Assembly: GCA_003154195.1 (NCBI GenBank) | Contig: PMCS01000029.1 | Location: 304,960 to 368,959, forward strand | Reading direction: 5' to 3' | From: Candidatus Omnitrophota bacterium | GTDB lineage: Bacteria; Omnitrophota; Gorgyraeia; Duberdicusellales; 4484-171 | Length of the DNA stretch: 64,000 bases | In this document: one piece after another, positions 1-64,000 of the stretch | How positions within the stretch are numbered: the first letter of the stretch is position 1 | Layout of the letters: each line of letters starts with the position of its first letter | The notes under the pieces: model-generated | What the model was told of the DNA's origin: nothing | The model's input: only the letters and a program-made list of their open reading frames with translations | Databases searched by the model: none | Program-made: the position numbers and the translations under genes

Positions 1-196
1 ACGGGAATTTATTCATATCGAAAGATTGGCCAATCTGAGTGCGCTGCCGCCGTTCGGGTTTAAGGTCAATTGTTTTCCGGTTAAGATAAAAAATACGGGA
101 GGCGCGTGGGCGCGGGTTGTGGCGATTGTATAGGGTAGGGGCGGGTTTATAACCCACCCTCTATGAAATTGTGGAATTGTATAATCAAAATCGGCG

Positions 197-340
197 AAAA
201 AATTTCACCACAGAGGACACAGAGAGGAACAAAACAGGAAAAATAATTTCTCACCACGAAGACGCGAAGTTCACGAAGAAGAAATAAAGACAAAAGATTT
301 TTGTCCACAGATTACACAGATTTTCACAGATTGATAAAAG
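197..340. repeat. Low-complexity CACAGAG/CACGAAG-type repeats: two forward arm copies of the TIR motif found at 12.6, 18.8 and 19.6 kb, then three CACAGATT units
   Basis: The strings aatttcaccacagaggacacagagaggaaca and tctcaccacgaagacgcgaagttcacgaagaag resemble ttaccacgaaggcacaaagaacacgaag found at 12610 and 19600. cacagatt occurs three times at 307-340. Confidence 0.6.
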
Positions 341-420
341 GGTGATAGGTTGTGAAAGATAATAAATTGGAGAAAGATTTTAACAACGAATTACGCAAAT
401 TGCACAAATTAAAATAATTT

Positions 421-1182
421 ATGATTCTTGAAAAACAGTTCGAAGGTATACTCTGTAAGTATCCGGAGCTGATAGAAGACGGTTTAAAATTCAAAGGTCG
501 GCAGATTACCCTTTATGGTAAAAGAATGGATATTTTATTCGAAGACAAGTTCGGGCAGAAACTTATCGTCGAGCTTAAAGTTCGTACCGTTGTCCGTGAA
601 CATATCGGACAAGTTATGGAGTATGAAGGCGGTGTCTTAAGCGTAGAAGATCCCACTGCTAGGATTATGCTGGTCGGCAATAGAGTGCCGCCTAATTTAA
701 AAAAGGCATTGGACCATCATGGGATAGAGTGGAAAGAGATTACCTTTTCTTATTTAAAAGAATTTTTATCTGTTCGCAACGATAGAGAGCTCGGCATTTT
801 ATTCGATGATGGCTTAACGCCGTCTACTCTGGGCGATAGCAAGGATATGGATAAAGATTTCTCAGCCGGGTTAGAGGTTAATAAAACTCAAGATAATTCT
901 GCAAATGCTACAAGAACTAAACGGCAACAGCCATCGTATGGGTCGCCAGAATGGGTAGAAAGGCGGAAAAAAACCGGCTTTCGGGACGATTGGATTGCCC
1001 GGCTGGAAGCTTTGAAGAAGGACCCAAAAAATATTGAAGAACTCTACAGGTTTTGGGGGTATCGCCCGTGGCCGGGTGGGTTTGCCAAGAGGTTACGCAA
1101 TCGGGCAAAAGTATATCCCCAGTATGCAAAGGCAATCGAGGAAGCGATTGCTTTTGTAAAGTCAGCAAAGAAAGGTTTTTGA
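421..1182 (+). CDS. PD-(D/E)xK nuclease, DUF91/NucS-like N-terminal domain with an uncharacterised C-terminal extension
   Basis: The N-terminus carries a D..E.K nuclease signature (MDILFEDKFGQKLIVELK) typical of the NucS/DUF91 fold. The ORF is 253 aa and its ATG directly follows an A-rich leader. Confidence 0.5.
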   Translation: MILEKQFEGILCKYPELIEDGLKFKGRQITLYGKRMDILFEDKFGQKLIVELKVRTVVREHIGQVMEYEGGVLSVEDPTARIMLVGNRVPPNLKKALDHHGIEWKEITFSYLKEFLSVRNDRELGILFDDGLTPSTLGDSKDMDKDFSAGLEVNKTQDNSANATRTKRQQPSYGSPEWVERRKKTGFRDDWIARLEALKKDPKNIEELYRFWGYRPWPGGFAKRLRNRAKVYPQYAKAIEEAIAFVKSAKKGF

Positions 1183-1283
1183 TATTGCTTAATACTGGAA
1201 ATATGAACAATCTGCTGAAGGAAAAATTGTTCAGATACTGTCTGAACAATTAGTTTTAAGGTTACTTTAGGCAGGCATCAATT

Positions 1284-1829
1284 ATGAAAGATAATTCAAA
1301 ACAAATCGAGGTGGTTTCAAGCGGAGTTATCGCCGGAAAGATACGTCTAATCCGCGGGAAAAAAGTCATATTTGATAGTGATCTTGCCGCTTTGTATGGT
1401 GTTGAGACGAAACAGCTAAAACGTGCTGTTAAGCGAAATATTGAGCGGTTTCCCGAAGATTTTATGTTTGAACTTACCCGCGAAGAATCAGATAACTTGA
1501 GGTGCCAAATTGGCACCTCAAGTTGGGGCGGCAAGCGCTACCTGCCGTATGCTTTTACCGAACAGGGCGTTGCCATGCTTTCCAGCGTTTTAAACAGTAA
1601 AAGGGCTATCCAAGTCAATATTGCTATTATGCGTGTTTTTGTGGCGATTAAGGAAATGCTTTTAGCGCATAAAGAATCATTGCTCAAAATTAATAAACTT
1701 GAACAGAGAATAGAACGAAAATTCGATAAATACGACAAAGACATCGAACTTATTTTCAGCGCTATTCAGCAACTTCTTGTGGAAAAAGAAAAACCCAAGC
1801 GACAAATCGGCTTTCATGTTGGTAAATAA
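1284..1829 (+). CDS. ORF6N (KilA-N-like) domain protein
   Basis: Strong match to the ORF6N family signature: IRGKKV.FDSDLAALYGVETKQLKRAVKRNIERFPEDFMFELT...TSSWGGKRYLPYAFTEQGVAMLSSVL. Confidence 0.8.
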   Translation: MKDNSKQIEVVSSGVIAGKIRLIRGKKVIFDSDLAALYGVETKQLKRAVKRNIERFPEDFMFELTREESDNLRCQIGTSSWGGKRYLPYAFTEQGVAMLSSVLNSKRAIQVNIAIMRVFVAIKEMLLAHKESLLKINKLEQRIERKFDKYDKDIELIFSAIQQLLVEKEKPKRQIGFHVGK

Positions 1830-1851
1830 GAATTTTATTTAACTTTTTTTT

Positions 1852-1889
1852 AACTTTAGGCATTTTAGGCACTTTGAACTTTAGGCATT
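1852..1889. promoter_or_regulatory. Three tandem TTTAGGCAYTTT repeats directly upstream of the SRPBCC gene RBS
   Basis: The sequence is aactttaggcattttaggcactttgaactttaggcatt. It is followed by AAGGGGG and the ATG at 1907. Confidence 0.3.
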
Positions 1890-1906
1890 AAAAAGGGGGT
1901 AATTAA

Positions 1907-2335
1907 ATGGCTCATACGGTAAATCGCATCGTGATCAACGCTCCTTACGAAAAGGTTTTTGAGATGTCTAACGATATTACCCGCTGGAAGGAATTTTTTG
2001 ACGAGTATACGGCCAGCGAAGTAGTTTCCCAGGAAGGCAACAAAATTACTTTTAAGCTAAGCCATCAAAATGGGACAAGCTGGACCAGCTATCGCCTGCT
2101 TTTTAAAGACCAGAAATTTACTTATGCCGAGCGCCTTGAGCCGAAAATGCCTTTTGTGTATATGAAGATAATCTGGCTTTACCGGGAAGTCGCCGGCGGC
2201 ATCGAAATGAGCTGGATCCAGGATTTTACGATGGATTCAAAAGCGAAATTCAACGACGCGCAGGTAGAAGAGATAATGAATAAACATTCCGCGGAAAATA
2301 TGAAACGGTTTAAGGAAATCATCGAGAAGGCATAA
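1907..2335 (+). CDS. SRPBCC (Bet v1/START-like, polyketide cyclase/dehydrase family) protein
   Basis: A 142-aa protein with a Polyketide_cyc2-like profile (NRIVINAPYEKVFEMSNDITRWKEFF...). RBS AAGGGGG. Confidence 0.6.
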   Translation: MAHTVNRIVINAPYEKVFEMSNDITRWKEFFDEYTASEVVSQEGNKITFKLSHQNGTSWTSYRLLFKDQKFTYAERLEPKMPFVYMKIIWLYREVAGGIEMSWIQDFTMDSKAKFNDAQVEEIMNKHSAENMKRFKEIIEKA

Positions 2336-2380
2336 GCATTGTTTGTAAATCACATAGCTAAACTATAAAAAAGGAGCGAG

Positions 2381-2923
2381 ATGAAAAAAAGCTTGAAACG
2401 CAAGAATCCTTCAGTTCAGCCGGCGGCCGGACCGGATATCTCTGGCCTGGTGGTTAAAATGCAGGAGCAATTGGTTAATTTGGAGCGGAAGGTAGATATT
2501 TTAATCAGCCGTCTTCCGGGAAGACCCCCGGAAGTTAAGCTTCAGCCGGTTCAACCGGTTCAACAACTGCAACAGTCCCGGCAGCCTCAACCGCCGCTTC
2601 GCCAGAATGAGATTAAGCAAAATAACGGCTTCAGGGAGAGAACCTTGTATAAAACAATCTGCGCCGATTGCCACAAAGAATGCGAAGTTCCCTTTAAGCC
2701 CAGCGGTAATCGTCCGGTATATTGTAAAGAGTGTTTTTCCCGGCGCAAGCAAAGCGGCGGTTTATTTAAAGGAAATAATAACCCTCAGCCGGGGGAAATA
2801 AAACCTGTGTCTGTCGCGGTGCCTCCGGTTTCTTCGTCACCTGCGGCCACCAAACCGGAGATCACTAAAACCAGAAAGCCCGGCGCTAAGAAAAAAACTG
2901 TTTCCCCGAAACGGAAAAAATGA
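2381..2923 (+). CDS. Pro/Gln-rich protein with a CxxC-x17-CxxC zinc ribbon
   Basis: Motif CADCHKECEVPFKPSGNRPVYCKECF, a Lys-rich C-terminus, and RBS AAAGGAG. Confidence 0.5.
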   Translation: MKKSLKRKNPSVQPAAGPDISGLVVKMQEQLVNLERKVDILISRLPGRPPEVKLQPVQPVQQLQQSRQPQPPLRQNEIKQNNGFRERTLYKTICADCHKECEVPFKPSGNRPVYCKECFSRRKQSGGLFKGNNNPQPGEIKPVSVAVPPVSSSPAATKPEITKTRKPGAKKKTVSPKRKK

Positions 2924-2929
2924 TTTTAT

Positions 2930-5113
2930 GTGATTATCAGAATACTTTTTTGGTGTGCTTTGATGAAGAAACTTTTAAAATTATTAAAGATTGCCGCAAT
3001 GGCTTTACTGGTTATTTTTATTCTGGCGTCAGCCGGTATTGTCATTTTTATTAAAACTTTTAACGCCAATAAATATAAGCCCCAGATAATTAAAGCAATC
3101 AGCCAAGCTCTCGGCCGGCCGGCGGCTATTGATGATATAAGCCTGAAAGTTTCCTTAAGGGGCGGCCTGGTTTTACAGCTTAAGGGCTTTAGATTAAACG
3201 ATGACCCGGCTTTCAGTAAAGATAATTTTTTAGAAATACCCCGGTTAGATGCTGCGATGGATATCATCGGTATTATTTTTAAGCACCGGATTTCCCTCGC
3301 GGTCATTACGATTGATGCACCTAAGACAGTGATTATTCGCGACGCTTCCGGCAGGCTTAATCTCCAAACCTTTGGCATGCCAACCGCGTCAAAACCATCG
3401 GCTTCGGCATTACCGGCAATTTTTATCAACTCATTTAAAATAAATAATGCCGCCGTAATCTTCAAGGATAAGGCCTTTTCCCCCGGGCTCTCAATCCTGC
3501 TTGATCAGCTTAACTTCGAAATAAAAGATTTTTCTCTGGATAAGCCTTTTGATGTTTTGCTGCAGGCGGCGGCGTTCAGCCCCCGGCAAAATTTCAACGC
3601 TTCCGCAAAACTCGCCTTGGATTTAATCGCCAGGGCGGTTAAAGTCTGCGATGCCCGGGCGTCGGTTGATCTCGGCTCCTTTTCTTTAGAGCAATTATCC
3701 CGTTTACCGATGATAAAACCGGGACAACTTCCCGAATTTTTATCCGGTAAAGTAGAGATAGTGTTCGCGCCGATAACCGTTTCGAAAAAAGGTTTAAGCC
3801 GGCTTTCCGCTGACATAACTTTAACTGACGGCGTGGTGGCGGCTTCTCATTTAATACCAGGTTTAGCGCTTAATCTCGGGAAGATAAACGGTTCCTTAAA
3901 GAACTTTTCTCCGGATTTTAAAAAGCCTTTTGATGCCAGCGTGAAAATGCAGTATTTAAGCGACCACCCTAATGTCAGTTTTAACGGGCAGGTAACTTTT
4001 GATCCGGTAAAAACATCAGTCCGGATAAGCAATGCCGGGATAGGGCTGGACCTGACGAATTTTTCCTTAAGCGGGCTTAAGGCCGATGTGGCCGCGCTTA
4101 AAGACGTCCCTTTGCCGGTTCAGGTAGGAGGAACCATCGACGTCTCTATCGTTAACGCGGATATCTCCGCAAAAGGGCTGGAAAGCCTGGCGGCAAAAGC
4201 TAAATTTACCAACGGTTTGGTTAAGCTTGACCAGCTTAACCAAGTGCTTTCTGGGATAAGCGTGGATGCAAGTTTAAACGAAAAAGATCTAACCATTGAT
4301 AACCTTAGCGCCGGCCTGGGAAAAGGTAGCATCCGGGCTAAGGGTGTGGTGAAGGATTATTTATCCGGCCGGGCGTTTGAGTTGGAAGCGGAAATAAAGG
4401 ATATTGAACTTGGCGAAGTAATCGAACAGTCTAAGGCGCAAATAAAGGTGAGCGGTTTAGCGGCGGGCAATTTCAAGGCCGCCGGTCATGCCGATGATTT
4501 AAAATCAATAAAAGCCGACGGCGTTTTTACGGTCAAGCCGGTTACGCTTAAGAATTTTAATATTTTAAAAACAGTTTTAGAGAAGATTTCTTTTTTGCCC
4601 AATGCCAGCGAAGGGATTAAGAACGGGTTAAGCAATAAATACGCTAAGAAGCTGGAAAGCCCCGATACCGAGATAAATAGCGCGGTGTTTACTTATGCGT
4701 TTTCGCAAGGCACGGTTCATCTTGAACCGGTGTCGATTGATGCCGATGAGTTTATCTTCAGTGGTAAAGCCGACGCGGATTTGGCTCAAGCCTATACGGT
4801 CGAAGGGAATGTGACTATTCCCGCCGAGCTTTCCGCGGCAATGGCCAAGGGTGTGGATGAACTGAAATATCTTTATGACGATAAGAACAGCATTACTATC
4901 CCGGTTTATGTCAAAGGACAGGGGGCCCAGGCGCCTAAAGTGGAAGTAACCCGGACTGCCGCACAATTAACTAAAAGTGTGGCGGTCAATAAAGGGGCGG
5001 AAGCGCTCGGCAAGTTAATCAATAAGTATACGGGAGGCGACAATGCTTCCGGTGAAGAAAATAATAACGGCAGCGAGGTCATCAAAGGCATTCTTAATAA
5101 AATTCTGAAGTAA
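2930..5113 (+). CDS. asmA: AsmA-family outer-membrane biogenesis protein
   Basis: An N-terminal TM helix followed by an AsmA-like region (AIDDISLKVSLRGGLVLQLKGFRLNDDPAFSKDNFLEIPRLDAAMDII); 727 aa. An alternative ATG lies at 2963. Confidence 0.7.
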   Translation: MIIRILFWCALMKKLLKLLKIAAMALLVIFILASAGIVIFIKTFNANKYKPQIIKAISQALGRPAAIDDISLKVSLRGGLVLQLKGFRLNDDPAFSKDNFLEIPRLDAAMDIIGIIFKHRISLAVITIDAPKTVIIRDASGRLNLQTFGMPTASKPSASALPAIFINSFKINNAAVIFKDKAFSPGLSILLDQLNFEIKDFSLDKPFDVLLQAAAFSPRQNFNASAKLALDLIARAVKVCDARASVDLGSFSLEQLSRLPMIKPGQLPEFLSGKVEIVFAPITVSKKGLSRLSADITLTDGVVAASHLIPGLALNLGKINGSLKNFSPDFKKPFDASVKMQYLSDHPNVSFNGQVTFDPVKTSVRISNAGIGLDLTNFSLSGLKADVAALKDVPLPVQVGGTIDVSIVNADISAKGLESLAAKAKFTNGLVKLDQLNQVLSGISVDASLNEKDLTIDNLSAGLGKGSIRAKGVVKDYLSGRAFELEAEIKDIELGEVIEQSKAQIKVSGLAAGNFKAAGHADDLKSIKADGVFTVKPVTLKNFNILKTVLEKISFLPNASEGIKNGLSNKYAKKLESPDTEINSAVFTYAFSQGTVHLEPVSIDADEFIFSGKADADLAQAYTVEGNVTIPAELSAAMAKGVDELKYLYDDKNSITIPVYVKGQGAQAPKVEVTRTAAQLTKSVAVNKGAEALGKLINKYTGGDNASGEENNNGSEVIKGILNKILK

Positions 5114-5170
5114 GCGGCTTGCGATGAGGCTTGGAATTTTGGGACTATCTTCTTTAAAATACAAATAATT

Positions 5171-6499
5171 ATGGATAATTTATTTCAACAATCGGAAAAA
5201 ACTTATACGGTTTTAGAATTAAACACCGCGGTGAAAAACCTTATCCGCAACGAATTTCCCGATCACGTCTGGGTCTGCGGCGAAATTCAGGATCTGCGCG
5301 ACCGGGGCGTAATAAATTTAAACCTGGTGCAGAAACACCAGAAGTTTGACGAAATCACCGCGCAGGCCAAAGCGGTAATTTTTGAAAATATCAAACCGCT
5401 GATCATGCGCCGGCTTAAAGAAGCGGACGAAACATTCGAATTAAAAAAAGATATCGAAGTAAAACTGCTTTGCCGGGTTGACCTTTACGCCAAGACCGGC
5501 CAATTCAGTTTGACGGTAGTCGATATCGACCCATATTTCACTCTGGGTAAAATCGCTGCCTCCCGCCAGAAGATCATCGAAGAATTAAAAGTTAAGGGGC
5601 TGCTGGAAAAAAATAAAAGCCTTTTCTTCCCCGAAGTCCCGTTAAACATCGGATTGGTCACTTCTTATGATTCCGCGGCGTTTCACGATTTTGTTCATGA
5701 GCTGGAACAGTCGGGGTTTGGGTTTAAGGTATCGGTATGGGATTCTTATGTGCAGGGGAAGCAGACCGAAACCGACGTGACCGTAGCGCTTAATTATTTT
5801 GGCGGCCGCCCGGCCGGAGAAATCGACGTGGTAGTGATTTCCCGCGGCGGCGGCTCAACCGCGGATTTAAGCTGGTTTGACAATAAACAGATCGCCGAAG
5901 CGATCGCCTCTTGCCCGATACCGGTGATCACTGCCCTGGGGCACCAGATCAATGTCACGGTATGCGATATTGTTTCCCATACCAGCGTTAAGACGCCGAC
6001 TAAGGCGGCGCAGTTTTTGATCGATAAAGTAAGCGATTTTAAAACGGCGATTACGCAGTTAAGCGGCACGGTTATCGCCGCGAGCGAAGATATCCTCGCC
6101 GGTTCCCGGAGTAAGCTGGCCGGCGCGGCTTCGCGCATTGAATCGTTAAGCCAGAGGTTTTTCCGGTTTCATCAACAAAACCTCGCGGAGCAGCGGGTGG
6201 GAATTTTCCGCGCCGCCGAAGAAATGGTTAAAACTAGAAAAGAAAAGATAAAAGAACAAAGCTTCCTGTTGCGGGATTCGCTAAAAAAACTCTTTAAAAA
6301 TCTGGAAAATGAGGTAAAATATATTACCGATAAGGTAAGCCTGCTAAATCCCCGTAATGTTTTAAAGCGCGGCTATTCCTTAACCCTCAAGCGAGAGAAA
6401 ACCGTTAGATCGTTAAACGATTTAGAGCGGGGCGATATCATCAAAACTATTCTTTATGAGGGTTCGGTGATTTCCCAGGTTAAAGAGAAAAATGAATAA
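5171..6499 (+). CDS. xseA: Exodeoxyribonuclease VII large subunit
   Basis: N-terminal OB fold plus catalytic domain (TVLELNTAVKNLIRNEFPDHVWVCGEI). Overlaps xseB by 8 nt. Confidence 0.9.
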   Translation: MDNLFQQSEKTYTVLELNTAVKNLIRNEFPDHVWVCGEIQDLRDRGVINLNLVQKHQKFDEITAQAKAVIFENIKPLIMRRLKEADETFELKKDIEVKLLCRVDLYAKTGQFSLTVVDIDPYFTLGKIAASRQKIIEELKVKGLLEKNKSLFFPEVPLNIGLVTSYDSAAFHDFVHELEQSGFGFKVSVWDSYVQGKQTETDVTVALNYFGGRPAGEIDVVVISRGGGSTADLSWFDNKQIAEAIASCPIPVITALGHQINVTVCDIVSHTSVKTPTKAAQFLIDKVSDFKTAITQLSGTVIAASEDILAGSRSKLAGAASRIESLSQRFFRFHQQNLAEQRVGIFRAAEEMVKTRKEKIKEQSFLLRDSLKKLFKNLENEVKYITDKVSLLNPRNVLKRGYSLTLKREKTVRSLNDLERGDIIKTILYEGSVISQVKEKNE

Positions 6500-6713
6500 A
6501 AAGGCCGTTAAATACAGAGAAGCGGTTGATGAATTAAACAATATTTTAGAGGATTTACAATCGGAAGAGATCGATGTGGACGAAGTTTCCGAGAAGGTAA
6601 AGCGGGCGGTCGAGCTGATTAAGTTATGCCGCGCGAAAATCGAAGGCACGGAATTGGAAGTGAGAAAGATCGTCAAAGAGTTCGAAGAAGAATCGGAAAA
6701 GAATAACGGTTAG
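6492..6713 (+). CDS. xseB: Exodeoxyribonuclease VII small subunit
   Basis: A 73-aa helical protein (YREAVDELNNILEDLQSEEIDVDEVSEKVKRAVELIKLCRAKI) sitting directly after xseA. Confidence 0.85.
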   Translation: MNKKAVKYREAVDELNNILEDLQSEEIDVDEVSEKVKRAVELIKLCRAKIEGTELEVRKIVKEFEEESEKNNG

Positions 6714-6907
6714 GGCTAAGCTTAAGCTCTCCTTCGCTCTTCGAGCTTCGGAGAAGTCTCGCCGGAGCAATAGCTGAGGCGGAAAGCCGGTATGGGTTAA
6801 GGCAACGGTCATGGCTTTAAAAATATTTTTAAAACCCTTACCTTTACTCTAACCAAAACCGGCATCTTTACCATTACCATAGCCCAGTTTTTAGGAGGTA
6901 ATTTCTG

Positions 6908-7864
6908 ATGTCACTAAACATACGTTTAACTTTATTATTGGCAGTGTTATTCGGCATCCTTTATATGATTGCTACGCTGATTATGCACGCCGCCGGTATT
7001 TCCAGCATGGCGGCTTATGCGGTGATGGCGTCGGTGATGCTCTTTATCCAGTACATGATTGGCCCCTGGCTGATCGGTCTTACCATGGGGGTTAAATACG
7101 TTAAGCGCCAAGATTACCCGTGGTTGTTCGAGATGGTGGAAGATCTGGCGCGTAAAGCGAAAATCCCTACGCCTAAAATCGGTATTTCGTCAATGCCGGT
7201 GCCTAACGCGTTCGCATTCGGCCGGGGCGCGCGCGACGGCCGGGTATGCGTTACTGCCGGGATTATAAATTTGGTCAACAAAGAAGAGCTGCGTGCGGTT
7301 TTGGGCCACGAAATGAGCCATCTTAAAAACCGCGACGTGCTTTTTATAACTCTTTTATCGGTAATTCCGATGATTCTCTGGTACATTGCCCGCCAGTTTA
7401 TGTTCTATGGTGGCGGCCGGCGCAACCGCGATTCCGGCAACTACACCGTTTTAATCGGAGCCGCCGCGCTTATTTTTTACTTTATTACCAACCTCTTAGT
7501 TCTATATGCGTCGCGTATCAGAGAGTATTTCGCCGATAAAGGGTCGGTCGAGCTGGGGAATCAGCCGGCGGCGCTGGCCTCGGCATTGTATAAATTAGTA
7601 GCCGGCTCCGCGAGTTTATCCGGCGCCGAGGTAAAAGCGGCGGCCGGCGCCAGGGCGTTTTTTCTCAACGATCCGACTAGGGCCCGCCGGGAAATTCGCA
7701 CCCTTGCCCAGCTTGACCCGGGCCATAGCGGGGTAATCACTATGGAGGCGCTGCGCAGTTTACGTTCCAAAGAAATTAAATTAGGGTTTGGCGATATGTT
7801 GTGGGAAGGTTTCGGCACCCATCCCAATATGCTTAAGCGGATAAAACATCTCTCCCAGCTTTAA
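6908..7864 (+). CDS. htpX: M48 family zinc metalloprotease HtpX-like
   Basis: HEMSH (HExxH) motif, multiple TM segments, RBS AGGAGG. Confidence 0.8.
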   Translation: MSLNIRLTLLLAVLFGILYMIATLIMHAAGISSMAAYAVMASVMLFIQYMIGPWLIGLTMGVKYVKRQDYPWLFEMVEDLARKAKIPTPKIGISSMPVPNAFAFGRGARDGRVCVTAGIINLVNKEELRAVLGHEMSHLKNRDVLFITLLSVIPMILWYIARQFMFYGGGRRNRDSGNYTVLIGAAALIFYFITNLLVLYASRIREYFADKGSVELGNQPAALASALYKLVAGSASLSGAEVKAAAGARAFFLNDPTRARREIRTLAQLDPGHSGVITMEALRSLRSKEIKLGFGDMLWEGFGTHPNMLKRIKHLSQL

Positions 7865-7956
7865 TTTTTCCGGCTGAATCAGGCGCAATATATATGGTTT
7901 TAATCTCACGCTTATACATTATATAGTAGAGATTATAATTTATAAACGTAAGGGAG

Positions 7957-7985
7957 TTGACAGGGGCGGAATAAAAAGGTATTAT
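7957..7985 (+). promoter_or_regulatory. Sigma70-type promoter TTGACA-17-TATTAT immediately upstream of rpsO
   Basis: TTGACA at 7957-7962 and TATTAT at 7980-7985 with exact 17-nt spacing. The rpsO ATG at 7993 lies about 7 nt after the -10, which would make the mRNA leaderless or near-leaderless. Confidence 0.5.
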
Positions 7986-7992
7986 ACTTAGT

Positions 7993-8256
7993 ATGCTTAC
8001 GAAGAAGGCAAAGAAGAATTTAATCGAACAGTTTAAGGAACACGTGGAAGATACGGGCTCGAGCCCCGTACAGGTGGCATTACTTACCGAAAGGATAAAG
8101 TATTTAAGTGAGCACCTCAAGAAACACAAAAAAGACTTCCACTCCCGGCGCGGCCTCTTGATGCTTGTAGGAAGGCGCCGCCGCCTCCTTAACTATCTTA
8201 AGAAAAAAGACCCGCAAGGTTACGGTGCGGTTTCCAAAAAACTCGAGTTGAAATAA
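7993..8256 (+). CDS. rpsO: 30S ribosomal protein S15
   Basis: Typical S15 sequence (LTERIKYLSEHLKKHKKDFHSRRGLLMLVGRRRRLLNYLKK). Confidence 0.95.
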   Translation: MLTKKAKKNLIEQFKEHVEDTGSSPVQVALLTERIKYLSEHLKKHKKDFHSRRGLLMLVGRRRRLLNYLKKKDPQGYGAVSKKLELK

Positions 8257-8257
8257 A

Positions 8258-10336
8258 ATGGCTACCTCTCTTTCTCTCTCCAATATCGGAAAGAATCCTT
8301 TGGTTTTTTCTACCGGCGATTGGGCTAAGCAGGCTGGCGGAGCGGTCAGCGCTTCTCTGGGCGATACTGTTCTTTTAGCTACGGTTTGTATGTCTCAGAC
8401 AGCCAAGGACGAGGGTTTTTTGCCCTTAATCGTCGAGTACCAGGAAAAAACTTACGCCATGGGTAAGATTCCCGGCGGCTATATCAAGCGGGAAGGCCGG
8501 CCTAAAGATAAAGAAATTCTTTGCGCCCGGCTTATTGACCGGCCGCTGCGGCCGCTTTTCCCCCAGGGGTTGACCAACGAAATTCAGATTGTGGTGATGG
8601 TGCTTTCCAGCGACGCTAAGAATGACCCGGATGTTTTAGCGATTAACGCCGCCAGCTGCGCTCTCCTCATTTCTGATATACCCTTTGACAATCCCGTCGG
8701 CGCGGTGCGCGTCGTAAAAGTCGATAACGATTTTATCGTTAATCCTACCTATGAGGAAAGAGGAAAATCTTCTTTAGAATTAGTCGTGGTCGGTACGCGC
8801 GATAAAATCGTGATGCTGGAAGGATGCTGTAAAGAAGTCAGCGAAGAAGATACTTTGGCAGCAATCAAGATTGCTCAGCCGCTTATAAAGGAAATCGTAG
8901 ATATTCAAGAGAAATTAAGACAGAATATCGGGAAGAAAAAACGAGAAGTTACCCTTTCCGTGCCCAATAAAGATATCTATAATTTAATAAAGGATAAAGT
9001 ATACGCGAAATTAGAAGGCATTTACGGCTTGGTGGGGAAAGAGGAGAGGGAAAGCGCGGTTGCCGGCGCGCTTAAATCCATCAGCGAAGAGATTTTAAAA
9101 GAGGATTCCCCGTTTACGGCGGAGGATATCGAACAGGTATTTTTCGCTTTAGAAGAAGAATTTTTCCGTCATAAAATAATCAACGAGGACAAGCGTCCGG
9201 ATTCCCGGTCGTTAAAAGATATCCGGGCGATTGATTGTAAGGTAAGAGTTTTGCCGCGCACGCACGGCTCGGCGGTATTTACCCGGGGGCAGACCCAGTC
9301 TTTAGCGATCACTACCCTGGGGACAACTTCCGATGCCCAGACTATCGAAGCGTTAGATGGAGTAAAGTCGGTGCATTTTATGCTTCACTACGCTTTCCCG
9401 CCCTTCAGCACCGGCGAAATCAAGATGATGCGAGGGCCGTCGCGCCGCGATATCGGCCACGGGGCCCTGGCGGAAAAAGCTTTAGTCAATATGATTCCTT
9501 CCAAGGATGTTTTTCCTTACACGATAAGAGTCGTTTCGGAGATTTTAGAGTCCAACGGTTCTTCCAGTATGGCGACAGTCTGTGCTACAACACTTTCCCT
9601 GATGGATGCCGGTGTGCCGATCAAAGAGCCGGTTGCCGGGATTGCCCTGGGGTTAGTCTCTGATGGCGATAAATATAAGATTCTTACCGATATTGCCGGT
9701 GTCGAAGACCACTGCGGCGATATGGATTTTAAAGTCGCCGGCACCAAAAACGGCATAACCGCGATACAACTGGATATCAAGATAAACGGTTTGACTTTTA
9801 AGATTATCGAAGACGGTTTACAGAGAGCAAAAGAAGCCCGGATGTATATTTTAGAAAAAATGAAAGAGGCGCTTTCTTTGCCGCGCGAAACGATTTCCCA
9901 GTATGCTCCTAAAATAAGGTCGATTAAGATCGATATCGAAAGAATCGGAAGCGTGATCGGGCCGGGCGGTAAGTTTATCCGCAAGATTCTCAGGGATTAT
10001 AACGTAAATATCGATATCGACGATGAAACCGGCATGGTTTCAATTGTCGCCGAGGATGAAGCGTCGCTGGAAAAAGCCGCGGCTCAGGTAACCGCTCTGG
10101 CCAGGGATATCGAGCCGGGGGATATTTATGACGCCAAGGTCGTTAAATTGATGAATTTCGGGGCGTTTTGTGAAATAGTCCCCGGCAAACAAGGCCTCGT
10201 CCACGTATCAGAAATCGCCGATACCTACGTTAAAGACGTAACCCAGTATTTAAAAGAAGGCGATATCGTAAAGGTAAAAGTTACCGGTATCGACGCGCAG
10301 GGAAAAATCAGCCTGAGCATAAAACAAGCACGATGA
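8258..10336 (+). CDS. pnp: Polynucleotide phosphorylase
   Basis: Two RNase PH domains followed by KH and S1 domains; 692 aa; located directly after rpsO. Confidence 0.95.
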   Translation: MATSLSLSNIGKNPLVFSTGDWAKQAGGAVSASLGDTVLLATVCMSQTAKDEGFLPLIVEYQEKTYAMGKIPGGYIKREGRPKDKEILCARLIDRPLRPLFPQGLTNEIQIVVMVLSSDAKNDPDVLAINAASCALLISDIPFDNPVGAVRVVKVDNDFIVNPTYEERGKSSLELVVVGTRDKIVMLEGCCKEVSEEDTLAAIKIAQPLIKEIVDIQEKLRQNIGKKKREVTLSVPNKDIYNLIKDKVYAKLEGIYGLVGKEERESAVAGALKSISEEILKEDSPFTAEDIEQVFFALEEEFFRHKIINEDKRPDSRSLKDIRAIDCKVRVLPRTHGSAVFTRGQTQSLAITTLGTTSDAQTIEALDGVKSVHFMLHYAFPPFSTGEIKMMRGPSRRDIGHGALAEKALVNMIPSKDVFPYTIRVVSEILESNGSSSMATVCATTLSLMDAGVPIKEPVAGIALGLVSDGDKYKILTDIAGVEDHCGDMDFKVAGTKNGITAIQLDIKINGLTFKIIEDGLQRAKEARMYILEKMKEALSLPRETISQYAPKIRSIKIDIERIGSVIGPGGKFIRKILRDYNVNIDIDDETGMVSIVAEDEASLEKAAAQVTALARDIEPGDIYDAKVVKLMNFGAFCEIVPGKQGLVHVSEIADTYVKDVTQYLKEGDIVKVKVTGIDAQGKISLSIKQAR

Positions 10337-12591
10337 AACAACTCTCTTCTTTTTTGAAGAGCGCTTATCTTCTTTTTGCCGCCGCCATTATCTTTCTAAG
10401 CCTGATTTCCTATTCGCCGCTCGACATCCCATTTTTAACTTATCCCACTCCGTTAAAAGTAAATAATCTGATTGGCGTTTGGGGAGGCTATTTAGCTTGT
10501 ACCCTTCGTTTTCTTTTCGGCTATGCCGCCTATTTTTTGCCGTTTTACCTTTTTTTCTTAGGCATAGCGTTTTTGGGAAAGGTTCGTTTTCATGGCCTGG
10601 CGAAGAGCCGGACAATGAGCATCTTTTCGTTTTTATTTTTTATTACATTTTTGGCGACGTTGATCGCGGTTTTCTTTGAAGGTAGAAACGCGGTTTTTGA
10701 AGCCGGCGGCCTGGCGGGATTTTTGCTTGCGGATTTTTTTAAGAAATACTTAGGGTTCTACGGCCTGGTGATTACTTCAACCTTTATTCTGGTGATTACG
10801 GCGATATTGCTGTTCGGGTTTTTCTTTGTAGATTTATTAGCGCTGGCCAAAGAAATAATCGCTGAAATTTCCGCAAGATGGGCTGATCGGAAAAACAAAA
10901 AGGAAGAAGGCGGCAAGGTAAAGCCGATAAAAATTTTCGATAAAAAACCGCAAGCGCCGGATAAGCGGGAAGAGAAACAAAAAATTACCCCGGCGGCGAT
11001 AAATAAAACGGAAGTAAAACCGGAAATCAAAGTCTACGCGCCCAAGGTTCCGGAGGCGGTAAAGCCGGCCGTCGGGCAAAACGCTCTTGCTAAAGAAAAA
11101 GTAGTAAATCCCGATGAAATTAAAAAGAAAATCGAAGCTTTGGAGAGCGGCATCAAAAATAAATTCGACCCGGCAACTTATAAATTGCCGGAAATAAGCC
11201 TCCTGAAGGTCCCGCCGCACCTTGATTACCGCGAGGTCAAGGAAGATATTGAGGCGAGCATCAAGAATCTGGAAGAAACGCTTCTGGAATTCGGCGTGGA
11301 AGCGAAAGTGGTAAGCGTGCAAAAGGGCCCGGTAGTCACGATGTATGAACTGGAGCCCTCGGCCGGCGTAAAAATACAAAAAATTTCCGCCCTGGCCGAC
11401 GATATCGCCCTGGCGATGAAGTCATCGAGCGTGCGCATTGTCGCGCCGATCCCCGGAAGAGGCACGATCGGCGTGGAAGTCCCCAATGAAAAAAAACACC
11501 TCGTTTATTTAAGGGAAGTCCTGGAAGAGAAGACCTTTATCGAAGCGGCCTCGAAACTTACCATATCAATCGGCAAGGATGTTTCCGGCAATTGCGTCGT
11601 TGCGGATTTAAAAGATATGCCGCATCTTTTGATTGCCGGGGCTACCGGCTCGGGGAAGACGGTTTGTGTCAATTCTTTGATTACCTCTGTGCTTTTTAAA
11701 GCTAAACCCGATGAGGTTAAGTTTATCCTGGTCGATCCCAAGATGGTAGAGCTCGCTCCTTTTGCCGGCATCCCCCATCTGATTCATCCGATAATCTCCG
11801 ATTCGAAAAAAGCTTTTGCCGCCCTGAATTGGGCGGTGGGAGAGATGGAGCGCCGTTATAAGATACTGGCGGCCGAGGGCGTGCGCAATATCGATAGCTA
11901 TAATAAAGGAGTAAAAAAACTGCCTTATATAATTATCGTTATTGATGAACTGGCGGATTTAATGTTGGTGGCGCGAGAGAACGTCGAAACTTCGATTCAA
12001 CGCCTGGCGCAATTATCCCGTGCAGTCGGAATTCATTTAATATTGGCCACCCAAAGGCCGTCGGTTGATGTAATCACCGGGGTTATCAAAGCTAATTTTC
12101 CGGCGCGGATATCCTTTAAAGTTTCGGCAAAAGTTGATTCGCGCACGATTCTTGATGCCATGGGCGCCGATAAACTTTTAGGTAAGGGCGATTTGTTATT
12201 TTTAAAGCCGGGGGCGATAAAAATAATACGGGCGCAAGGTTCTTTTATTGATGACGAAGATATAGATAATCTTACTGATTTTATCAGAAAGCAAGGCGGC
12301 CCGGTTTATGAAGATGGGATTGTCGAGGCGGAAAAAAAGAATATTCTGGACATCGAGGGCGATGAGTTATATGATGAAGCGGTAAAAGTTGTGATGCAGT
12401 CGCGTCAGGCTTCCGCTTCAATATTACAGCGGCGGATGCGCGTGGGGTACACCCGGGCAGCCCGGCTTCTGGATTTAATGGAGCAAAAAGGAGTAGTGGG
12501 GCCGTTTTGTGGCAGCAAAGCCCGGGAAATTCTCCTCGACCCGGAAGGTTACCTTCAAGCGGATTCACAAGCCAAAGAGGAAGGGATATGA
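10333..12591 (+). CDS. ftsK: DNA translocase FtsK
   Basis: N-terminal TM region, linker, Walker A motif (GATGSGKT) and a gamma winged-helix C-terminus. Confidence 0.9.
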   Translation: MKQLSSFLKSAYLLFAAAIIFLSLISYSPLDIPFLTYPTPLKVNNLIGVWGGYLACTLRFLFGYAAYFLPFYLFFLGIAFLGKVRFHGLAKSRTMSIFSFLFFITFLATLIAVFFEGRNAVFEAGGLAGFLLADFFKKYLGFYGLVITSTFILVITAILLFGFFFVDLLALAKEIIAEISARWADRKNKKEEGGKVKPIKIFDKKPQAPDKREEKQKITPAAINKTEVKPEIKVYAPKVPEAVKPAVGQNALAKEKVVNPDEIKKKIEALESGIKNKFDPATYKLPEISLLKVPPHLDYREVKEDIEASIKNLEETLLEFGVEAKVVSVQKGPVVTMYELEPSAGVKIQKISALADDIALAMKSSSVRIVAPIPGRGTIGVEVPNEKKHLVYLREVLEEKTFIEAASKLTISIGKDVSGNCVVADLKDMPHLLIAGATGSGKTVCVNSLITSVLFKAKPDEVKFILVDPKMVELAPFAGIPHLIHPIISDSKKAFAALNWAVGEMERRYKILAAEGVRNIDSYNKGVKKLPYIIIVIDELADLMLVARENVETSIQRLAQLSRAVGIHLILATQRPSVDVITGVIKANFPARISFKVSAKVDSRTILDAMGADKLLGKGDLLFLKPGAIKIIRAQGSFIDDEDIDNLTDFIRKQGGPVYEDGIVEAEKKNILDIEGDELYDEAVKVVMQSRQASASILQRRMRVGYTRAARLLDLMEQKGVVGPFCGSKAREILLDPEGYLQADSQAKEEGI

Positions 12592-12604
12592 AGGCAATCC
12601 ATTA

Positions 12605-12790
12605 AAACCTAAAATTTACCACGAAGGCACAAAGACACAAAGAAGATTAAGAATTATATTTTTCTTTTTTGTTGTTCTTGGTGACTCCGTCCCCTTCGGG
12701 GAGGCTTCGCTTCGCTGCGCACTGTCTTGGTGACAAAGTTTTCGGCTCTATTTTTTAGTGACTTAGTGGTGGAATCTTTACGGTTTGAAA
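12605..12790. repeat. MITE-like intergenic element with CACGAAG-type terminal inverted repeats and an internal UUCG-tetraloop hairpin core
   Basis: Left arm aaaatttaccacgaaggcacaaagacacaaagaag. Core gtccccttcggggaggcttcgcttcgctgcgcactg. Right arm cttagtggtggaatctttacgg is the reverse complement of the left arm. The element is homologous to sequences at 18725-18925 and 19596-19745. Confidence 0.7.
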
Positions 12791-12792
12791 AT

Positions 12793-13752
12793 ATGCTTGA
12801 AGAATTTTGCAAACAATTAAAAGAGAAACGCGAAGAATCAGGCTACAGCATCGAAGATGTCGTGGAAAAAACAAAACTGTATCCGGTGGCCATTCGCGAT
12901 ATCGAAGATGGCAATCTGGAAAATATAAGCCCGATTTATTTAAAGGGATTTATAAAGATTTACGCCTCTTTTCTGGGTATCGACGCAACTCAGGCCTTAA
13001 AAGATGTATCTTCGGTCAAACCCAAGCCCAAGCCTTCTTTTTTTAAGAAATTAAAAAACGATAATTTACCGAAGAAAGATACCGTAGCGCCGCCTGTTTC
13101 GGAGAAAAAAAATGCAATTGGGGAATCCGTGGTTATCGAAAAGCCGGTTGCGCCGCAAAAAAACCAGGCTGATTTTCCGGCCGTAGAGACAAAAAAATTA
13201 ACGGTTCTTTTAATCCTGGCAGTTATTTTAATGATCGGCGCGGTTTCCTTCAGCCGGTTTATCATCAAAGCAAAAGACAGCCGCCGCCGCAAACAAATCG
13301 TCGCGGAGCAGGCCGCCGGGGATGAACCGGGAGCGTTAAAGAAGGTAACGGCTAAAGAAGCGAAAAAGAACGCGCGGGATAAAATAAAGAAACCTTTGCC
13401 GAAAAACGGCGCGCTGAAAAGACATAAAAAGGAAATAAAAAACGAAGTGATGTCGCCCCGGATAAATTTAGGAAAAGATTTTTCCCAAACCGCTGAAATG
13501 ACGGTTTCCCTGACCGCTAAAAAAAATTGTTTTATTAAAGTAAAAAGCGACGGCAAACTTCTTTTTGAAGGAATCTTAAAAAAGGGAGTCGTGGAAAGCT
13601 GGCGCGGCCATAAGGTAATTGATTTGAAGACCAGCGACGGTTCGGCTTTATATATCGAATTGAACGGCCGGCCGCTTCCCGTTTTAACCGCAATGCACAA
13701 ACCCATTAAAAGCCTCAAAATCACTCCTGCCGGGATTTCTGTGGACAAATGA
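12793..13752 (+). CDS. rodZ: Cytoskeleton protein RodZ-like (HTH_XRE + TM + DUF4115)
   Basis: N-terminal HTH (SGYSIEDVVEKTKLYPVAIRDIEDGNLENISPIYLKGFIKIYASFLGID), a single TM helix, and a C-terminal DUF4115-like beta domain. Confidence 0.7.
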   Translation: MLEEFCKQLKEKREESGYSIEDVVEKTKLYPVAIRDIEDGNLENISPIYLKGFIKIYASFLGIDATQALKDVSSVKPKPKPSFFKKLKNDNLPKKDTVAPPVSEKKNAIGESVVIEKPVAPQKNQADFPAVETKKLTVLLILAVILMIGAVSFSRFIIKAKDSRRRKQIVAEQAAGDEPGALKKVTAKEAKKNARDKIKKPLPKNGALKRHKKEIKNEVMSPRINLGKDFSQTAEMTVSLTAKKNCFIKVKSDGKLLFEGILKKGVVESWRGHKVIDLKTSDGSALYIELNGRPLPVLTAMHKPIKSLKITPAGISVDK

Positions 13753-13814
13753 TTATTTTTACGAAGTAAAAATAATCATCATTCCAAAAAATGCGTTTGA
13801 AAACGCATTTTTTG
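13751..13814. terminator. Two consecutive perfect hairpins right after the rodZ stop codon
   Basis: GATTATTTTTAC-GAA-GTAAAAATAATC at 13751-13777 and AAAAATGCGTTT-GA-AAACGCATTTTTT at 13785-13814. The second is flanked by A-runs and T-runs, giving it a bidirectional character. Confidence 0.6.
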
Positions 13815-13899
13815 GGTAAAGAGACGGAACACCCACACCGGCGAATTAGCCGTACAAAAAAATGATTGACAAATAAGACCGTAGGAGTAAAGTAAGGTT

Positions 13900-14047
13900 A
13901 CAATTTGGCGTGGTGCAGTTTGAAGGAGTAAATCCGCCACGTTCCGCCAAGAGCGGACCAGCCTGTAAAAAACATCAAGGAAGCTGGAAAACAACAAAAA
14001 CCTTCGTTTGATTGTGCACGGTACAATTAGGCGAAGGTTTTTTTATT
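13900..14047 (+). ncRNA. Putative small RNA ending in a strong intrinsic terminator
   Basis: Promoter-like TTGACA at 13866 with TAAAGT 16 nt downstream, and TACAAT at 13899. No ORF is present. Internal hairpins are CCGC-CAAGA-GCGG and CCAGC...GCTGG. The terminator is AACCTTCG...CGAAGGTT followed by TTTTTTT at 13999-14047. Confidence 0.35.
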
Positions 14048-14070
14048 TTCTTTGCAATTATTTGGGTTTA

Positions 14071-14194
14071 TTCTTTGCAGAGAAAATGACCCGCCGACGA
14101 ATTGTGGCGGGTATATATGCCCGCAGTTGTATAGGCTTATTCCTTGCAGGTAAAATTACCCGTCAAAGGGTTGCGGCGGGTTATTTAGAGGTGA
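14071..14194 (+). repeat. Two tandem ~55-nt direct repeats, each with a GC hairpin and possible alternative pairing
   Basis: TTCTTTGCAGAGAAAATGACCCGCC-GACGAATTGT-GGCGGGT is duplicated as TTCCTTGCAGGTAAAATTACCCGTC...GCGGCGGGT. GGCGGG can pair either with the upstream ACCCGCC or with the downstream GCCCGC, which gives the region an attenuator-like look. Confidence 0.5.
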
Positions 14195-14276
14195 GGACGA
14201 ACAAATAGGTTTATAGGGAAAAATTGGAAGTCACAGATTGCGACTTCCAATTAAAATAAAGACAGGAGAATGATAT

Positions 14277-15350
14277 ATGAAACTTGAGTTAAGGCATGAC
14301 GGGAATTATATAAAATGGTTGGCGGCTATCAAGCTCAAAATTCGACAAGTACAGCTTAAGGCGGCGGTAAAAGTAAATACCGAACTTTTAACTTTTTATT
14401 GGGAACTCGGGGTGGATATTGTACAAAAACAAGCTGAAGCAAAATGGGGCGATGGTTTAATCGGGCAATTAAGCAAGGATCTATCTGCTGAATTTCCCGA
14501 TATAAAAGGTTTCTCTCGAACAAACCTCTTATATATCCGTCAATGGTATATGTTTTATTTCGAAAATTTTAAGAAAATCCCACAGGCTGTGGGACAAATG
14601 AGTAATGCATTTGTTAAAGAAATTTTTCAGGTTCCCTGGGGGCATAATAGAGAAATTGTCGCCAAATGTAAAACATTAGAAGAAGCTGTTTTTTATGTTC
14701 GTAATACAATCAAACACAATTGGAGCCGCGCGGTATTAGTGCATCAGATAGAATGGGGGCTTTTCCGCAGAGAGGGAAAAGCTGTCAATAATTTTGCGTT
14801 GACGTTGCCGAAGCCTCATTCGGATTTAGCTATGCAAACTCTCAATGACCCGTATATTTTTGACTTCTTGGCTATGACAAAAGATTATGACGAGAGAGAA
14901 CTGGAAAAGGCTTTGACTGGGCATATAACAACATTCTTATTGGAATTGGGTACCGGTTTTGCTTATGTGGGCCGGCAAATCCCGCTGCATGTTGGTGAAA
15001 GTGAATTTTTTATAGATTTGCTTTTTTATCATTTAAAGCTCCGTTGTTATGTGGTGATAGAGTTGAAAACGGTAGCGTTTCAGCCGGAGTTTGCCGGCAA
15101 ATTGAATTTCTACGTAACGGCCGTGGACCGTCGGTTGCGGAATGAATTAGACCGGCAAACGATTGGTATCTTCATATGTAAAACAAAAGATAAAGTCGTA
15201 GCCGAATACTCTTTAAGCGATATCAAAAAGCCCCTCGGCATTTCTGAATACCGCTTAACACAATCTCTGCCGAAGAAGTTTAAGTCAAGCTTGCCTTCGA
15301 TTCAGGAGATTAAGGCAGGGTTGAGTGGAGATGGAAACAAGGAAAAATGA
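14277..15350 (+). CDS. DUF1016 / YhcG-like PD-(D/E)xK nuclease family protein
   Basis: A C-terminal PDDEXK core (FIDLLFYHLKLRCYVVIELK) and an N-terminal YhcG-like helical domain. RBS AGGAG lies 8 nt before the ATG, which is preceded by a 9-bp hairpin at 14229-14252. Confidence 0.75.
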   Translation: MKLELRHDGNYIKWLAAIKLKIRQVQLKAAVKVNTELLTFYWELGVDIVQKQAEAKWGDGLIGQLSKDLSAEFPDIKGFSRTNLLYIRQWYMFYFENFKKIPQAVGQMSNAFVKEIFQVPWGHNREIVAKCKTLEEAVFYVRNTIKHNWSRAVLVHQIEWGLFRREGKAVNNFALTLPKPHSDLAMQTLNDPYIFDFLAMTKDYDERELEKALTGHITTFLLELGTGFAYVGRQIPLHVGESEFFIDLLFYHLKLRCYVVIELKTVAFQPEFAGKLNFYVTAVDRRLRNELDRQTIGIFICKTKDKVVAEYSLSDIKKPLGISEYRLTQSLPKKFKSSLPSIQEIKAGLSGDGNKEK

Positions 15351-15593
15351 ACATATTGAAAAGGCGTTAATTATGGCGAATTCGCCATATTAAAAAATGA
15401 AGCTACTGACAAAACATAAAGGATTGAGGCGGTTGGAATAAAGCTATTTAAAACTCCAACAACTTGTTGGAGAAATTAACTGGAAAAATATCTGCCCATT
15501 ATGCAAGGAGCTGATAGACCCATTGGAATGGTTTTTTATGAACAGTTTTGAGTTTGTTGAGGTGAGCTTGAAGCAGTCGTTAGGGTTTACCAG

Positions 15594-15632
15594 AAAAAAA
15601 TTTTAACAACGAATATCGCAAATCGCGCGAAT
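15594..15632. repeat. ~37-nt motif TTTTAACAACGAATNTCGCAAATNGCNCNAAT, second copy (first copy at 374-410 upstream of the DUF91 nuclease)
   Basis: aaaaaaattttaacaacgaatatcgcaaatcgcgcgaatg here matches gaaagattttaacaacgaattacgcaaattgcacaaatt at 374-410. Confidence 0.55.
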
Positions 15633-15668
15633 GTTTCTTTCGATGGGATGGAGCAGGAAGGCGGGGAA

Positions 15669-15914
15669 TTAAGTGAGCTGTCCCCCGAATCCCCCGATTG
15701 TTTCCTCTTCGCGCAGCCAATAAGAAAACCCCGCCGGTTTTTTGTTTACCCGGAGTACGTCGATTTTCGTATGAGGGATATTGAGCGATTCTATTGCATC
15801 CTTGAGGGAAGGGGTACCTTTAACCTGACAGGATAATCCTTTTGCGCAACGGTTCTTTGGTAAAAATATCTTAAGATTGCCGTGGAAACGAAATTTTACC
15901 GTAATTTCGTCCAT
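15669..15914 (-). CDS. Mut7-C ubiquitin-like (MoaD/ThiS-fold) domain protein, stand-alone
   Basis: Matches the Mut7-C_ubiquitin pattern FRF.G.L..FLP.........S.KD.IE.L.IPHT.ID...VN.K...FSY.L. No RNase (DUF82) domain is attached. Confidence 0.6.
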   Translation of the reverse strand: MDEITVKFRFHGNLKIFLPKNRCAKGLSCQVKGTPSLKDAIESLNIPHTKIDVLRVNKKPAGFSYWLREEETIGGFGGQLT

Positions 15915-17149
15915 CGTAATTTTGCTGCCCCCATGCCGGCTTCATGGTTAATTCCCGGGTCGCTGACACGGCCCATGAATAAAATCGTATTCGTAGTGTT
16001 ATCTTTAATCACAAAAATAAAAGGGTGGTCGGCTTGAAAAAACACCGATTCCGAATCCGTGTGCATTAACGCTTCTCCTGTGGCTGCGGCAGCTTCGGTA
16101 CCTTCCTCGTTAACTTCCACAAAAGCCTTGTGAAAAATATCACCGATATATAGAACGCCTTTCTCCACATTAGCCATACCGCTGAAATCAGCCCTTGTAT
16201 TGCTGAAAGTTTCTTTCATGCCCAAGGATACCAGGGATTTTTTTAAGGGAATTTCTGGGGCAGTTTTGAATTTAGGCAGGTAAACTATTACTTTTCGGGA
16301 ATCAGGCAAAGTGATTAAATCATTCAACTTGCCGGAATCTAAAGCATTTTCCACCGCATTAATGCCGTTTTTTTCTTTGGGTAAAATCACCACCATCGAT
16401 AATTTTTCGCCCCGGTAAGGCAGGGCCAATATCTGGACGTCATTGGTTTCTTTGTAGGCGTACTCTCTGTTTTGGGTCATCATTGTTGCGTTTATGGGAT
16501 TATCCGGGGTCAAGTAAAAAGGCATGTCTTTGGTATCTTCTTTTTTGAATTCCGCGGCCCACTTGCCTTTGAAATAAATAGCGTTGGTTAAAACCAGGTG
16601 GGCTTGGTCATTCAGAGATCCCCCCGGCAGTAAATCTTTGATGCGTCGTTTAGTTTTTTCTTCTACCCAGGAGTTGATGCGTATCCTTACTTGTTCATAG
16701 TCATGTTTAAAATCTACCTTTTCCAGGGCATTGGCGTAGTTAATTTTAACCAACTCGAGATATTGGTGGTAAAAATCAAACGACTGTTCCGCCCAAAGCG
16801 AGTTGGCGATATTCAACTCGATATCGCCGAAAGCGGCAGCTTGATTGAGCGTCTCGTTTAAGGCTTTAAAGCCGGGGTGGATATTCTGGCCGCAAGCGTA
16901 GTGCATTACTCCGGCGATTTCCTCCGCCGTGGTAGTTTTTGCTCCGGCATAAGCCATGGCCATGCAGCCGGAGATACTGTAGGGAGAAAAGAAGATATTG
17001 CCGGGTTCACTCCGGGCTTGGTTATATAAATCCAAGGCAAAAGCGTTGATGGCTTGGCCGGCGTCTTTAGCCGTCGCGCTTTGCGCCGGAGCTGAAGGGC
17101 AAAATAAAAGAAACATTGCGGCTAATGCGCCCAAGGTTTTATTTTTCAT
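15896..17149 (-). CDS. Serpin (serine protease inhibitor) with N-terminal signal peptide
   Basis: Signal peptide MKNKTLGALAAMFLLFCPSAPAQSA. Serpin hinge and reactive-centre-loop region (FHKAFVEVNEEGTEAAAATG...FFQADHPFIFVIKDNTTNTILFMGRVSDP). Confidence 0.85.
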   Translation of the reverse strand: MKNKTLGALAAMFLLFCPSAPAQSATAKDAGQAINAFALDLYNQARSEPGNIFFSPYSISGCMAMAYAGAKTTTAEEIAGVMHYACGQNIHPGFKALNETLNQAAAFGDIELNIANSLWAEQSFDFYHQYLELVKINYANALEKVDFKHDYEQVRIRINSWVEEKTKRRIKDLLPGGSLNDQAHLVLTNAIYFKGKWAAEFKKEDTKDMPFYLTPDNPINATMMTQNREYAYKETNDVQILALPYRGEKLSMVVILPKEKNGINAVENALDSGKLNDLITLPDSRKVIVYLPKFKTAPEIPLKKSLVSLGMKETFSNTRADFSGMANVEKGVLYIGDIFHKAFVEVNEEGTEAAAATGEALMHTDSESVFFQADHPFIFVIKDNTTNTILFMGRVSDPGINHEAGMGAAKLRWTKLR

Positions 17150-17395
17150 AGAGTTACCCCTTTTATCATTGCAGCATGTGAAGGATACCGTTTCCCAGAA
17201 AAGATTATTATCACACTTTTTTTTGGGCAGACAATAATTTTCTTTGCCCCTGATTATTTCGCGGCAAGCCGCGAAAGAATCAGAATTAAAAATTTTTAGA
17301 AGCCGATTGGCGGCATTTTGGGTTAAAATAACCTAAAAACAAGCGTATTGGTATGCTATAATATTAACCGGAAATTAGAAAATTATCTTATCTGA

Positions 17396-17422
17396 GATCC
17401 CGCAGCCTGTGGCTTCGGGATC
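17396..17422 (+). promoter_or_regulatory. 7-bp perfect hairpin in the rimO 5' leader
   Basis: GATCCCG-cagcctgtggctt-CGGGATC. An extended -10 (TGCTATAAT) lies at 17354-17362. Confidence 0.3.
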
Positions 17423-17462
17423 AAGGAAAATATGCCTGAAAGGCAGATTTTTCTTGAATAAT

Positions 17463-18710
17463 ATGCCCCAAAAAACCTTCTCTTTTATTTCCTTAGGTTG
17501 TTTCCGCAACACTTACGATTCGCAGGCTATTGCCCAAAGATTCAGCGACAGCGGGTATCGCTTTGTCGGCGAAGGTGAGCCTTGTGATACGCTGGTCGTC
17601 AATACCTGCGGGTTTATTACTGACGCCAAAAAAGAGTCATTGGGAGTTATTGAAGAAGCAATCGGATTGAAGAAAAAAAGAAAAGTAAAACAGATCATTG
17701 TGGTTGGCTGTCTGGTCGAGCGGTATCGTAAAGATTTAGAAAAAAGTTTTCCTCAAGTGGATGAGTGGCGGGGGGTGGAAGAGTTTAACCGGAAATTTAA
17801 GCCGGGAAAAAATGTTTTCTTACCTAAGCACATCGGTTTTTTAAAAGTTTGCGAAGGTTGTTTTAACCATTGCAGTTACTGCGCCATCCCTCTCATCAAA
17901 GGAAAATTCCGCAGCCGGCCGCTAAAGGAATTAATAAAAGAGGCTCGATTTATGGAAAGAAGCGGTGTTCGGGAATTAAATATTATTGGCCAGGATATCA
18001 CCGGCTGGGGAAGAGATTTAGGCGCAAAACAAGATTTAACGCTTTTGGTGAGAGGTATTTTAAAAAACACGAAAAATATACCATGGATAAGAATGATTTA
18101 CACCCACCCGAAACATTTTTCTCATTCTCTCATCGATTTAATCGCCGGAGAACCGCGAATCTGTAAATATATTGATTTGCCTATCCAGCATATCAACGAC
18201 CGGATCCTGAAATTAATGAATCGGGGTGTAACAAAAAAAGAAATAAAAACTCTTATCGAAACGATAAGAAAGAGAATTCCCGGCTGCCACATCAGGACTT
18301 CTTTGATCGTCGGTTTTCCTTCGGAGACGCAAAAGGAATTCAACGAACTTGTTGATTTTGTTGAAGAAATAAAGTTTGAAAAATTAGGCGTATTTACCTA
18401 TTCGCGGGAAGAGGGTACGCCGGCTTTTCGTTATAGCGGCCAAATCCATCAGAAGACAAAAGAGGCGCGACGCGACGCGATGATGACTATACAAAAAGAA
18501 ATATCGCTGAAAGTAAACGAAAAATTTATCGATAAAGAAACCACGGTTTTGGTTGACGAAAAAAATAAAGACTCCTGTATTGGCCGCACTCAATATGACG
18601 CTTATGAAGTGGACGGAGCGGTTATCCTGCCCGCAGGAGGATTTATCCCCGGAAAATTTTATAAAGTTACCGTAACCGACGCGCTGGAATATGATTTGGT
18701 TGCGGGCTAA
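17463..18710 (+). CDS. rimO: Ribosomal protein S12 methylthiotransferase RimO (MiaB-family radical SAM + TRAM)
   Basis: MTTase N-terminal domain (FISLGCFRNTYDSQ), radical SAM motif CEGCFNHCSYC and a C-terminal TRAM domain. The ORF extends upstream to 17409. Confidence 0.8.
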   Translation: MPQKTFSFISLGCFRNTYDSQAIAQRFSDSGYRFVGEGEPCDTLVVNTCGFITDAKKESLGVIEEAIGLKKKRKVKQIIVVGCLVERYRKDLEKSFPQVDEWRGVEEFNRKFKPGKNVFLPKHIGFLKVCEGCFNHCSYCAIPLIKGKFRSRPLKELIKEARFMERSGVRELNIIGQDITGWGRDLGAKQDLTLLVRGILKNTKNIPWIRMIYTHPKHFSHSLIDLIAGEPRICKYIDLPIQHINDRILKLMNRGVTKKEIKTLIETIRKRIPGCHIRTSLIVGFPSETQKEFNELVDFVEEIKFEKLGVFTYSREEGTPAFRYSGQIHQKTKEARRDAMMTIQKEISLKVNEKFIDKETTVLVDEKNKDSCIGRTQYDAYEVDGAVILPAGGFIPGKFYKVTVTDALEYDLVAG

Positions 18711-18724
18711 ACCCCGGCTTTAAA

Positions 18725-18925
18725 ACTTTTTGCCACAAAGCGCAGTGCGGAGTGAAGCGTAGCCTCCCCGAAGGGGACAGAGCTCACGGAGTAAGAAGAA
18801 ATATTTGAAATCAATAGTTTTTTGTTCCCTTCGGGGAGGCTACGCTTTATTACGCACTGTGATTAGCTATTGAATTTTATCTCTGTGTTCTCTGTGTCCT
18901 CCGTGGTGGAATATCTTTCTGTTCG
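18725..18925. repeat. Two head-to-head copies of the MITE-like element (UUCG/GAAG hairpin core + CACAGAG arm)
   Basis: gcgcagtgcggagtgaagcgtagcctccccgaaggggac is the reverse-complement homolog of the 12680-12720 core. gttcccttcggggaggctacgctttattacgcactgtg is the forward homolog. Together they form a ~140-bp palindrome, with arm ctctgtgttctctgtgtcctccgtggtggaatatcttt. Confidence 0.7.
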
Positions 18926-19026
18926 TATTTCCAAAAAACAGGGGAAGTCCTCCGTTAGTTTTCTCTTGTTTGCCTGCCGCGATAGCGGTAAAATAATTAT
19001 CCCCGCGTATACGCGGGGATAATTAT

Positions 19027-19593
19027 ATGAATATTGCCAACCAGCTTACCATCTTACGGATTTTGCTTGCCTTTATCGCAATGGCGCTTATTTTAAAAAA
19101 TACCCCTTTTTCTTTGTCGTGCGCGTTCGTGGTTTTTCTCATCGCTTCGTTCACCGACTTTTTGGACGGTTTTTTGGCGAGGAAAAAAGAGATAATCTCC
19201 GATTTGGGTAAAATCCTCGACCCTATCGCCGATAAAATTCTTATTATCGGCGTTTTTCTCGCTTTTCTCGAGTTGAATATAGTAAATATCTGGATGGTGA
19301 TAGCGATCATGCTCAGGGAATTTATCATTACCGGCCTGCGCTTGTCGGTTTTAAATAAAGGCGTCGTTTTGGAGGCGCGGTTCCTGGGAAAAAATAAGAC
19401 GGTTTCTCAAATGGCCGGCATTATTTTGATTTTTGTTACGCTGATTTTGTATAAAATTTATCCGGGGAATAAAGTGGTGTTTTTTACTTATTTAAAAATT
19501 ATCCCCGCGGTAATGTGGTATGTCGTGGTGATTACCATTTTTTCCGGCGTGCATTATTTATGGGTGAACCGTAAGCTCATAAAAACATTCTAA
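19027..19593 (+). CDS. pgsA: CDP-diacylglycerol--glycerol-3-phosphate 3-phosphatidyltransferase
   Basis: CDP-alcohol phosphatidyltransferase motif DGFLARKK...GKILDPIADK. Confidence 0.85.
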   Translation: MNIANQLTILRILLAFIAMALILKNTPFSLSCAFVVFLIASFTDFLDGFLARKKEIISDLGKILDPIADKILIIGVFLAFLELNIVNIWMVIAIMLREFIITGLRLSVLNKGVVLEARFLGKNKTVSQMAGIILIFVTLILYKIYPGNKVVFFTYLKIIPAVMWYVVVITIFSGVHYLWVNRKLIKTF

Positions 19594-19595
19594 AT

Positions 19596-19745
19596 ACATT
19601 TTTACCACGAAGGCACAAAGAACACGAAGACAAGATATGATTTTAAATCTTTTTATTTTTCTTAATGCTTCAGATGTTAAAAATCTTTATAGTTTTGGAT
19701 TTTTGATTTTCGTGGCTTAGTGCCTTGGTGGTAAAATCTTTATGG
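19596..19745. repeat. MITE-like element variant with terminal inverted repeats only (no UUCG core)
   Basis: Left arm ttttaccacgaaggcacaaagaacacgaag. The reverse complement of right arm cgtggcttagtgccttggtggtaaaatcttt is aaagattttaccaccaaggcactaagccacg. Confidence 0.65.
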
Positions 19746-19802
19746 TTTTGTTTTTATATTTTTCCGGGAATAGAAGAACTTTTAATCTAGGAGGTAAATT
19801 GA

Positions 19803-20297
19803 GTGGCGATGGATTCTGACAAAAAATTGGGAAACTTATCGTTTATCGATAAAACGAGCTTGGTTATTTCAACCGTTTTCGGTATCGGTTATACCCCTTT
19901 ATGTCCGGGCAGCGCTGCCTGCGTCGCCGCGGTTTTAGTTTTTCTTATCATTAAGAACCAAACATTTTTTTTAATTTTTACCGCCGCGAGCATTATTTTA
20001 GCTTTTGTTTTTCCCGGCCGCGCCGAAAAAATTTACGCGAAAAAAGACGATAAGCATATTGTTATCGATGATTTTTCCGGCATGCTTTTATCCTTTTTAT
20101 TTATTCCCCGCGATGTTCCTTTTGCCGTCGTCGGTTTTTTTCTTTTCCGGATGTTCGACATGCTGAAAATTCATCCGGCCGACCGAGTCGAAAAATACCC
20201 CGGCGCCATCGGCATCACCAGCGATGATTTGATCGCCGGTGCCTACGCCAATATTATCCTGCAAATCGTAAGGCATCTTCCCGGTGTTTCATCGTAA
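19803..20297 (+). CDS. pgpA: Phosphatidylglycerophosphatase A
   Basis: PgpA family (VFGIGYTPLCPGSAACVAAVLVFLI). AGGAGG lies 8 nt before the GTG at 19803, and an ATG sits at 19809. Confidence 0.8.
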   Translation: MAMDSDKKLGNLSFIDKTSLVISTVFGIGYTPLCPGSAACVAAVLVFLIIKNQTFFLIFTAASIILAFVFPGRAEKIYAKKDDKHIVIDDFSGMLLSFLFIPRDVPFAVVGFFLFRMFDMLKIHPADRVEKYPGAIGITSDDLIAGAYANIILQIVRHLPGVSS

Positions 20298-20478
20298 GAT
20301 TGAAATTTTTTCAATACGAAGTTGAAAAATCCCGTAAAAAATGTTATATTTAAACCGGGAAGGAAGGGCTGATTGGTTTAACTGTAAAAATATGCCGGAG
20401 AGTATTTTCCGGTTGATATCTAAAGGTTGAAACGCAGATTCTTTATAATTCTTCAAAGCGTAAAATAGGGTTACCTAT

Positions 20479-20967
20479 ATGGCTAAAATGAGACCTTTGC
20501 CGGTTAAAAAAAGCATTACTTTGGCGGAAATGCTGCTTGCTACGGCGATAACCGCTTTTGCGATTTGTAATATATTGGTAATGTACACAGCTTGTTTTGA
20601 CCTGATTGGAACAGCGAAAAATATGAATATTGCAACCAACGCCGCGCAGGGGTTGATCGAAGGAATGCGCAATAGCACCTTTCAGCAAATTGACGATACT
20701 TATGGCGTTAATCCTACTGCCGATGCCGACATATCCTATAGTAATTTTGTTGTTAACGCGATACCATCGAGCATGGGTGTGGTGTATATAAACGACACTA
20801 ATCCGGAATTGCTGCAAGCTACGGTAAGTGTCTGCTGGCGTCAAAAAAACAGAGTTATCGGAGAAGATAAAAATTTAAACGGCGCCCTCGACGCGGGAGA
20901 GGACGCTAACGGCAACAAGATAATCGATTCGCCTGTTGAATTGACTACCTTAATCGTTAATCGGTGA
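20479..20967 (+). CDS. Type IV pilin-like / pseudopilin protein with atypical prepilin N-terminus
   Basis: A hydrophobic N-terminal helix (KKSITLAEMLLATAITAFAICNILV) that resembles the methylation motif but lacks the conserved Gly. Confidence 0.5.
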   Translation: MAKMRPLPVKKSITLAEMLLATAITAFAICNILVMYTACFDLIGTAKNMNIATNAAQGLIEGMRNSTFQQIDDTYGVNPTADADISYSNFVVNAIPSSMGVVYINDTNPELLQATVSVCWRQKNRVIGEDKNLNGALDAGEDANGNKIIDSPVELTTLIVNR

Positions 20968-20971
20968 GAAT

Positions 20972-21565
20972 ATGAATAATTTTAGCCATGAATTGCAAGG
21001 TCGCTTTCTACTGGAGTGCGGCCGCCCGAAAGAGGAAGCCATAATAGCAGGGCGGCGGGGTTTCACTCTGGTGGAGATTATCGTTGCTTTTTCCCTTATG
21101 GTTGTTATTTCGGGGATGCTGGTTATTGTTTTTTCTGCAGGGCAGCGGGCGTGGTTTACTGCCGATGCCACAGTTGCGTTGCGCGACCAGACGATGCGTT
21201 TAGCCAGGACGATGGGAAAAGAATTGAGTCTGACCCGGCCGTCAAAAACCAATTTAGACCTCGGCGCGTCAAACAGCGTCTTGACCTTTCCTTTGCCACA
21301 GGATAATAACGGAGACGGCACTATTTTGGATGCTTCCGGTAATGTAGAATGGTCGGCAACGATCACCTATTCCCTGAATGGTTCGGGCCAGGTTGTGCGT
21401 AATTTTGCGGGAGCGGATTCAATAATCGGGATTAACATCTCGTTTTTACGCTTTACCCGTATCCAGGATACACTTATGCAAATCGATATTACCGCCCAGA
21501 AAACGGTTCGCCAGGGACAGCTTATCCAGGATACGGAACAGGTCAAAGTAAAAATGAGGAATTGA
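20972..21565 (+). CDS. Prepilin-type N-terminal cleavage/methylation domain protein (minor pilin)
   Basis: RRGFTLVEIIVAFSLMVVISGMLVIV is a classic GFTLxE motif. Confidence 0.7.
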   Translation: MNNFSHELQGRFLLECGRPKEEAIIAGRRGFTLVEIIVAFSLMVVISGMLVIVFSAGQRAWFTADATVALRDQTMRLARTMGKELSLTRPSKTNLDLGASNSVLTFPLPQDNNGDGTILDASGNVEWSATITYSLNGSGQVVRNFAGADSIIGINISFLRFTRIQDTLMQIDITAQKTVRQGQLIQDTEQVKVKMRN

Positions 21566-22917
21566 TTATGGCTAGACTAAAACTAAGCGCAAAAAGAAGA
21601 AAAGGGGCAATTCTGGTCCTGGTTTATATGGTCATCGTGTCGCTGGCTATTTACGCGGTAGCGTTTTTAAACCGCGGCGTCTATCATTACCGGGCTGTTA
21701 CTTTTTCTAAAGAGTATACTCAGGCATTCGATTTAGCCGAAGCCGGCCTGGATCGCGCAATCTCCTGGCTCAGGGTACAACCGTCCTACCCCAATGGTAA
21801 TTATACTAATCCGTGGCCGGGAGGAGTACAGAATCTGGGGACGGGCAATAACATTATCGGTGATTATACCGTTTCTATTTTTGATTTAGGCGCTCCTTCG
21901 GGGGGCTCGGGGATGAAAAGGTATAAGGTAACGTCCACGGGGGTCGCAGGAGCGATAAAGCGAACGCTGACTAATTATCTGCAGACCGATAATTATGCCC
22001 GGTTCATCTGGTTTACCGACCAGGAGAATTACGGCACATCCGAGGTCTGGTTTTGGACGCAGGACTATTTAGACGGTCCTACGCATACCAATACGCATTT
22101 TAATGTATTTGGACAGCCGACTTTTGACGGAGAAGCGGAATCAGCCGATGAGTTTTTGAAATTTTATAACAACGGCCATGAAAAGACGGGAAATGACGGC
22201 CAGATAAATAATACGCCTTACGACAAACCGAATTTTAACGCCGGGATGACTTTTGGCGTCAACCAGACCGCTATGCCGTCAAAGGCCGCAAATTTAAGGG
22301 CCGCGGCCGCTACCGACAGCGGAATGTGGTTTCAGGGCGATACGACGATTGTGTTGAACTCCAACAGCACGATGACGGTCACTAACAGTAAAAAAGGATG
22401 GACCAATCATAATGGGCCTTTACCTGCCAACGGCGCGCTTTTTGTCACAACCGATAGCAAGGGCAATGGCGGCAATTTGAATATTTCCGGGGCTTTAAAC
22501 GGTAGGCTAACGGTCGGCGCGGCCCGAGATGTGAATATACCGGGTAACCTGACCTATGTTCATGATCCCCGGGTTAATGCTACTTCAACCGATACTATGG
22601 GGATAATTTCGGAGCAGGATGTCGTGATTGATTCCAATGCCCCGACCAATCTGGAAATCGACGCTTCGATTATGGCGCTGAAAAGCTCCTTTATGCTTGA
22701 TAACTGGGATTCCGGTTCTCCTAAAGGTAATCTTACGGTTTATGGAGGGATTATCCAGGATCAGCGAGGCCCGGTAGGGACGTTTAACGGCGCCACCGGC
22801 CAGAAACTGACCGGCTATTCGAAAAACTATTCGTATGATGAGCGCTTGCTTACCAGCCCGCCGCCTTTTGTTCCTACGACGGGAGATTTCATTACTTTAT
22901 CCTGGGAGGAGGATTAG
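21562..22917 (+). CDS. PilX-like large minor pilin
   Basis: PilX_N-type N-terminus (RRKGAILVLVYMVIVSLAIYAVAFL) and a large Thr/Asn/Gly-rich beta domain; translationally coupled to the neighbouring genes. Confidence 0.55.
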   Translation: MIMARLKLSAKRRKGAILVLVYMVIVSLAIYAVAFLNRGVYHYRAVTFSKEYTQAFDLAEAGLDRAISWLRVQPSYPNGNYTNPWPGGVQNLGTGNNIIGDYTVSIFDLGAPSGGSGMKRYKVTSTGVAGAIKRTLTNYLQTDNYARFIWFTDQENYGTSEVWFWTQDYLDGPTHTNTHFNVFGQPTFDGEAESADEFLKFYNNGHEKTGNDGQINNTPYDKPNFNAGMTFGVNQTAMPSKAANLRAAAATDSGMWFQGDTTIVLNSNSTMTVTNSKKGWTNHNGPLPANGALFVTTDSKGNGGNLNISGALNGRLTVGAARDVNIPGNLTYVHDPRVNATSTDTMGIISEQDVVIDSNAPTNLEIDASIMALKSSFMLDNWDSGSPKGNLTVYGGIIQDQRGPVGTFNGATGQKLTGYSKNYSYDERLLTSPPPFVPTTGDFITLSWEED

Positions 22918-22920
22918 CGC

Positions 22921-23358
22921 ATGAAAAATAAATTATTATTTATTTTAGTGATATTGTTAATCCCCCTGGCCAGTATTATTTTTTTCTTTAATCCCGGGAG
23001 TTTAGTGCCGACCGCCGTGCTTCCCGAACCAAAAATCGAAAAGGAAAAAATAGCAAAAGAAATCCAATTTCCTGTTTCATCTCCGGCATCTCCGTTACCG
23101 CAGGCAATAACGATGATTACGCCGCCGCGTAAGGAAAAAAGGGCTAAGCCGGAGGCCGCTGTCGTTAAAAATATGGTAAAAAAGGAAGCAGAAGTTGCTT
23201 CTTCGCCGGAAAGCGCCGAGCCGCCTGTCGGGATAGAAATTACTTCGCCCGAATCTCGAAATAACCCTTCCCAATCCGGCTCCGGTAATAAAATTAATAA
23301 AAAAATTACCCCAGTGCAGCAGGAAGAAATGAAGACAAAAGGGATAATGATTTACTAA
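22921..23358 (+). CDS. Pilus-operon membrane-anchored Pro/Glu/Lys-rich protein
   Basis: N-terminal TM helix followed by a low-complexity periplasmic tail; last gene of the pilin operon. Confidence 0.4.
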   Translation: MKNKLLFILVILLIPLASIIFFFNPGSLVPTAVLPEPKIEKEKIAKEIQFPVSSPASPLPQAITMITPPRKEKRAKPEAAVVKNMVKKEAEVASSPESAEPPVGIEITSPESRNNPSQSGSGNKINKKITPVQQEEMKTKGIMIY

Positions 23359-23371
23359 CCGCAAAAATGCG

Positions 23372-23929
23372 TTACGGTATTTTTCCGGTTAAGGGTTGCG
23401 AGAAAATTTCTTCGTAGGTTGGTCTCTGGGCAGATAAGATACTTTTGAACAATACAATCTCGCCTATCGTAAATTCGTCCCGCGGTTTTAAAATTTCAAT
23501 TTTTTTCGCAAGTTTTTCTATATTTTCCGGGTTCTTTATCCGCGCCAGGGTAATGTGAGGTTTAAACCTGTTCTCTCGGACAAACCCCGATTTTTCTAAA
23601 TTTTTCTCCAAGGTTCGCGCGATTATCCCTAAGCGCGTTTCATTATCGGTAGCGATAAAAAAAATTTTCGGCCGTCGTTCATGGGGGAAAAATCCCCAAT
23701 CGGTCAAACGGACGTTCACCGCGCTGAATCCGCGCGCGGTATTTCCCATAGCCGCCTTGATGCTTTCGAGGCCCCGTGGCTCAACTTCGCCCAAAAATTT
23801 TATGGTGAGATGCAGATTTTGCGCTCTAACAAAACTCGCTTTCACGCCGCAATATTTTATCGTTTCCATGCACCGTCCAAGAATGGTTTTGATCTTTTCC
23901 GGTAAGGGGAAGGCGATGAATAAACGCAT
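23372..23929 (-). CDS. thpR: RNA 2',3'-cyclic phosphodiesterase (2'-5' RNA ligase family)
   Basis: Two H-x-T/S-x motifs (HLTIKFLG and HITLARI). The ORF may extend upstream to 23956. Confidence 0.8.
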   Translation of the reverse strand: MRLFIAFPLPEKIKTILGRCMETIKYCGVKASFVRAQNLHLTIKFLGEVEPRGLESIKAAMGNTARGFSAVNVRLTDWGFFPHERRPKIFFIATDNETRLGIIARTLEKNLEKSGFVRENRFKPHITLARIKNPENIEKLAKKIEILKPRDEFTIGEIVLFKSILSAQRPTYEEIFSQPLTGKIP

Positions 23930-23980
23930 ATTAATAATCCTGTAGGGGCGAGGCATGCCTAGCCCGATAATCTTTAATCA

Positions 23981-24469
23981 TTATTTTTTAACGGGCCGGG
24001 CATGCCCGGCCCCTACCTGGTTATAAATCATTTCTATCAGTATCATACTTGCTTCTTTCCGTACTTTATCCCGGCTTCCTTTTATCATTACTTTTTTAAC
24101 CGACGTTTTATTTCGGTAAGAAACGCTTAAGAAGACCTGCCCTACATTTTTTCCGGCCGGCCCGGCAAATCCGGTGAGCGCGGCGCCAACGTCGGTATTT
24201 AAGATATTCTTTACGCGCCTGGCTAGTAAAGAGGTAATTTTTCTTGATACACCCTGGGTTTGCCGCAAAATTGCCGGAGGTATTTTGAAAAACTTAGTTT
24301 TTGCTTCCAAGGAGTAAACGACAATACTGCCCCGGAAGATTCGGGAGCTGCCGGGTATTTTTGTTAAAAGATAGGAAACGTATCCGCCGCTTGCCGATTC
24401 AGCGCAGGCCAGCGTAAGTTTTTCTTTCCCAAGCTTATCGATCAATTTTCGAAGGGTTTTCATAATCAT
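23981..24469 (-). CDS. pncC: CinA C-terminal domain protein (nicotinamide-nucleotide amidohydrolase PncC-like)
   Basis: CinA_C signature LTLACAESASGGYVSYLLTKIPGSS...GAALTGFAGP. Confidence 0.75.
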   Translation of the reverse strand: MIMKTLRKLIDKLGKEKLTLACAESASGGYVSYLLTKIPGSSRIFRGSIVVYSLEAKTKFFKIPPAILRQTQGVSRKITSLLARRVKNILNTDVGAALTGFAGPAGKNVGQVFLSVSYRNKTSVKKVMIKGSRDKVRKEASMILIEMIYNQVGAGHARPVKK

Positions 24470-24480
24470 ATTGTATCAGA

Positions 24481-24509
24481 GTTTATTTTTTGCGCAGTAA
24501 AAAATAAAC
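24481..24509. promoter_or_regulatory. AT-rich perfect palindrome GTTTATTTTTTGC-GCAG-TAAAAAATAAAC (copy 1 of 3)
   Basis: Inverted repeat seen by eye. The same core is found at 25727-25759 and 26581-26605. Confidence 0.5.
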
Positions 24510-24676
24510 TAAAAATAACTATTTGACTGCCGAAGCGGTTTATGTTAAAACTAAAGATAATTTCCGGATTTTCTCTTGTTACGCCGCGAAGGAGCCAACG
24601 TTAATATTATTGATAAACTCGACGGCTGTTTTTGGAGCATTTATAAAAGCTGCTGCAATGGCCCTTAACGGTAACC

Positions 24677-24838
24677 ATGCCTATGGAAACTTTGCATCCT
24701 AAGATAGGTATCATCGGCGGGGGTAATGTAGGCATACGTTATGCCTGCGGCCTGATGATCAATGGCCTGGCGCGTTCGATCATCATCGTTGATTTGGATA
24801 AGAAGCGTTCTCAGGGTGAGGCGAAGTATTGCGCTTAA
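24677..24838 (+). pseudogene. Remnant of the N-terminus of an L-lactate/malate dehydrogenase (NAD-binding Rossmann start), 53 codons then stop
   Basis: Translation MPMETLHPKIGIIGGGNVGIRYACGLMINGLARSIIIVDLDKKRSQGEAKYCA* matches the LDH/MDH N-terminal signature KIGIIGAGNVG...LIDI...GEA. No continuation follows. Confidence 0.55.
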
Positions 24839-24914
24839 ACCTTAATGAAGAAGAAGGGGAAAATTTTGAGAAGTCGGCGCAAACGCTGAAAAATATTATA
24901 AGAGGGGTAGGTTT

Positions 24915-25727
24915 ATGATTGTGGAAGCTAAGTTGATAAAGAGAATACCCCGGACTGCCAACGTGGAAAGCTTCAGATTTGTTCTTTTAAGTAAGGTTGA
25001 TAATAAACCGTTGAGCCAAAATGTGAATTCGGTGCTGCCTTCCCCCGCCGCCGCGCCTTTTTCCGCCAAAACCGGCGTCGGCAGTTCTTTAAACCAAAGG
25101 TTTAATTTTTTCCCGGGTCAATTTGTCCAGGTGATTTTTGACCGGACGAATATCAGCAATGCTTTATTTAATAAATATCTTTCTTTTTCCTCTTCGCCTA
25201 CCAAAGATTACATGGAGGTCACCAAAAAATTAAGCGAAAGCCAATTTTCCCAGAAACTTAAGAATTTAAAAATAGACGATACAGTCTTTTTAAACGGGCC
25301 GCTGGGCAATTGCGTATTCAGGGACAATGACGACAGGCTGTGTTTTCTTGTTGGAGGAATAGGAGTAACCCCGGCAATTTCCATTATCGAATACGTGATG
25401 GAAAAAAAGCTGGGCACGGATATTACGCTTATTTATTCCAATAAAACGGAAGGCGACATCGCTTTCAAGAGAGAATTGGATGTATGGCAGGCCATAAATA
25501 AGAAGGTAAGGGTTGTATATATTGTAACGGAAGCAAGGCCGGAAGACAAATCGTGTTTGTGGGGGGTACTCAACAAAAATTTATTGATCCGCGAAGTTAA
25601 AGACATAGATAAGAGGGTTTTTTTTATTTTCGGCCCGCCGGTAATGGTTACGGCAATGAAGAATTTATGCGTCGAAGCCGATTGCCCAGGCAGGAGCATC
25701 AGGGCAGAGAATTTTATCGGGTACTAA
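24915..25727 (+). CDS. FAD/NAD(P)-binding oxidoreductase of the ferredoxin-NADP reductase (FNR/PyrK-like) family
   Basis: FPGQFVQVIF...FLVGGIGVTPAISII...FIFGPPVMV. RBS AGAGGGG. Confidence 0.6.
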   Translation: MIVEAKLIKRIPRTANVESFRFVLLSKVDNKPLSQNVNSVLPSPAAAPFSAKTGVGSSLNQRFNFFPGQFVQVIFDRTNISNALFNKYLSFSSSPTKDYMEVTKKLSESQFSQKLKNLKIDDTVFLNGPLGNCVFRDNDDRLCFLVGGIGVTPAISIIEYVMEKKLGTDITLIYSNKTEGDIAFKRELDVWQAINKKVRVVYIVTEARPEDKSCLWGVLNKNLLIREVKDIDKRVFFIFGPPVMVTAMKNLCVEADCPGRSIRAENFIGY

Positions 25728-25775
25728 TGTTTATTTTTTGCGGCGCAAAAAATAAACATCGGCCGCTTCGCGGAT
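25727..25775. promoter_or_regulatory. AT-rich palindrome ATGTTTATTTTTTGCG-G-CGCAAAAAATAAACAT plus GCCGCTTCGCGGAT box (copy 2 of 3)
   Basis: A 16-bp perfect stem, followed by catcggccgcttcgcggat. Lies between the FNR-like stop and the nfu-like gene. Confidence 0.55.
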
Positions 25776-25816
25776 AAAGAAAAATAAACAATAAATCAAA
25801 AAATGGAGATAAGGAC

Positions 25817-26041
25817 ATGAAAGAAAAAGTCGAAAAAGCCTTAAAAAAAATCAGGCCGTTTCTGGAAGCGGAAGGCGGCAACGTTGAGCTGGTTGACGTT
25901 ACGGATGATGGCGTGGTCAAGTTGCGCTTAAGCGGCGCATGCGGGTGTTGCCCGATGAGTGCTTATACCTTGAAAATGGGGATTGAGCAGAAACTTAAAG
26001 AGGAAGTGCCGGAAGTCAAGAGCGTGGAGCAGGTAAAGTGA
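25817..26041 (+). CDS. NifU-like (Nfu) Fe-S cluster assembly domain protein
   Basis: [37 protein letters not shown]. Confidence 0.8.
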
Positions 26042-26092
26042 AAACGCAACGCACATCTTTTGAGAGTATGGCAAAAAGAAAAAGGAGGAACT

Positions 26093-26578
26093 ATGGATAA
26101 GAAATTATATGAGGCGATTAATGACCAGATTAACAATGAGTTGGCTTCAGCGTATTTGTATTTGTCGATGGCGTCATATTTCGATTCAATGAACCTTGGT
26201 GGTTTCGCGCATTGGATGAAGAAGCAGGCTAAAGAAGAGCATAAACACGCGATGAAGTTTTATGAATTTTTGAACGATCGGAATGAAAGGGTAGTTTTAA
26301 AAGCGATTGCTCAGCCAGCGACGGAATTTTCTTCCGCCTTGGAAGTATTTAAGAAGACGCTTGAGCATGAAAAAAAAGTTACTGCTTTAATCGATAATAT
26401 TTATGCGATTGCCAAAAAAGTTAACGATAACTCCGCGGAAGTAATGTTGCATTGGTTTATTAATGAGCAAGTGGAAGAGGAAAAGAGTCCCGCGACGATT
26501 TTGGAAACACTTAAGATTATTAAGGCGGAAGGCGCGGCATTGATTATGTTGGATAGGGAATTGGCCAAGAGAGAATAA
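26093..26578 (+). CDS. ftn: Ferritin
   Basis: Ferritin di-iron ligand pattern (E..AS..Y...A......GFA.W...QA.EE..HA). RBS AAAGGAGG lies 6 nt before the ATG at 26093; the ORF is open from 26060. Confidence 0.8.
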   Translation: MDKKLYEAINDQINNELASAYLYLSMASYFDSMNLGGFAHWMKKQAKEEHKHAMKFYEFLNDRNERVVLKAIAQPATEFSSALEVFKKTLEHEKKVTALIDNIYAIAKKVNDNSAEVMLHWFINEQVEEEKSPATILETLKIIKAEGAALIMLDRELAKRE

Positions 26579-26580
26579 TA

Positions 26581-26625
26581 TTATTTTTTGCTGCGCAAAA
26601 AATAAATGGCATCTGCTTCGCGGAT
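26581..26625. promoter_or_regulatory. AT-rich palindrome TTATTTTTTGC-TGC-GCAAAAAATAA plus CTGCTTCGCGGAT box (copy 3 of 3)
   Basis: The same bipartite motif as at 25727-25775. Located directly after the ftn stop and upstream of the Cys-rich peptide and the ArsP-HMA gene. Confidence 0.55.
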
Positions 26626-26685
26626 GGGGGCAAAGAAATAAGGAATAAATCCTTTAGAATATTTAAGAAAAGAGGAAGTTAAGAA

Positions 26686-26823
26686 TGAAAAAAAAGAAAG
26701 CTAAAAAAACAAAAACTAACGTTTGTTCGGTTTGCTGCGGCGTAAGCGCTAAAAAATCCAAATCAAAAACTAAATGTTGTCCGACTTCGATGACTTCCCG
26801 GGATAGAGGAAGTTGGAATATTT
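26686..26823 (+). CDS. Small (45 aa) Lys- and Cys-rich peptide
   Basis: MKKKKAKKTKTNVCSVCCGVSAKKSKSKTKCCPTSMTSRDRGSWNI, with RBS AGAGGAAG 6 nt upstream. It is missing from the supplied ORF track (below 60 aa) but has a good translation context. Confidence 0.4.
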
Positions 26824-26892
26824 AATGAGATTTGCACCGCGTACTACTAATTAAGCTAGCGCGGTACGAGTGTAGTCAAACTGCGGTGGATA

Positions 26893-28113
26893 ATGAATTT
26901 GTTTAACGCCTTCCTCTCCGAAATAATCAATCTCTGGCTTGACGTGTCGCCGTATTTGTTACTGGGTATTGTTATTGCCGGGTTCATGCATTTATCCGTC
27001 GGCAGGGAATTCATTACCCGGCAGCTCGGCAAGGGCGGTCCGGCTTCGATTATCAAAGCTACGCTGATCGGTATACCATTGCCGGTTTGTTCCTGCGGGG
27101 TTATTCCTTTAGCCGCGGCTTTACGCAAAGACGGTGCGCATAGATCAAGCGTGCTTTCCTTTATGGTGTCCACGCCTACCACCGGTATCGATTCGATCAT
27201 GGCGACCTATTCGCTTTTGGGGCCGCTGTTCGCGTTTTTTCGGCCCCTGGCGGCCCTTGTATCGGGAATTTTAGTAGGTCTGGCTGATTATTTTATTGAA
27301 GGCAGGAAAGAAAAAAACATTCCGTTTATTAAACATGAGCACGTCAAAATAAAACCGGTGTTTAAACTGAAAGAATTTTTTAGATATTCGTTTGTGGAAA
27401 TACCGCAGGATATCGGCAGATGGTTGATCATCGGCACAATTATCGGCGCGGCCATTTCCGCATTCATCCCTAAAGGACTATTTTCACATTACCTGGGTTT
27501 TCCTCTTGATTATCTTGCGGCAATCGGCATCGGTATCCCTTTGTATGTTTGCGCTAGTGGTTCTATCCCTATCGCGGTTTCGTTGATGGCTAAAGGTATT
27601 TCCGCCGGCGCGGTACTGGCTTTTTTGATTACCGGCCCGGCTACCAACGCGATTACCCTTTCTTTCGTTCGCGCTAAACTGGGCAAAAAATCTTTCTATA
27701 TTTATCTGGCCAGTATTATTTTTACGGCAGTCACCTTAGGGTTGATTTTCGATAAGTTGTGGATTATTTTTCGCGGCAATCCCGGGTTTTTCGCGCCGGG
27801 CGGGGAGATGGTGGCGATGCCGTTTAAATCAGTTTGCGGGATATTTTTGTTGATAATTATTATTAATTCCCTGTTTAGAAAAGAACAGTGCGCGATTAAA
27901 CCGGATATTGTTATTTACGTGGACGATATTCATTGCCGGCAGTGTAAAATCGCTTTAGAAAGTAAAATCAGCGAATTAGCGGGGATCGAAGAGGTTTTCG
28001 TCGATATCGGAAACAAAAAGATAATTATGCGCGGAATTGTCGAGAAAGAAAAAGTTTTCGAAAAAATAAAAGAAGCGGGGTACCATCCTAATCCGGATAG
28101 ACCGCAACGATAA
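26893..28113 (+). CDS. ArsP/DUF318-family permease fused to a C-terminal heavy-metal-associated (HMA) CxxC domain
   Basis: ArsP signature PLPVCSCGVIPL within a polytopic membrane core. C-terminal HMA-like fold with HCRQC (VIYVDDIHCRQCKIALESKISELAGIEEVFVDIGNKKIIMRG). Confidence 0.65.
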   Translation: MNLFNAFLSEIINLWLDVSPYLLLGIVIAGFMHLSVGREFITRQLGKGGPASIIKATLIGIPLPVCSCGVIPLAAALRKDGAHRSSVLSFMVSTPTTGIDSIMATYSLLGPLFAFFRPLAALVSGILVGLADYFIEGRKEKNIPFIKHEHVKIKPVFKLKEFFRYSFVEIPQDIGRWLIIGTIIGAAISAFIPKGLFSHYLGFPLDYLAAIGIGIPLYVCASGSIPIAVSLMAKGISAGAVLAFLITGPATNAITLSFVRAKLGKKSFYIYLASIIFTAVTLGLIFDKLWIIFRGNPGFFAPGGEMVAMPFKSVCGIFLLIIIINSLFRKEQCAIKPDIVIYVDDIHCRQCKIALESKISELAGIEEVFVDIGNKKIIMRGIVEKEKVFEKIKEAGYHPNPDRPQR

Positions 28114-28148
28114 AGGAAAAAACTCATTCCGGTTGGTTGACAGAATTT

Positions 28149-30782
28149 CTATACCGTTAAAGTAATTTCTATGAAAATTTCTTTTTTATTCAATTTTTCG
28201 ATATCTTCTTTTTTAATAACGCATTGACTTCCGGTTCCGGCGATGATTTTTCCTTCCAGGCTTATATTTTTAATCCGCAATATCCCCAGTTTTTTGTTTT
28301 CCGCTGTTAACCGGAAATTATATTTTTTGCCGTCGCATTCAAACGATACCCCGATATTTTTTTTAAAAAAGTTTTTCCCGGTAAGTTTCGGTTCAATGGC
28401 TAAATCGCCCATCAAAAATTTTATCCCGATTATCTCCTCAATAAGGGTATAGACATACCAGCTGGCCGAGCCGGTGAGGAAAAAGTAAAGGCCTTTTCCC
28501 TGACGGTTGAAATATTCGGGAATCATTGGATAAATCCTGCCGCTTGTCGTCGACATTTTGTAGATAGAGTTGATTACTTCGAAACCTTCTTTGATATAAC
28601 CCTGCTTGTAGAGGGCATGGGCGAACATTACGGCCATGTGGCTGAAGACAGCGCCGTTTTCCTTGTCGCCGTAAGAAAAACCGAAGGCCCGGCCTAAATC
28701 CATATAAACATCGCCGAAATCGGTGTTGAGTCTGAACCCGCCGAATTTTTTGTCGAGAAGGTATTTTTTCGCCGCTTGCCACATTCTAGGGATTTGGTCC
28801 GGGCCGGCGACGCCGCTCATAATGGCAAAAACCTGCGGCGGCAGCATCATGTTTATTCTCTTACCGGTTTGGCCTTCCACGCGTATGCCTTTGTTGTCGT
28901 AATAGCCGTTAAAGAATCCCGGTTCAACCCATTCGTGTTCTTTGAGCCAACGGGAAGAATGCTCTCCCTTTTTTTCCAAGTCGGCGATCAGCGTGTTGAC
29001 GGAGATATCGATTTTTTCTCCGCTGGGTAATTCCGAAGCATGGAAATAGTCGTTGAGCCGGTTTTGTTTTTCCTGGACGCAGTCATAATTTATAGGCGTA
29101 TTCAAAGTGTCTAGAAGAATGATTAATTCTTTGGATATTTTCATAATATTTGTTTTTTCTTGGAGTTTTTTCAAGAAAAAACAAATATCTTTTAAATTAT
29201 CGCTGTACATAAAACTGAAGGTCACGCTTTCGCCCAAGTCCGGCGCCATGTCCAGACCGTCGTTCCAGTCGGCATTTTCCAGGCGCGTAACATTATGGTT
29301 ACCGACATTAAAAAATTGGACCAGCTGTTGAAGCAGGACATGTTCTAAGACGCTTGATTTTAAAACGTTCCCTCCCGCGTCGCGCTGTAAAAAATCCTTT
29401 TGGATAAATGAAGCGTCAATTTTTTTCGCCCGGTGAAGCTGATGGTCGCGAAAATAAGGTATTTCTTCAAGCAAGAGGTTTAAGTCCCGTGTCCGGTTGA
29501 GATACGATTTGAGCGTAAGATACGGCCAGACGCCGTGGTCCATCCATACCCGCGATATTTTGTTCCGGTCGGCAATAAAGTTTCCTTCCTGGGAGATAAT
29601 GGTTGCGTTGGAGCCGTCCAGCCGGACGCCGGAAAAATTATTTAATATTAACGCCCGCGCTTTTTCCGGTTCGGTCAATAATAAAGTTAAAGCGTCCTGC
29701 CATAAATCGCGCCAGCCCCGGCCGCCTTTGCCGTAATCAAAATGCGGCAGGAACGAACAGCCGAATAGTTTACGTAACGTCGGTTGGAATTTTACCCACA
29801 TCAGCCAGCCGTTAAAATCGCGGTTGGAGAAATCAAAGCTTATTTTGGCGAGATAATCAAGCCAGTATTTTTTAGTTTCCTCGAACGATCCGGCTATTTT
29901 TTCCGGATAAAAGAATCGTTTGGTCAGCCGATTGATTTCTTCATGGGATTGGGCGATGCCCATGATTAAAAAATAAGTTGTTGTTTCACCTTTTTTTAAA
30001 GTTTTTTCGGCAAAGCGTAACCCTGCGCAAATTTCTTTTCCGGCAAATTCGGCTTTATCTTTTTTCTGAGGTTTTATATTCTTATATACCGCGTCGGGCG
30101 TCATTATATCACTTTCGCCCAGGAAAATATCGAGCGTAGGGAATTGTCCTTGCGGCGCGACGGCATTATCCTGATAGCCAAAAACAAAATAACTGGTCCG
30201 GTTTTTACTATGGCCTTTTTCGTCAAAGACCATTGTCGGCGTTAAGACTATGCCGTTTTTAGTCAGCTGGACGCGATTAAGCAGGGAGCTCACGTGACGA
30301 TGGTCGCGCAGATTTTTTTCGCCGCGGCCGAATAAAGGCAGAAATGAGGTCGGCAATAATTTGAGGGTATTTTTTGAGATATTTCTTATTTTTATCTGCA
30401 TTATTTCGCAAGAGGTATCATGGGGAACGAAGTTGGTTATTTCCGCGGCAATATTTTTTGTTTTTTTGATGATTTTATGATAAAGAAAACCGGCTTCCAG
30501 CGTGTCTTCGTCCCACGCTTGGGATAAACGCAGAATTTCATTATTATTTATTTTTAAGAAGAAATCACGGCGGCAGAGAGGGCTGCAGCGCAGGTCTTCG
30601 CTGCTCGCGGGTACCGTAAGAAAGGTGGCGTTATTTTTTTTGATATCCCCGGATAGATTGGGGCCGATGGCGCTTAAAATATTCCCGTTTTTATCAGTAA
30701 GGGGAAAATAAAGGTTATATTTTAACGGATTTTTTACGATAAATGTTCCCTTGTCGTCGATAAATTTATAAATCATTTGCAC
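28149..30782 (-). CDS. GH94-like glycoside phosphorylase (cellobiose/chitobiose phosphorylase family)
   Basis: The N-terminus MIYKFIDDKGTFIVKNPLKYNLYFPL matches the GH94 start Y(G)FDD..REYVI..P.TP.PW.NYL. The 877-aa length fits the family. Confidence 0.55.
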   Translation of the reverse strand: MQMIYKFIDDKGTFIVKNPLKYNLYFPLTDKNGNILSAIGPNLSGDIKKNNATFLTVPASSEDLRCSPLCRRDFFLKINNNEILRLSQAWDEDTLEAGFLYHKIIKKTKNIAAEITNFVPHDTSCEIMQIKIRNISKNTLKLLPTSFLPLFGRGEKNLRDHRHVSSLLNRVQLTKNGIVLTPTMVFDEKGHSKNRTSYFVFGYQDNAVAPQGQFPTLDIFLGESDIMTPDAVYKNIKPQKKDKAEFAGKEICAGLRFAEKTLKKGETTTYFLIMGIAQSHEEINRLTKRFFYPEKIAGSFEETKKYWLDYLAKISFDFSNRDFNGWLMWVKFQPTLRKLFGCSFLPHFDYGKGGRGWRDLWQDALTLLLTEPEKARALILNNFSGVRLDGSNATIISQEGNFIADRNKISRVWMDHGVWPYLTLKSYLNRTRDLNLLLEEIPYFRDHQLHRAKKIDASFIQKDFLQRDAGGNVLKSSVLEHVLLQQLVQFFNVGNHNVTRLENADWNDGLDMAPDLGESVTFSFMYSDNLKDICFFLKKLQEKTNIMKISKELIILLDTLNTPINYDCVQEKQNRLNDYFHASELPSGEKIDISVNTLIADLEKKGEHSSRWLKEHEWVEPGFFNGYYDNKGIRVEGQTGKRINMMLPPQVFAIMSGVAGPDQIPRMWQAAKKYLLDKKFGGFRLNTDFGDVYMDLGRAFGFSYGDKENGAVFSHMAVMFAHALYKQGYIKEGFEVINSIYKMSTTSGRIYPMIPEYFNRQGKGLYFFLTGSASWYVYTLIEEIIGIKFLMGDLAIEPKLTGKNFFKKNIGVSFECDGKKYNFRLTAENKKLGILRIKNISLEGKIIAGTGSQCVIKKEDIEKLNKKEIFIEITLTV

Positions 30783-30953
30783 CCCCTGTTATTTTAAATT
30801 GGACATTGAGCATCTATTAATTATTATTAAGCAGAGAAGTTTATTTTTTTTCGCCCAGGATAAAATAAATTTGGCCGGAATAGGAGTTTATAAGGCCGAA
30901 TTTATTTTACACCAAATTTGCTATTTTTCATTAATATTTTTTGCTAATTCGCC

Positions 30954-30982
30954 TTGACAAGCGGCGTATTATGTTTTATAAA
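30954..30982 (+). promoter_or_regulatory. Sigma70-type promoter TTGACA-17-TATAAA upstream of pilin gene A
   Basis: TTGACA at 30954-30959 and TATAAA at 30977-30982 with 17-nt spacing, about 95 nt before the pilin ATG. Confidence 0.5.
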
Positions 30983-31075
30983 TAAAGGGGGAATACTAAG
31001 TTGCCCTCATTATATAATTACTACCCCTCGGAAAAACGTAAGTGTTATCGCACTCAATAAAGGCGGTATGGGCCA

Positions 31076-31447
31076 ATGATGGTAAATTTCTGCAAAAAAC
31101 ATAAAAAAACAGCTTTTTTAAAGGGGTTTACCCTTATCGAATTGATTAACGTTATCGTGATTATCGGGATTCTTGCCGCAATCGCGGTTCCCCGGTTTCT
31201 CAACTTTCGCGATCAGGCTACGTTAGCAAGAGACCAGGGAGTTTTAGCGGCCTTAAGGTCGGCAATCTATCTTTATTATGTGCAAAGCGCCGCCCAGTGT
31301 AATGCTTCTTCTTCCTGCGACGCTTTCTATCCGCCCAACACCACTGTTTTGGTCGGCCTTGTCCACTGGGATCCTCCCGACCTCGCTTGTCAATATAATT
31401 GGACTCTTACTGACGGGTCGCTGGCCAAACCTACCTTTTGCCCATAG
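31076..31447 (+). CDS. pilA: Type IV major pilin (PilA-like), prepilin
   Basis: KGFTLIELINVIVIIGILAAIAVPRF is the canonical class III signal peptide and cleavage/methylation site. Cys pair in the C-terminus. Confidence 0.85.
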   Translation: MMVNFCKKHKKTAFLKGFTLIELINVIVIIGILAAIAVPRFLNFRDQATLARDQGVLAALRSAIYLYYVQSAAQCNASSSCDAFYPPNTTVLVGLVHWDPPDLACQYNWTLTDGSLAKPTFCP

Positions 31448-31873
31448 GCCGGCAGGGTTTTTTCCCTTTCGCAAACGTTTAAATAAAACTTTAAACTGAG
31501 ATTATTTGCGGTTGCCTGTTACCGATTGCCTTGACTTTCAGCAAAAAATATGTTACATTTTAAGTGAAGAAAAAGGCCGTTCTTTACAATCAGGCGAATG
31601 TTTTATAAATACATAATACTCGATAAGAGCAAACTCCGGGTAACCGGAGGACGCAAAGCTACGGATCCTTTGCAAAATACCAAAGAACCTAAAAACTAAA
31701 TAACAAAAATGCTTTAATCTTATATCTTAGTTTTTGGTTCTTTAATCGCCCAGGTTTTAAGTTTTTTGGTATATGCCGTAAGGATTGCCGGGTTGCCGAA
31801 AGTGTTTTTAGCTTAACGGTGAGAATCTATGCGCCGGACTGCTTTTAGTTGAGTGGCCCGGCATTTTTTATTT

Positions 31874-32025
31874 AATGAGACTTCGCCGTAATGAAACTTG
31901 CCCGGTACCCAGGGCTTAGTTGAATTAGCAAGCCCGAAGGGCGTAGCGGGAGGCGGTAGTCGAATCAATGAAACTAAGTCCCGCCGTATTCGGCGGGCCA
32001 AGTTTCATTGCCCCGAAGGGGGTTT
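31874..32025. repeat. Nested-palindrome repeat element, AATGAGACTTCGCCGTAATGAAACTTGCCCGG family (full copy)
   Basis: aatgagacttcgccgtaatgaaacttgcccggtacccagggcttagttgaatta...ggcgggccaagtttcattgccccgaaggggg. The arm taatgaaacttgcccgg pairs with ccgggccaagtttcatt. Related copies lie at 32596, 44236 and 62367. Confidence 0.7.
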
Positions 32026-32050
32026 GAGATCGTTGGGAAAATAAAAAAAC

Positions 32051-32078
32051 TTGACAAATCGGCTATTACTGCTATCCT
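32051..32078 (+). promoter_or_regulatory. Promoter-like TTGACA-16-TATCCT upstream of pilin gene B
   Basis: TTGACA at 32051-32056 with a weak -10 element. RBS AGGAGG at 32145-32150. Confidence 0.35.
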
Positions 32079-32158
32079 TAAAATAAGGGTGTGTTCTTAT
32101 TATATATTAACCATATTTCCCTGCAGGGGTAGGGAAATAAAAAAAGGAGGTGGGTCAG

Positions 32159-32539
32159 ATGCTTAAGTTTAGAAAGAGCAAAGGTTTTACTCTCATTGAG
32201 TTGATCATGGTCATCGTTATCATCGGTATTTTAGCGGCAATCGCGGTTCCTCGGTTTGTAAACTTACGTAAGGACGCGAGAAAGGCCCAGTGCGAAGGCA
32301 GCGTAGCGGCAATCAGGGCGGCGCTTTCCAATTATTTTGCTTATTGGTCGGTTAACAGCGCTCATTATAACGGCAATTTTCCTGCCAGCATTGGTGCTCT
32401 TGATAATTATTTTCAAGATAAGGCAGAGCCGTCGTCTCCCGGTTGGCTCAATGCTACTGCTACTTGGAATAGCTATTATACTTCAGGCCAGACCGGCACG
32501 ATGAACCAAAGTGCCGCATGCGACGTAAACAACTTCTAA
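32159..32539 (+). CDS. pilA: Type IV major pilin (PilA-like), prepilin
   Basis: MLKFRKSKGFTLIELIMVIVIIGILAAIAVPRF. AGGAGG lies 8 nt before the ATG at 32159. A GTG at 32150 (the track start) is less likely. Confidence 0.85.
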   Translation: MLKFRKSKGFTLIELIMVIVIIGILAAIAVPRFVNLRKDARKAQCEGSVAAIRAALSNYFAYWSVNSAHYNGNFPASIGALDNYFQDKAEPSSPGWLNATATWNSYYTSGQTGTMNQSAACDVNNF

Positions 32540-32566
32540 CGACATTTAGGGAGTTATTTTTAAAAA

Positions 32567-32595
32567 GCCCCGCATTTTATGCGGGGCTTTTTTTT
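32567..32595 (+). terminator. Canonical rho-independent terminator after pilin gene B
   Basis: GCCCCGCA-tttta-TGCGGGGC followed by TTTTTTTT. Confidence 0.8.
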
Positions 32596-32665
32596 AATGA
32601 GACTTCACCGTAATGAAACTTGCCCAGTACCCCGGCTTAGTTTTATTGCCCAGCGCTAATTCTGC
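32596..32665. repeat. AATGAGACTTC-family repeat, partial copy
   Basis: aatgagacttcaccgtaatgaaacttgcccagtaccccggcttagtttta. Confidence 0.65.
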
Positions 32666-32986
32666 GCAGTAAGATAGAGGGATGCAGCCAATTTTTTCTC
32701 GGACCGAAAAAACGGCAACCTGCTTCGCAATTCTTGAGAAACAGTTTGAACGCAGGTGTTTTTGTGGCCCAAAACAACGCTAAAAAATTTTTATCCATGT
32801 TTTTTTAATCCTGAGCGCCGGATTTTTGGTATATAGTAATTATCTGTCCGGTAAATTTGTCTGGAACGATAAGGTTTTGATAGGGGTAACACCTATTTAA
32901 GAAACTGGTCTAAGTAAGCGGTTAAGCGGGGAGTTAAACTTTACCGCAGGTTTCAGTTGTTCGGCGGTTATCAGGATTTACAATAG

Positions 32987-34645
32987 TTAACGCTGACGAT
33001 ATTTTTTCAGGTCTTCGGAGAATTGGGAGGTTGGTTTTGATCCTAATTCGGCCGCCCTGTCGCAATGCTTTATGGCTAAATTATATTTTTTCTGTTTATA
33101 ATAAAGCGCTGCCAAGTATTGATGCGCGTTGGCGTTGCCGGGTTTTTTCTTCAAGAGTTTTTCAAAAGCGTTTATCGCCTCTTCTATCCTGCCCGTTTGA
33201 AAGTAAACTATACCCATGTTATTAATATTATCCGGATATTCGGGATTTATCGCAAACGCTGTTTCAAAAGAAATAATCGCTTCTTTATATTTCCCTAAAT
33301 TAGAGTAGATGACTCCCAAATTATTGTAGGCGTTTACCAGCTGCGGTTCGATTTCTATTGCTTTTTTGTAAAAAGTCACAGCCTCTTGATATCGGCCAAG
33401 CTGATTATATTCATTGGCAAGGTTAAAATAGGGCCTGGCGCTACGGGGCGAATATTTTATCGTTTGCCGATAAAATCCTATCGGTTCCCGCCAATAGTAA
33501 TTTTGCCGGGCTGTTAAATAACAATAGGCGATTATTAGTAAAATAGCCGCTCCGGCCGTTATTATTTTGTATTGCCGGTTGCTGTAAATTTGGGTAAACC
33601 ATTTTCCCAGAATAAGGAAAAAGCCTACGGAAGGGACATATAAAAAATGTTCTGCCATATAAAAAGTAAGGGGAGGATAAATATTCGCGACCGGGATAAG
33701 CGTTATAAAAAACCATAAAACGGCAAACGATACTAAGGGGTTTGTGTTTTTTCTGCGCCCGGCATAGGCGATAAGGCAAATTGTTGCGCCTACGCCGGCA
33801 ATTGCCTGAGGGTGGCTGAATTTGAATAACTGGTTGCCGTATTCCATGTGCAGGTTCCAGGGAAGAAACAGCAACCGCAAATAGCCGGCTATGGCCACAA
33901 AGAAGCCCGGTGTCCTTTTCCAGGCGCCGGCAAGCAGGGATAAAGGAATGGCCGCCGATTTAGACACCGCAAGCCTTAAAAAAAGATAAACCGACAGTGT
34001 CGTTATTATCAAAAGAAACGCTTTGCCGTTGATTTTTCTTTTAAAAACGACGTGGTAGAGTAATATCAAAGCAGGAAAGACGATGCTGCCTTCTTTTGAT
34101 AACAGCGCCAATCCGTAAGTTAAAAAAGTTAGAAGATAAAGGGACGCGCCGGTAAGCCTGATATAGCAAATAAAACAAAGCAACATAAACAGCAACGCTA
34201 AAGAATCTGCCCGACCGGAGATATAACTTACTGCTTCCGTGTGTATGGGGTGAACAACAAAAAGCAAAGCGGTCAAAAAAGCAAGGAGCCTGTCGCCGAA
34301 GAGGCAGGCAACCAGCCGGAATAAAGCCAAAGCGGTTAAAATGTGCAAAAGAAGATTGGTTATATGGTAGCCGACGGGATTAAAGCCCCATAAGCGGTGA
34401 TCAAAGCTGTAGCTAAGCAGTTGCAGCGGGCGGTAAAAATAAGAAGGCGCATCGGTGTCCCCGATAGTTTTGGTAAAAACGGATTTTATGCCCGGACCGC
34501 CGCGGAGCGCGGGGTTGTTTTTAACTAAAGTTGTGTCATCCCACAAAAATTGGCCTTGAAATGAATTGTAGTAAGCGATAACAGCGGCGGCGATGATAAG
34601 CAAGGAAAAAAAAGTATAAGTTTTGTTTAATCCGAAAACTGCCAT
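32987..34645 (-). CDS. TMTC-like transmembrane glycosyltransferase (PMT_2/DUF1736 N-domain + C-terminal TPR repeats), paralog 1
   Basis: FLWDDTTLVKNNPALRGG (PMT-like loop DD motif), about 10 TM helices including a DUF1736-like region, and C-terminal TPR repeats (AINPEYPDNINNMGIVYFQTGRIEEAINAFEKLL). Confidence 0.7.
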   Translation of the reverse strand: MAVFGLNKTYTFFSLLIIAAAVIAYYNSFQGQFLWDDTTLVKNNPALRGGPGIKSVFTKTIGDTDAPSYFYRPLQLLSYSFDHRLWGFNPVGYHITNLLLHILTALALFRLVACLFGDRLLAFLTALLFVVHPIHTEAVSYISGRADSLALLFMLLCFICYIRLTGASLYLLTFLTYGLALLSKEGSIVFPALILLYHVVFKRKINGKAFLLIITTLSVYLFLRLAVSKSAAIPLSLLAGAWKRTPGFFVAIAGYLRLLFLPWNLHMEYGNQLFKFSHPQAIAGVGATICLIAYAGRRKNTNPLVSFAVLWFFITLIPVANIYPPLTFYMAEHFLYVPSVGFFLILGKWFTQIYSNRQYKIITAGAAILLIIAYCYLTARQNYYWREPIGFYRQTIKYSPRSARPYFNLANEYNQLGRYQEAVTFYKKAIEIEPQLVNAYNNLGVIYSNLGKYKEAIISFETAFAINPEYPDNINNMGIVYFQTGRIEEAINAFEKLLKKKPGNANAHQYLAALYYKQKKYNLAIKHCDRAAELGSKPTSQFSEDLKKYRQR

Positions 34646-34816
34646 CGGGCGTCGTTTTATCCTTAACCCATGGGGTTTTTTAAGTTATAGAGAAACCGGT
34701 TGTATCCCCAAAGTCTAAATGTTTTTCGGTCGATATTGAAAAATCCCTTTAAGTTTTAGATTGATTTGATATACTTATTAATAATAAATCTAAATAATAA
34801 GGGTGTCAAATAAATT

Positions 34817-36673
34817 ATGGAAATAATCACGGCTTTGGGGTCAGTTTTATTTATTATTTTATCGGCTGACGCGCTTGGCCGCCTGCCGCCAAGCGCTATT
34901 TTAAAAGATATATATGAGGCACGAATCGGCCTGGGGCTGGCGGTTATTTCCTATTTTATTTTTTTTCTCGGTATTTTTAAATTACTTAATTCCCCCGTTA
35001 TACTATTCTCGTCATTGCTTATTTTTTTACCGCTATTTTTCGCCAATTTAAAAAATTATAAATCTACCCTGCGGCGAACTGCAAGATATTTTTATCAACA
35101 AATCTGCTCGATGCCGATGTTCGATAAATTTATATTTTCTGTTTTAAGTGTTTACTTTGTTTTACTCTTTTTAAATACGCTGACGCCGCCCACCTGCCGT
35201 GATTCTTTGACTTACCATTTATATTTGCCTAAAATATGGCTGAAAGAACAACGGATATTTTCTTTACCAGAAAATATTTATTCATTTTTTCCGCATTTTT
35301 GGGAAATGCTTTATGCTTACGCTTTGCTTCTCGGCGGCGATATCGGCGCAAAGCTCCTGCATTTGTTTACCATTTTCCTAAGCGCGAGGCTCATCGCGAG
35401 AATCATTAAATTGTTGTACCCGCGGATAGAACGCCGGTATATTCTGCTGAGCATTCTTGTTTTTGTTTCCACTCCTACAATCGGCAAAATCGCCACCTGG
35501 GCATACGTCGATCTCGCCCAGACTTATTATCTTTTACTTTCTTTTTATTTCCTGTTTTTGTTCCTGCGGGGAGAAAGGAAAATAACGTTTTATTTGTCGG
35601 CCATCTTTTTAGGTTGCGCCTTAGCCATAAAATACCTTTCGTTGGTATGGCTTTTGTTTTTGCCGTTTTTGATTCTGGAGAAAAAGATTGAAGAAAAGAA
35701 AGGAAAAGAAGCTTTATTTTTGATCGGCGCTTATGTCACTACGGCTTTATCGTGCGCCTTACCTTATTATCTCAAAAATTATTTTGATACCGGCAACCCT
35801 TTTTATCCTTTTTTTTACGGTATCTTCGGCGGTCGATTCCTTGATGCCGGAAAAAGCGTGCTGCTTGACGGGTATTTTAAAAGTTTCGGCTATGGCAATG
35901 GGCTGGGTGATTTATTGTTTTTACCGATAAGATTGGCGTTTTTTTCACGGTTTGAAAACCATCAAAAGTTTGACGGCGAAATCGGGATAATTTATTTGTT
36001 GCTGGCGGTTATCTTTATATGTAAATATAAAAAAATAGATTTGTGGAAGTCTTTAATCTATCTACCCTTTATCGGCGTTTTATTATGGTTCGCGGCCAGC
36101 CAGCAGGTACGATTTTTAATTCCTTTGCTGGCGGTTTTTATCATAATCGCCATAGGGCCGCTGGGACGGGTAAATAAATTTTATTTAAATCTGGTTTTAG
36201 CGATAATCAGCGCTTTATATTTATATTACCCGACCAGGCAATTCATCGAAGCCAGGCCTTACAATTTTATTTTAAACAGGGAAAGCCGCCCGGCCTATTT
36301 AGTAAGAAGCTATCCGATTGTTTATCCCTTGATTGAGAAGATAAACCGGTATGTTCCCCGCGATTCAAAAATAATGCTTTTAATGACCGGACAGATCGCT
36401 TATTTGTTCCAACGCGATGTTTATCAAGAGGTAATCTTTGAAGATTACTCTTTAAGAAAAGCGCTACGGAAAGGGGTAGGCGAAACCATGGGATTTTTTA
36501 AAAATAACCGAATAACCTTTATACTTATTAACGAATCGGCGGTCGCCGGATATTTCGATGAATATGCCGGGAAACAGGTTATTTTTAATTACCTTGAGCT
36601 GAGAAGGAAATATTTAAAGCCGGTTTACCGGCAAAATGGTTTTGGTGTTTATGAAATTATTTTTCCGCGTTAA
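34817..36673 (+). CDS. Large polytopic membrane protein, putative GT-C fold glycosyltransferase
   Basis: 618 aa with at least 12 TM helices, a periplasmic-loop motif RDSLTYHLYLPKIW, and a C-terminal soluble domain. Confidence 0.4.
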   Translation: MEIITALGSVLFIILSADALGRLPPSAILKDIYEARIGLGLAVISYFIFFLGIFKLLNSPVILFSSLLIFLPLFFANLKNYKSTLRRTARYFYQQICSMPMFDKFIFSVLSVYFVLLFLNTLTPPTCRDSLTYHLYLPKIWLKEQRIFSLPENIYSFFPHFWEMLYAYALLLGGDIGAKLLHLFTIFLSARLIARIIKLLYPRIERRYILLSILVFVSTPTIGKIATWAYVDLAQTYYLLLSFYFLFLFLRGERKITFYLSAIFLGCALAIKYLSLVWLLFLPFLILEKKIEEKKGKEALFLIGAYVTTALSCALPYYLKNYFDTGNPFYPFFYGIFGGRFLDAGKSVLLDGYFKSFGYGNGLGDLLFLPIRLAFFSRFENHQKFDGEIGIIYLLLAVIFICKYKKIDLWKSLIYLPFIGVLLWFAASQQVRFLIPLLAVFIIIAIGPLGRVNKFYLNLVLAIISALYLYYPTRQFIEARPYNFILNRESRPAYLVRSYPIVYPLIEKINRYVPRDSKIMLLMTGQIAYLFQRDVYQEVIFEDYSLRKALRKGVGETMGFFKNNRITFILINESAVAGYFDEYAGKQVIFNYLELRRKYLKPVYRQNGFGVYEIIFPR

Positions 36674-37358
36674 ATTTTCCCATTACCCTTACCGGCTTTT
36701 TTCCGGCCAGGGGATATTAGGGTTATGTTTTTTTTCCTCTTTGCTATGGGAAAATTACCTGGTTAAATCAGGCAAGCCCACGGCAAGAGCCGTGCTGATA
36801 TTTTTATGCGCTTATCTTTTAATTTTTCACAGTACCTTTAGTTTCCGGGGAGGTCGGCCTGGATTAAATATTTTCAACTCCACCTACGCTCATTTTTTTA
36901 AAGCCGATATGGATAAATTGCTGGAGTTTAAGTCTATTTTTTATCCCGCCGATTATTACCCGATTGTCGATGTTATTAAAAAACATACCCGGCCGCAGGA
37001 GATTATTTCTTCCAATATCGATATGATGACCGGAGTTTTTTCCGCGTTATCCGGCCGGCCCGCGGCTAATTCGATGTTTTATGAAATAAAGGCCCGGAGG
37101 GCTATTTTCGAAGAGTATGTTTTTGCCCGGTTGATTGTCTGGATCAAACCGCCGGACAAAACTCTTTATTTTTTAAAAAACCGTTTGAAATGGCAAAAGA
37201 TTTATGAAAATAAAATCGCGATTGTTTTTGAGAATCCCAATGCTTCCCGCCGTATCTATCCCGCAAAAGCAGTAATCCCGTTTAAATATATCGGCGTAAT
37301 CTTAGCGATTATTTTTATGTTTTTGGCTTTTGATTTATTTTTGCGGAATAAAAAATAA
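36636..37358 (+). CDS. Hypothetical membrane-associated protein
   Basis: 240-aa ORF overlapping the previous gene by 38 nt in a different frame. Hydrophobic N- and C-termini. The start is uncertain; an internal ATG lies at 36912. Confidence 0.3.
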   Translation: MVLVFMKLFFRVKFSHYPYRLFSGQGILGLCFFSSLLWENYLVKSGKPTARAVLIFLCAYLLIFHSTFSFRGGRPGLNIFNSTYAHFFKADMDKLLEFKSIFYPADYYPIVDVIKKHTRPQEIISSNIDMMTGVFSALSGRPAANSMFYEIKARRAIFEEYVFARLIVWIKPPDKTLYFLKNRLKWQKIYENKIAIVFENPNASRRIYPAKAVIPFKYIGVILAIIFMFLAFDLFLRNKK

Positions 37359-37359
37359 A

Positions 37360-38967
37360 ATGAAATTATTGCATATTATTATAATAATAGTTCTCGGTTT
37401 AGTAATTTACTCTAATTCGCTGGCCGGTCGGTTTGTCTGGGATGATTATACCTTAGTGGAGGCAAACACTTACCTGAGGAGCTGGTCCCATGTGCCCGAT
37501 ATTTTTACCAGAGATATGGGTTCTGGCGCCGACGTAAAATATTATTTTTACCGCCCTTTGCAGATATTTATTTACCGCCTAATCTATTCCTTGGCGAAAT
37601 TAGATGTAAGATTTTACCATTTCGCCAATATTTTTTTTCATATCGGCGCTGCTTTATGCGTTTATGGATTAGCGGTTATGATTTTTAGCGATAGCTTGCC
37701 GGCTTTTTTTACGGGGATTCTCTTTTTGGTTCATCCGATACAAACCGATGCTGTTTGCTATATTTCCGGAATAGCTGACCCTCTCTGCGCGGTATTTTTG
37801 CTCTTGTCTTCTATATTTTATATAAAATTTATCCATTGCGATAATAATTTTCAATCCGGTGCCGGCCGCAAACGGATAATCTTTTATGTTTTAGCGCTAA
37901 TAAGCTGTAATCTAGCTCTTTTGTCCAAAGAAATTGGTTTGGTTTTTCCGCTTATACTTTTATTGTGCCATTATACGTTTAAGAAAAAACTAGAAGGTAA
38001 ATATTTTTTGCCATTTTTGATTATCGTTTTTAGTTACCTATTATTTCGCAATTCAATCGTCGGCAACAATGCCCCGTTTAGTTTTACCGCCGCAGTATTG
38101 AGAATTCCCGGATTTTTTGCCGCGCTCGCCGATTACGCCCGGCTTTTGCTGCTCCCTTTCGGTTTGCATGCGGATTACGGGAACAAGCTATTCAGTTTTT
38201 TTCAGCCCGTGACGATACTGGGATTGAGTATTGTACTTTTTTTGCTGGTTCTGGCGTTCAAGAAAAAAAATAAAAACAATATTCTATTCTTTTCCGTAAT
38301 GTGGTTTTTTATCACGCTTTTACCGGTTTCCGGGATATACCCTATTTTACGTTTTTATATGGCCGAACATTATTTATACCTGCCGTCGCTGGGATTCTTT
38401 TTAATTTTTGCCGACATCCTAAATCGTGCCTGCCGAGTTGACAAATTTAAAATTGCCGGCCGTATTTTAATAATATTTTTAGTCGGTTTTTATTCTTATT
38501 TGACCGTTAAACAGAATAATTACTGGCGGGAACCGGTAACATTTTATAAAAGGACGGTTAAATATAATCCTCTAAGCGTCAGGATGTGGATGATGCTTGG
38601 CGAGATCTATTTTGCCGGGGCCAGGTATGATGAGGCGGAGGCGGTATTCAAAAAGGTCGTAGAGATTAATCCCAACCATTCAGCCGGTTACTTTACCTTA
38701 GGCAATATCTATGCAAGGAGGGGGCAGTTTAAGGATGCCGCTTTTTATTTTGAAAAAGCCATCGAAGTTAACCCTGAGCACGCCGCGGCTTATAATAATC
38801 TGGCTAACCTTTTCAGGCAAATCGGCAGAAAAAATATCGCGGTATCTTTGTACAAAAAAGCTATCGAAGTTGATGCTCATCTTGAATCGGCTCGCGCCAA
38901 TCTTGCCGATATTTCTCATAATCTGGACGAGCCGGAACCAAAAAAGAAAAAAAATCGTCCAGATTAG
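37360..38967 (+). CDS. TMTC-like transmembrane glycosyltransferase with TPR repeats, paralog 2
   Basis: FVWDDYTLVEANTYLRSW, DUF1736-like TM core, and C-terminal TPRs (INPNHSAGYFTLGNIYARRGQFKDAAFYFEKAIEVNP). The ORF is open from 37330. Confidence 0.7.
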   Translation: MKLLHIIIIIVLGLVIYSNSLAGRFVWDDYTLVEANTYLRSWSHVPDIFTRDMGSGADVKYYFYRPLQIFIYRLIYSLAKLDVRFYHFANIFFHIGAALCVYGLAVMIFSDSLPAFFTGILFLVHPIQTDAVCYISGIADPLCAVFLLLSSIFYIKFIHCDNNFQSGAGRKRIIFYVLALISCNLALLSKEIGLVFPLILLLCHYTFKKKLEGKYFLPFLIIVFSYLLFRNSIVGNNAPFSFTAAVLRIPGFFAALADYARLLLLPFGLHADYGNKLFSFFQPVTILGLSIVLFLLVLAFKKKNKNNILFFSVMWFFITLLPVSGIYPILRFYMAEHYLYLPSLGFFLIFADILNRACRVDKFKIAGRILIIFLVGFYSYLTVKQNNYWREPVTFYKRTVKYNPLSVRMWMMLGEIYFAGARYDEAEAVFKKVVEINPNHSAGYFTLGNIYARRGQFKDAAFYFEKAIEVNPEHAAAYNNLANLFRQIGRKNIAVSLYKKAIEVDAHLESARANLADISHNLDEPEPKKKKNRPD

Positions 38968-38974
38968 TCATTTG

Positions 38975-40558
38975 TTAAAGCCGGTAGACCGACATTATTT
39001 TCAAGCCGTTTACGGTAAGCGAGTAATACTCGTTTTTAAGCGGATAATCTTTTTCGCGAAGGGAATAATTGCTTATAAAATAGTCAGCCTCATCGATTTT
39101 GTCAACGAAGCGTATGCGCTGCCGGTCTTCAGGCAGCAGGATAGGATAATTCCATTTACCGCCGTAATTAGCCGCGCATATTTTTATAATATTCCGCTTG
39201 TCGGTTTGCATGATGTACTCCAGCCCTTGGCGGTAGGATAAACCCCAGTAGTCCACCTCAAAATTATTTTTGATATTTTGAGGTTTTCCTGCCAGCGCGT
39301 TAAAATAAATATCCTGATAGGGATGGGCAACGGCCATGAACCAGGCCGTTTCCGCCAGATTAATTGTAATCAGCGCCGCGATAGCAATATCAAAAGTGCA
39401 TTTTGTCCCGCCGGTAAATCTTATCTTAATAAATTCTCTGAGAGCGGTTACCCCTTTTAAAGCAAAGAGCAAAACGGCCGGGTAGATAAAAAACATGTGG
39501 CGCCAGGAGTTATAAAGCGTTGGGCGGTATATGATCGCCGTTGTCATAGGAAAAAAGAGCCAGAGGAGAAAAATTAAATAATCACGGTGTCGCCGGTAAA
39601 ATTCCCGGAAACTAAAAATCATATTTTTAATAACCGCCGCCAGGCCGATTAGGAAAAGTACGAGATAAACCAGGGGTGTAGAAACAGCAATCCATACCGG
39701 TGTATAATGCCAGGGTGGATGGTTTATCTCGATGTAATTTCCTAAATATAAAATTTTTCCAGCCACGGGGAATTTTGTCATCAGCTTGAGCGATGCCATA
39801 AAATTAGAAAGCGGATTCTGCCATAGAATCGGCCAAAAAAGGATAGTAAGCAAAACCAGTAGCCCGGCATACAGCGCAAAGCTTAAAAATACGTTTGCTT
39901 GCTTTTTATCCGGCGGTAAAAGTATTTTTCCGATTGACTCGCTAAAAACAAAAATAACGGTGAAAAAAGGAACAATTACCCCGATTACCCGTAAATCGAT
40001 AAGCAGAGCGCAGGCCAGAGCGTGAAAAAATATACGCCCGAGAGTTCTTTTATCCAAATATCTTAGCAGGGTATAAATACTGATGATAAACATGGCCAGG
40101 AAAGGTATGTCTTTGGGATTATAAAAGGAATGAGCGAACAGTCGTGGGCTTAAGACCAGAAAGAGAGCGCCGAGCAATCCGGCCTTCCAATCGCCGAAGT
40201 GGTATTTACATAATCGGTAGAAGAAAAATACCCCCAGGTAAAATATTAAAAAATTTGCCAGGTGCCGGGCAAAGCATATATCTCTTGAATCTTGTAAATG
40301 TAAAATTTTCTCCGTGGCGATAAGGGTAACCTCAAAGATCGAGCCGTAGTGCCTATCGCGATTTTTAAGAAGTTCCTTGTTGCCTTTTACAATATAGCTA
40401 TAGGTTTCTTTTCCCAGGGTTCTTTGAAACTTTTCATCCCAGGAAACTCCGTAATCAGTGAATACTTTTATCCCGATTAAGAGATATACGGCAAAAAATA
40501 ACAGGACGATAACCCGGCGGTTGTTGTCAATTAAGCTTATAATTTTATATTTTGTCAT
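38975..40558 (-). CDS. GT39/ArnT-PMT-like polytopic glycosyltransferase
   Basis: First-loop D-E motif (YGVSWDEKFQRTLGKETYSY), about 12 TM helices, and a C-terminal periplasmic domain. Overlaps the upstream TMTC-like gene by 14 nt, indicating an operon. Confidence 0.55.
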   Translation of the reverse strand: MTKYKIISLIDNNRRVIVLLFFAVYLLIGIKVFTDYGVSWDEKFQRTLGKETYSYIVKGNKELLKNRDRHYGSIFEVTLIATEKILHLQDSRDICFARHLANFLIFYLGVFFFYRLCKYHFGDWKAGLLGALFLVLSPRLFAHSFYNPKDIPFLAMFIISIYTLLRYLDKRTLGRIFFHALACALLIDLRVIGVIVPFFTVIFVFSESIGKILLPPDKKQANVFLSFALYAGLLVLLTILFWPILWQNPLSNFMASLKLMTKFPVAGKILYLGNYIEINHPPWHYTPVWIAVSTPLVYLVLFLIGLAAVIKNMIFSFREFYRRHRDYLIFLLWLFFPMTTAIIYRPTLYNSWRHMFFIYPAVLLFALKGVTALREFIKIRFTGGTKCTFDIAIAALITINLAETAWFMAVAHPYQDIYFNALAGKPQNIKNNFEVDYWGLSYRQGLEYIMQTDKRNIIKICAANYGGKWNYPILLPEDRQRIRFVDKIDEADYFISNYSLREKDYPLKNEYYSLTVNGLKIMSVYRL

Positions 40559-42407
40559 AACGGTGAGGCGCTAAGGCCTTTAAAAATCCCGAGTGTATTT
40601 TATATCCCAGTTTTATCGCCTGATCGCAATGTTTTATTGCCAGGCTATATTGTTTTTTAGCATAATAGATTATCGAAAGATTATTATGGGTTTCGGCCAG
40701 TTCGGGATTTATTTCCAGAGCCTTGAGAAAAAATCGGACAGCTGGCTCGATTTGTCCTATATCTTTGAAGATAATCCCCAGGCTATTATAGGCGTCGGCA
40801 AAATCAGGATTAATCTTTACGGCCATGCTTAATGAATCTACGGCATTTTTTATATCCGATATTTTTCGATAAGTAAGGCCGAGGCTGTAATATGTCCGGC
40901 TGTCGCCGGGATTTATTTGAAGCGCTTTTTTATATAAAGTTATTGCTTCGGCGTATTCCCGTTCTCCATAGTAGACAGCCGCTAAGCTGAGATAAGCATC
41001 GGCGTAACGGGGATTTATTTCCACCGCTTTCTTAAAAAATTTCTTAGCCTCATTTTTTTTGTTCAGGCTTTCGTAAACCTTGCCCGCGTTTAAATAAGCC
41101 TGGGTGTAGCCGGGGTTATCTTTGGTCGCTGTCGTGAAAGATGTGATTGCTTCTTCTTTTTCCCCTTTAGCGTAATAGGCCGCGCCGAGATTGTAGTAAA
41201 GCTTTGCCTGGTCGGGAGAATATTTTAAAGTTCTTTGGTAAAAGGCAATCGGTTCTTTCCAGTAGTTGTTTTGTTCGATGGTCAAACAAGAATAAAAAAA
41301 CAATAAACTTATCGATAAAGAAACGGCAAGCAATTTGAATCTATCTATTTTAAATAAGTCGTTTATCTTTTTCGCGAGAATAAAAAAGAATCCCAGGGAA
41401 GGGAGATAAAGGAAATGCTCTGCCATATAGAAAGATATAGGGTAGATATTCGAAGCGGGAATAATACTTACAAAAAACCACAAGATAGAAAATGATAAAA
41501 TCGTGCGGTGTTTGTTTCTAAAGGCATAAACCAGCAAAAAGATAAGAATAACCATGCCGATTATTGCCTGGGGGCGGCTAAAAGGAAAAAATTCCCGGCC
41601 ATAATCCATATGAAGAGAAAACGGTAAAAACAGAAGTTTTATATAATTTGTTATCGCCGTAAAAAATCCCGGTATTCTTTCCCATGAAGAGGCGACGGGA
41701 GAAAGGGAGAGCCGGCCGTATTCCAGCAGAGTAAAACGCAGGGTAAGATAGGCCGCGCCCAACGCGCATAGCAGCAAGAATGGTTTTATCCGTATATTTT
41801 TGCGAAAAACGTAGTGATAGGCTAATAATAATCCCGGAAGAACCAGACTGGTTTCTTTAGAGAGGAGCGCAAGGATGTAGCTCGACGCCATCACAAACCA
41901 GAGCGAAAAACTTTTTGGCGATAGGGAAAGCTTTATATAAACAATAAAGCAAGTCAGCATAAATATGGCGGCTAACGAATCGGTTCTCCCCGATATGTAG
42001 GATACGGCTTCCGTATGAATGGGGTGGACTACAAATAAGCTTGCGGCAAGAAGAGCCAGGGTAAGATCGTTAAAAAGAATGATTGCCAGCCGCCAAGCGC
42101 ATAATGCGGCCAGGATATGTAAAATTATGTTGGTAAGGTGGTAGCCTTTAACATTCAGCTTCCATAAAGAATAGTCAAGATTATAAGTCAGTATTTGCAG
42201 CGGCCGGTAAAACATCACTCCTGTTTCATCGCCGGCTTTAAAATTTTCGCTGAAAATCTTCGGCGCCAGCGCCCAGCTTTTTACGTAGGCATTATCTTTG
42301 ATCAAAAGATTATCGTCCCAGATGAATTCTCCGTCCAGAGAGTTAGCGTAGGCAATAATTCCCAGGAGAGTTATCAAGGCAATGGAAAAGATAGTATTTT
42401 TTTTCAC
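40545..42407 (-). CDS. TMTC-like transmembrane glycosyltransferase with TPR repeats, paralog 3
   Basis: FIWDDNLLIKDNAYVKSW and at least 7 C-terminal TPR repeats. Confidence 0.7.
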   Translation of the reverse strand: MKKNTIFSIALITLLGIIAYANSLDGEFIWDDNLLIKDNAYVKSWALAPKIFSENFKAGDETGVMFYRPLQILTYNLDYSLWKLNVKGYHLTNIILHILAALCAWRLAIILFNDLTLALLAASLFVVHPIHTEAVSYISGRTDSLAAIFMLTCFIVYIKLSLSPKSFSLWFVMASSYILALLSKETSLVLPGLLLAYHYVFRKNIRIKPFLLLCALGAAYLTLRFTLLEYGRLSLSPVASSWERIPGFFTAITNYIKLLFLPFSLHMDYGREFFPFSRPQAIIGMVILIFLLVYAFRNKHRTILSFSILWFFVSIIPASNIYPISFYMAEHFLYLPSLGFFFILAKKINDLFKIDRFKLLAVSLSISLLFFYSCLTIEQNNYWKEPIAFYQRTLKYSPDQAKLYYNLGAAYYAKGEKEEAITSFTTATKDNPGYTQAYLNAGKVYESLNKKNEAKKFFKKAVEINPRYADAYLSLAAVYYGEREYAEAITLYKKALQINPGDSRTYYSLGLTYRKISDIKNAVDSLSMAVKINPDFADAYNSLGIIFKDIGQIEPAVRFFLKALEINPELAETHNNLSIIYYAKKQYSLAIKHCDQAIKLGYKIHSGFLKALAPHRYDKI

Positions 42408-42490
42408 ATCCGTCTTCTTCTTCTTCTTCTTCGGGTATTTTCTACATAATAAACTTTCAGGCTATTTATATTTATGCATTTCCTGAAAGT

Positions 42491-44191
42491 TTATTCGGTA
42501 ATCGCGAAAACAATTTGTTTTCTTTGGTTATAGATAAATTTTTTAACCCTGTATTTTAATTTACTTATGATATATTTACGATTTTCATTTATTGATTCAT
42601 AATAATCCACTACAAATAACGTTCGGCCGTCATGCCGGTAGCATTCATCTTCCGCTTTATCGTATACAACGTATTTATCCATCTTCGCGGTTTTACGAAA
42701 TTGTCCAGGATTGATTTTGGCAAAAAATAAAACATAAACATAAGCGTACCGGCTGGAAAGTAAAACTACGCGGTCATATCTTTGCGAATTATCCCGGGCG
42801 TATTCGATGGCCTCTTTCCACCCGTAGCTGAACCAATCCTGGGATACGGGAGGGTATATCACAAAATAGGCGTGTAAAAAGAATAAGATGTTGGCAAGAA
42901 TTAATGTAATCATTACAATTTTTATCGCGATATTCCGAATATTTTTCAATAAATAAAATACGCCGGCCGCCGCGATAATCTCGACGAACGGTACACCGGT
43001 TATCGCCCGCAGGGCATGGGGTATTTTATCGTTAGTGAGCGACGCGGGGATAAGCCCAGCCAGGAATAAAATAGCCAGGAGGATAATATTTTTATCCCGT
43101 AGCGGGAATACCCCCGCCGGTAGGCGTGGGGTGAGAGCAGGGCGGGACGTCGCCCCACGGGGGCGTATATAATAGAGGTACCACGGGCGTAAGCCCGTGG
43201 GGCCCCAGTCGCGCCGGGTAAAGACAAGGTAAAATGAGTAAATTATAAACGGCGATAAAAATATCATGATTTTACCGAAACCGGGGATGCCGTGACGCAG
43301 ATTGTAATCGCCGTTAACAAAAATAAAATTGGGCGATAGATGAGCCAGGAAGTTTATAAAAAATTGAGATAGGGGGTGAGCGGAGTTGAAGACCGAGATG
43401 GAATTAAACCTTCTGCTGCCTTGCCCTGATAAAAAAAGTTCATAGGGGGGAAGAGAAATCAATAAAAAAATCAACCCTGCGGCAAGAAAAAATCCGGCGG
43501 CATTCCGTTCCGATTTTAAAAGCGCGGCTATTTGTTTGAGGTAAAACAAAGAAACGATAATGATCGCCAGGGGGATAAAAACTTTCATGACCGGATAAGC
43601 ATATAAAGAAAGGCCGAAGGTAATTGCCGCGGGAATCGCCCATTTCGCGCTATGAAAACTTTTGAGTAATAAAAATAATCCCAGGGTAGTAAAAAATGGT
43701 ACTAAACTTGCTTCGTGCCCCCATCTCGTAATCGGGAGGTGCCATGGCGAAACGGCAAGCAGGAACGCGGCGACGATTCCGATATTCTTATTGAATAATT
43801 TTTTGGCAAAAAAATAGGTGGTTATGGTGGTCAGCGTTCCGATTATCGCCGCGGATAATCTTACCGCGAAGATATTTAGACCGAATAAAAAGATGAAAGG
43901 CGCGGTTAGGTATGTATACATTGCTTCCATGTAGCTCAGGTCGAATCTCTGGGTGTAAAAAGGGAGGAATTTCGCGTGCGTGTCATAGCCGGTTTTAATG
44001 ATGCTAAAAGCGTCATAACCGGCGGCGGCTTCGTCGCAAAAAAATCCGTCGGGGATGGCCGCCAATTTATATAATCTAAGGCTCAGGGCAAAGAGCGCGA
44101 TGAGGGTGAGAACCAAAACGTAACGCTTGGCGGCTAGGAACACAATAATTTTGTTCATCAGAAAGTATTCTACCGTAAAAGTATAAAGCAA
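42491..44191 (-). CDS. GT39/ArnT-PMT-like polytopic glycosyltransferase
   Basis: PDGFFCDEAAAGYDAFSIIKTGYD (DE motif in the first loop), about 12 TM helices. Alternative start at 44158. Confidence 0.55.
   Translation of the reverse strand: MLYTFTVEYFLMNKIIVFLAAKRYVLVLTLIALFALSLRLYKLAAIPDGFFCDEAAAGYDAFSIIKTGYDTHAKFLPFYTQRFDLSYMEAMYTYLTAPFIFLFGLNIFAVRLSAAIIGTLTTITTYFFAKKLFNKNIGIVAAFLLAVSPWHLPITRWGHEASLVPFFTTLGLFLLLKSFHSAKWAIPAAITFGLSLYAYPVMKVFIPLAIIIVSLFYLKQIAALLKSERNAAGFFLAAGLIFLLISLPPYELFLSGQGSRRFNSISVFNSAHPLSQFFINFLAHLSPNFIFVNGDYNLRHGIPGFGKIMIFLSPFIIYSFYLVFTRRDWGPTGLRPWYLYYIRPRGATSRPALTPRLPAGVFPLRDKNIILLAILFLAGLIPASLTNDKIPHALRAITGVPFVEIIAAAGVFYLLKNIRNIAIKIVMITLILANILFFLHAYFVIYPPVSQDWFSYGWKEAIEYARDNSQRYDRVVLLSSRYAYVYVLFFAKINPGQFRKTAKMDKYVVYDKAEDECYRHDGRTLFVVDYYESINENRKYIISKLKYRVKKFIYNQRKQIVFAITE
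43105..43220. repeat. GC-rich hairpin-dense ~115-bp segment embedded in-frame inside the GT39-like gene
   Basis: Local GC spike in an AT-rich gene. Perfect hairpin CCACGGGC-GTAA-GCCCGTGG at 43181-43200, plus CGTGGGG...CCCCACG pairs. Encodes the Pro/Arg-rich stretch IRPRGATSRPALTPRLPAGVFPLRD. Confidence 0.45.
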
Positions 44192-44235
44192 GCCATAATT
44201 TTCTATTAGTAAATTTTTGGTGTGATAAAATAATT

Positions 44236-44335
44236 AATGAGACTTAGCCGAAATCAAGCCCGAAGGGCGCAGATTGAGGCGGTAGCCGAATTACCCAGCA
44301 CTAATTTTGCCGTAGCAAAATTAGTGCTGGGTAAC
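44236..44335. repeat. AATGAGACTT-family repeat variant with a 17-bp perfect hairpin
   Basis: aatgagacttagccgaaatcaagcccgaagggcg...gaggcggtagccgaatta, followed by CCCAGCACTAATTTTGC-cgta-GCAAAATTAGTGCTGGG. Confidence 0.6.
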
Positions 44336-44368
44336 GTAAATCGCCGGCTTCGTCGGTGGTAATTAACT

Positions 44369-46063
44369 ATGCGTAATAGTATTATCTATTTATTAATCTT
44401 TCTTGCTGTTTTAGGAGTGCTTAGCCCTATTGTATTTCTACGTACCTGGCCCCTGACCCATGATACTTCCCGGTATATTGTCCTTTTGGACCATTTTCGC
44501 GCGGCATTTCTCCAGGGGATAATCTATCCTCGTTGGCTTCCCAATCTATACGGCGGTTATGGGTACCCTACTTTTTTATTTTACCAGCCGGGATTTTTCT
44601 ATTTTGCTCTCCCTTTTACTTTTCTTCCCGGGTATCCGGAAAATGCCATACCCCTGGCGGTAATTTTCTTATTCTTTCTCGGCACCGCCGGCGCTTACCG
44701 CCTTTGTAAGGAAATATCTTCCGATAACATGACCGCGCTGTTTTGTTCGCTTTTATTTTTGTTAACGCCCTATCTCTACGTAAATTTTTATGTCCGCGGC
44801 GATTTAAGCGAATTAATGGCGATGTTGCTGTGCCCCTGGCCTTTATATTTTTTGATCAAGCTGAAGAAAAATATTTTTTCGCTTAAATACACAATCAGTT
44901 TGCTTGCTGCTTTAAGCATGGTTTTTATTTCTCACCCGGCAACCGCTTTATTTTTTATCTTGGTTTTTTGCGTTTTTGTCATAGCGCTTTTTTTTGATCT
45001 GCCTTTGGCTTCGCGTAAAAGTTTTCTCATCAACGCGGCGTTTGTGGCTATTGCCGCCGGGATTTTAACTTCGCCGTACTGGTTCACCATATTTAAAATG
45101 AAACCCTATGCTAATATTGAGGTAGTAACCGAAAATTATTTTTTGTGGGAACGCCATTTTGTCTCTGTCCCCCAATTATTTTTGCGCTACCGGGAATTTA
45201 GCGCTTCAGTCCCGGGCCGGGCTGACGTGTCTTTTCAACTGGGAGCATTCCATTTTCTTTTTGCCTTATGCGGTTTTGTAGCCATGCGGCGTAAAAAGGT
45301 TATTGCAGTATCTTTTTTTCTGTATCTATTTTTAATTTTTCTGATGACGCCTTACAGCGCGCCATTATGGCGATGTATTCCTTTTATGAAGTTTGTACAG
45401 TTCCCCTGGAGGATTTTATCGGTTACCGCCACCTTACAGGTTATTTGTGCTTGCGGTATCGCCGCGCTTTTCTCCACGAGTTTTTCCTCCGGGCGTAAAG
45501 TAAGCCTGATGGTGATGTTGCTGGCGCTGATGTTGTTATGGTATTCCCCGCAGTTTAAAATATCCGGCACGCTGGATATCGACGCTTCTCTACGCGAGGC
45601 AAAGATCCCGGAAATTACGCGGTTTGATACCTATACGGCATATAATGAATTTTTACCTAAAGCGGCGCTGGGGAAAACTTTTTTATCCAGCCGTTTCAAT
45701 ACGGGGATGCTTTCGCTAAGCGGATCAGCAAACTGTATTCCTTTTAAAGATAATAGCGAATACCGGCTTCATTATCAAGTCAAGGCTGCCTCGAGGGTAG
45801 TGGCGCGGATTAACCAGCTTTATTTTCCGGGTTGGAAGGTTATGGTTAATGGTAAAACTATTTCGTCTCTATTTCTGGAGAAGAATATTTCAGAAGACCC
45901 GCGGATATTCTTCGTTTTACCCGGGGCCGGAGATTATGAGATTGAAGCATTTTACGACGGCCCGCCGGGTCATTTTAAACATAATATTATAAACGCTTTT
46001 TTAATGACGGTACTAGGCGTTGTTTTAGTTTATTACCGACGGGAGTTGTCAGCTAAGGCCTAA
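44369..46063 (+). CDS. Large polytopic membrane protein, putative GT-C-like glycosyltransferase
   Basis: 564 aa, at least 12 TM helices, conserved-looking loop RWLPNLYGGYGYPTFLFYQPGFFY, and a C-terminal beta-rich domain. Confidence 0.4.
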   Translation: MRNSIIYLLIFLAVLGVLSPIVFLRTWPLTHDTSRYIVLLDHFRAAFLQGIIYPRWLPNLYGGYGYPTFLFYQPGFFYFALPFTFLPGYPENAIPLAVIFLFFLGTAGAYRLCKEISSDNMTALFCSLLFLLTPYLYVNFYVRGDLSELMAMLLCPWPLYFLIKLKKNIFSLKYTISLLAALSMVFISHPATALFFILVFCVFVIALFFDLPLASRKSFLINAAFVAIAAGILTSPYWFTIFKMKPYANIEVVTENYFLWERHFVSVPQLFLRYREFSASVPGRADVSFQLGAFHFLFALCGFVAMRRKKVIAVSFFLYLFLIFLMTPYSAPLWRCIPFMKFVQFPWRILSVTATLQVICACGIAALFSTSFSSGRKVSLMVMLLALMLLWYSPQFKISGTLDIDASLREAKIPEITRFDTYTAYNEFLPKAALGKTFLSSRFNTGMLSLSGSANCIPFKDNSEYRLHYQVKAASRVVARINQLYFPGWKVMVNGKTISSLFLEKNISEDPRIFFVLPGAGDYEIEAFYDGPPGHFKHNIINAFLMTVLGVVLVYYRRELSAKA

Positions 46064-46105
46064 TTATCTGATAATTACTTGCGCAGATTACCGTAGCGCA
46101 GTAAA

Positions 46106-48154
46106 ATGAATTCTATGAATTTTTTTCAAAAAGAAAACAGAGACCACATAGTTATTGTTTTTCTTATTTTTTACGCCGTCCTCTTGTATTCCAGCTCTCT
46201 GCAGGCGCCTTTTTATTTTGACGATTCGCACATGATCGCGAATAATCTTTTTATTAAAAACCCCAGGTATCTCATCTGGATTTTAAAAGGTTATGTTACC
46301 AGCTTTACTATCGCTAAGGGGATGATGCTCCGGCCGTTGCTGATGGTTACTTTTGCCGCAAATTACTGGACCGGCGGCTTGAATCCCGTCGGCTATCATA
46401 TTTTCAATATTCTTTTCCATTTCTTATGCGCCGTTTTTCTTTACCTTTTTTTAAAATTCCTGAAAAAAGACGCGCCGGCCGGGCTGATATTTCTTATCAC
46501 TCTTTTATTCCTGGCGCATCCCTTGAATACGGAAGCCGTTACTTATTTATCCAGCCGTTCCGATTTGATGGTCACTTTGTTTATTGGGTTAGCATTTTTA
46601 CTTTACCTTAAAGGTAAAGCCGTGGCGGCCGTTTTATGCTATCTGTGCAGTTTGCTTACTAAAGAAACTGGTTTATGCTTGCCCCTGCTTGCTTTAGCCT
46701 ACGATTTTATTTTCGCGTCGTCCGCCGCCGATTGCCGCGGGCCGACAGCGGTTTCCCCGGGGCGTGATGTTCTTAAATCGGGGAAAGAAAAAAAGTGGTA
46801 TTTTTACGCGTTTCTGGTTTTGACCACAGTTCTTTATCTTTTTTATAAGAAGACATTTTTTGCTGAGCCTCTCTCGACGCCGCTGCGTTCTTATTATTCC
46901 AACATTCTTATCCAGTCCGCTGTTACTTTTTTTTATCTTAAATTATTCTTCTGGCCTCACCCTTTGATTCTGGTGCATAATTTTCCGGAATTTAACAATA
47001 TCCTCGATCCTATTGCTTTTCTATCGTTTTTGGGGATAGTCGTTTTGGTTATTTTAATTTTTGCCGCAAGAAAGGAATATCCCCTTTTTTCTTTCGGCCT
47101 GGCCTGGTATTTGATTTGCCTTCTTCCTAAATTTTACGCCCGGCTCAATTATACCGCCTGCGAGCACCATTTCTATCTTCCTTCCCTGGGCATCTACATC
47201 ATCCTGCTGGCTGTTTTGCAAAAACTATATGTAAAATACAAACGTTATTTTTTATATCCCGCAGCCGGGATTATTATTATTTGCACACTGCTGGTTTGGC
47301 TAAGAAATTATGAATGGAGTGATGAGTTTCGGTTTTGGAAATTAACGGCCTTGCGCGAACCGCTGTCCAGTAACGCCCACAGTCAATTGGGGGTAGAATA
47401 TATTCGAAGAGGGTTTGTCGACGAGGCTAAGGGTGAGTTTGAAACGGCCCTGCGTTTATCCGATAAATTACCCAGTATTATTAATAATAAAGGCAATCTT
47501 GCGGGTATCTACCGCAGGAAGAAAGATTACACGAAAGCTATATCTTTATTGAACGAACTTACTAAAATTTATCCGGCGCCGCCCAGGGTATATGAAAATA
47601 TGGGGATTATTTATATGGAAATGGGCAGGGAGTCGGAGGCTTTGCGCGCGTGGGTGAAAGAGTTAAGAAATTACCCCCAGTCTCCGGGAATTTATGTCAT
47701 GCTGGGGTTGTATGAGCTTGATCACAAGAAGAATGTGGACCGGGCGCAAAAACTTTTTCAAGAAGCTTTGCGCTTAGAACCGGATGATTATCTGGGTTAT
47801 TATGGCTTGGGGAGAGTGGAGGATAATAGAGGAAATATCGCGCAAGCCGTCGCTTACTACACCAAATCTATTTTCCTGGCTCCCTACTTTTTTGACGCCC
47901 ATTACGCTTTAGGTTTTGTTTATTCCCGAATGGGAGATTTGCGCGCTATAGAGGAATTTAAAACAGCGATTAAGCTCGACCCTTCCGCCGGCCGGGTTTA
48001 TAACGATTTAGCGGTTTTTTACGCCTCCCTTAAAGAGCCGGATTGGCTGTCGGCAAACGTTTATGCTCAAAAGGCAAAACTATCGGGATATTCCGTGAGC
48101 GGCGAATTTTTGGAAATAGTCGATAAAAATCTTAAAAAACAAAATTTGCGCTAA
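46106..48154 (+). CDS. TMTC-like transmembrane glycosyltransferase with TPR repeats, paralog 4
   Basis: FYFDDSHMIANNLFIKNP, DUF1736-like core, and a long C-terminal TPR array. Confidence 0.65.
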   Translation: MNSMNFFQKENRDHIVIVFLIFYAVLLYSSSLQAPFYFDDSHMIANNLFIKNPRYLIWILKGYVTSFTIAKGMMLRPLLMVTFAANYWTGGLNPVGYHIFNILFHFLCAVFLYLFLKFLKKDAPAGLIFLITLLFLAHPLNTEAVTYLSSRSDLMVTLFIGLAFLLYLKGKAVAAVLCYLCSLLTKETGLCLPLLALAYDFIFASSAADCRGPTAVSPGRDVLKSGKEKKWYFYAFLVLTTVLYLFYKKTFFAEPLSTPLRSYYSNILIQSAVTFFYLKLFFWPHPLILVHNFPEFNNILDPIAFLSFLGIVVLVILIFAARKEYPLFSFGLAWYLICLLPKFYARLNYTACEHHFYLPSLGIYIILLAVLQKLYVKYKRYFLYPAAGIIIICTLLVWLRNYEWSDEFRFWKLTALREPLSSNAHSQLGVEYIRRGFVDEAKGEFETALRLSDKLPSIINNKGNLAGIYRRKKDYTKAISLLNELTKIYPAPPRVYENMGIIYMEMGRESEALRAWVKELRNYPQSPGIYVMLGLYELDHKKNVDRAQKLFQEALRLEPDDYLGYYGLGRVEDNRGNIAQAVAYYTKSIFLAPYFFDAHYALGFVYSRMGDLRAIEEFKTAIKLDPSAGRVYNDLAVFYASLKEPDWLSANVYAQKAKLSGYSVSGEFLEIVDKNLKKQNLR

Positions 48155-48205
48155 CTTAAAAAATTACCACAGACAAGCCGCCGTCCGGGGAATGCCTGTT
48201 TGGTT

Positions 48206-48230
48206 GCCTCGCTTTGCGGTCGAAGCGGGC
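48206..48230 (+). promoter_or_regulatory. Conserved hairpin motif GCCTCGCTTTGCGGTCGAAGCGGGC (copy 1 of 2)
   Basis: The stem CGCUUUG/CGAAGCG carries a U-G wobble where the copy at 55531 has a C-G pair. Sits in the 5' region of TMTC-like paralog 5. Confidence 0.5.
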
Positions 48231-48274
48231 CGTCAGGCAAGCGCGGCACATTTTCCCGGTTGAGGAATAGAAAA

Positions 48275-49954
48275 ATGAACCGCAGCAAATACACCGCTAT
48301 TTTTTTTATATCAATATTGGGTATCATCGGCTACGTTAATTCCTCCAACGGTAGATTTATCCTCGACGATAAGATGTTGGTGAGGGACAATGCGTATATA
48401 AGAAGTTTTTCCCGCTTTCCCAGTCTTTTTGCTTCCGATATCGGTTCCGGCGCAGGCTGCACCGCAGGCTACTTTCGTCCCATCCCGATGTTAAATTATA
48501 CACTGGACTATCATTTATGGAAGCTGGATCCCCGCGGGTATCATTTAAGCAATATTATCCTGCATATTCTTGTCGCGCTTTGCGCGTATTGGTTGGCTGA
48601 TATTATTTTTGCCGAAAATATTCTTTCAACGCTGGTGGGAATATTTTTTGTAATTCACCCTATCCAGACCGAAGCCGTGTCTTATATTTCTTCGCGTTCG
48701 GAATTATTGATGGGATTGTTTTCATTCCTTTGTTTTATTTTCTATCTAAAATATTCCGTAAGTGAACCGGCGAAACGGTTGTCAAGTATTGGTTTCTTTT
48801 CCCTCATGTCGCTAAGTTATATTATCGCTCTTCTTTCCAAAGAGACGGCCTTGGTTGTCCCCGTGTTGATTTTGCTTTATAGCTGCGCCTTCGGCAAAAA
48901 AACTAAAAAAAATGCCCTGGCGGGTTTATTGATCGCAGCTATTCTTTACGTAATTTTTAGATCAACCATTTTTCAATCCGTGCCTGTCCATATGGATAGA
49001 TTTGCTACCGTTGTCCCGAGAATTCCGGGAATATTTGTCGCCCTGGTCAAGTATCTTTCGCTGTTGTTATTTCCTTTCGGCACGCATATGAATTATGGAC
49101 TTAAGTTTTTTAGCTTTTTCGACCCGAATGTGCTTGCCGCTGCTATTATCGTCGCCGTTTTAATAATATATACGATAAAAAAAAGGAAGCTTTACCCGCT
49201 TTTATTTTTTTCAGCCGGATGGTTTTTCGTCACGCTGCTGCCCGCTTTAAATATTTATCCGCTCGATTCTTACATGGCGGAACGCTATCTATACCTGCCG
49301 TCTTGGGGATTTTTTTTAGCCCTTGCCTGGGGCTTGAGCCGTTTGTACAAAAATAATAAACTATGGTGTTTGGGCTTGAGCGCATTTTTAATCGTGTCTT
49401 ATTCATTCCTGACTATTAAACAAAATAACTACTGGAAAGATCCGATCAGCCTTTATGGGGCGACGCTTAGGCAGGAACCGGATAACTACCGTATTCATGA
49501 GGCGCTTGCCGGAGAATACTATCTTGAAGGAAGAGTGAATAAAGCCATAGAGGAGTATCTGAAAGCGATAGAAATCAATCCCGGTTATGGCCGGGCATAT
49601 GGTAATCTCGGTAATGTTTTTTGCAAACAGGGAAAAATTAAACAGGCGGTTTTTATGTACATGAAGGCAATAAATTCCCGTTCAGAAAAAGACGTTATCG
49701 GCGCGGCGTATTATAATCTGGGTAATTTATATCTTTCGATAGGAAAAGACAGCCAGGCAGTTGAATTATATAGAAAAGCCGTGGAAATCATCCCCGCCAT
49801 GGCCGCGGCGCATAATAATTTAGCCGTGCTTTATTATTATAACAAAGACTACGGGCTTGCGGTTAAGCATTATAACCAGGCAAGGAAGCTCGGCTATAAT
49901 GTTCATCCGGACTTTAAAAAGGCAATCGATAATTATGCGGGTACAACTCGTTAG
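48275..49954 (+). CDS. TMTC-like transmembrane glycosyltransferase with TPR repeats, paralog 5
   Basis: FILDDKMLVRDNAYIRSF and C-terminal TPRs. The ORF is open from 48200; the first Met before the TM segment is at 48275. Confidence 0.65.
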   Translation: MNRSKYTAIFFISILGIIGYVNSSNGRFILDDKMLVRDNAYIRSFSRFPSLFASDIGSGAGCTAGYFRPIPMLNYTLDYHLWKLDPRGYHLSNIILHILVALCAYWLADIIFAENILSTLVGIFFVIHPIQTEAVSYISSRSELLMGLFSFLCFIFYLKYSVSEPAKRLSSIGFFSLMSLSYIIALLSKETALVVPVLILLYSCAFGKKTKKNALAGLLIAAILYVIFRSTIFQSVPVHMDRFATVVPRIPGIFVALVKYLSLLLFPFGTHMNYGLKFFSFFDPNVLAAAIIVAVLIIYTIKKRKLYPLLFFSAGWFFVTLLPALNIYPLDSYMAERYLYLPSWGFFLALAWGLSRLYKNNKLWCLGLSAFLIVSYSFLTIKQNNYWKDPISLYGATLRQEPDNYRIHEALAGEYYLEGRVNKAIEEYLKAIEINPGYGRAYGNLGNVFCKQGKIKQAVFMYMKAINSRSEKDVIGAAYYNLGNLYLSIGKDSQAVELYRKAVEIIPAMAAAHNNLAVLYYYNKDYGLAVKHYNQARKLGYNVHPDFKKAIDNYAGTTR

Positions 49955-51323
49955 ATACCAGGATCTGGCAAATATAAACACGCGGTTGGCGCAAAGTTTG
50001 AATAAACACCAGGGCGTCTTACCTCCTTTGGGTATAGCCTATATTGCCTCTTCTCTCGAAAAAGCGAATCATGACGTTGATATCATTGATGCAATCGCGC
50101 TTAAAATGTCAAGAGATCAGGTGCGGCGCCGGATAAGAGAATTCCACCCGGATGTTGTCGGGATTACGGCAATGACCCCTACTTTTCCAGGCGCGAAAGA
50201 AGCCGCGTGGCTGGCGAAACAAGAAGGCGCGATAACCGTGATGGGCGGCGTGCATATGGCGATTTTTGCCGAAGAAACATTATCTTATGATTATGTTGAT
50301 TTTGGCGTAATCGGAGAAGCCGAGGAAACGATTGTTGAGCTGTGCGCCGCGATAGAAAATAAACAGCCATTCGAGCCGATCAAAGGGTTGGCTTTTAAAA
50401 AAGACGGCAAGATTATTGCCGGCCGGCCGAGAATCATAGAAGATTTAGATAGTTTGCCGATGCCGGCGTACCATCTTTTGCCGATGGATAAATATTCTTC
50501 CATCATCGGTTTGCACCCTGTTTCTACCATGATGGCTTCGCGCGGCTGCCCTTACCGGTGTGGTTTTTGTTATAAGACCCCTTCGGACGTCAAGCATCGT
50601 TATCGAAATTACGCGCAGGTTGCCGATGAGATGGAATTTCTTATCAAAAATTATCGCGTCAAAGAAATAATGTTCTATGATGACCTGATGATGCCGCAAT
50701 TTGTGGAAAACTTATGCAATGAGATTTTAAAACGTAAGTTAAAAATCGCCTGGCAGTCTCCCCAAAGAGTAAATTTAGTAACCTTCCCCTTGCTGAAGTT
50801 GATGAAAAAAGCGGGATGCCGTATGCTCAGGTATGGTATCGAGCAGGGCGATCCGGAAATGATGCGGCTGATTGAAAAAAATATTACTTTGCAAGGGGCA
50901 AAAGATGCGTTGCGCTGGACGCATCAGGCCGGCATAGAGACTTTTACTTATTATATTATCGGATATCCCGGCGAAAACGAAAGAACGGTTAGGGCGACGA
51001 TCAACCTTGCCAAGGAGTTGGATTCGCGTTATGCTATGTTCACTAAAGCGGTGCCTCTACCGGGAACAAAATTAATGGAATCGGCGGCTGGGAAGGGGCT
51101 GGTTGAACAAGATTATTGGCGTAAATTCATTTTGGGGCAAAATGTTAAACCGCTGCCTGATTTTATCCCGGGAACGGAAAAGTGGGTAGAGCGCGCGTAT
51201 AAAGAATTTTATTTGCGGCCGGCTAAAATAATAAAACAAATCGCGAGCATTCGCGGGTGGGAGGATATTAAAAAAAGTATCGCCGGTTTTATGGGGTTGG
51301 TAAATTTTAAAATGAGAGAATAA
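49935..51323 (+). CDS. B12-binding domain radical SAM enzyme (class B radical SAM family)
   Basis: N-terminal cobalamin-binding-like Rossmann domain (IAYIASSLEKANHDVDIIDA) and the radical SAM cluster motif CPYRCGFC. The ORF is open from 49857, so it overlaps the upstream gene. Confidence 0.75.
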   Translation: MRVQLVRYQDLANINTRLAQSLNKHQGVLPPLGIAYIASSLEKANHDVDIIDAIALKMSRDQVRRRIREFHPDVVGITAMTPTFPGAKEAAWLAKQEGAITVMGGVHMAIFAEETLSYDYVDFGVIGEAEETIVELCAAIENKQPFEPIKGLAFKKDGKIIAGRPRIIEDLDSLPMPAYHLLPMDKYSSIIGLHPVSTMMASRGCPYRCGFCYKTPSDVKHRYRNYAQVADEMEFLIKNYRVKEIMFYDDLMMPQFVENLCNEILKRKLKIAWQSPQRVNLVTFPLLKLMKKAGCRMLRYGIEQGDPEMMRLIEKNITLQGAKDALRWTHQAGIETFTYYIIGYPGENERTVRATINLAKELDSRYAMFTKAVPLPGTKLMESAAGKGLVEQDYWRKFILGQNVKPLPDFIPGTEKWVERAYKEFYLRPAKIIKQIASIRGWEDIKKSIAGFMGLVNFKMRE

Positions 51324-52204
51324 TGAGTATTGTAAAATATTTATTTTTATCTATACGGCCGAAGCAGTGGATCAAAAATTTGTTTATCATCTTACCGTTG
51401 ATCTTCGGCAGGAAACTTTTTTTTTACCCGGACAATGGCAGGGCTTTTTTAGCGCTTTTACTTTTTTCTTTAACCAGTAGCGCCGTCTATCTATTGAACG
51501 ATATTATTGATATTGAGAAAGATAAGTTCCATCCGGTTAAATCAAGCCGGCCGCTCGCTTCCGGAAAAATCAGCGTAAGAGATGCCGCTATTGTTTCAGC
51601 CCTATTGGGAATTGTTTCTACTTTTTTTTCTTTTGTCCTGGATATCGGCTTGGGATGGACAGTCATCGCCTATCTTGGCGTTAACCTTTTCTACTCTCTT
51701 TTTCTGAAGAATATAGTAATCATTGATATATTTTGCGTGGGTTGTTTTTTCCTTTTGCGTATCCTGGCCGGCGGTTTTGCCGCGCATGTTTTAATATCTC
51801 ACTGGATTATAATTATGACTTTTTTTCTCGCGCTTTTTTTAGGCTTTGTCAAAAGGCGCCAGGAGTTAATCATGCTGGAAGAAAACTCTGCTTATCATCG
51901 AACAGTTTTAAGCAAATATAATTCTTATTTTATCGACCAGTTGATAACAGTAATCGTTTCTTCAATTGTGGTGAGTCATATGTTGTATACCGTAGACGCC
52001 AGGACGGTAAAGGAATTCGGTAGCCGGCATTTGCTTTACAGCGTTCCTTTTGTTTATTATGGAATTTTTCGTTATCTTTATCTAATACATAAGGCTAAAA
52101 CCGACGGCGATCCTACGAATATTTTATTGTCGGATAGGCCGCTGCAGGCCGCGGTTATTTTTTGGGTTATTGTTTGTATCGCGGTGGTTTATTTTGGCCT
52201 CTAA
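51323..52204 (+). CDS. UbiA-family prenyltransferase, decaprenyl-phosphate phosphoribosyltransferase (DPPR synthase)-like
   Basis: RPKQWIKN...SAVYLLNDIIDIEKDKFHP...RPLASGKIS...RILAGGFAA...VKRRQEL closely parallels the mycobacterial Rv3806c-type sequence pattern, including the NDxxDxxxD motif. Confidence 0.7.
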   Translation: MSIVKYLFLSIRPKQWIKNLFIILPLIFGRKLFFYPDNGRAFLALLLFSLTSSAVYLLNDIIDIEKDKFHPVKSSRPLASGKISVRDAAIVSALLGIVSTFFSFVLDIGLGWTVIAYLGVNLFYSLFLKNIVIIDIFCVGCFFLLRILAGGFAAHVLISHWIIIMTFFLALFLGFVKRRQELIMLEENSAYHRTVLSKYNSYFIDQLITVIVSSIVVSHMLYTVDARTVKEFGSRHLLYSVPFVYYGIFRYLYLIHKAKTDGDPTNILLSDRPLQAAVIFWVIVCIAVVYFGL

Positions 52205-52385
52205 TTAAAATTATTTATCGAAACGGGCGCAGTTTTTTGATTTTGTCAAAGGCGGGGAATGGAGTATAATATACTGGAAGAGGCTAAAGGCGCTTCGCTT
52301 AATTCTCATGGGACATTAAGCGTGGTGGGTTTAGCTGAAAGAAATAATTGTGGCGGGCGACCGGGTTTCATTGAGGAGGCGAATA

Positions 52386-52973
52386 ATGAAAGGAAGAATT
52401 TTAAGAAGGAAATACCTGATTCATCCCTCGAGCCAGCTTAAATATATTGCCATGAGCATCTTGCCTACTTTATTGGTAAGCATTTTTGGGATATACTTTT
52501 TAGTCAGAAGCGGGGAGTTTATTTTTTTGATTGAGAAGGAGCAATTTTCTGCCGGAACGTCTTCTATCGATTTGACTATTCAGCAGCTGGAACGTGAAGC
52601 TTATCCTCGCGAAGCGGTGACCAAAATCAAAGTGTTAAAGAGTGACTTGCTTTCTTTGCGCAGCCTCTTAGATACTTCTTATTATGACGCCGTAAAAAAA
52701 TGGAACGATACAAAATCGGCGATGATACTTATTTTAGCCGCAGTTATCGTTTTTTCCGCGGTATTATCCCTTCTGTATTCCCATAGAATTGCCGGGCCGA
52801 TTTTCCGGTTGCGCCGGTCGATTGACATGCTCAGCCAGGGCCAGGATATACCGCCGGTTCACGTTCGCCGCTACGATGAATTTAAAGAATTGGCCGAATC
52901 GGTAGAACAATTGCGGGAAACCCTTAAAAAAAAGGGTATCCTGGGCTGGAGGGAAGATTCCAGCCATCGCTGA
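52386..52973 (+). CDS. Membrane protein with a HAMP linker domain and no obvious output domain
   Basis: Two TM helices flanking a periplasmic segment, then HAMP-like RIAGPIFRLRRSIDMLSQGQD. RBS GAGGAGG before the ATG at 52386. Confidence 0.5.
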   Translation: MKGRILRRKYLIHPSSQLKYIAMSILPTLLVSIFGIYFLVRSGEFIFLIEKEQFSAGTSSIDLTIQQLEREAYPREAVTKIKVLKSDLLSLRSLLDTSYYDAVKKWNDTKSAMILILAAVIVFSAVLSLLYSHRIAGPIFRLRRSIDMLSQGQDIPPVHVRRYDEFKELAESVEQLRETLKKKGILGWREDSSHR

Positions 52974-53011
52974 TAGTTTTATTTAAAATAATTTCTTTAA
53001 AAATATGAAGG

Positions 53012-54517
53012 TTGCCGATGGGGAAGATAAAAGACGGCATATCGCATAATTTAGCTTTGTTTATCGCTGTTTGTTTTGTTGTCGCTTATTTTGCTTTTCT
53101 TCAATTTCTCTCGCCGGCTTTATACTGTCCCGATAGCTACTATCATATCAGCGTCTCCCGGTTTATAAAAGATTACGGCCCGCGCTACGATTTTCACTGG
53201 GCTCAAATTTCCACGTTTAAATATGCCTTCTCCGATAAGGACTTTTTATTCCACGTTTTAAGTATACCTTTTTTGTATCTTTCGAAAAATATAATTTTCG
53301 CGGGAAAATTGGCGGTGGTTTTCTTTAATATCTTTTTTGTATTTAGCTATGTTTTTATTTTGCGAAAATATGTCCAGCCTTTTTTAGCCGCCTGCATTTT
53401 AATCCTGCCGTTATCTTCTTATTTATTTTCCATTTACTTTCTATATCTCCGCAGCATCACTCTGGCTAATATTTTTATGATTTTTAGTATCTATTTTCTT
53501 ATCAATAAAAAGTGGATTACAGTTTTTGTCCTGGCTTTATTGTATCCGCTTGCCCATATTTCTTTTTTTACCGTAATAATTTTTGCTTTTATTTGCGAAA
53601 TAATAAGATATTTTTGCAAAAAAGAATTTTTTTCTCATAACCTCTATGCGGTTATCCTGGGCTCGGTTTTAGGATGTTTTATCCATCCCAATTGCCCCAA
53701 CAATTTACTATCGTTTTATCTCAACGGTTTTTTAGTGCCTTTGCATACGTTAAATAATACCGGTGCAGATTTAGCCAGGGAGCTTTTTTCTTCCCCGGCA
53801 CGTGCTATTTTTATCGACAATTTCGCCGTATTCTTCACCATCAATCTTGTTTTTTGGCTCTTGTTCTGCCTAAAGATAAACGTAAGTTTTTCGACTCTGG
53901 TATGGTGGGGATGCACGACGATCTATCTGGTATTGGGTTTTTGGTCAAACCGCTACTGGTATCAGGTAAACATTTTATTTTTTATTTTTTTTGCCTCGTT
54001 CATAAAAGACTGGGGTATAGAAAAGAACCGGCAAAATTTTTCAAAAAGAATAAATATTCTCCTTGTCGCGTATTTTGCGCTGATTTTTATAGCAAGCTCC
54101 GCGGGTTTTGAAGATTTAAAAATTTCTATGCGACACAAAATAGCAGACCATATTTATTATGAAGATATCAGCCGCTGGATGGAGAAAAATATCCCCGCCG
54201 GCGAGACAATTTACCATACGGCGGTAAGCGATTCCCCATTTTTTATATGCTTAAATCCCAAGAATAATTATTTCGTTGTTTTAGACCCCATTTACATGTA
54301 TTATCCTTACCCCAAAATTTATGCGCTTTATCGCGATTTAGGGAACGGGAAGGTGCGCGTTCCCGCCGAGGTTTTAAGAAAAGTGTTTAACGTTGGCTAC
54401 GGGTTCGTCAGGAAGGATAGGGCGTTATGCGGACAAATTAAAAACGATCACGTTAATTTCAAAATTCTTTACGAGAATGAGATAGGTATTGTTTTCAAAA
54501 TAAATAAAACTTGCTAA
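53012..54517 (+). CDS. Large polytopic membrane protein, putative GT-C-like glycosyltransferase
   Basis: 501 aa with at least 11 TM helices, a first-loop motif YCPDSYYH, and a C-terminal soluble domain. Confidence 0.35.
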   Translation: MPMGKIKDGISHNLALFIAVCFVVAYFAFLQFLSPALYCPDSYYHISVSRFIKDYGPRYDFHWAQISTFKYAFSDKDFLFHVLSIPFLYLSKNIIFAGKLAVVFFNIFFVFSYVFILRKYVQPFLAACILILPLSSYLFSIYFLYLRSITLANIFMIFSIYFLINKKWITVFVLALLYPLAHISFFTVIIFAFICEIIRYFCKKEFFSHNLYAVILGSVLGCFIHPNCPNNLLSFYLNGFLVPLHTLNNTGADLARELFSSPARAIFIDNFAVFFTINLVFWLLFCLKINVSFSTLVWWGCTTIYLVLGFWSNRYWYQVNILFFIFFASFIKDWGIEKNRQNFSKRINILLVAYFALIFIASSAGFEDLKISMRHKIADHIYYEDISRWMEKNIPAGETIYHTAVSDSPFFICLNPKNNYFVVLDPIYMYYPYPKIYALYRDLGNGKVRVPAEVLRKVFNVGYGFVRKDRALCGQIKNDHVNFKILYENEIGIVFKINKTC

Positions 54518-54625
54518 AGGAAAAAAATAGTTTATCATAAAAAATATGAACCCCGTTAGACCTTTGCGCAAAAAAATATGCGCAATTTCCTTGATTTTTC
54601 AAAGTCTAACGGGGGGTAATCTTGC

Positions 54626-55510
54626 ATGGCAAGAAGGAGGCCTAACGGGGTGAAGATAAGCGTTGTTTTACCGGCTTATAACGAGGCGGAAAATTTAAAG
54701 AATATATTGCCCGGAATTCGTAAGACCATGGGCGATGCGGCAGAAATCATCGTAGTGGACGATGCGTCGAGCGACCAAACGGCGCTCGTTGCCAGGGACT
54801 TTGGCGCGACGGTGATAAAAAATCCCTATAATATGGGTAACGGCGCCGCGGTCAAGCGCGGTATCCGCAGGGCCGGCGGCGACATTATCGTGTTGATGGA
54901 TTCTGACGGCCAGCACCGGCCGCAAGATATACCCCTGCTTTTAAAAGAATTGGACGATTTCGATATGGTTATCGGCGCGAGAACCAATTCCCAACAGGTT
55001 TGGTGGCGTAAATCTGCCAACGCGCTTTATAACTGTTTAGCTTCCTATGTTACGGATGTCAAGATCGACGATTTAACTTCGGGATTCCGGGTATTTAAAA
55101 AAGCGCAGGCGCTGAAATTTCTTTATTTGCTGCCTAATACTTTTTCTTACCCCTCAACGTTAACGCTGGCATTTATTAAGGCTTCTTATCCGGTTAAATT
55201 TGTTCCCGTGAATGTTCTTGCTCGGAGCAGGGGGGAAAGCAAGATAAATCTGATTAAAGACGGTTCGCGTTTCCTTTCGATTATTATGAAAATCAGCGTT
55301 TTTTTCGCGCCGCTGAAAGTATTTTTACCGGTTTCTCTGCTTTTCTTTTTTACCGGCCTCGGCTATTATAGTTATACTTTTTTTCTTTTCCACCGTTTTA
55401 CCAACATGAGCGCTCTGCTTTTTACCGCTTCCATTATCATCTTTATGCTTGGGCTTATTTCCGAACAAGTCGCTTCCTTAAAGATGGAAAAGATAGACGA
55501 AGAATCTTAA
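54626..55510 (+). CDS. GT2 polyprenol-phosphate sugar synthase (ArnC/GtrB/DPM1-like) with C-terminal TM anchor
   Basis: ISVVLPAYNEAENL...VVDDASSD...DSDGQH (DxD) with C-terminal TM helices. AAGGAGG lies 11 nt before the GTG at 54650, which may be the true start. Confidence 0.8.
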   Translation: MARRRPNGVKISVVLPAYNEAENLKNILPGIRKTMGDAAEIIVVDDASSDQTALVARDFGATVIKNPYNMGNGAAVKRGIRRAGGDIIVLMDSDGQHRPQDIPLLLKELDDFDMVIGARTNSQQVWWRKSANALYNCLASYVTDVKIDDLTSGFRVFKKAQALKFLYLLPNTFSYPSTLTLAFIKASYPVKFVPVNVLARSRGESKINLIKDGSRFLSIIMKISVFFAPLKVFLPVSLLFFFTGLGYYSYTFFLFHRFTNMSALLFTASIIIFMLGLISEQVASLKMEKIDEES

Positions 55511-55530
55511 CCGGAAAAATACCCCTGCTC

Positions 55531-55556
55531 GCCTCGCTTCGCGAGTCGAAGCGGGC
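55531..55556 (+). promoter_or_regulatory. Conserved hairpin motif GCCTCGCTTCGCGAGTCGAAGCGGGC (copy 2 of 2)
   Basis: CGCTTCG-cgagt-CGAAGCG perfect stem, near-identical to 48206-48230. Confidence 0.5.
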
Positions 55557-55573
55557 TCGCCCGGTTCGACTCA

Positions 55574-55672
55574 TCTCGCTCGCCTCTCGGCGTCCGCCTC
55601 GGCGAGCTTTCGGCCCTCGGCTTTGTCCACCTCGGCAAGTCTTTGGCGAGACGGGCCGAGAGGCGAGCGAGA
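55574..55672. repeat. GC-rich long palindrome with 18-bp terminal stem and internal CTCGGCNAG triplicate
   Basis: TCTCGCTCGCCTCTCGGC at 55574-55591 pairs perfectly with GCCGAGAGGCGAGCGAGA at 55655-55672. The interior holds ctcggcgagcttt / ctcggctttgtcc / ctcggcaagtcttt. Confidence 0.6.
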
Positions 55673-55711
55673 CGGGAAGCTGATGTCGATTCACTTAAAG
55701 AGGATATGGAG

Positions 55712-57205
55712 CAAAAAAAATATAAATTGCCCCTGGTGTTTTTATCGTTGATCTTCTGGGTTTTTATTTTTATCAATATCTCCGGGGATTTTGTTAACTT
55801 CGGCGGCGACAGCAGCCAATACATAATCCTGGCGGAAAGCCTTGCGAGAGGTACGGGGTATCACGCGATCAATCAGCCCGGTTCGCCGTCATTTTTCTAT
55901 TATCCGCCTGTTTTTCCTTTGATTATTTCCCCGATTATTTATTTTTTTGGAAGAAACTTCTATTTAATGTATTTATTGATTGCTGTTTTCGGTTATTTAA
56001 GCTTGATTTTTCTTTACTATTTTTTTAAAACGCAGGCAGGAAGGGATATCGCATTTTTTTCCACGGCCTATTTAGCGTTGAACAACATCTTTATTTTTTA
56101 TTCTTCCGGGGTGATTTTATCGGAAATACCGTATTTATTTTTTTCGTCTTTTGCCCTTTACGCCGCTCATAAATATTTTTACGCGCCGGTATGCTTCGGC
56201 AAAGAAGCGATTTTACTTATCCTGGGTTTAATTGCCGCCTATCTCACGCGTTATATCGGGATAGTTTTATTTCCGGCCACGGTTATTTTTTTGTTCTTCT
56301 CCTGGGATAAGCGAAAGGCAGTTTTTGTCGCTTCTTCTTTTATCGCTTTTTTTATTCTTTGGCAAACTGTTATTAAAGCCGGAGGCGCATCTTCGAGCCT
56401 CCACTATCAACAATTGCTTTTAATCGATCCCTACCGGCCGTTTTTGGGAAATATCTTAACCAACCCGGGTTTTCTTCTTCTCCGTTTTATTGAAGGGATT
56501 AACTATTACGCCTATCTCACCGGAAGCATTTTCCTGCCGGTTTTTTTAAAAGGTTTTTGGGCGCGCAGTTTCTATCCGCCGGCGGTGTTTATTGTGATTA
56601 TTTATGGTGTATGCTGCGATTTTTTCGGGAACCGCAGCCGCTTGCTTCCTTCCTATTTTATTTTTTATTTTCTCCTTACCGTTTTATGGCCGTTTAAGGA
56701 AGGCGTAAGATTTTTAGTGCCTATTTTACCGTTTTTTGTTTACTATATTTTTATTGCGCTTAAATCTTTGACGTCATTTTTAAAAAGCCAGATGATCGCC
56801 CGGTATATTTTTTACGTGCCGGCAATTTTTATTATTTTTTTTTCCAATACCCCGGCTTTCCCCATTAAGCAATACGCTTACCAGGATTTATCTAAGGAGC
56901 TTAAGAATTTTATCGCGCTGCACCTATGGATCAAAAACAATATTCCCGCAAACAGTATTATTGCCGGCCGCAAGCCTACCCTTACTTATTTTTATACCGG
57001 ACGGCAGGCTTTGGACTATCCTTTTACTCTCAACGATGAAGAAATGAAGCAATTCTTCGTCGACAACCATGTTGATTATGTGATCATCGACGAATTTTCT
57101 CAGGAAACCCGCAGCTATCTTCTGCCGTTTTTAAAAAAGTATAACCGTAGTTTCAAGCTAACGTATCGTGTAGGAAATACATTGTTGTTGGAAAAGATAA
57201 AATGA
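55712..57205 (+). CDS. GT39/ArnT-PMT-like polytopic glycosyltransferase
   Basis: GGDSSQYIILAESLARGTGYH first-loop motif and at least 11 TM helices. RBS AAGAGGA before the ATG at 55712. The track ORF starts at 55643, inside the palindrome. Confidence 0.55.
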   Translation, partial: QKKYKLPLVFLSLIFWVFIFINISGDFVNFGGDSSQYIILAESLARGTGYHAINQPGSPSFFYYPPVFPLIISPIIYFFGRNFYLMYLLIAVFGYLSLIFLYYFFKTQAGRDIAFFSTAYLALNNIFIFYSSGVILSEIPYLFFSSFALYAAHKYFYAPVCFGKEAILLILGLIAAYLTRYIGIVLFPATVIFLFFSWDKRKAVFVASSFIAFFILWQTVIKAGGASSSLHYQQLLLIDPYRPFLGNILTNPGFLLLRFIEGINYYAYLTGSIFLPVFLKGFWARSFYPPAVFIVIIYGVCCDFFGNRSRLLPSYFIFYFLLTVLWPFKEGVRFLVPILPFFVYYIFIALKSLTSFLKSQMIARYIFYVPAIFIIFFSNTPAFPIKQYAYQDLSKELKNFIALHLWIKNNIPANSIIAGRKPTLTYFYTGRQALDYPFTLNDEEMKQFFVDNHVDYVIIDEFSQETRSYLLPFLKKYNRSFKLTYRVGNTLLLEKIK

Positions 57206-57220
57206 TGTTATGGTGAATTT

Positions 57221-59374
57221 ATGGCACAGCCGGTTTTTCTTTCGATAATAATCCCTGCTTTTGATGAGGAATGTCGTATTGCCGATTCCCTCAAGGCTCT
57301 TTTTGATTATCTGGGGCGCCGGCCGTTTACCTATGAGGTCATCGTCGTGGATGACGGGTCAAGGGATAATACCGTCAGTCTGGTTAATAATTTCGATAAA
57401 GATTATCATCTAGTTTTGCGTCTGATTGAAAACCATGCCAATCGCGGCAAAGGCTATTCAGTCCGGCAGGGGGTATTAATGAGCGCCGGCGAGTTCGTTA
57501 TCTTTACCGATGCCGATCTCTGCTGCCCGGTGGAAGAGATAGATAAATTAGTCGGTTTACTCCAGGAAGGCAACGATATCGTTATCGGCTCGCGGGCGGT
57601 CAAAGGCGCGAATTTAGTCATCCGGCAGCCATGGTGGCGAGAGGCCATGGGAAGGTGCTTTAACCTTTTAGTGCAAGCGTTTGTTCTTCCGGGAATTTGG
57701 GATACGCAATGCGGTTTTAAAGGGTTCCGGGGGAGCGTGGCCAGGGAGATTTTTTCTAAAGCGTTGATCGATCGTTTTGGTTTCGATGTGGAGATTCTTC
57801 TGTTCGCCCGGCAAAAGGGGTATAAGATTATTGAGGTCGGCGTGGCTTGGCGACACTCCTCTCCTTCCAAGGTCGCCGCTTTGCGCGATTCGCTGCGCAT
57901 GCTTATAGAGTTAGCGCGGATAAAAATGAAATTTAAAAAAGAAAATTTAAATACAAAGAATTTTTCCGGCATAATCTATAAATTATATATTTTTATCATT
58001 GCTTACATTTTACTGGCGGCGTTACCGTTGTTTTTGTACTTAAGCTATCGGCATTCGTTGGGAGCTTATCGGATGATGTGGCTTAATCTGTGGGGAGCAC
58101 ATTATAATTTTTTTCTGGAAACGCCTAAACCGCTGATGGCTTTTTTCGCCGGAGTTATCGGGCCGTCATATTTGTATTTATTCGCCTGTTTGTTTGGAGC
58201 GTTGCTTGTAGTATGCTGGGCGGAGATTTCTTTAGGCATTACGGGAAGTATATGGCACGGTGTGGTTGCTTCTTTCCTGTACTTTTTTACCAGCAAAGAA
58301 GTTTTGATTAATTTCCTTCTGCCGGTTTCCTGGGGTATATTCTATATACCTTTGATATGGTGGTCGGTAACCTTGTTGATACTCCGGCGTTACCGGCCGG
58401 CGGCGGCCATAATGTTTTTATCCGGTTTGTTGAGGCCGGAAAGCTGGCTTTTCGGCATTTTAATGCTCGTCTGGTTCCGGCTGCGCCGCATACCTTTACG
58501 GCCGGTATATTGGCTCGCGGCTTTTGCCCCTTTTATCTGGATGTTGTTTGACTGGCGCATCACCGGTAACCTTTTCGCTTCAGCGTTGATCACGAAACAA
58601 TATGGTGCTTTAACCGGTTTTCCGATTACCACCTTCACGTCGTTTTGGCCGATGCTTATAATGATTACGCCGTATTTATATAACCCGCCGATTTTATTAT
58701 GCGGTTCAATCGGTTTGGGCACCTATGTTTTTCAGAGTATCCGACGCAAGCATCTTTCTGATTACGATATTATTTTTATTTTATCCGCCGCTACCTTAAT
58801 CGGGTATTGGTTGGTAACTATCGGACAGAATATTGTGATATTTCCCAGATTTTTGGTTTTTCCCTACAGTGCGATTTATTTGTTCGCCGGTTTGATGCCG
58901 GCTTTTTTATCGCGGCGGTATATTTTAGGATATTTATTGCTTGCCTTATTATTTATCGCCGCCCGGCCCGAGAAGCTTTTAATCAACGCTGCTCGTAAAT
59001 ACGGCAACGCGCAATCGTCGGCTGATGCCATGCGCGAGGCCGGTGATTTTCTTGAGGGGTATTTTAAACGCCGCCCTTCGCGCGGTAAAATTTTATGCGA
59101 AGCCGGCGCGGATTATTTATCGCTGCGTTTCGGCGAAGATTTTTCCCGCCGGATTATTTTTTTTCGTGAAATCGGCAGCGCGGCGGAATTTGATAAAACG
59201 CAAGTTGGCCTTGCCATATATCAATATTGGAGCGAAATGCCGGTCCACGGCAAATTTTTATTCCTCGGCGGCGGCCGGCGCGTTGTTTTAAATAACCGGT
59301 ATATTTTTACGCCGGTTTTTATCAGCCGGAACCGCTTGGCGATCGTGTATGAAATAAACCGCAAAAGTTTTTAG
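57221..59374 (+). CDS. Fusion protein: N-terminal GT2 polyprenol-phosphate sugar synthase (DPM1-like) + C-terminal ~480-aa polytopic membrane domain
   Basis: LSIIIPAFDEE...VVDDGSRDNT...FTDADL (DxD), then a TM domain whose conserved block MWLNLWGAHYNFFLETPKPLMAFF is paralogous to the protein at 62453-63895. Confidence 0.7.
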   Translation: MAQPVFLSIIIPAFDEECRIADSLKALFDYLGRRPFTYEVIVVDDGSRDNTVSLVNNFDKDYHLVLRLIENHANRGKGYSVRQGVLMSAGEFVIFTDADLCCPVEEIDKLVGLLQEGNDIVIGSRAVKGANLVIRQPWWREAMGRCFNLLVQAFVLPGIWDTQCGFKGFRGSVAREIFSKALIDRFGFDVEILLFARQKGYKIIEVGVAWRHSSPSKVAALRDSLRMLIELARIKMKFKKENLNTKNFSGIIYKLYIFIIAYILLAALPLFLYLSYRHSLGAYRMMWLNLWGAHYNFFLETPKPLMAFFAGVIGPSYLYLFACLFGALLVVCWAEISLGITGSIWHGVVASFLYFFTSKEVLINFLLPVSWGIFYIPLIWWSVTLLILRRYRPAAAIMFLSGLLRPESWLFGILMLVWFRLRRIPLRPVYWLAAFAPFIWMLFDWRITGNLFASALITKQYGALTGFPITTFTSFWPMLIMITPYLYNPPILLCGSIGLGTYVFQSIRRKHLSDYDIIFILSAATLIGYWLVTIGQNIVIFPRFLVFPYSAIYLFAGLMPAFLSRRYILGYLLLALLFIAARPEKLLINAARKYGNAQSSADAMREAGDFLEGYFKRRPSRGKILCEAGADYLSLRFGEDFSRRIIFFREIGSAAEFDKTQVGLAIYQYWSEMPVHGKFLFLGGGRRVVLNNRYIFTPVFISRNRLAIVYEINRKSF

Positions 59375-59491
59375 TTACTTTTTATTTGAACCGCGGAAAT
59401 CCGCCGAATTTATCCGGTGCGCCTGCCCGCGGCAGGTAGGCAGCTGGAATTTTTAAAAAAATTAAAGAAATAGCGGCATTTTTTGGGTTAA

Positions 59492-61096
59492 TTGATTGTT
59501 ATGGCTATATTAGAAAATTTAACTAAACCGGTTTCCCGCAAAACGCAAGGGGCGATCATACTTGGCCTGATCCTTATGCTGTCGTTTCTCGCCAGGCTTC
59601 CTTTTTTAAATGTCCCCTTAGACGGCGACAGCGGAGTTTTTACGGCAATCGGCCGGCTGATTGCCCGGCATGGCCTTCTGCTTTACCGCGATCTTTTCGA
59701 AATTAAACCTCCGGGAATATATTTTTTGTTTGCCGCCTTATTCAAGGTCATTGATTTAGACCTGTTTGGTGTTAACGTGTTCACCGCTTGCTGGAACACG
59801 GCGAATGTATTTTTGGTCTACCTTCTGGCGAAGCGCTTATTTAATAAAAAAACTGCTTTAATCGCGGCATTTTTTTACGGTTTGTTTTCCTCGAGCCCTG
59901 TAATCTCTGGCACTTTTCCTCTCACCGAAAATTTTATGATAACCTTTACAGTGATGGGAGCTTTTTTTGTAATTAAATCAATACAAGAAAACCGCAATTT
60001 TTATTTTCTCGCCGGATTATTTTACGGTGTTGGTTTTCTTTTTAAGCAGATTGCCGCCATGGAGATGTTTGCCGCCGTCATTTTGCTATTTCTGGCATCA
60101 TTCAGGCCGGGGGGGAAAGTAGAAATAAAATATTTTTTACGCGGTTTATTATTTTACTCTGGCGGTCTTATCCTCATCTTCGGCATAAGCGCTTTATATT
60201 TTTTTATAAAAGGCGCCTACAATGATTTTATCTTCTGCGCGCTTATTTATAATTTTAAGTATATAAGCGTAGGCTATCGCAGCCTTAGCAGCTATTGGCT
60301 TCATTTCTTTAATGCTAATTTTGCTATTTTTCGCGCTACGGCGCTATTATGGATAACAAGCGCGATATTTATGGCAGAGACATTTAAGGATATTTTTACG
60401 AAACGCCCGGCCGCCGGAGAAAAACAGGCGGTTCTAAACCGTATTTTTTTGTTAGTTTGGATTATTTTTGCGTTTATAGGCGTTTGTTTAAGCGGCCAAT
60501 TTATCGTCCACTACTATATTGTTTTAATGCCCCCTTTTAGCATAGCTTGCGCCGCGGCTTTAACCCGGCCGTGGGCCGCGCGGCGTAATAGTTTTTATAA
60601 TGCCGTGATGTATATTTTAACGGCCGTATGCGTTATCTACGCGATAGCCGTCCATTATCGGTATTATTTTACCTATAAACCTGAGGAGATTGCGATTAAT
60701 GTTTTTGGGGATTCGCCTTTTAATGAGGCGCGTCAGGTGGGATTATATTTACGCCGGCACACTACCCCCGGCGATTATATTTATAATTGGTCGAAAGAGC
60801 CGGAGATATTCTTTTATACCCGGGCTAAGCCGACAAGCCGTTATCTTTGGTTGTCCCACTACACTGTTTATTATCGCCCCGGCGCGGTAGACGAAGTGGC
60901 TCATGCCTTGGCCGAGCACCCGCCAAAATATATCGTCATCGATACGCATATTGGCCACTGGATACATGAGCCGATATTTAAACCGATCAAAGATTTTTTT
61001 GACCGGAATAAATATATTCCGGAAAAGGATTTTTCCGTAGTGCGAAACGGCAAATTCCAATATAATTTTTTAGTTTCCCGGCGTATAGAAAGGTAA
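59492..61096 (+). CDS. GT39/ArnT-PMT-like polytopic glycosyltransferase
   Basis: LDGDSGVFTAIGRLIARHGLLLYRDLFEIKPPGIYFL matches the D-x-G-x-Y-A-x-I-G-R-x-M-x...-KPPL-x-YWL first-loop pattern of ArnT/PMT_2-like enzymes; about 12 TM helices. Confidence 0.55.
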   Translation: MIVMAILENLTKPVSRKTQGAIILGLILMLSFLARLPFLNVPLDGDSGVFTAIGRLIARHGLLLYRDLFEIKPPGIYFLFAALFKVIDLDLFGVNVFTACWNTANVFLVYLLAKRLFNKKTALIAAFFYGLFSSSPVISGTFPLTENFMITFTVMGAFFVIKSIQENRNFYFLAGLFYGVGFLFKQIAAMEMFAAVILLFLASFRPGGKVEIKYFLRGLLFYSGGLILIFGISALYFFIKGAYNDFIFCALIYNFKYISVGYRSLSSYWLHFFNANFAIFRATALLWITSAIFMAETFKDIFTKRPAAGEKQAVLNRIFLLVWIIFAFIGVCLSGQFIVHYYIVLMPPFSIACAAALTRPWAARRNSFYNAVMYILTAVCVIYAIAVHYRYYFTYKPEEIAINVFGDSPFNEARQVGLYLRRHTTPGDYIYNWSKEPEIFFYTRAKPTSRYLWLSHYTVYYRPGAVDEVAHALAEHPPKYIVIDTHIGHWIHEPIFKPIKDFFDRNKYIPEKDFSVVRNGKFQYNFLVSRRIER

Positions 61097-61261
61097 ATAA
61101 CCTGGATAACTGCCTATACGCCGGGGAAGTCTAAGGTAGAGCCGGGATGGCCGCTTTCAGCGGCTGACTTGCCCGTTTATAAGGAACTTAGCTTTGGCAT
61201 CCATGGTTTTACCGTAAGGAGGGTTTAATCTTTGTCAATTTGCCGCAGGCAAATTAGCGGA

Positions 61262-61298
61262 TAAATTCACCTCGCGGTAAACTGCGAGGTGAATTTAT
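61262..61298 (+). promoter_or_regulatory. 13-bp perfect hairpin enclosing the Shine-Dalgarno of the GT4 gene
   Basis: AAATTCACCTCGC-ggtaaact-GCGAGGTGAATTT. GAGGTG lies in the 3' arm, 8 nt before the ATG at 61299. Confidence 0.5.
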
Positions 61299-62417
61299 AT
61301 GAAAGTGCTTTTTATCAGCCGCAGTTTTCCTCCCTTAAGGGGGGGGATGGAAAAAGTAGCCCATAATCTTTATACCGATTTTTCGGCTAAGGCAAGCGTT
61401 ACGCTTATAAAATGGAGTGGTTCAAAGAAATGGCTTGTGTTCGTTTTGCCGGTTTTTTTTATGAAAAGCGCATGGTATCTTTTGTGTAAAAAAATCGACG
61501 TAATCTATTTATGCGACGGTTTTCTTTCTCTCTTGATACCGTTTTTAAGAATTTTTAAAAAACCGATTATAGTTACCGTTCACGGTTTGGATATAACCTA
61601 CAAAAATAAATCTTATCAGGCGATTATCCCCAAAAAAATAGCCTTAGCGGACAGGGTAGTTTGCGTAAGCCGCGCGACTGCCGGCGAGTGTTTAAAAAGG
61701 AATATCCCGGAGGAAAAGATTTGTATCGTGCCTAACGGTATAAAAGATGAGTTTTATCTGGCCGGGGGTAGGGGAAATTTAAAAGCCGCGCTTGAACGCA
61801 AATTAAAAATAAATATCGGTAACAAAAAAGTGCTGCTCTCCGTGGGGAGGCTTATCGAGCGTAAAGGGATCCATTGGTTTATTAAAGAAATCGTGCCTAA
61901 GATTAAAGCGGATTGCGCCGATTTCGTTTATTTGGTCGCCGGATGCGGCAAAATGGCCGAAGATATCCGGGCGATTATTAAAAATAATGCTTTAGAGAAT
62001 TGGGTGGTTATGGTTGGAGAAGTAAGCGACGAGGAGCTGAAAATTTTATACAACGCGGCTGATATCTTTGTGATGCCTAATATTCCCGTCGCGGGCGATT
62101 TTGAAGGGTTTGGCATTGTGATTCTGGAAGCAGCGAGCTGTGGCCTGGCGGTGGTAGCTTCTGACATGGAAGGCATCAGGGACGCGCTTGGGGATGGAGA
62201 CTGGGGGGTTTTAATTGAGCCGCTTAACGCCGCTAAATTTAGCGGGGAGATTTTGAATTTAATGAGAGATGATGATAGAAGAGCCAACTTGGCTACGCGC
62301 GCCCGGGCCGGCGTAATTGATGTTTTTAATTGGCCGGGCGTCGCGCAAAAATATTTGGATATTTTTAATGAGACTTCGTCGATAATGAAACTTGCCCGGT
62401 ACTCCGGGCCTAGTTGA
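61299..62417 (+). CDS. GT4-family glycosyltransferase (GT-B fold)
   Basis: EX7E-type motif FVMPNIPVAGDFEGFGIVILEAASCGLAVVAS. The last ~17 codons (SSIMKLARYSGPS) are translated from the AATGAGACTT repeat, so the annotated C-terminus is repeat-derived. Confidence 0.75.
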   Translation: MKVLFISRSFPPLRGGMEKVAHNLYTDFSAKASVTLIKWSGSKKWLVFVLPVFFMKSAWYLLCKKIDVIYLCDGFLSLLIPFLRIFKKPIIVTVHGLDITYKNKSYQAIIPKKIALADRVVCVSRATAGECLKRNIPEEKICIVPNGIKDEFYLAGGRGNLKAALERKLKINIGNKKVLLSVGRLIERKGIHWFIKEIVPKIKADCADFVYLVAGCGKMAEDIRAIIKNNALENWVVMVGEVSDEELKILYNAADIFVMPNIPVAGDFEGFGIVILEAASCGLAVVASDMEGIRDALGDGDWGVLIEPLNAAKFSGEILNLMRDDDRRANLATRARAGVIDVFNWPGVAQKYLDIFNETSSIMKLARYSGPS

Positions 62418-62440
62418 ATTATCCCGGAGGGGATAGCCGG
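62367..62440. repeat. AATGAGACTTC-family repeat copy overlapping the GT4 3' end
   Basis: aatgagacttcgtcgataatgaaacttgcccggtactccgggcctagttgaatta, then a cccggagggg hairpin. Confidence 0.65.
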
Positions 62441-62452
62441 ATTAATAAACCG

Positions 62453-63895
62453 ATGACAAAAAATAAATTTTTCCCAACGGGCATAATCTTCGCAGGGTCA
62501 TTTCTTTTCTTCTTTTTCTTGCCCCATATTTTTTATTTGCGCTTTAAGCCGTCGTGGGAACCGTTTATCATGATGTGGCTTAATGTTTGGGGGGCGCACT
62601 ATAACTTTTTGATTGAAACCCCTAAGCCTTTGATGGCGTTTTTAAGCGCAATCTTGCCGCAAAAGTTTTTATATCTTTTTCTGCCTTTGTTCTGCGCTTT
62701 ATGGTGCACGGTGTTAGTTGAGTTGTCAAAAGAGATAACCGGCAAGCGTATCTTCGGGTTATTTGCTGTATTTTTTTGTTTTTTTTGTAACGCGGAGATA
62801 ATCGCCGCCGTTTTTTCCGGAGAGTGGACGGTTATTTATCCGCCTCTCGTGTTTTTCGCTCTTTTATTTTTTATGAGGCAGAAGTATTTTTTGTCTTCGC
62901 TGATTATGCTTTTTGCCGGTTTACTCCGGCCGGAAAGTTGGTTGTACAGCGCATTTTTTCTAATCTGGATGAAATCGCAGAAGAAACACCTGAAGCCGTT
63001 ATATTTTATATCCTTGCTCGCGCCTTTTTTATGGGCGTTGTTTGATTGGCGGCTTTCCGGAGATTGGTTTTATTCTTATCACGCGACGGCAAGGCATGCC
63101 GCGGTCAGCGGTTTTCCCGTGACGACCTTTTTTAATTTTTGGCCGGCCGTCGCCAGGAATACATTTTTACTCTATAATCGGGTAATCTTAAGTTGTGGGA
63201 TAATCTTTGTTTTGATGGATTTATTGAGAAGCTATAAAAAGCAAGGAGAAAAGCATGGTAATTTAATGATGGTTATGGTGATTTTGCCTTTTTTGTTTTA
63301 CTGGGCGCTATCGTTAAAAGGTTCAATCGTCGTTTATCCCCGTTTTTTTGCTTTTTCCTATGCCGTAATATATTTTTGCGCGGTATTGCTTCCCTGGTTG
63401 ATTTTTAAGGAACGTAAAATTTTGACCATATTTTTTCTGGTATTGCTGGCGTTGGTTTCTTTTTCCCGGGATAATCTGGGTTTTGCTGTTACCAAAAGAA
63501 TTTATGATGATAAAATAGATAAAACCTCGCGAGAGTTGGGTGATTTTCTGCAAGGCTATCTGGCTAACCATAAAGTAACCGGTAGGGTATTGGCGGGGAA
63601 TAACGCGTGGTATTTTTCTTTGCGGCTGGGCGAAGAATTTTCTCAAAAAATCATCATGTTTCGCGAGGCCGGGACATATCCGGAGTTGTTAAAAGAAATC
63701 CCGCCGGGTTTGGCCGTATATCAGAAATGGGGTGAGGCGGGAGCCGGCGAAAAGTTTGATTTCTTGCGGCGGCCGCGAAAGTTTGTCGTTAAAAATAAAT
63801 ATATTTTTAACCCCCTATTCGTGACCGGCGACAAATGCGGCATAGTTTATGAAGTTTTTCTAAAGGCAGCGGATAATAAACTTGCTTCTCAATGA
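62453..63895 (+). CDS. Polytopic membrane protein paralogous to the C-terminal domain of the GT2 fusion (putative lipid-linked sugar utilising transferase)
   Basis: MMWLNVWGAHYNFLIETPKPLMAFLSAIL and LLRPESWLY / LAPFLWALFDWRLSGDW blocks are shared with 57221-59374. The ORF is open from 62414. Confidence 0.5.
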   Translation: MTKNKFFPTGIIFAGSFLFFFFLPHIFYLRFKPSWEPFIMMWLNVWGAHYNFLIETPKPLMAFLSAILPQKFLYLFLPLFCALWCTVLVELSKEITGKRIFGLFAVFFCFFCNAEIIAAVFSGEWTVIYPPLVFFALLFFMRQKYFLSSLIMLFAGLLRPESWLYSAFFLIWMKSQKKHLKPLYFISLLAPFLWALFDWRLSGDWFYSYHATARHAAVSGFPVTTFFNFWPAVARNTFLLYNRVILSCGIIFVLMDLLRSYKKQGEKHGNLMMVMVILPFLFYWALSLKGSIVVYPRFFAFSYAVIYFCAVLLPWLIFKERKILTIFFLVLLALVSFSRDNLGFAVTKRIYDDKIDKTSRELGDFLQGYLANHKVTGRVLAGNNAWYFSLRLGEEFSQKIIMFREAGTYPELLKEIPPGLAVYQKWGEAGAGEKFDFLRRPRKFVVKNKYIFNPLFVTGDKCGIVYEVFLKAADNKLASQ

Positions 63896-64000
63896 AACGA
63901 TTGAAAAATTCAGCCATGCTTTATAATTTAAAATTTACTCAATTTGAAAATATTCGCCGGAGCCGGAATTGGTTGAACGATAAGGAAAATTTATTGTTTG

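Follow-up and report, generated by a model that had tools for sequence, protein, structure and literature searches.

A 31-kb island (32987-63895) in a stretch of 64,000 nt from a Candidatus Omnitrophota bacterium (GCA_003154195.1 PMCS01000029.1:304960-368959; 'the window' below means that whole stretch) is unusually dense in glycosylation genes, with at least a dozen membrane-bound transferases whose sugar donors are lipid-linked, and the enzymes that make those donors. It is a dense version of an already known kind of periplasmic glycosylation machinery. The reading we prefer, with a probability of about 0.6, is that of a periplasmic glycosylation island using polyprenyl-phosphate sugars, in which five paralogs carrying tetratricopeptide repeats (TPR) would be protein O-glycosyltransferases and the genes would form parallel donor-transferase modules. 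All 20 open reading frames of the island were found where a sequence-only reading placed them (Table 1). The two operon-like overlaps to which it drew attention, 40545/40558 (14 nt) and 49935/49954, were recovered when genes were called independently on identical metagenome contigs, and paralog 2 takes its gene start from those calls; the B12-radical-SAM and UbiA genes overlap too, at 51323. The island runs on for about 5 kb past the end of the window, with two further polytopic proteins and an LPG_synthase_TM protein; a paralog of 38975-40558 was also found beyond the window, and a GH94 gene flanks the island.

Table 1. Genes of the island and the adjacent pilin-like genes
Feature	Position	Strand	Basis
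Type IV pilin-like 1, 123 aa	31076..31447	+	GFTLIE prepilin motif; N_methyl 24.5 bits (cut-off 21.2)
Type IV pilin-like 2, 126 aa	32159..32539	+	GFTLIE motif; N_methyl 36.1 bits; convergent with paralog 1
TPR-GT-C paralog 1, 552 aa	32987..34645	-	11-TM core, DD after TM1, C-terminal TPR array; TPR_1 111 bits
Possible GT-C, polytopic, 618 aa	34817..36673	+	weak only: PMT_2 19 bits, LIC_10190 family 24.7 bits; ~12 hydrophobic segments
Membrane protein, 240 aa	36636..37358	+	no family match; also called as gene on identical contigs
TPR-GT-C paralog 2, 535 aa	37360..38967	+	TPR matches; 43% identity to paralog 3
PMT_2-type GT-C, 527 aa	38975..40558	-	PMT_2 27.6 bits (cut-off 26.1); W-D-E motif after TM1
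TPR-GT-C paralog 3, 620 aa	40545..42407	-	structure-modelled representative
PMT_2/STT3-N-type GT-C, 566 aa	42491..44191	-	PMT_2 37.2, STT3 34.4 bits, both over cut-off; C-D-E after TM1
Probable GT-C (PTPS_related type), polytopic, 564 aa	44369..46063	+	PF10131 24.3 bits (under cut-off 26.4), residues 76-398
TPR-GT-C paralog 4, ~680 aa	46106..48154	+	most divergent; F-DD motif; TPR matches
TPR-GT-C paralog 5, 559 aa	48275..49954	+	3' end overlaps radical SAM gene start by 20 nt; E-R-Y-L-Y at M7 position
B12-binding radical SAM enzyme, 462 aa	49935..51323	+	B12-binding 91, Radical_SAM 74 bits
UbiA-family polyprenyl-phosphate phosphoribosyltransferase (DPPR-synthase type), 293 aa	51323..52204	+	NF008977 253.9 bits (cut-off 234)
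Small two-TM protein, weak HAMP-like segment	52350..52973	+	HAMP 23.7 bits (under cut-off 25)
GT-C enzyme, 499 aa	53018..54517	+	~12 TM helices and AglB-like C-terminal alpha/beta domain
GT2 polyprenyl-phosphate glycosyl synthase, 294 aa	54626..55510	+	Glycos_transf_2 102.7 bits; two C-terminal TM segments
PMT/PMT_2-type GT-C, 499 aa	55706..57205 (ORF from 55643)	+	PMT 27.3 bits (cut-off 22.7); PMT_2 25.9 bits
Fusion, 717 aa: N-terminal DPMS/ALG5-like GT2, C-terminal 450-aa polytopic domain	57221..59374	+	Glycos_transf_2 102.9 bits; PDB DPMS 3.4e-18
PMT_2-type GT-C, 531 aa	59501..61096 (ORF from 59492)	+	PMT_2 56.4 bits; weak ArnT-family NCBIfam match
GT4 (GT-B fold) nucleotide-sugar glycosyltransferase, 372 aa	61299..62417	+	Glycos_transf_1 117.6, Glyco_transf_4 50.5 bits
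Polytopic protein, 493 aa	62414..63895	+	paralog of 57221-59374 C-terminal domain (38% identity, E=2.5e-101)

The five TPR proteins carry most of the argument. Their pairwise identity is 25-49% (42% between paralogs 1 and 3; 25-29% over the full length between paralog 4 and the other four), TPR matches are strong in all, and the model has 11 TM helices followed by the TPR domain; positive charges in the predicted cytoplasmic loops put the DD loop on the periplasmic side, together with the TPR domain. They had been taken for TMTC-like proteins with a PMT_2/DUF1736 core. That there are five paralogs joining TM helices to TPRs stands, but DUF1736 does not: Pfam gives no match to it in any protein of the island, their TM cores included, even at E<=10. 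None of the five reaches the cut-off of a Pfam GT-C family, PMT_2 falling just short in paralog 1 only (25.6 bits against 26.1). Their GT-C nature is a matter of motifs and predicted fold, and on these, with structural comparison, the GT-C fold is supported for the TM cores in place of the transporters that they could have been. Among 51 family members D31, D32, R68-P69, P129 (in an H-P-I-H-T-E segment), E185, E330 and Y334 are invariant, and 50 keep H128 and R141-x-D143. D31-D32 lies directly after TM1, an acidic motif of the first extracytoplasmic loop in every member; K184 is present in 27.

Could they nonetheless be inactive, membrane-anchored scaffolds or chaperones with a degenerate GT-C-like core? 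The want of above-threshold Pfam GT-C matches, and an NCBI annotation that goes no further than 'tetratricopeptide repeat protein', would fit. However, the idea is barely credible when residues of the GT-C/TMTC catalytic site (DD, R-P, RxD, E185 and E330-x3-Y334) are invariant or nearly so in 51 diverse members, when the core (44-49% identity) is better conserved than the TPR domain (34-42%), and when the genes are surrounded by donor-synthesis genes both here and in L036.

Metazoan TMTC1-4 (CAZy GT105) and TMEM260 are protein O-mannosyltransferases with 11 TM helices and TPRs, and share with the island's proteins a GT-C fold and the placing of the repeats on the lumenal or periplasmic side. 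The TMTC motifs held in common are DD (M1), YRPL..LT (M2), HPIHTE in TM3 (the counterpart of LLFAVHPIHT in TMTC3), RxD (M3), (K)E (M4) and E-x-x-x-Y (M7). The differences are also plain: human TMTCs match DUF1736, the TM7-TM8 loop, at E<1e-30 (one TMTC1 isoform at 1e-19), and the proteins here do not; EL4 lacks a conserved DW (M5) and has a conserved L-H-M-[ED]-Y-G; and of the 51 members 48 have His where ERxxY has its 'strictly conserved' Arg. As donor lipid one would expect a bacterial polyprenyl phosphate, and cadherin/IPT acceptors are impossible.

Another close relation in kind is TfpW of Pseudomonas aeruginosa/paraeruginosa (PsPA7_6245-6251 D-Araf pathway), a GT-C enzyme whose 11 TM helices come with an essential DDX motif and periplasmic TPRs and which carries out DPPR-synthase-dependent pilin O-arabinosylation. 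Compared by described architecture, the likeness extends to about 11 TM helices, a DDX-type motif in periplasmic loop 1, the C-terminal periplasmic TPRs, a proline motif ahead of them, proximity to pilin genes, and the presence in the island of a homolog of the DPPR synthase (Rv3806c) that TfpW needs for its donor. The sequence-only reading had known of no bacterial system like it that had been characterised; TfpW, with its shared architecture and DPPR-synthase dependence, is one, and the streptococcal pairs of GT2 and GT-C, PgfS-PgfM1 and GtrB-PgtC2, which O-glycosylate Ser/Thr-rich regions of membrane proteins, have been characterised too. Because all characterised 11-TM GT-Cs with a C-terminal TPR domain (TMTC1-4, TMEM260 and TfpW) glycosylate proteins, protein O-glycosylation is by analogy the most likely role of the five paralogs, and a reasonable one to propose; a wide range of protein substrates is conjecture. 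What sets the island apart from TfpW is that it has five paralogs and some ten other GT-Cs, and that it is without DprE1, DprE2, phosphatase or GtrA-like genes, its UbiA gene being overlapped instead by that for the B12-radical-SAM enzyme.

The donor enzymes foreseen from the sequence are there. On their matches, 54626-55510 and the N-terminal part of 57221-59374 are confirmed as GT2s of ArnC/DPMS/GtrB type with a membrane anchor, the best PDB matches of the former being ArnC (1e-19), DPMS (1e-18) and GtrB (7e-15); neither reaches an NCBIfam equivalog cut-off. Homologs of 57221-59374 named dolichyl-phosphate beta-glucosyltransferase span its GT2 part only; for its C-terminal domain and for 62414-63895 there is no Pfam match at E<=10 and hhalign probabilities are at most 19%, the best NCBIfam match of 62414-63895 being a weak one to LA_3751/2 (18.6 bits, cut-off 200). 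The UbiA-family protein exceeds the NF008977 cut-off and aligns over its full length (residues 6-292) with the solved enzyme PDB 8j8j at E=7.7e-39. A GT4 and a B12-radical-SAM enzyme had also been called, and Pfam bears out both. The latter reaches no NCBIfam equivalog (BchE 190, HpnJ 181 bits), has AprD4 as its best PDB match (E=1.6e-14) followed by TsrM, TokK and CysS, and has relatives that always adjoin GT2 or UbiA genes. The window's annotated ORFs include no homolog of DprE1 or DprE2, and the window has neither a PAP2 phosphatase nor a GtrA-like flippase, so the pentose donor either differs from that of the TfpW and mycobacterial pathways or is incompletely provided for here.

A GT2 polyprenyl-phosphate synthase working with an extracytoplasmic GT-C is also the scheme of the three-component systems (GtrA/GtrB/GtrC, ArnC/ArnE-F/ArnT, CsbB/GtrA/YfhO and the streptococcal ones), though here the GtrA-type flippase is missing from the window, GT-Cs far outnumber donor synthases, five of them bear TPRs and a 450-aa polytopic domain is joined to one of the GT2s. 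With the mycobacterial decaprenyl-phosphoarabinose pathway (Emb/Aft) the island shares a DPPR-synthase homolog clustered with GT-Cs, but not the DprE1/E2 pair or Emb-type C-terminal carbohydrate-binding domains, and the host is a didermic member of the Omnitrophota with LPS-type genes rather than an actinobacterium.

At least four GT39/ArnT-like proteins had been expected besides the TPR proteins, and four (38975-40558, 42491-44191, 55706-57205 and 59501-61096) pass a Pfam PMT_2 or PMT cut-off. The protein encoded at 53018-54517 belongs to a family found almost exclusively in Omnitrophota and without a Pfam match. Its GT-C core and AglB-type C-terminal globular domain are both present, and its structural matches include AftA and AftB. 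Of the STT3/AglB/PglB enzymes it has that C-terminal domain, but no Pfam STT3 match, only 499 aa and no WWDYG, the family consensus being H-x-x-W-S-D-S-P-Y and the copy in the window V-S-D-S-P. In two genomes its homologs adjoin LPS genes, for a GT9 heptosyltransferase in one instance and an LpxL-type Lip_A_acyltrans protein in the other, a hint that some members act on acceptors other than proteins.

That hint bears on a broader alternative, in which the island would build or decorate a non-protein envelope glycoconjugate (LPS core, lipid A, lipoglycan or an arabinan-like polymer) with GT-Cs acting as ArnT, Emb/Aft or Gtr do, and with the TPRs as periplasmic scaffolds. TPR domains also act as envelope scaffolds, as in PilF, BcsC and LapB. 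The best structural matches of the TPR domain here include PilF and PilW, a W310-x6-P317-x5-P323 motif of the TPR-GT-C family is similar to the chain-length motif of EmbC, the arabinan donor pathway begins with DPPR synthase, and the PMT_2/ArnT-like matches, the GT4 within the island and the GH94 at its flank would all be at home in such a scheme. We consider it somewhat unlikely, given the protein acceptors of every characterised enzyme with the architecture of the five paralogs, the want of DprE1/E2 to make an arabinose donor, and the outcome of profile searches, in which no Wzx/Wzy/Wzz, ABC exporter, initiating phosphoglycosyltransferase or O-antigen ligase was found in the island. The locus is not recognisable as a known LPS, O-antigen or arabinogalactan cluster, as it might have proved to be.

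How, then, would a periplasmic glycosylation island work? At the cytoplasmic face the two GT2s would move sugars from nucleotide sugars onto polyprenyl phosphate, and the DPPR-synthase-type UbiA, judged by homology, would put phosphoribose from PRPP onto lipid; the B12-radical-SAM enzyme, to go by its conserved neighbourhood only, probably modifies a lipid-linked sugar. After flipping, for which no flippase was found in the window, the battery of GT-Cs would hand the sugars to periplasmic acceptors. The five TPR paralogs, with their invariant DD and a periplasmic TPR superhelix, most likely O-glycosylate proteins at Ser/Thr, their repeats recruiting substrates as those of TfpW would a pilin and those of TMTC1-4/TMEM260 cadherin and plexin domains, and the TPR-less GT-Cs may either lengthen those glycans or modify different acceptors of the envelope. 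The gene set probably amounts to parallel donor-transferase modules and not to one obligate pathway.

The two type IV pilins encoded next to the island are, by adjacency, candidate substrates of the TPR paralogs. Between the end of their genes and the stop codon of 32987-34645 there are 448 nt; they are on the opposite strand, convergent with that gene and not co-transcribed with it. Might the whole be a dedicated locus for pilin glycosylation, with several TfpW-like transferases placing pentofuranose-containing glycans on these two? The pilin genes directly precede the island, past the window's end it is followed by a further pilin-like gene, a c-di-GMP-I riboswitch precedes pilin-like gene 2, the TfpW-matching architecture comes with a DPPR synthase, and T4a pili are near-universal in Omnitrophota and linked to host attachment. 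We nevertheless find this improbable: tfpW lies directly downstream of pilA, unlike the convergent arrangement here, DprE1/E2 are absent, two small pilins would hardly call for sixteen transferases, and none of the seven other Omnitrophota loci with TPR-GT-C homologs, a tandem array of seven among them, has an adjacent pilin gene.

Synteny in related genomes also tempers the multi-enzyme protein O-glycosylation system that had been proposed: the role given to the TPR paralogs is reasonable by precedent, but a single integrated system is not borne out, as their homologs in other Omnitrophota stand alone or in different contexts. The island as a unit is not conserved across the phylum; tandem arrays of TPR enzymes recur. 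A bolder and doubtful extension is that Omnitrophota have a greatly expanded bacterial counterpart of TMTC/TMEM260/TfpW, with up to seven tandem TPR-GT-C paralogs per locus, each TPR domain picking out its own class of proteins in the periplasm or at the surface for broad, domain-specific O-glycosylation. Part of the sugar would come from a new lipid-linked donor derived from a pentose, made by DPPR synthase coupled to the B12-radical-SAM enzyme and not by way of the DprE1/DprE2 epimerase. If true, glycosylation of the surface would influence how these ultra-small bacteria live attached to hosts by their pili. The TPR-GT-C core family itself is very large, at some 114,000 clusters at 50% identity.

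Strong Pfam and NCBIfam matches bear out the TPR arrays that the sequence-only reading had given to five polytopic paralogs of the island (hereafter TPR-GT-C; mutual identity 25-49%), while the DUF1736 core that it had also given them has no match in any of the five, Pfam at E ≤ 10 yielding neither this nor any other family for the TM cores and the no-hit proteins (PMT_2 is seen in one of the five only, below threshold). Despite the missing DUF1736 match, the view that these proteins are GT-C enzymes is well supported by the predicted fold, conserved motifs of TMTC type and topology taken together. An AlphaFold2 model of 40545-42407, built with 51 homologs, has a pLDDT of 91.6 and places 11 TM helices ahead of about seven TPRs. 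Invariant or nearly so across the family are a DD after TM1, Y-R-P-L, H-P-I-H-T-E, R-x-D, E185 and E330-H-x-x-Y334, counterparts of TMTC motifs M1-M4 and M7 and of the TMTC3 segment LLFAVHPIHT. The correspondence is not complete: the TMTC 'DW' motif (M5) is missing and the M7 Arg, 'strictly conserved' in TMTCs, is His. An invariant W-x6-P-x5-P, of the same form as the proline motif of EmbC and TfpW, precedes the final two TM helices, and the loop charges put both the DD loop and the TPRs on the periplasmic side.

The family is very large and essentially unannotated. A TM-core profile search of 1.84 billion proteins gave 113,837 cluster representatives at 50% identity, 32,357 of them at E ≤ 1e-30, with the public records saying only 'tetratricopeptide repeat protein'. 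TMTC1-4, which are disease genes, are its animal relatives. Conservation is somewhat higher in the TM cores than in the TPR domains, which fits a common chemistry with diverging targets.

Four TPR-less proteins reach the PMT/PMT_2 cut-offs, one of them that of STT3 also, and two others have GT-C-type matches below threshold only. The GT-C enzyme at 53018-54517 belongs to an almost exclusively Omnitrophota family of 'hypothetical proteins', with one Elusimicrobiaceae record. From 32,987 to 63,895 the island has 20 ORFs; the window contains 10 firm GT-Cs, 12 if the probable and 14 if the possible ones are counted. One GT2, similar to Dol-P-Glc/Man synthases, carries a fused polytopic domain of 450 aa at its C-terminus; a free-standing paralog of that domain, 38% identical to it, lies 3 kb downstream. 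The best 120 matches to the 717-aa fusion cover its GT2 part only, and hhalign with single sequences or two-sequence alignments gave no informative match to the profiles of TPR-GT-C and of the 53018-54517 family.

Features of the window and of its continuation in the same population (locus L026)
Feature	Coordinates	Strand	Remarks
Serpin	15896-17149	-	Pfam Serpin, 388 bits
Minor-pilin-like run with the gene after it	20479-23358	+	N_methyl in 20972-21565; DUF4900 in 21562-22917
Ser/Pro/Lys-rich protein	22921-23358		145 aa; N-terminal hydrophobic segment
GH94-family protein	28149-30782	-	877 aa
Type IV pilin-like gene 1	31076-31447	+	GFTLIE prepilin motif; N_methyl above cut-off
c-di-GMP-I riboswitch RF01051	31618-31800	+	56.4 bits (gathering score 35); E=2.4e-8
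Type IV pilin-like gene 2	32159-32539	+	GFTLIE prepilin motif; N_methyl above cut-off
TPR-GT-C paralogs	32987-34645, 37360-38967, 40545-42407, 46106-48154, 48275-49954		
PMT/PMT_2 proteins	38975-40558, 42491-44191, 55706-57205, 59501-61096		
Sub-threshold GT-C matches	34817-36673, 44369-46063		
B12-binding radical SAM	49935-51323		
UbiA, DPPR-synthase type	51323-52204		
GT-C enzyme	53018-54517		No Pfam or NCBIfam match
GT2	54626-55510		
GT2-polytopic fusion	57221-59374	+	
Free-standing polytopic paralog	62414-63895	+	
567-aa polytopic protein	L026 11272-21119		No Pfam match
549-aa paralog of 38975-40558	L026 11272-21119		
LPG_synthase_TM protein	L026 11272-21119		
IS200-type Y1 transposase gene, ABC transporter genes and another pilin-like gene	L026 11272-21119		After the three preceding genes

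The two GT2s, the GT4, the UbiA and the B12-binding radical SAM enzyme that the sequence-only reading had named are all present by Pfam and NCBIfam, and independent gene calls reproduce its overlaps at 40545/40558 and 49935/49954. The UbiA scores 253.9 bits against a curated decaprenyl-phosphate phosphoribosyltransferase cut-off of 234 and aligns along its entire length with the solved Mycobacterium tuberculosis enzyme, 8j8j (E=7.7e-39). For both GT2s the solved proteins that come closest are ArnC, archaeal Dol-P-Man synthase and GtrB, each of which loads sugars onto polyprenyl phosphate. A polyprenyl-phosphate sugar would be made at the cytoplasmic face and then flipped to the periplasm, where the GT-C enzymes would transfer it to acceptors, a well-known periplasmic scheme. 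DprE1, DprE2, a PAP2 phosphatase and a GtrA-like flippase are all absent from the window; the LPG_synthase_TM protein past its end is a possible candidate for flipping lipid-linked sugar.

What would the radical SAM enzyme be doing in such company? It reaches no NCBIfam equivalog cut-off; among solved proteins AprD4, a sugar diol-dehydratase, is its closest relative and B12-dependent methylases come next. That together with the UbiA it forms a pigment pair of BchE/BchG type was rejected, the UbiA being clearly of DPPR-synthase type. Its nearest relatives among GTDB species representatives (loci L011-L019 and L030-L034) are from DPANN/Iainarchaeota and Methanosarcinales archaea, at 41-44% identity, and in every archaeal case Dpm1-like GT2 genes adjoin; a DPPR-synthase-like UbiA is linked to it in one archaeal locus (rSAM-UbiA) and in one metagenome contig (rSAM-GT2-UbiA). 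We infer from this company that the enzyme modifies a lipid-linked sugar, and since its pairing with polyprenyl-phosphate sugar synthases recurs in Omnitrophota and in DPANN/Methanosarcinales, it points to a modification as yet undescribed, of which the module has possibly been transferred between domains. A literature search for a sugar pathway with UbiA and B12-radical SAM enzymes found nothing.

As to acceptors, protein is the best-supported class for the TPR paralogs, by analogy, because TfpW, TMTC1-4 and TMEM260, all three characterised groups with this architecture, O-glycosylate proteins via TPR-mediated recognition. The GT-Cs without TPRs may extend the glycans, or use lipid or glycan acceptors. 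Directly upstream of the island are two pilin-like genes whose products have C-terminal halves rich in Ser, Thr and Asn, and which are plausible candidate targets of the TPR-GT-Cs; being convergent with the first TPR-GT-C gene, they are not co-transcribed with it. The riboswitch between them, some 360 nt upstream of the second, suggests that the latter is under c-di-GMP control. Just upstream of the pair is a gene for a GH94 protein of glycan phosphorylase type. Further off, a run of minor-pilin-like genes is followed by that for a Ser/Pro/Lys-rich protein resembling the disordered extracytoplasmic regions that streptococci O-glycosylate.

The sequence-only reading knew of no comparable system that had been characterised in bacteria. 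TfpW and the streptococcal GT2/GT-C systems, which O-glycosylate membrane proteins, contradict this, and the general mechanism is already established. TfpW, the sole characterised bacterial analogue with the TPR-GT-C architecture, is close to the island in architecture and pathway. New are how tightly the candidate GT-Cs are packed, with at least 16 of them within about 36 kb; the presence of five TPR paralogs within one island; the GT2-polytopic fusion; the pairing of a DPPR synthase with a B12-radical SAM enzyme where DprE1/E2 would stand; and two GT-C families, the TPR-GT-C core and that of 53018-54517, which current profile libraries miss entirely. The main Omnitrophota papers covered by the analysis mention none of these enzymes. 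With five TPR-GT-Cs beside probable donor-synthesis genes and candidate pilin substrates, the locus offers concrete combinations for co-expression tests and, for all that its organism is uncultured, a useful entry point into a very large uncharacterised enzyme family.

Synteny comparison across the phylum did not find the arrangement elsewhere. Other Omnitrophota have TPR-GT-C genes singly in housekeeping contexts, in pairs or, in GCA_030638955.1 (L036 1-14036), as seven consecutive TPR protein genes, of which the TM-core profile confirms six as TPR-GT-C, the seventh being cut by the locus end; behind them come genes for a small radical SAM protein, a GT2, a GGDEF protein and PilZ. Since homologs elsewhere sit in other contexts, the 31-kb arrangement is lineage-specific and paralog expansion a trait of the phylum. 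Relatives of 53018-54517 are likewise in unrelated contexts, twice adjoining LPS genes: in one case (L023 11485-16219) a GT9 heptosyltransferase gene as well as two TPR-GT-C genes, in the other (L025 11618-12553) that for an LpxL-type lipid A acyltransferase, which hints at an LPS-related role.

The window is chromosomal and from an uncultured Candidatus Omnitrophota bacterium, the closest named homologs being from Omnitrophota in every case. Identical proteins, and contigs at least 99.9% identical, are in ENA 'WOOD18' metagenome scaffolds, JGI metagenome 3300014494 and NCBI GCA_003154645.1; these sample sets are presumably Stordalen Mire peatland data. Apparent indels between these assemblies and the window are N-run scaffolding gaps, not variation, and in the same population the island runs on past the window end. 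At 1-30 kb of the window are housekeeping genes (PNPase, FtsK, RodZ, XseA, PgsA, PgpA), and among them that for a full-length bacterial serpin.

Follow-up and report, generated by a model that had tools for sequence, protein, structure and literature searches.

A 64,000-nt stretch of DNA from Candidatus Omnitrophota bacterium (referred to here as the window) encodes a cobalamin (Cbl)-domain, class-B radical SAM (rSAM) protein whose gene is translationally coupled to, and in the same operon as, a gene for a UbiA-family DPPR synthase. Judged from sequence, the protein would serve as a tailoring enzyme in the supply of a lipid-linked pentofuranose donor, with methylation as the likeliest chemistry; we put the probability of this reading at roughly one in three. 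That the enzyme acts on the UbiA product or on another lipid-linked sugar donor is probable, and methyl transfer as the overall reaction is offered tentatively. A sequence-only reading of this DNA had placed a class-B enzyme with a cobalamin domain and the cluster motif CPYRCGFC here, overlapping the upstream gene and lying between a TMTC-like gene and the UbiA/DPPR-synthase gene. The Pfam domains, the cluster motif, three Cbl motifs, the gene coordinates, and matches of the UbiA protein to NF008977 and Rv3806c bear out each of these points (Table 1).

Table 1. Features of the rSAM locus (window coordinates)
Feature	Position	Strand	Basis
PTPS_related-type multi-pass membrane protein (GT-C-like), first gene of co-directional run	44369..46063	+	PF10131, E = 1.4e-5, below Pfam cutoff
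Second TPR-fused GT-C-like protein, same run	46106..48154	+	
GT-C-type membrane protein with C-terminal TPR repeats (TMTC-like), upstream of rSAM	48200..49954 (likely start 48275)	+	TPR Pfam matches, gene calls
Class-B (B12-domain) rSAM protein, 462 aa	49935..51323	+	PF02310 and PF04055; start from homologue alignment
N-terminal Rossmann-type cobalamin-binding domain, residues 26-136	50010..50342	+	PF02310, E = 4.8e-26, model positions 9-120 of 121
Downstream Cbl-binding motif G76-I-T78-A-M80-T81, beta3 loop	50160..50177	+	Translation GITAMT
Gly-Gly motif G104-G105 on beta4, cobalamin-tail pocket	50244..50249	+	Invariant in 65 sequences
Gly-Glu motif G127-E128, start of alpha5	50313..50318	+	Invariant in 65 sequences
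Radical SAM partial TIM-barrel core, residues 202-358	50538..51008	+	PF04055, E = 2e-20
CX3CX2C [4Fe-4S] cluster motif CPYRCGFC (C205, C209, C212)	50547..50570	+	Translation; three Cys invariant
UbiA-family polyprenyl-phosphate 5-phosphoribosyltransferase (DPPR synthase/PPPRS)	51323..52204	+	NF008977, PDB 8j8j
Catalytic loop N59-D60-x-x-D63-x-x-x-D67 of PPPRS	51497..51523	+	Aligned to Rv3806c NDvrDveaD
501-aa unannotated membrane protein, GT-C fold, Omnitrophota-specific family	53012..54517	+	AF2 and Foldseek
GT2, polyprenyl-phosphate-sugar synthase type (AglJ/PpgS/ArnC-like)	54626..55510	+	

Gene boundaries, domains, and cobalamin motifs

The ORF listing contained a longer frame for the rSAM gene (49857..51323), beginning at an upstream TTG. 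Because the aligned N terminus, M(R/K)(V/I)xL(I/V)RY, is the common start of all 14 full-length homologues aligned, and because independent gene calls on identical contigs also give 462 aa, we take the ATG at 49935 as the true start. From there, the gene overlaps the end of the upstream TPR/GT-C gene by 20 nt; at its other end, the TAA stop shares one base with the UbiA ATG (TAATG at 51321-51325). The ORF is real and no chance match: 3,957 homologues have an E value of <1e-10, and the best 120 of these comprise the exact sequence (100%) and others that are 51-69% identical, nearly all of them aligned along the full length. The protein is predicted to be soluble and cytoplasmic, and its AlphaFold (AF2) model has a pLDDT of 94.2.

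Membership in the radical SAM superfamily follows from the CX3CX2C motif at residues 205-212 within a partial TIM barrel and from a model that fits radical SAM folds, the closest being AprD4, MgmA, and TsrM, with OxsB also a strong fold match. Structurally characterized class-B enzymes bind base-off Cbl through a downstream G-x-S/T-x-X motif, a Gly-Gly motif on beta4, and a Gly-Glu motif on alpha5 (PMC9204698). The window protein has the N-terminal Rossmann-type B12-binding domain together with all three motifs (GxTxM, GG, and GE); among 65 homologues, M80 and T81 never vary and G76 and T78 are retained in 90% or more, with Met80 at the lower-axial-face position. As AprD4 illustrates, a B12-like domain alone is no proof of cobalamin dependence. 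That the three motifs are invariant or nearly so across the homologues argues for real Cbl use. The beta1-alpha1 loop is 24 residues long here and highly conserved (NTRLxxSLNxxQGxLPPLG), compared with 6 residues for MetH and 11 for both TsrM and TokK (PMC9204698).

Placement among radical SAM families

The rSAM protein and its closest relatives form a tight clade of their own (clade A; 48-77% identity), and neither the protein nor any of the 65 members reaches an NCBIfam family cutoff. The best-scoring curated family is BchE (TIGR02026; 190 bits versus a cutoff of 481), against which the best of the 65 members attains an E value of 1.3e-78 and still falls under the cutoff. The scores for HpnJ (TIGR03471; 181 versus 577.6) and HpnR (88.6 versus 650) are likewise low, as are those for the TsrM-type (56/500), PhpK (119/600), MgmA-type (90/360), KedN5 (74/700), and rSAM_ocin_1 (106/282) models. 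The match to the AprD4 model (NF033070; 72 versus 500) is confined to core residues 166-393. Methylase families were checked through the NCBIfam output, in which GenK, Fom3, and HpnP have no entry. Identity to true BchE and true HpnJ is about 30%, and in a tree that did not include HpnR, both are remote outgroups to clade A. The sequence-only reading had named phylogenetic placement as a check and grouping with BchE/HpnR-type enzymes as evidence against it; the protein groups with neither BchE nor HpnJ by score and tree, nor with HpnR by score.

Conserved gene linkage to a DPPR synthase

Assignment of the neighboring UbiA protein is well grounded: it scores 253.9 (cutoff, 234) against NF008977, the decaprenyl-phosphate phosphoribosyltransferase model, and aligns end to end with Mycobacterium tuberculosis Rv3806c (PDB 8j8j; E = 7.7e-39). 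It also contains the NDxxDxxxD loop that marks the PPPRS of three-component systems, in which the equivalent residues are needed for activity of Citrobacter youngae ORF15 and M. tuberculosis DPPRS (PMC11127046).

Neighborhoods of related rSAM genes were scanned at nonredundant loci, over as much flanking sequence as each locus offered, to a maximum of 10 kb per side. A DPPR-synthase-type UbiA gene lies near the rSAM gene in 18 of 22 dereplicated clade-A loci versus 1 of 60 loci of more distant homologues (Fisher P = 1.1e-11, calculated on an earlier count of 15/19 versus 1/60), and the neighborhood check proposed earlier thus finds the UbiA link conserved. The UbiA gene is usually adjacent, it alone among the partner genes occurs in most clade-A loci, and the junctions are tight or overlapping in several. 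All 10 partner UbiA proteins tested (from nine clade-A loci and L065) match only DPPR-synthase models, 6 of them above the cutoff. Clade-A rSAM and PPPRS genes occur together across phyla and domains, the hosts being Omnitrophota, Planctomycetota, other uncultured (including marine) bacteria, and a Methanosarcinales archaeon.

Two further functions recur at these loci. A phosphatase of the HAD, PGP, or PHP type is present in nine (L002, L003, L008, L024, L026, L027, L099, L100, and L101; for L100, the assignment follows from how large its UbiA fusion is and how it aligns), and in L002 and L099 it is an N-terminal HAD domain fused to UbiA. Such nonorthologous displacement is as expected for a step that removes a 5-phosphate. 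A GT-C protein found in nine related loci matches mycobacterial AftB (PDB 9dlf; E = 3.4e-15), with the match confined to its N-terminal catalytic region, and 7 of 7 family members match the NCBIfam beta-arabinofuranosyltransferase model. At two Proteobacteria-like loci (L002 and L099), the available sequence contains no GT-C gene. In other genomes, the conserved GT-C partner is of this AftB-like kind and not of the TMTC-like kind recognized earlier in the window.

Loci L107 and L108 are isolated three-gene modules (DPPR synthase, rSAM, and AftB-like GT-C) located between unrelated genes, and the triad also occurs in the Methanosarcinales archaeon (L018). An adh_short short-chain dehydrogenase gene lies 7 kb away in L108. 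In neither the window nor the Pfam-annotated related loci did we find a DprE1-type (FAD_binding_4/ALO) or DprE2 gene. In several related loci, diverged B12-rSAM paralogues stand in tandem groups of two or three, an arrangement typical of multi-methylation pathways. At three clade-A loci (L030, L035, and that of P0092), the rSAM gene sits beside an NTP_transferase-GT2 fusion gene and no UbiA gene, which suggests that the substrate may be broader than ribose; more distant homologues reside in generic sugar-modification clusters.

Within the window, many GT-C genes flank the rSAM/UbiA pair. The upstream TPR/GT-C protein shares 38% identity along its entire length with a PMT_2-TPR paralogue encoded at 32987-34645. 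The 501-aa protein gave no match in a Pfam search, and its AF2 model (pLDDT, 93.3) retrieves STT3, AglB, PglB, and ArnT in Foldseek (E values down to 1e-7; TM scores of 0.6-0.67). The GT2 protein has a relative in the small GT2 found with rSAM at other loci (phmmer E = 4.5e-18 to 2.4e-22 against those of L003 and L030). No phosphatase for ribose 5-phosphate and no AftB-like partner were found in the window. Neither the annotated genes nor the gaps of the 32- to 64-kb island include an ORF for a MATE, SMR, or GtrA-type flippase; a flippase of an unrecognized kind may be present.

Proposed pathway and alternative explanations

In the pathway that we propose, UbiA would make polyprenyl-P-ribofuranose-5-phosphate from PRPP at the cytoplasmic face, and a phosphatase (HAD, PHP, or housekeeping) would remove the 5-phosphate. 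The rSAM protein would then alter the ribose, still bound to its lipid, and the altered donor would be flipped and transferred by a GT-C enzyme, either TPR-fused or another GT-C here and AftB-like in most other genomes. In this order, the rSAM protein would stand where mycobacteria have DprE1/DprE2 and Citrobacter has the SDR epimerase ORF13. C-methylation appears the most likely reaction, with radical epimerization ranked second. For methylation, a 5'-deoxyadenosyl radical would take the hydrogen of a ribose C-H, methylcobalamin would give a methyl radical to that carbon, and a second SAM would remethylate the cobalamin; the product would be a C-methyl pentofuranose or, if the methyl is added at C5, a 6-deoxyhexofuranose. 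To our knowledge, no C-methyl pentofuranose occurs in any glycan. Most characterized class-B rSAM enzymes are methyltransferases (PMC9204698). In favor of this explanation we count the domains and Cbl motifs, the TAATG coupling, the PPPRS partner, the conserved neighborhood with its phosphatase and AftB-like GT-C, the isolated modules, the lack of a DprE1-type gene in the annotated loci and the window, the tandem paralogues, and the prevalence of methyltransferases among characterized class-B enzymes. Against it we count the top scores of the non-methylating BchE and HpnJ, the lack of any glycan known to us with a C-methyl pentofuranose, the window without a phosphatase or AftB-like partner, the NTP_transferase-GT2 loci, and the two loci without a GT-C gene.

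The protein could instead be a radical epimerase that replaces DprE1/DprE2, abstracting H2 (or H3) of polyprenyl-P-ribofuranose and returning hydrogen to the opposite face, so as to supply polyprenyl-P-arabinofuranose (or xylofuranose) to the AftB-like arabinofuranosyltransferase. If so, a single enzyme, independent of oxygen and quinone, would substitute for an FAD oxidase and reductase pair. We consider this unlikely. The radical SAM epimerases known to us (NeoN, PoyD, YydG/EpeE, and HygY) do not use cobalamin, yet all Cbl motifs are conserved here; the invariant Cys295, a possible H donor, is also present in distant homologues lacking a UbiA partner and is therefore not clade specific; locus L109 has, in addition, a gene of the SDR epimerase family two positions upstream of UbiA; and the N-terminal AftB similarity does not fix the identity of the donor. 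Epimerization nonetheless draws support from the triad of DPPR synthase, rSAM, and AftB-like GT-C, which parallels the mycobacterial DPA pathway minus its epimerase step, from the absence of DprE1/DprE2-type genes noted above, from the suitability of a mass-neutral, one-enzyme conversion for modules without a reductase, and from auxiliary epimerases being a known route of pentose diversification in such systems (PMC11127046). More doubtful still is other radical chemistry on the lipid-linked sugar, whether its C2-C3 diol undergoes AprD4-like 1,2-diol dehydration or deoxygenation, the sugar is oxidized to a ketosugar, or its ring is rearranged in the manner of OxsB or HpnJ. A strong fold match is OxsB, an enzyme that contracts the ring of a deoxyribose, and the best curated scores are to BchE and HpnJ, which are not methyltransferases, the substrate of HpnJ being a lipid-linked sugar (PMC9204698). 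However, the GG and GE motifs kept in clade A are missing from HpnJ, the AprD4 match is far below its cutoff and limited to the core, and dehydration would need an AprD3-like partner reductase, none of which is conserved or present in L107 or L108.

It is also improbable that the enzyme serves the same pathway but acts on another molecule, such as the polyprenyl carrier, an acceptor (glycan or protein) that has already received the sugar, or a soluble precursor (sugar-1-phosphate or nucleotide sugar). Pairing of some clade members with an NTP_transferase-GT2 fusion or GT2 instead of UbiA, the sugar-modification clusters of distant homologues, and the predicted soluble, cytoplasmic location agree with such a role. 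The occurrence of UbiA, alone among the partners, in most clade-A loci, its tight or overlapping junctions in several, and the few alternative substrates left by the three-gene modules speak against it, and the extracytoplasmic acceptor would presumably be out of reach for an enzyme that depends on SAM and a reductant. An unrelated function, in which the adjacency is incidental and the protein is a BchE-, HpnJ-, or HpnR-type pigment or hopanoid enzyme, is very improbable: the highest-scoring NCBIfam models are those for BchE and HpnJ, and one source annotates one homologue as an anaerobic Mg-protoporphyrin cyclase, but all 65 members score far under the cutoffs, both families are remote outgroups at about 30% identity, and no bch or hpn genes were found among the annotated genes and gaps of the window (at a true HpnJ locus, hpnJ adjoins hpnI). 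The neighborhood statistics effectively refute such a role.

Protein O-glycosylation, as suggested earlier, is shown by nothing here, and a polyprenyl-phospho-pentofuranose donor pathway fits better. We found no literature describing a link between class-B rSAM enzymes and DPPR synthases, and the recurrence of the pairing in distant bacteria and archaea points to an undescribed step in the formation of unusual five-carbon cell-surface sugars. Mycobacterial arabinan, whose pathway is targeted by ethambutol and benzothiazinones, depends on lipid-linked pentofuranose donors, as do the glycosylation of Pseudomonas pilin and many side chains of O antigens. As far as we know, lipid-bound ribose is diversified only by the FAD/NADH-dependent DprE1/E2 pair or by an SDR epimerase; the rSAM enzyme would be a third, chemically different route, would extend class-B rSAM chemistry to polyprenyl-phosphate sugars, and predicts that widespread uncultured lineages (Omnitrophota, Planctomycetota, marine bacteria, and Methanosarcinales) carry a new surface sugar. 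We see even odds that this is the first rSAM family acting on a polyprenyl-P-linked sugar donor, turning polyprenyl-P-ribofuranose either into a sugar so far unknown from glycans (6-deoxyhexofuranose or a C-methyl pentofuranose) or, in one step and without oxygen, into the arabinofuranose donor for which mycobacteria rely on the drug targets DprE1 and DprE2; the three-gene module would then be a portable cell-surface cassette transferred between bacteria and archaea.

Comparison with known systems

Class-B rSAM enzymes that act on sugars include GenK/GenD1 and Fom3 (C-methylation), OxsB (ring contraction), and HpnJ (ring contraction on hopanoid-linked glucosamine), with AprD4 as a Cbl-independent relative. 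The window protein shares with this group the Rossmann Cbl domain, the CX3CX2C partial TIM barrel, a C-terminal cap, and the GxTxM, GG, and GE motifs; it differs in its low identity (only 16-22%) to every solved structure, its sub-cutoff NCBIfam scores, and its long beta1-alpha1 loop. We know of no precedent among class-B rSAM enzymes for a polyprenyl-phosphate sugar substrate such as that proposed here. BchE shares the domain order and the GG and GE motifs but is set apart by score, identity, and tree position, and the context here holds no bacteriochlorophyll genes.

The mycobacterial decaprenyl-phospho-arabinose (DPA) pathway comprises the DPPR synthase Rv3806c, the phosphatase Rv3807c, DprE1/DprE2, and AftB with other arabinofuranosyltransferases. 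Shared with it are an Rv3806c-homologous UbiA, an AftB-matching GT-C in related loci, and a gene logic running from synthase through tailoring to GT-C; here, however, an rSAM gene stands in place of DprE1/DprE2, and the hosts are not Actinobacteria. Three-component polyprenyl-phospho-pentofuranose systems were described by Kelly, Duong, Nothof, Lowary, and Whitfield (PNAS 2024; PMC11127046), in whose text the term radical SAM has 0 occurrences. Their auxiliary enzyme is the SDR epimerase ORF13 (yielding Xylf) or DprE1/E2 (yielding Araf), whereas here it would be a B12-domain rSAM protein; moreover, no MATE flippase was seen here, and the GT-C partners are AftB-like or TPR-fused. Common to both are a UbiA-type PPPRS for a polyprenyl-P-ribofuranose donor and, in related loci, a phosphatase that is often fused as a HAD domain; as in those systems, a GT-C enzyme would carry out the transfer here, and, if the role proposed for the rSAM protein is correct, an auxiliary cytoplasmic enzyme would change the pentose before export.

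A class-B radical SAM protein outside the characterized families compared

The radical SAM open reading frame spans 49857 to 51323 on the plus strand if counted from an upstream TTG. The ATG at 49935 is nonetheless the real start, because the aligned motif M(R/K)(V/I)xL(I/V)RY opens 14 of 14 full-length homologues and the protein is 462 residues long in gene calls made on identical public contigs. Pfam recovers a complete B12-binding domain (residues 26 to 136, E = 4.8e-26) and a Radical_SAM core (residues 202 to 358, E = 2e-20), while the cluster motif CPYRCGFC is encoded at 50547 to 50570 and the start of the gene overlaps the stop of its upstream neighbor (49954) by 20 nt. On these grounds, the sequence-only reading of a class-B radical SAM enzyme overlapping the preceding gene was confirmed. 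An AlphaFold model built with 65 homologues (pLDDT 94.2, pTM 0.91) displays the three-part class-B architecture. This model scores similarly against methylases, a ring-contracting enzyme, and a diol dehydratase; since these chemistries differ, the fold confirms the class and cannot discriminate the reaction.

Class-B enzymes carry a cobalamin signature composed of G-x-S/T-x-X on the β3 loop, Gly-Gly on β4, and Gly-Glu on α5 (Bridwell-Rabb, Li, and Drennan; PMC9204698). The full signature is present here as G76-I-T78-A-M80, G104-G105, and G127-E128, and its (near) invariance across the 65 homologues argues for genuine use of cobalamin. In the same alignment, the Gly-Gly and Gly-Glu motifs are retained by BchE and by clade A, the tight clade to which the window protein belongs, but are missing from a bona fide, annotated HpnJ from Paraburkholderia (locus L105). 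With these cobalamin-tail motifs missing, it may be asked whether HpnJ is a cobalamin-binding protein at all. The β1-α1 loop ("His loop") of the B12 domain comprises 24 residues (residues 11 to 34, window 49965 to 50036) with the almost invariant sequence NTRLxxSLNxxQGxLPPLG, a loop shared with the nearest sister groups only; its counterpart has 6 residues in MetH and 11 in TsrM and TokK (PMC9204698). We also considered Cys295 as a clade-specific H-atom donor and rejected it as uninformative, since this residue also occurs in distant homologues without a UbiA partner.

Although the protein has the structural features of class-B enzymes, it falls outside every characterized family against which it was compared. 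The best NCBIfam scores (relative to cutoffs) were 190 (481) for BchE, 181 (578) for HpnJ, 89 (650) for HpnR, 56 (500) for the TsrM type, and 72 (500) for AprD4, and none of the 65 family members reached the curated cutoff of any NCBIfam family. In a neighbor-joining tree, true BchE and HpnJ (∼30% identical) are remote outgroups. A library clustered at 50% identity holds just one full-length representative at least 50% identical to the window protein, beyond which scores drop steeply into a continuum of >10,000 class-B clusters. Judged by sequence identity (48 to 77% internally), the protein is a member of a narrow, well-conserved clade. Scanning genome contigs with this single protein returned 9 relatives, all archaeal and 41 to 44% identical. 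A search for cultured, annotated organisms with an orthologue on a plasmid gave none; the top match (36.8% identical) is an unannotated record from S. clavuligerus.

Conserved linkage to a DPPR-synthase-type UbiA

The stop codon of the radical SAM gene and the start codon of the downstream UbiA gene have one base in common (TAATG, 51321 to 51325). Together with three upstream GT-C-like genes, the pair forms a tight codirectional run (44369 to 52204), directly past which lies the top promoter-like site of the region (52243 to 52270), a consensus match only. The window UbiA scores above the NCBIfam cutoff for decaprenyl-phosphate phosphoribosyltransferase (253.9 versus 234), contains the catalytic loop NDxxDxxxD, and aligns end to end with Rv3806c of M. 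tuberculosis (PDB entry 8j8j; E = 7.7e-39). An archaeal-type ether lipid pathway, in which UbiA would be a DGGGP synthase accompanied by a Tes/Grs-type radical SAM enzyme, was rejected, as the match to DGGGP synthase reached only 6e-4 compared to 7.7e-39 for DPPR synthase.

To survey gene neighborhoods, six-frame open reading frames from 109 loci carrying homologues of the radical SAM protein (designated by L numbers) were searched with the window UbiA. Within the available sequence (up to 10 kb on each side), 18 of the 22 clade-A loci left after dereplication contain a DPPR-synthase-type UbiA, compared to 1/60 for more distant homologues (34 to 40% identity); Fisher's exact test, computed on an earlier count of 15/19 versus 1/60, gave p = 1.1e-11. 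The two genes are usually adjacent; in most loci they overlap or lie no more than a few hundred nucleotides apart. Three of the four clade-A loci lacking UbiA are truncated contigs (L019, L021, and L028). All 10 partner UbiAs tested (nine from clade A and one from L065) match DPPR-synthase or HAD-UbiA models only, six of them above the cutoff. The proposed connection to the UbiA product is therefore upheld at the level of gene linkage. A BchE/HpnR-type grouping and an unconserved gene position, which together would have counted against the sequence-only reading, are contradicted by the subcutoff scores and by this conserved linkage.

In the literature searched, which excluded most subscription journals, we found no paper that connects polyprenyl-phosphate-pentofuranose, PPPRS, or DPPR pathways with a radical SAM enzyme, and the term "radical SAM" is absent from Kelly et al. 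2024 (PMC11127046). This linkage is robust, covers a broad phylogenetic range, and has no description in that literature; its chemistry is still a guess.

Recurrent partners in related loci

A phosphatase recurs in several forms: as a HAD domain fused to the N terminus of UbiA (L002 and L099), as a PGP-type fusion (L003 and L100), as a separate HAD protein (L008 and L024), and as a PHP-domain protein (L024, L026, L027, and L101). Such nonorthologous displacement is the pattern that would be expected for a step removing the ribose 5-phosphate.

Nine loci (L001, L003, L018, L024, L065, L100, L107, L108, and L109) additionally encode a membrane protein family of ∼480 to 680 residues with no Pfam match, in every case beside a DPPR-synthase-type UbiA and a B12-radical SAM protein. 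The family profile matches the mycobacterial arabinofuranosyltransferase AftB (PDB entry 9dlf; E = 3.4e-15), 7/7 members match the NCBIfam beta-arabinofuranosyltransferase model, and a loop motif, DDxFIxYRY...GLVFNxGE, is conserved. This family, distantly related to AftB, may be a new family of GT-C enzymes that transfer pentofuranosyl residues outside Actinobacteria. In L107 and L108, the triad of UbiA, radical SAM protein, and AftB-like GT-C stands isolated amid unrelated housekeeping and metabolic genes. The triad also occurs in a Methanosarcinales archaeon (L018, one of the nine archaeal relatives from the contig scan) and, with a more distant B12-radical SAM protein, in L065.

One or two extra B12-radical SAM paralogues, some in direct tandem, are present in L003, L008, L024, L025, L099, L100, and L109. 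As these are 25 to 41% identical to one another and to clade A, we rejected the idea that they constitute a second conserved clade. SPASM-type radical SAM genes were also observed nearby in L101, L030, and L109.

In three loci without an adjacent UbiA (L030, 8426 to 9877; L035, 749 to 2197; and the locus of P0092), the clade-A member adjoins a fusion of a sugar-1-phosphate nucleotidylyltransferase (NTP_transferase) and a GT2. The GT2 half is homologous to a small GT2 accompanying the radical SAM gene in L003 and L100, and DPANN archaeal relatives likewise adjoin a GT2. The fusion in place of UbiA suggests partner switching between two routes for loading a sugar onto a carrier. If those GT2s make polyprenyl-phosphate sugars, the shared denominator would be a polyprenyl-phosphate monosaccharide, not ribose specifically.

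The glycosyltransferase island

The pair sits within a 31-kb island (32987 to 63895) of ∼13 GT-C-type membrane glycosyltransferase genes, a density unusual for one locus, along with two GT2 genes and one GT4 gene. The TPR-fused GT-C overlapping the radical SAM gene is 38% identical to a PMT_2-plus-TPR paralogue, and a PDB sequence search with its N-terminal domain gave no matches. The 501-residue membrane protein, with 113 homologues of which nearly all come from Omnitrophota, apparently represents an undescribed GT-C family, as judged from its predicted fold. The two proteins sharing an unassigned membrane domain lie 3 kb apart and have common motifs such as MMWLN(L/V)WGAHYNF. Neither an AftB-like gene nor a recognizable phosphatase partner was found in the window.

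Pseudomonas aeruginosa TfpW glycosylates pilin with D-arabinofuranose. Two small open reading frames with a prokaryotic N-terminal methylation motif lie directly upstream of the island and, by analogy, could be glycosylation acceptors; just before them is a GH94-family gene. Farther away, this Omnitrophota genome encodes a full-length serpin, and nuclease-type genes scattered among housekeeping genes may be remnants of mobile or defense elements. The PNPase of the window shares 61 to 71% identity with its 119 closest database relatives; those bearing an organism name all come from Candidatus Omnitrophota, which places the host among the uncultured members of this group.

Features of the window
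Position	Strand	Feature	Remarks
421-1829; 14277-15350		NucS-like, ORF6N, and YhcG/DUF1016 PDDEXK-nuclease genes	
15896-17149	-	Serpin	PF00079, E = 6e-116
28149-30782	-	GH94-family protein, 877 aa	Cellobiose/chitobiose phosphorylase or cyclic beta-1,2-glucan synthase-like
31076-31447		Small ORF	Type IV pilin-like
32150-32539		Small ORF	Type IV pilin-like
32987-34645	-	GT-C	C-terminal TPR fusion
37330-38967		GT-C	C-terminal TPR fusion
38975-40558	-	GT-C	PMT_2/STT3-like
40545-42407	-	GT-C	C-terminal TPR fusion
42491-44191	-	GT-C	PMT_2/STT3-like
46106-48154		GT-C	C-terminal TPR fusion
48200-49954		GT-C	C-terminal TPR fusion
49935-51323	+	B12-radical SAM protein	Clade A
51323-52204	+	UbiA	DPPR synthase (PPPRS) homologue
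53012-54517		Membrane protein, 501 aa	No Pfam family; model pLDDT 93.3, STT3/AglB/PglB/ArnT-like GT-C fold
55643-57205		GT-C	PMT_2/STT3-like
57221-59374		GT2 fused to large multipass membrane domain	Membrane half without Pfam match
59492-61096		GT-C	PMT_2/STT3-like
62414-63895		Stand-alone paralogue of the 57221-59374 membrane half	No Pfam match

Proposed role and comparison with known systems

In the three-component systems of Kelly et al. 2024 (PMC11127046) and the mycobacterial decaprenyl-phospho-arabinose (DPA) pathway, a UbiA-type PPPRS turns PRPP into polyprenyl-phosphate-ribofuranose-5-phosphate and a phosphatase then strips the 5-phosphate. The ribose can optionally be converted in the cytoplasm, by DprE1/E2 to Araf or by an SDR to Xylf, before the donor is flipped and the sugar is transferred by a GT-C. 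Because the radical SAM protein is the sole nontransferase enzyme of these modules, we place it, with a probability of roughly 0.7, at the tailoring step, where it would act on lipid-linked ribose. A substrate elsewhere in the pathway is improbable.

As to the reaction at this step, cobalamin-dependent C-methylation ranks first, tentatively, because the cobalamin motifs are conserved, the class-B enzymes characterized so far are mostly methylases (PMC9204698), and several related loci hold two or three diverged paralogues, as in multimethylation pathways. Ranked second, and unlikely, is a single-enzyme radical epimerization replacing DprE1/E2. The AftB-like partner favors it, as does the lack of DprE1/E2, no DprE1-type gene (FAD_binding_4/ALO) having been seen in the Pfam-annotated related loci or the window; however, no radical SAM epimerase known to us is cobalamin dependent, and an SDR epimerase-family gene lies nearby in L109. 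Dehydration, oxidation, or rearrangement of the same lipid-linked ribose appears less likely again. Of the sequence-only reading, the enzyme class and the UbiA link stand; the reaction it offered (C-methylation of a sugar or lipid carrier, or radical epimerization) and its "protein O-glycosylation" context are unproven.

No flippase of known type was found in the window operon or island. Set against three-component (PMC11127046) and DPA-type pentofuranose systems, the operon corresponds only loosely in its GT-C, and a phosphatase is found in related loci only. The PPPRS itself is present, and overall the operon would work like those systems. The HAD-UbiA fusion of L002 and L099 has the architecture of the characterized Citrobacter ORF15 (PMC11127046).

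Follow-up and report, generated by a model that had tools for sequence, protein, structure and literature searches.

In the window, i.e., the whole stretch of 64,000 nucleotides analyzed here, one gene joins a GT2 domain to a polytopic membrane domain that is also encoded as a separate protein nearby (Table 1). This raises the question of what the membrane domain does, and whether the fusion couples the synthesis of a lipid-linked sugar to its use or its flipping, as was proposed in an earlier note on this DNA. According to the explanation favored here, with a probability of roughly 0.7, the fusion is bifunctional and belongs to an extracytoplasmic glycosylation pathway of the three-component type, the GT2 half making and the GT-C half using a polyprenyl-phosphate sugar (polyprenyl-P-sugar). 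This explanation also holds that a synthase gene and its consumer gene merged in one lineage.

Table 1. Features of the locus, with positions in the window and residues of the fusion protein.
Feature	Position	Strand	Remarks
Second polyprenyl-phosphate sugar synthase, GtrB/AglJ/PpgS-like GT2 with C-terminal TM helices	54626–55510	+	PF00535, E 2.6e-29
PMT-like GT-C gene directly upstream of the fusion	55643–57205	+	PF02366 and PF13231
GT2–GT-C fusion gene	57221–59374	+	ATG start, 717 aa, unbroken in the ORF list
Cytoplasmic GT2 catalytic domain (GT-A fold), residues 1–235	57221–57925	+	DPM1/GtrB/ArnC polyprenyl-phosphate glycosyltransferase type
DAD motif, residues 97–99	57509–57517	+	in the GT2 domain
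Fusion linker, residues 236–245 (MKFKKENLNT)	57926–57955	+	read from the DNA; secondary structure from AF2
GT-C fold transmembrane core, residues 246–581	57956–58963	+	11 TM helices, N-in, C-out
ETPKPL motif, residues 300–305	58118–58135	+	external loop 1, after TM1
RPESW motif, residues 405–409	58433–58447	+	outer end of TM5/TM6
W440...D444-W-R...G449 motif	58538–58567	+	outer end of TM7
Extracytoplasmic C-terminal alpha/beta domain, residues 582–717, with stop codon	58964–59374	+	
PMT_2/ArnT-like GT-C gene directly downstream of the fusion	59492–61096	+	PF13231, E 5.4e-15
GT4 glycosyltransferase upstream of the free-standing paralog	61299–62417	+	Pfam GT4/GT1 domains
Free-standing GT-C paralog	62453–63895	+	480 aa from the ATG at 62453; family motifs all intact

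First, the fusion was confirmed to be real. A frameshift or mis-assembly, named earlier as a possible source of the fusion, was ruled out by repeated independent contigs. The exact protein is encoded on 11 contigs, and in six of these (two of ENA WOOD18, NCBI GCA_003154645.1, JGI 3300038473, ENA ERZ27250262 and Logan SRR6960558), which come from different samples and assemblers, the gene is 100% nucleotide-identical, including its A-rich junction. With zero nucleotide differences among the contigs compared, the fusion was seen in one clonal population only. No fused homolog was present among the best 150 of 738 matches (E ≤ 1e-3) obtained by HMMER from 1.84 billion cluster representatives, and the metagenome scan did not yield a fused ortholog either. 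A single clonal population, without a fused ortholog in these searches, gives no evidence that the fused state is selected for. The fusion is a genuine variant, restricted to its lineage, of a glycosylation scheme that is well known. In the literature searched, no description of a GT2–GT-C fusion was found; a prior description is still possible. The label given to the fusion in one source, 'dolichyl-phosphate beta-glucosyltransferase', leaves two thirds of the protein out of account.

Second, the N-terminal half was assigned to GT2, and the union of GT2 and a membrane domain in one protein was borne out. PF00535 matched residues 8–178 (E 2.3e-29), GT2 relatives align with the fusion up to about residue 235, and the membrane core follows. 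The GT-A fold, the DxD motif and the (D)xxxGF(K/R) motif (DTQCGFK, residues 161–167) are all present, and DPMS, GtrB and ArnC are the structurally nearest enzymes. From fold and motifs, this half is a predicted polyprenyl-monophosphate sugar synthase. Which sugar it handles cannot be told from its NCBIfam equivalog scores, all of which are far under the cutoffs (54.8 bits for the best, where the cutoff is 500). The fused GT2 belongs to an Alg5-like subtype without TM helices and differs from the GT2 of the type encoded at 54626, which adjoins members of the GT-C family elsewhere. In P0102, the same Alg5-like subtype is joined to PF03706.

Third, the membrane half was identified by its structure. 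As the earlier note had suspected, it belongs to no obvious named family: Pfam models matched neither the last 478 aa of the fusion nor the paralog, and searches of Pfam, NCBIfam and PDB sequences with the single sequence and a 43-sequence family profile gave nothing above threshold. Marginal matches were obtained to two putative glycopolymer families, NF047440 and NF046093, the former, described as a putative glycosyltransferase family, being also a weak match of the paralog (E 6.5e-4). A significant Pfam match was obtained for none of the 43 family members, and all 43 lacked a match to the PMT/PMT_2 HMMs (PF02366 and PF13231; GT39/GT83) at E ≤ 0.1; PMT_2 matches in two remote relatives (E 5.8e-5 and 4.4e-4) both fell under the cutoff. 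Alignment of the family profile by hhalign with the window's own PMT_2-type GT-C paralogs reached a probability of 18%, which is too weak to serve as evidence. The unannotated membrane domain of another GT2 fusion, P0111, is unrelated (hhalign probability 0.8%). Structure comparison, in turn, revealed a GT-C fold. The core superposes on solved GT-C enzymes, and its structural neighbors, GT-C enzymes such as ArnT included, are all transferases or transferase-derived subunits. Identity to Pmt1/2/4 (GT39) and ALG9/ALG12 (GT22) is about 10%; in contrast to these, the GT-C domain has no PMT/PMT_2 HMM match and no MIR domain, carries ETPKPL in external loop 1 and ends in a different C-terminal alpha/beta domain. 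The family is thus a GT-C family without a Pfam or NCBIfam model, the members of which are labeled 'hypothetical' by annotation pipelines.

The likeness to mycobacterial Ppm1 (Rv2051c) that had been proposed, as an inverted analog, holds in part: a DPM1-like GT2 is joined to a polytopic membrane domain in reversed order. The membrane domain of Ppm1, however, is an Lnt-type apolipoprotein N-acyltransferase and no consumer of the sugar donor, while the membrane domain of the fusion has a GT-C fold and no Pfam match, an Lnt-like (CN-hydrolase) domain included. By description, it resembles GT136 (ORF12), a recently founded GT-C family invisible to sequence models and recognized via AlphaFold, which has 11 TM helices and a periplasmic C-terminal domain and uses a lipid-linked monosaccharide donor (PMC11127046). 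GT136 differs in its UbiA-type donor synthase and in the beta-rich CBM that forms its C-terminal domain.

The topology places the conserved residues of the GT-C domain at the outer face. TM1 is N-in because the GT2 domain is cytoplasmic, and K+R account for 11 of 31 residues on the inside and 4 of 95 on the outside. The long external loop 1 (residues 278–314) contains three short helices, and one acidic residue in it is conserved. In the alignment of 43 family sequences, position 300 is acidic (E/D) in 41, K303 is kept in 38 and P304 in all; R405, P406 and W409 are invariant, as is an acidic residue at E407; W440 occurs in 43/43, D444 in 42/43 and G449 in 39/43. E300 is a candidate catalytic or donor-binding acid. 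Judged from topology, E300/K303, R405-P-E407, W409, D444 and R543 may line one pocket and form the active site. The fusion itself and the GT2-bearing neighborhoods of family members point indirectly to a polyprenyl-phosphate-linked donor, which would be used outside the cell.

The claimed paralogy of the two membrane domains withstood pairwise alignment. BLASTP aligned residues 269–716 of the fusion with 37–485 of the paralog (38% identity, 58% positives, 3 gaps, E = 1e-102), which is much more than chance or composition could explain. All four shared blocks reported before were found, namely MMWLN(L/V)WGAHYNF, ETPKPLMAF, GLLRPESWL and LFDWR(IT/LS)G(N/D)(L/W)F. The paralog ORF reaches back to a TTG (62414–63895, 493 aa), and the start chosen in the earlier note is an internal ATG. 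In a neighbor-joining (NJ) tree, the two membrane domains were sisters in only 78 of 500 bootstraps, and the free-standing paralog is slightly nearer to P0126 and P0127 from other organisms than to the fused copy. The tree speaks against a recent tandem duplication, and on this evidence the two copies are old paralogs rather than a recent duplicate pair. A word-index homolog search gave three proteins, so that an exhaustive HMMER search was needed to define the family. It comprises about 740 cluster representatives (738 at E ≤ 1e-3) from WOR-3, Gemmatimonadota and other uncultured bacteria, and it is overwhelmingly free-standing, without an attached GT2, among the best 150 of the 738 matches. 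Its members share a conserved periplasmic domain and sometimes carry TPR repeats.

Constant pairing of the two domains at orthologous loci was not found, distant family members having no GT2 within 10 kb. The usual GT2 neighbor in other genomes is of the type encoded at 54626. This second synthase (further matches: AglJ, 7.8e-33; PpgS, 1.1e-25) has orthologs with 66% identity that adjoin family members in L026 and L027. The PMT-like gene at 55643 has an ortholog (36% identity) in the syntenic cluster L026 and is broken into two ORFs in L002 and L004, while the gene at 59492 bears the source name '4-amino-4-deoxy-L-arabinose transferase-like glycosyltransferase'. The order of GT4 and family member recurs in L021, where the GT4 is 49% identical (E 1e-127). 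Four genes downstream of the fusion and just past the window (L001, 20294–21076), a PF03706 'LPG_synthase_TM' flippase-like gene is located; the syntenic locus L026 has a conserved counterpart with 43% identity. It is the sole flippase candidate: the window ORFs scanned did not include a GtrA (PF04138), nor did the locus show a flippase of the GtrA/GtcA or ArnEF type.

According to the favored explanation, three steps would take place. First, at the inner leaflet, the GT2 domain would load polyprenyl phosphate with a hexose taken from a nucleotide sugar, with a chemistry like that of DPMS, GtrB and ArnC. Second, the resulting polyprenyl-P-sugar would be flipped to the outer leaflet, most likely by a separate protein, for which the PF03706 protein is the best candidate. 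Third, with the flipped sugar, the GT-C domain would glycosylate an acceptor on the periplasmic side, which could be a glycan, a glycolipid or a protein; the observed fold, topology and outward-facing residues are consistent with this activity. With one active site turned to the cytoplasm and the other to the outside, the fusion cannot by itself channel the intermediate. The free-standing paralog, together with its conserved GT4 partner, would act as another transferase of the GT-C family and would probably receive its donor from the fused GT2 or from the separate synthase at 54626. The same logic of synthase, flippase and GT-C transfer outside governs GtrA/GtrB/GtrC, ArnC/ArnEF/ArnT, CsbB/GtcA/YfhO and PpgS/Rv3779, and pentofuranose glycosylation systems are likewise three-component (PMC11127046). 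Here, in contrast, synthase and GT-C form one polypeptide, and the GT-C belongs to the family without a model.

The junction bears on whether this link matters. In the AF2 model, the linker is the tail of a long helix (residues 220–241), followed by a three-residue hinge before TM1, with pLDDT <50 at residues 243–245. M236, upstream of which a Shine-Dalgarno-like sequence is absent, is followed by a basic N-tail and TM1 as at the starts of free-standing homologs, and may be what is left of the start codon of a gene that once stood alone. Such a start is also compatible with a recent, selectively neutral read-through, in which a stop codon between adjacent genes was lost and the halves work as when separate, without coupling. 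This is the strongest of the alternatives, albeit an improbable one. The single clonal population and the failure of both searches to yield a fused protein speak for it, and in related genomes, the GT2 gene and the family-member gene overlap, so that a single step could easily fuse them. However, the linker was modeled as a continuous, confident helix and not as a disordered segment, and comparable fusions exist. P0104 (791 aa, NCBI) has the same domain order, with an Alg5-like GT2 45% identical to that of the fusion; its GT-C part is a recognizable PMT/PMT_2 member, while that of the fusion matches no model. By sequence, the two are independent events with different GT-C partners. To our knowledge, GT2-PMT_2 fusion proteins in databases such as P0104 are uncharacterized. 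Fusions of GT2 to GtrA and to PF03706 are common, too, and independent GT2 fusions suggest that such fusions are tolerated and probably favored. Read-through would concern the significance of the link only, not the function of the halves.

Clearly less likely is that the GT-C domain is itself a flippase or scramblase for polyprenyl-P-sugar, with or without transferase activity. This option, raised in the earlier note, gains from the domains acting on opposite membrane faces, where a translocating membrane domain would profit most from fusion, and from the lack of a GtrA-type gene in the window parts scanned. It is opposed by the structural neighbors listed above, by conserved residues that gather at the outer face and not along a transmembrane path, by the periplasmic domain and occasional TPR repeats, which would fit acceptor binding, and by the conservation of the PF03706 gene at the locus and its syntenic counterpart. 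On the whole, the interpretation in the earlier note is partly supported. Equally doubtful is a self-sufficient module, in which the GT-C domain or the GT2/GT-C interface would carry the polyprenyl-P-sugar across, so that synthesis, flipping and transfer occur in one polypeptide; if true, it would offer a tractable way to study the Dol-P-Man and Dol-P-Glc flippases, which still await identification. An inert GT-C-derived anchor or scaffold that tethers and activates GT2, comparable to PIG-U/GAB1 of the GPI transamidase or to the Ppm1 membrane domain, is very improbable: the family mostly lacks GT2 yet keeps the outer-face charges R405, E407, D444, acidic 300 and R543, which an anchor would not need. 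The least probable reading, an oligosaccharyltransferase-like family (PglB/AglB/STT3-like) using a polyprenyl-diphosphate-linked glycan while the fused GT2 serves another step, e.g., glycan building, finds neither an STT3 (GT66) HMM match nor a WWDYG motif in the membrane domain.

The membrane half represents a previously unannotated family of membrane enzymes, which most likely takes the sugar off its lipid outside the cell. Read as a 'Rosetta stone', the fusion places this GT-C family in polyprenyl-P-sugar-dependent extracytoplasmic glycosylation and fixes its membrane topology. With a donor-making site inside and a donor-using site outside, it offers a handy system for studying how lipid-linked monosaccharides cross the membrane and whether synthase and transferase are physically coupled. 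Its practical significance is modest, since the fusion is limited to one lineage, the organism has not been cultured and the logic of the pathway is familiar. As to the organism, an AsmA/YhdP-like gene is present, which suggests a diderm bacterium.

The open reading frames (ORFs) of the window included 57221-59374 as an unbroken frame with an ATG start. The frame of the free-standing paralog starts with TTG, and position 62453, from which the earlier note had read it, is an internal ATG (M14). Pfam assigned GT2 (PF00535) to residues 8-178 of the fusion (E 2.3e-29) and matched neither its other ~480 aa nor the paralog. By BLASTP, residues 269-716 of the fusion aligned with residues 37-485 of the paralog with 38% identity, 58% positives and 3 gaps (E = 1e-102), and all four quoted motif blocks were present. 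The observation of two ORFs with paralogous membrane domains and shared motif blocks was right as worded. The fused and free-standing copies were sisters in 16% of NJ bootstraps only, and the free-standing copy was slightly nearer to P0126 and P0127, from other organisms, than to the fused copy; the window copies are old paralogs. The paralog copy on L001, an 80-kb ENA scaffold, has a scaffolding gap (X residues) and a short duplicated segment and is unreliable; the window copy is intact.

The junction DNA codes for ...LIELARIK(235)-M(236)-KFKKENLNTKNFS-TM1. Its many A residues and homopolymer runs raised the possibility of an artefact. The identical 717-aa protein was encoded on 11 contigs, and on six of these the gene was the same at all 2154 nucleotides. 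The six contigs differ in sample and assembler of origin (two ENA WOOD18 samples, GCA_003154645.1 (NCBI MAG), JGI 3300038473, ENA ERZ27250262 and Logan SRR6960558). Thus, with 100% agreement between these six contigs, the frameshift or assembly artefact considered in the earlier note was ruled out. The contigs with the fusion represent one clonal population. An N-terminal ~240-aa extension was present in none of the best 150 of the 738 family matches from the exhaustive HMMER search, and the sole related GT2 from a metagenome scan had a stop codon straight after the GT2 domain. The fusion is genuine and confined to one lineage. M236, with a basic tail and then TM1 after it, resembles the leftover start of a gene that was once separate; no Shine-Dalgarno-like sequence was found upstream of it.

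The seven best PDB sequence matches of the GT2 domain were Pyrococcus dolichol-phosphate mannose synthase (4.5e-19), GtrB and ArnC from three organisms. Apart from a conservative N15->D exchange, all residues invariant in 17 close GT2 relatives were kept, including DAD 97-99 and DTQCGFK 161-167. These data support the earlier assignment as a putative DPM1-like polyprenol-phosphate sugar synthase. Since all NCBIfam equivalog scores were far under their cutoffs, the sugar cannot be named; the JGI name of the fusion protein is 'dolichyl-phosphate beta-glucosyltransferase'.

Word-index searches with the membrane domain returned three relatives only. A profile built from these was used for exhaustive HMMER searching of 1.84 billion cluster representatives and matched 738 proteins at E <= 1e-3, of which 47 also passed E <= 1e-30. 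Almost all of them are free-standing, with lengths of 450-520 aa, and two carry C-terminal TPR repeats. No Pfam model was matched by any of the 43 aligned members, and PDB sequences searched with the family profile gave no matches. NCBIfam gave marginal matches only, to two 'putative glycosyltransferase / glycopolymer formation' families. The AlphaFold2 model from the 43-sequence alignment was very confident (pLDDT 92.6, pTM 0.92). Its top 30 Foldseek matches in the PDB were GT-C enzymes only (E down to 6.5e-6, probability 1.00), among them STT3, ALG12, DPY19, PglB, ALG9, AglB, AftA, ALG6, ALG3 and Emb. Remote family relatives also showed sub-threshold PMT_2 and DUF2079 matches. On these grounds, the membrane domain is predicted to be a glycosyltransferase of GT-C fold, from a sequence family without a curated model.

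The model contains 11 TM helices. TM1 runs from inside to outside because the GT2 domain is cytoplasmic, and in this orientation 11 of the 31 residues in the short inside loops are K or R, versus 4 of 95 in the outside loops, a clear positive-inside pattern in the model. A C-terminal domain of 136 aa is predicted to be extracytoplasmic. In model and alignment, the conserved residues (Table) were confined to external loop 1 or to the outward-facing ends of TM5-7 and TM9-10, where they may form one pocket. In GT-C enzymes, the catalytic residue is characteristically an acid conserved in the long first loop on the external side. GT-C enzymes are described in PMC11127046.

The fusion covalently links an intact cytoplasmic GT2 of the DPMS/GtrB/ArnC type to a GT-C fold domain whose conserved site, according to the model, faces outward and whose C-terminal domain is periplasmic. 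Its gene belongs to a conserved cluster in which other GT2 and GT-C genes and PF03706 also occur. With a probability of about 70% for the reading as a whole, polyprenyl-P-hexose would be formed by the GT2 domain on the inner leaflet and moved outward by a flippase, for which PF03706 is a candidate; the GT-C domain would then hand the sugar to an acceptor. The covalent link would provide 1:1 stoichiometry and co-localisation of synthase and GT-C, and the membrane domain would anchor the GT2 domain, itself without TM helices. Because the two sites face opposite membrane sides, the fusion alone could not channel the intermediate.

In the set of 120 top-ranking relatives of the fused GT2 (40-49% identity), this domain was N-terminal in 107 of 119, and the subtype was repeatedly joined to other parts of lipid-linked monosaccharide pathways: GtrA (e.g., P0073, ~405 aa), PF03706 (P0102, P0105), methyltransferases, a second GT2 (~500-aa class) and, once and in the same order, a recognisable PMT/PMT_2 GT-C (P0104, 791 aa). 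Because of this last partner, 'synthase + GT-C' has arisen on two or more occasions with different GT-C partners, and the repeated origin supports a functional link. A neutral recent read-through without coupling of the halves is compatible with the functions of both; it concerns the link and is considered unlikely. The present fusion is a variant of an existing pattern and no new kind. The commonest close relatives (P0005-P0062 and similar) were ~500-aa tandem GT2-GT2 proteins with two DPM1-like domains and no TM segment, the named examples being annotated Chloroflexi, Chloroflexota or Dehalococcoidia. P0111 carries another unannotated membrane domain, unrelated to the GT-C family of the fusion.

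The remaining alternatives concern the membrane domain. Set beside its Foldseek matches, a role as translocator is improbable, and beside its conserved outer face, an inert anchor is highly improbable. An OST-like enzyme using PP-linked glycans is hardly credible, as STT3 HMM and WWDYG tests both failed.

The pairing of GT2 and membrane domain in orthologous loci, raised in the earlier note, was not general: they are fused nowhere else and are not universally neighbours. Around distant family members (P0002, P0003 and eight loci in WOR-3, Gemmatimonadota and unclassified MAGs), no homolog of either window GT2, UbiA, GT4 or PMT_2 was found within about 10 kb. A closer subclade of the family was associated with GT2 genes. 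In L027, the ATG of the family member and the stop codon of an ortholog of the second GT2 gene, 54626 (66% identity), overlap. In L024/L025, the genes after the family member are a GT2 with GT2_TM_C, another GT2, two genes for B12-radical SAM proteins and one PMT_2 gene. L026 shares synteny with the window, with a 53012-like gene, a 54626-like GT2 (66%), a short GT2, a 55643-like GT-C (36%), farther on the family member and, last, PF03706. The free-standing paralog has a conserved partner of its own, the GT4 directly upstream of it, which shares 49% identity with a GT4 similarly placed in L021. The distant member P0003 has a T2SSE/PilT-like ATPase upstream and an overlapping 405-aa protein downstream, surroundings quite unlike the glycosylation clusters of closer members.

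The fusion belongs to a glycosylation-gene array from ~33 kb to the window end, continuing past it in L001. Besides the genes in the Table, its GT-C-type genes are PMT_2 with or without C-terminal TPR repeats, interspersed with two polyprenyl-P-sugar synthase GT2 genes and the GT4 gene. From 57221 on, the order is fusion, another PMT_2 gene, GT4 and free-standing paralog. The UbiA-family gene comes straight after the B12-binding radical SAM gene and suggests a second lipid-linked donor route (polyprenyl-phosphoribose/pentofuranose) that may feed some neighbouring GT-C enzymes; a pentofuranose-type route has a precedent in PMC11127046. The 53012 protein probably represents another unannotated GT-C-like family. 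The 55643 gene, which directly precedes the fusion, is intact in the window, L001, L003 and L005 and split in L002 and L004 of the same population, by either strain-level pseudogenisation or indel polymorphism. Beyond the window, the paralog is followed by two large membrane proteins with overlapping start and stop codons and no recorded Pfam match, likely further GT-C-like enzymes. The PF03706 protein is a candidate polyprenyl-P-sugar flippase, its gene being kept at 43% identity in L026; an IS200-type transposase gene also lies downstream.

Table. Features of the window and related contigs, and conserved residues of the membrane domain (43-member alignment, fusion numbering)
Feature	Location	Strand	Remarks
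Serpin	15896-17149	-	full-length, PF00079, E 5.9e-116
Dense GT-C region	32987-63895		unusually dense; ten or more genes for GT-C-type membrane glycosyltransferases in ~30 kb
GT-C-type gene	42491-44191		also STT3 similarity
PTPS_related gene	44369-46063
B12-binding radical SAM	49857-51323	+
UbiA family	51323-52204	+	decaprenyl-phosphate phosphoribosyltransferase NF008977, 253.9 bits vs cutoff 234
HAMP-domain membrane protein	52350-52973	+	small, 207 aa; between UbiA and 53012
53012 polytopic membrane protein	53012-54517	+	501 aa; no Pfam or NCBIfam match; ortholog (51%) in same place in L026, directly upstream of 54626-like GT2
Second GT2	54626-55510		GtrB/AglJ/PpgS-like, with TM helices
PMT-like GT-C gene	55643-57205	+
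Fusion	57221-59374	+	717 aa
GT4	61299-62417
Free-standing paralog	62414-63895	+	493 aa
Split 55643 gene	L002 3206-4670		ORFs 340+137 aa
Split 55643 gene	L004 3206-4836		ORFs 371+137 aa
Paralog copy	L001 15194-16741
Large membrane protein	L001 16738-18441		567 aa
Large membrane protein	L001 18438-20087		549 aa
PF03706 (LPG_synthase_TM, 'flippase-like')	L001 20294-21076		four genes downstream of paralog
PF03706 in L026	L026 14094-14864
P0003 locus	L016 417-4286
E or D	position 300		41/43; external loop 1
K	303		38/43; external loop 1
P	304		43/43; external loop 1
R, P, W	405, 406, 409		each 43/43; outer end of TM5/TM6
Acidic	position 407		43/43; outer end of TM5/TM6
W	440		43/43; outer end of TM7
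D	444		42/43; outer end of TM7
R	543		41/43; outer loop

By function, the fusion resembles three-component systems of the Gtr/Arn/CsbB-YfhO type, with two components in one chain. Pmt and ALG9/12 are the closest structural neighbours of its membrane half, which matches neither PMT/PMT_2 nor STT3 by HMM. The analogy to Ppm1 drawn in the earlier note breaks down at the type of membrane domain, which here has a predicted GT-C fold. No account of such GT2-GT-C fusions or of this GT-C family was found in the literature; the founding of GT136 (PMC11127046), a new GT-C family recognised by structure prediction, is a close precedent. New here are an unannotated GT-C family and a lineage-specific synthase-transferase fusion, the pathway logic being already familiar. 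Their value lies in annotation and in a possible model for synthase-flippase-transferase coupling; with familiar logic and a fusion in one uncultured population only, the reach is modest.

The remaining part of the window carries ordinary chromosomal genes (PNPase, FtsK, XseA, AsmA/YhdP-like gene), the AsmA/YhdP-like gene suggesting a diderm cell. Serpins are uncommon in bacteria; the window encodes a bacterial one, unrelated to the fusion (Table).
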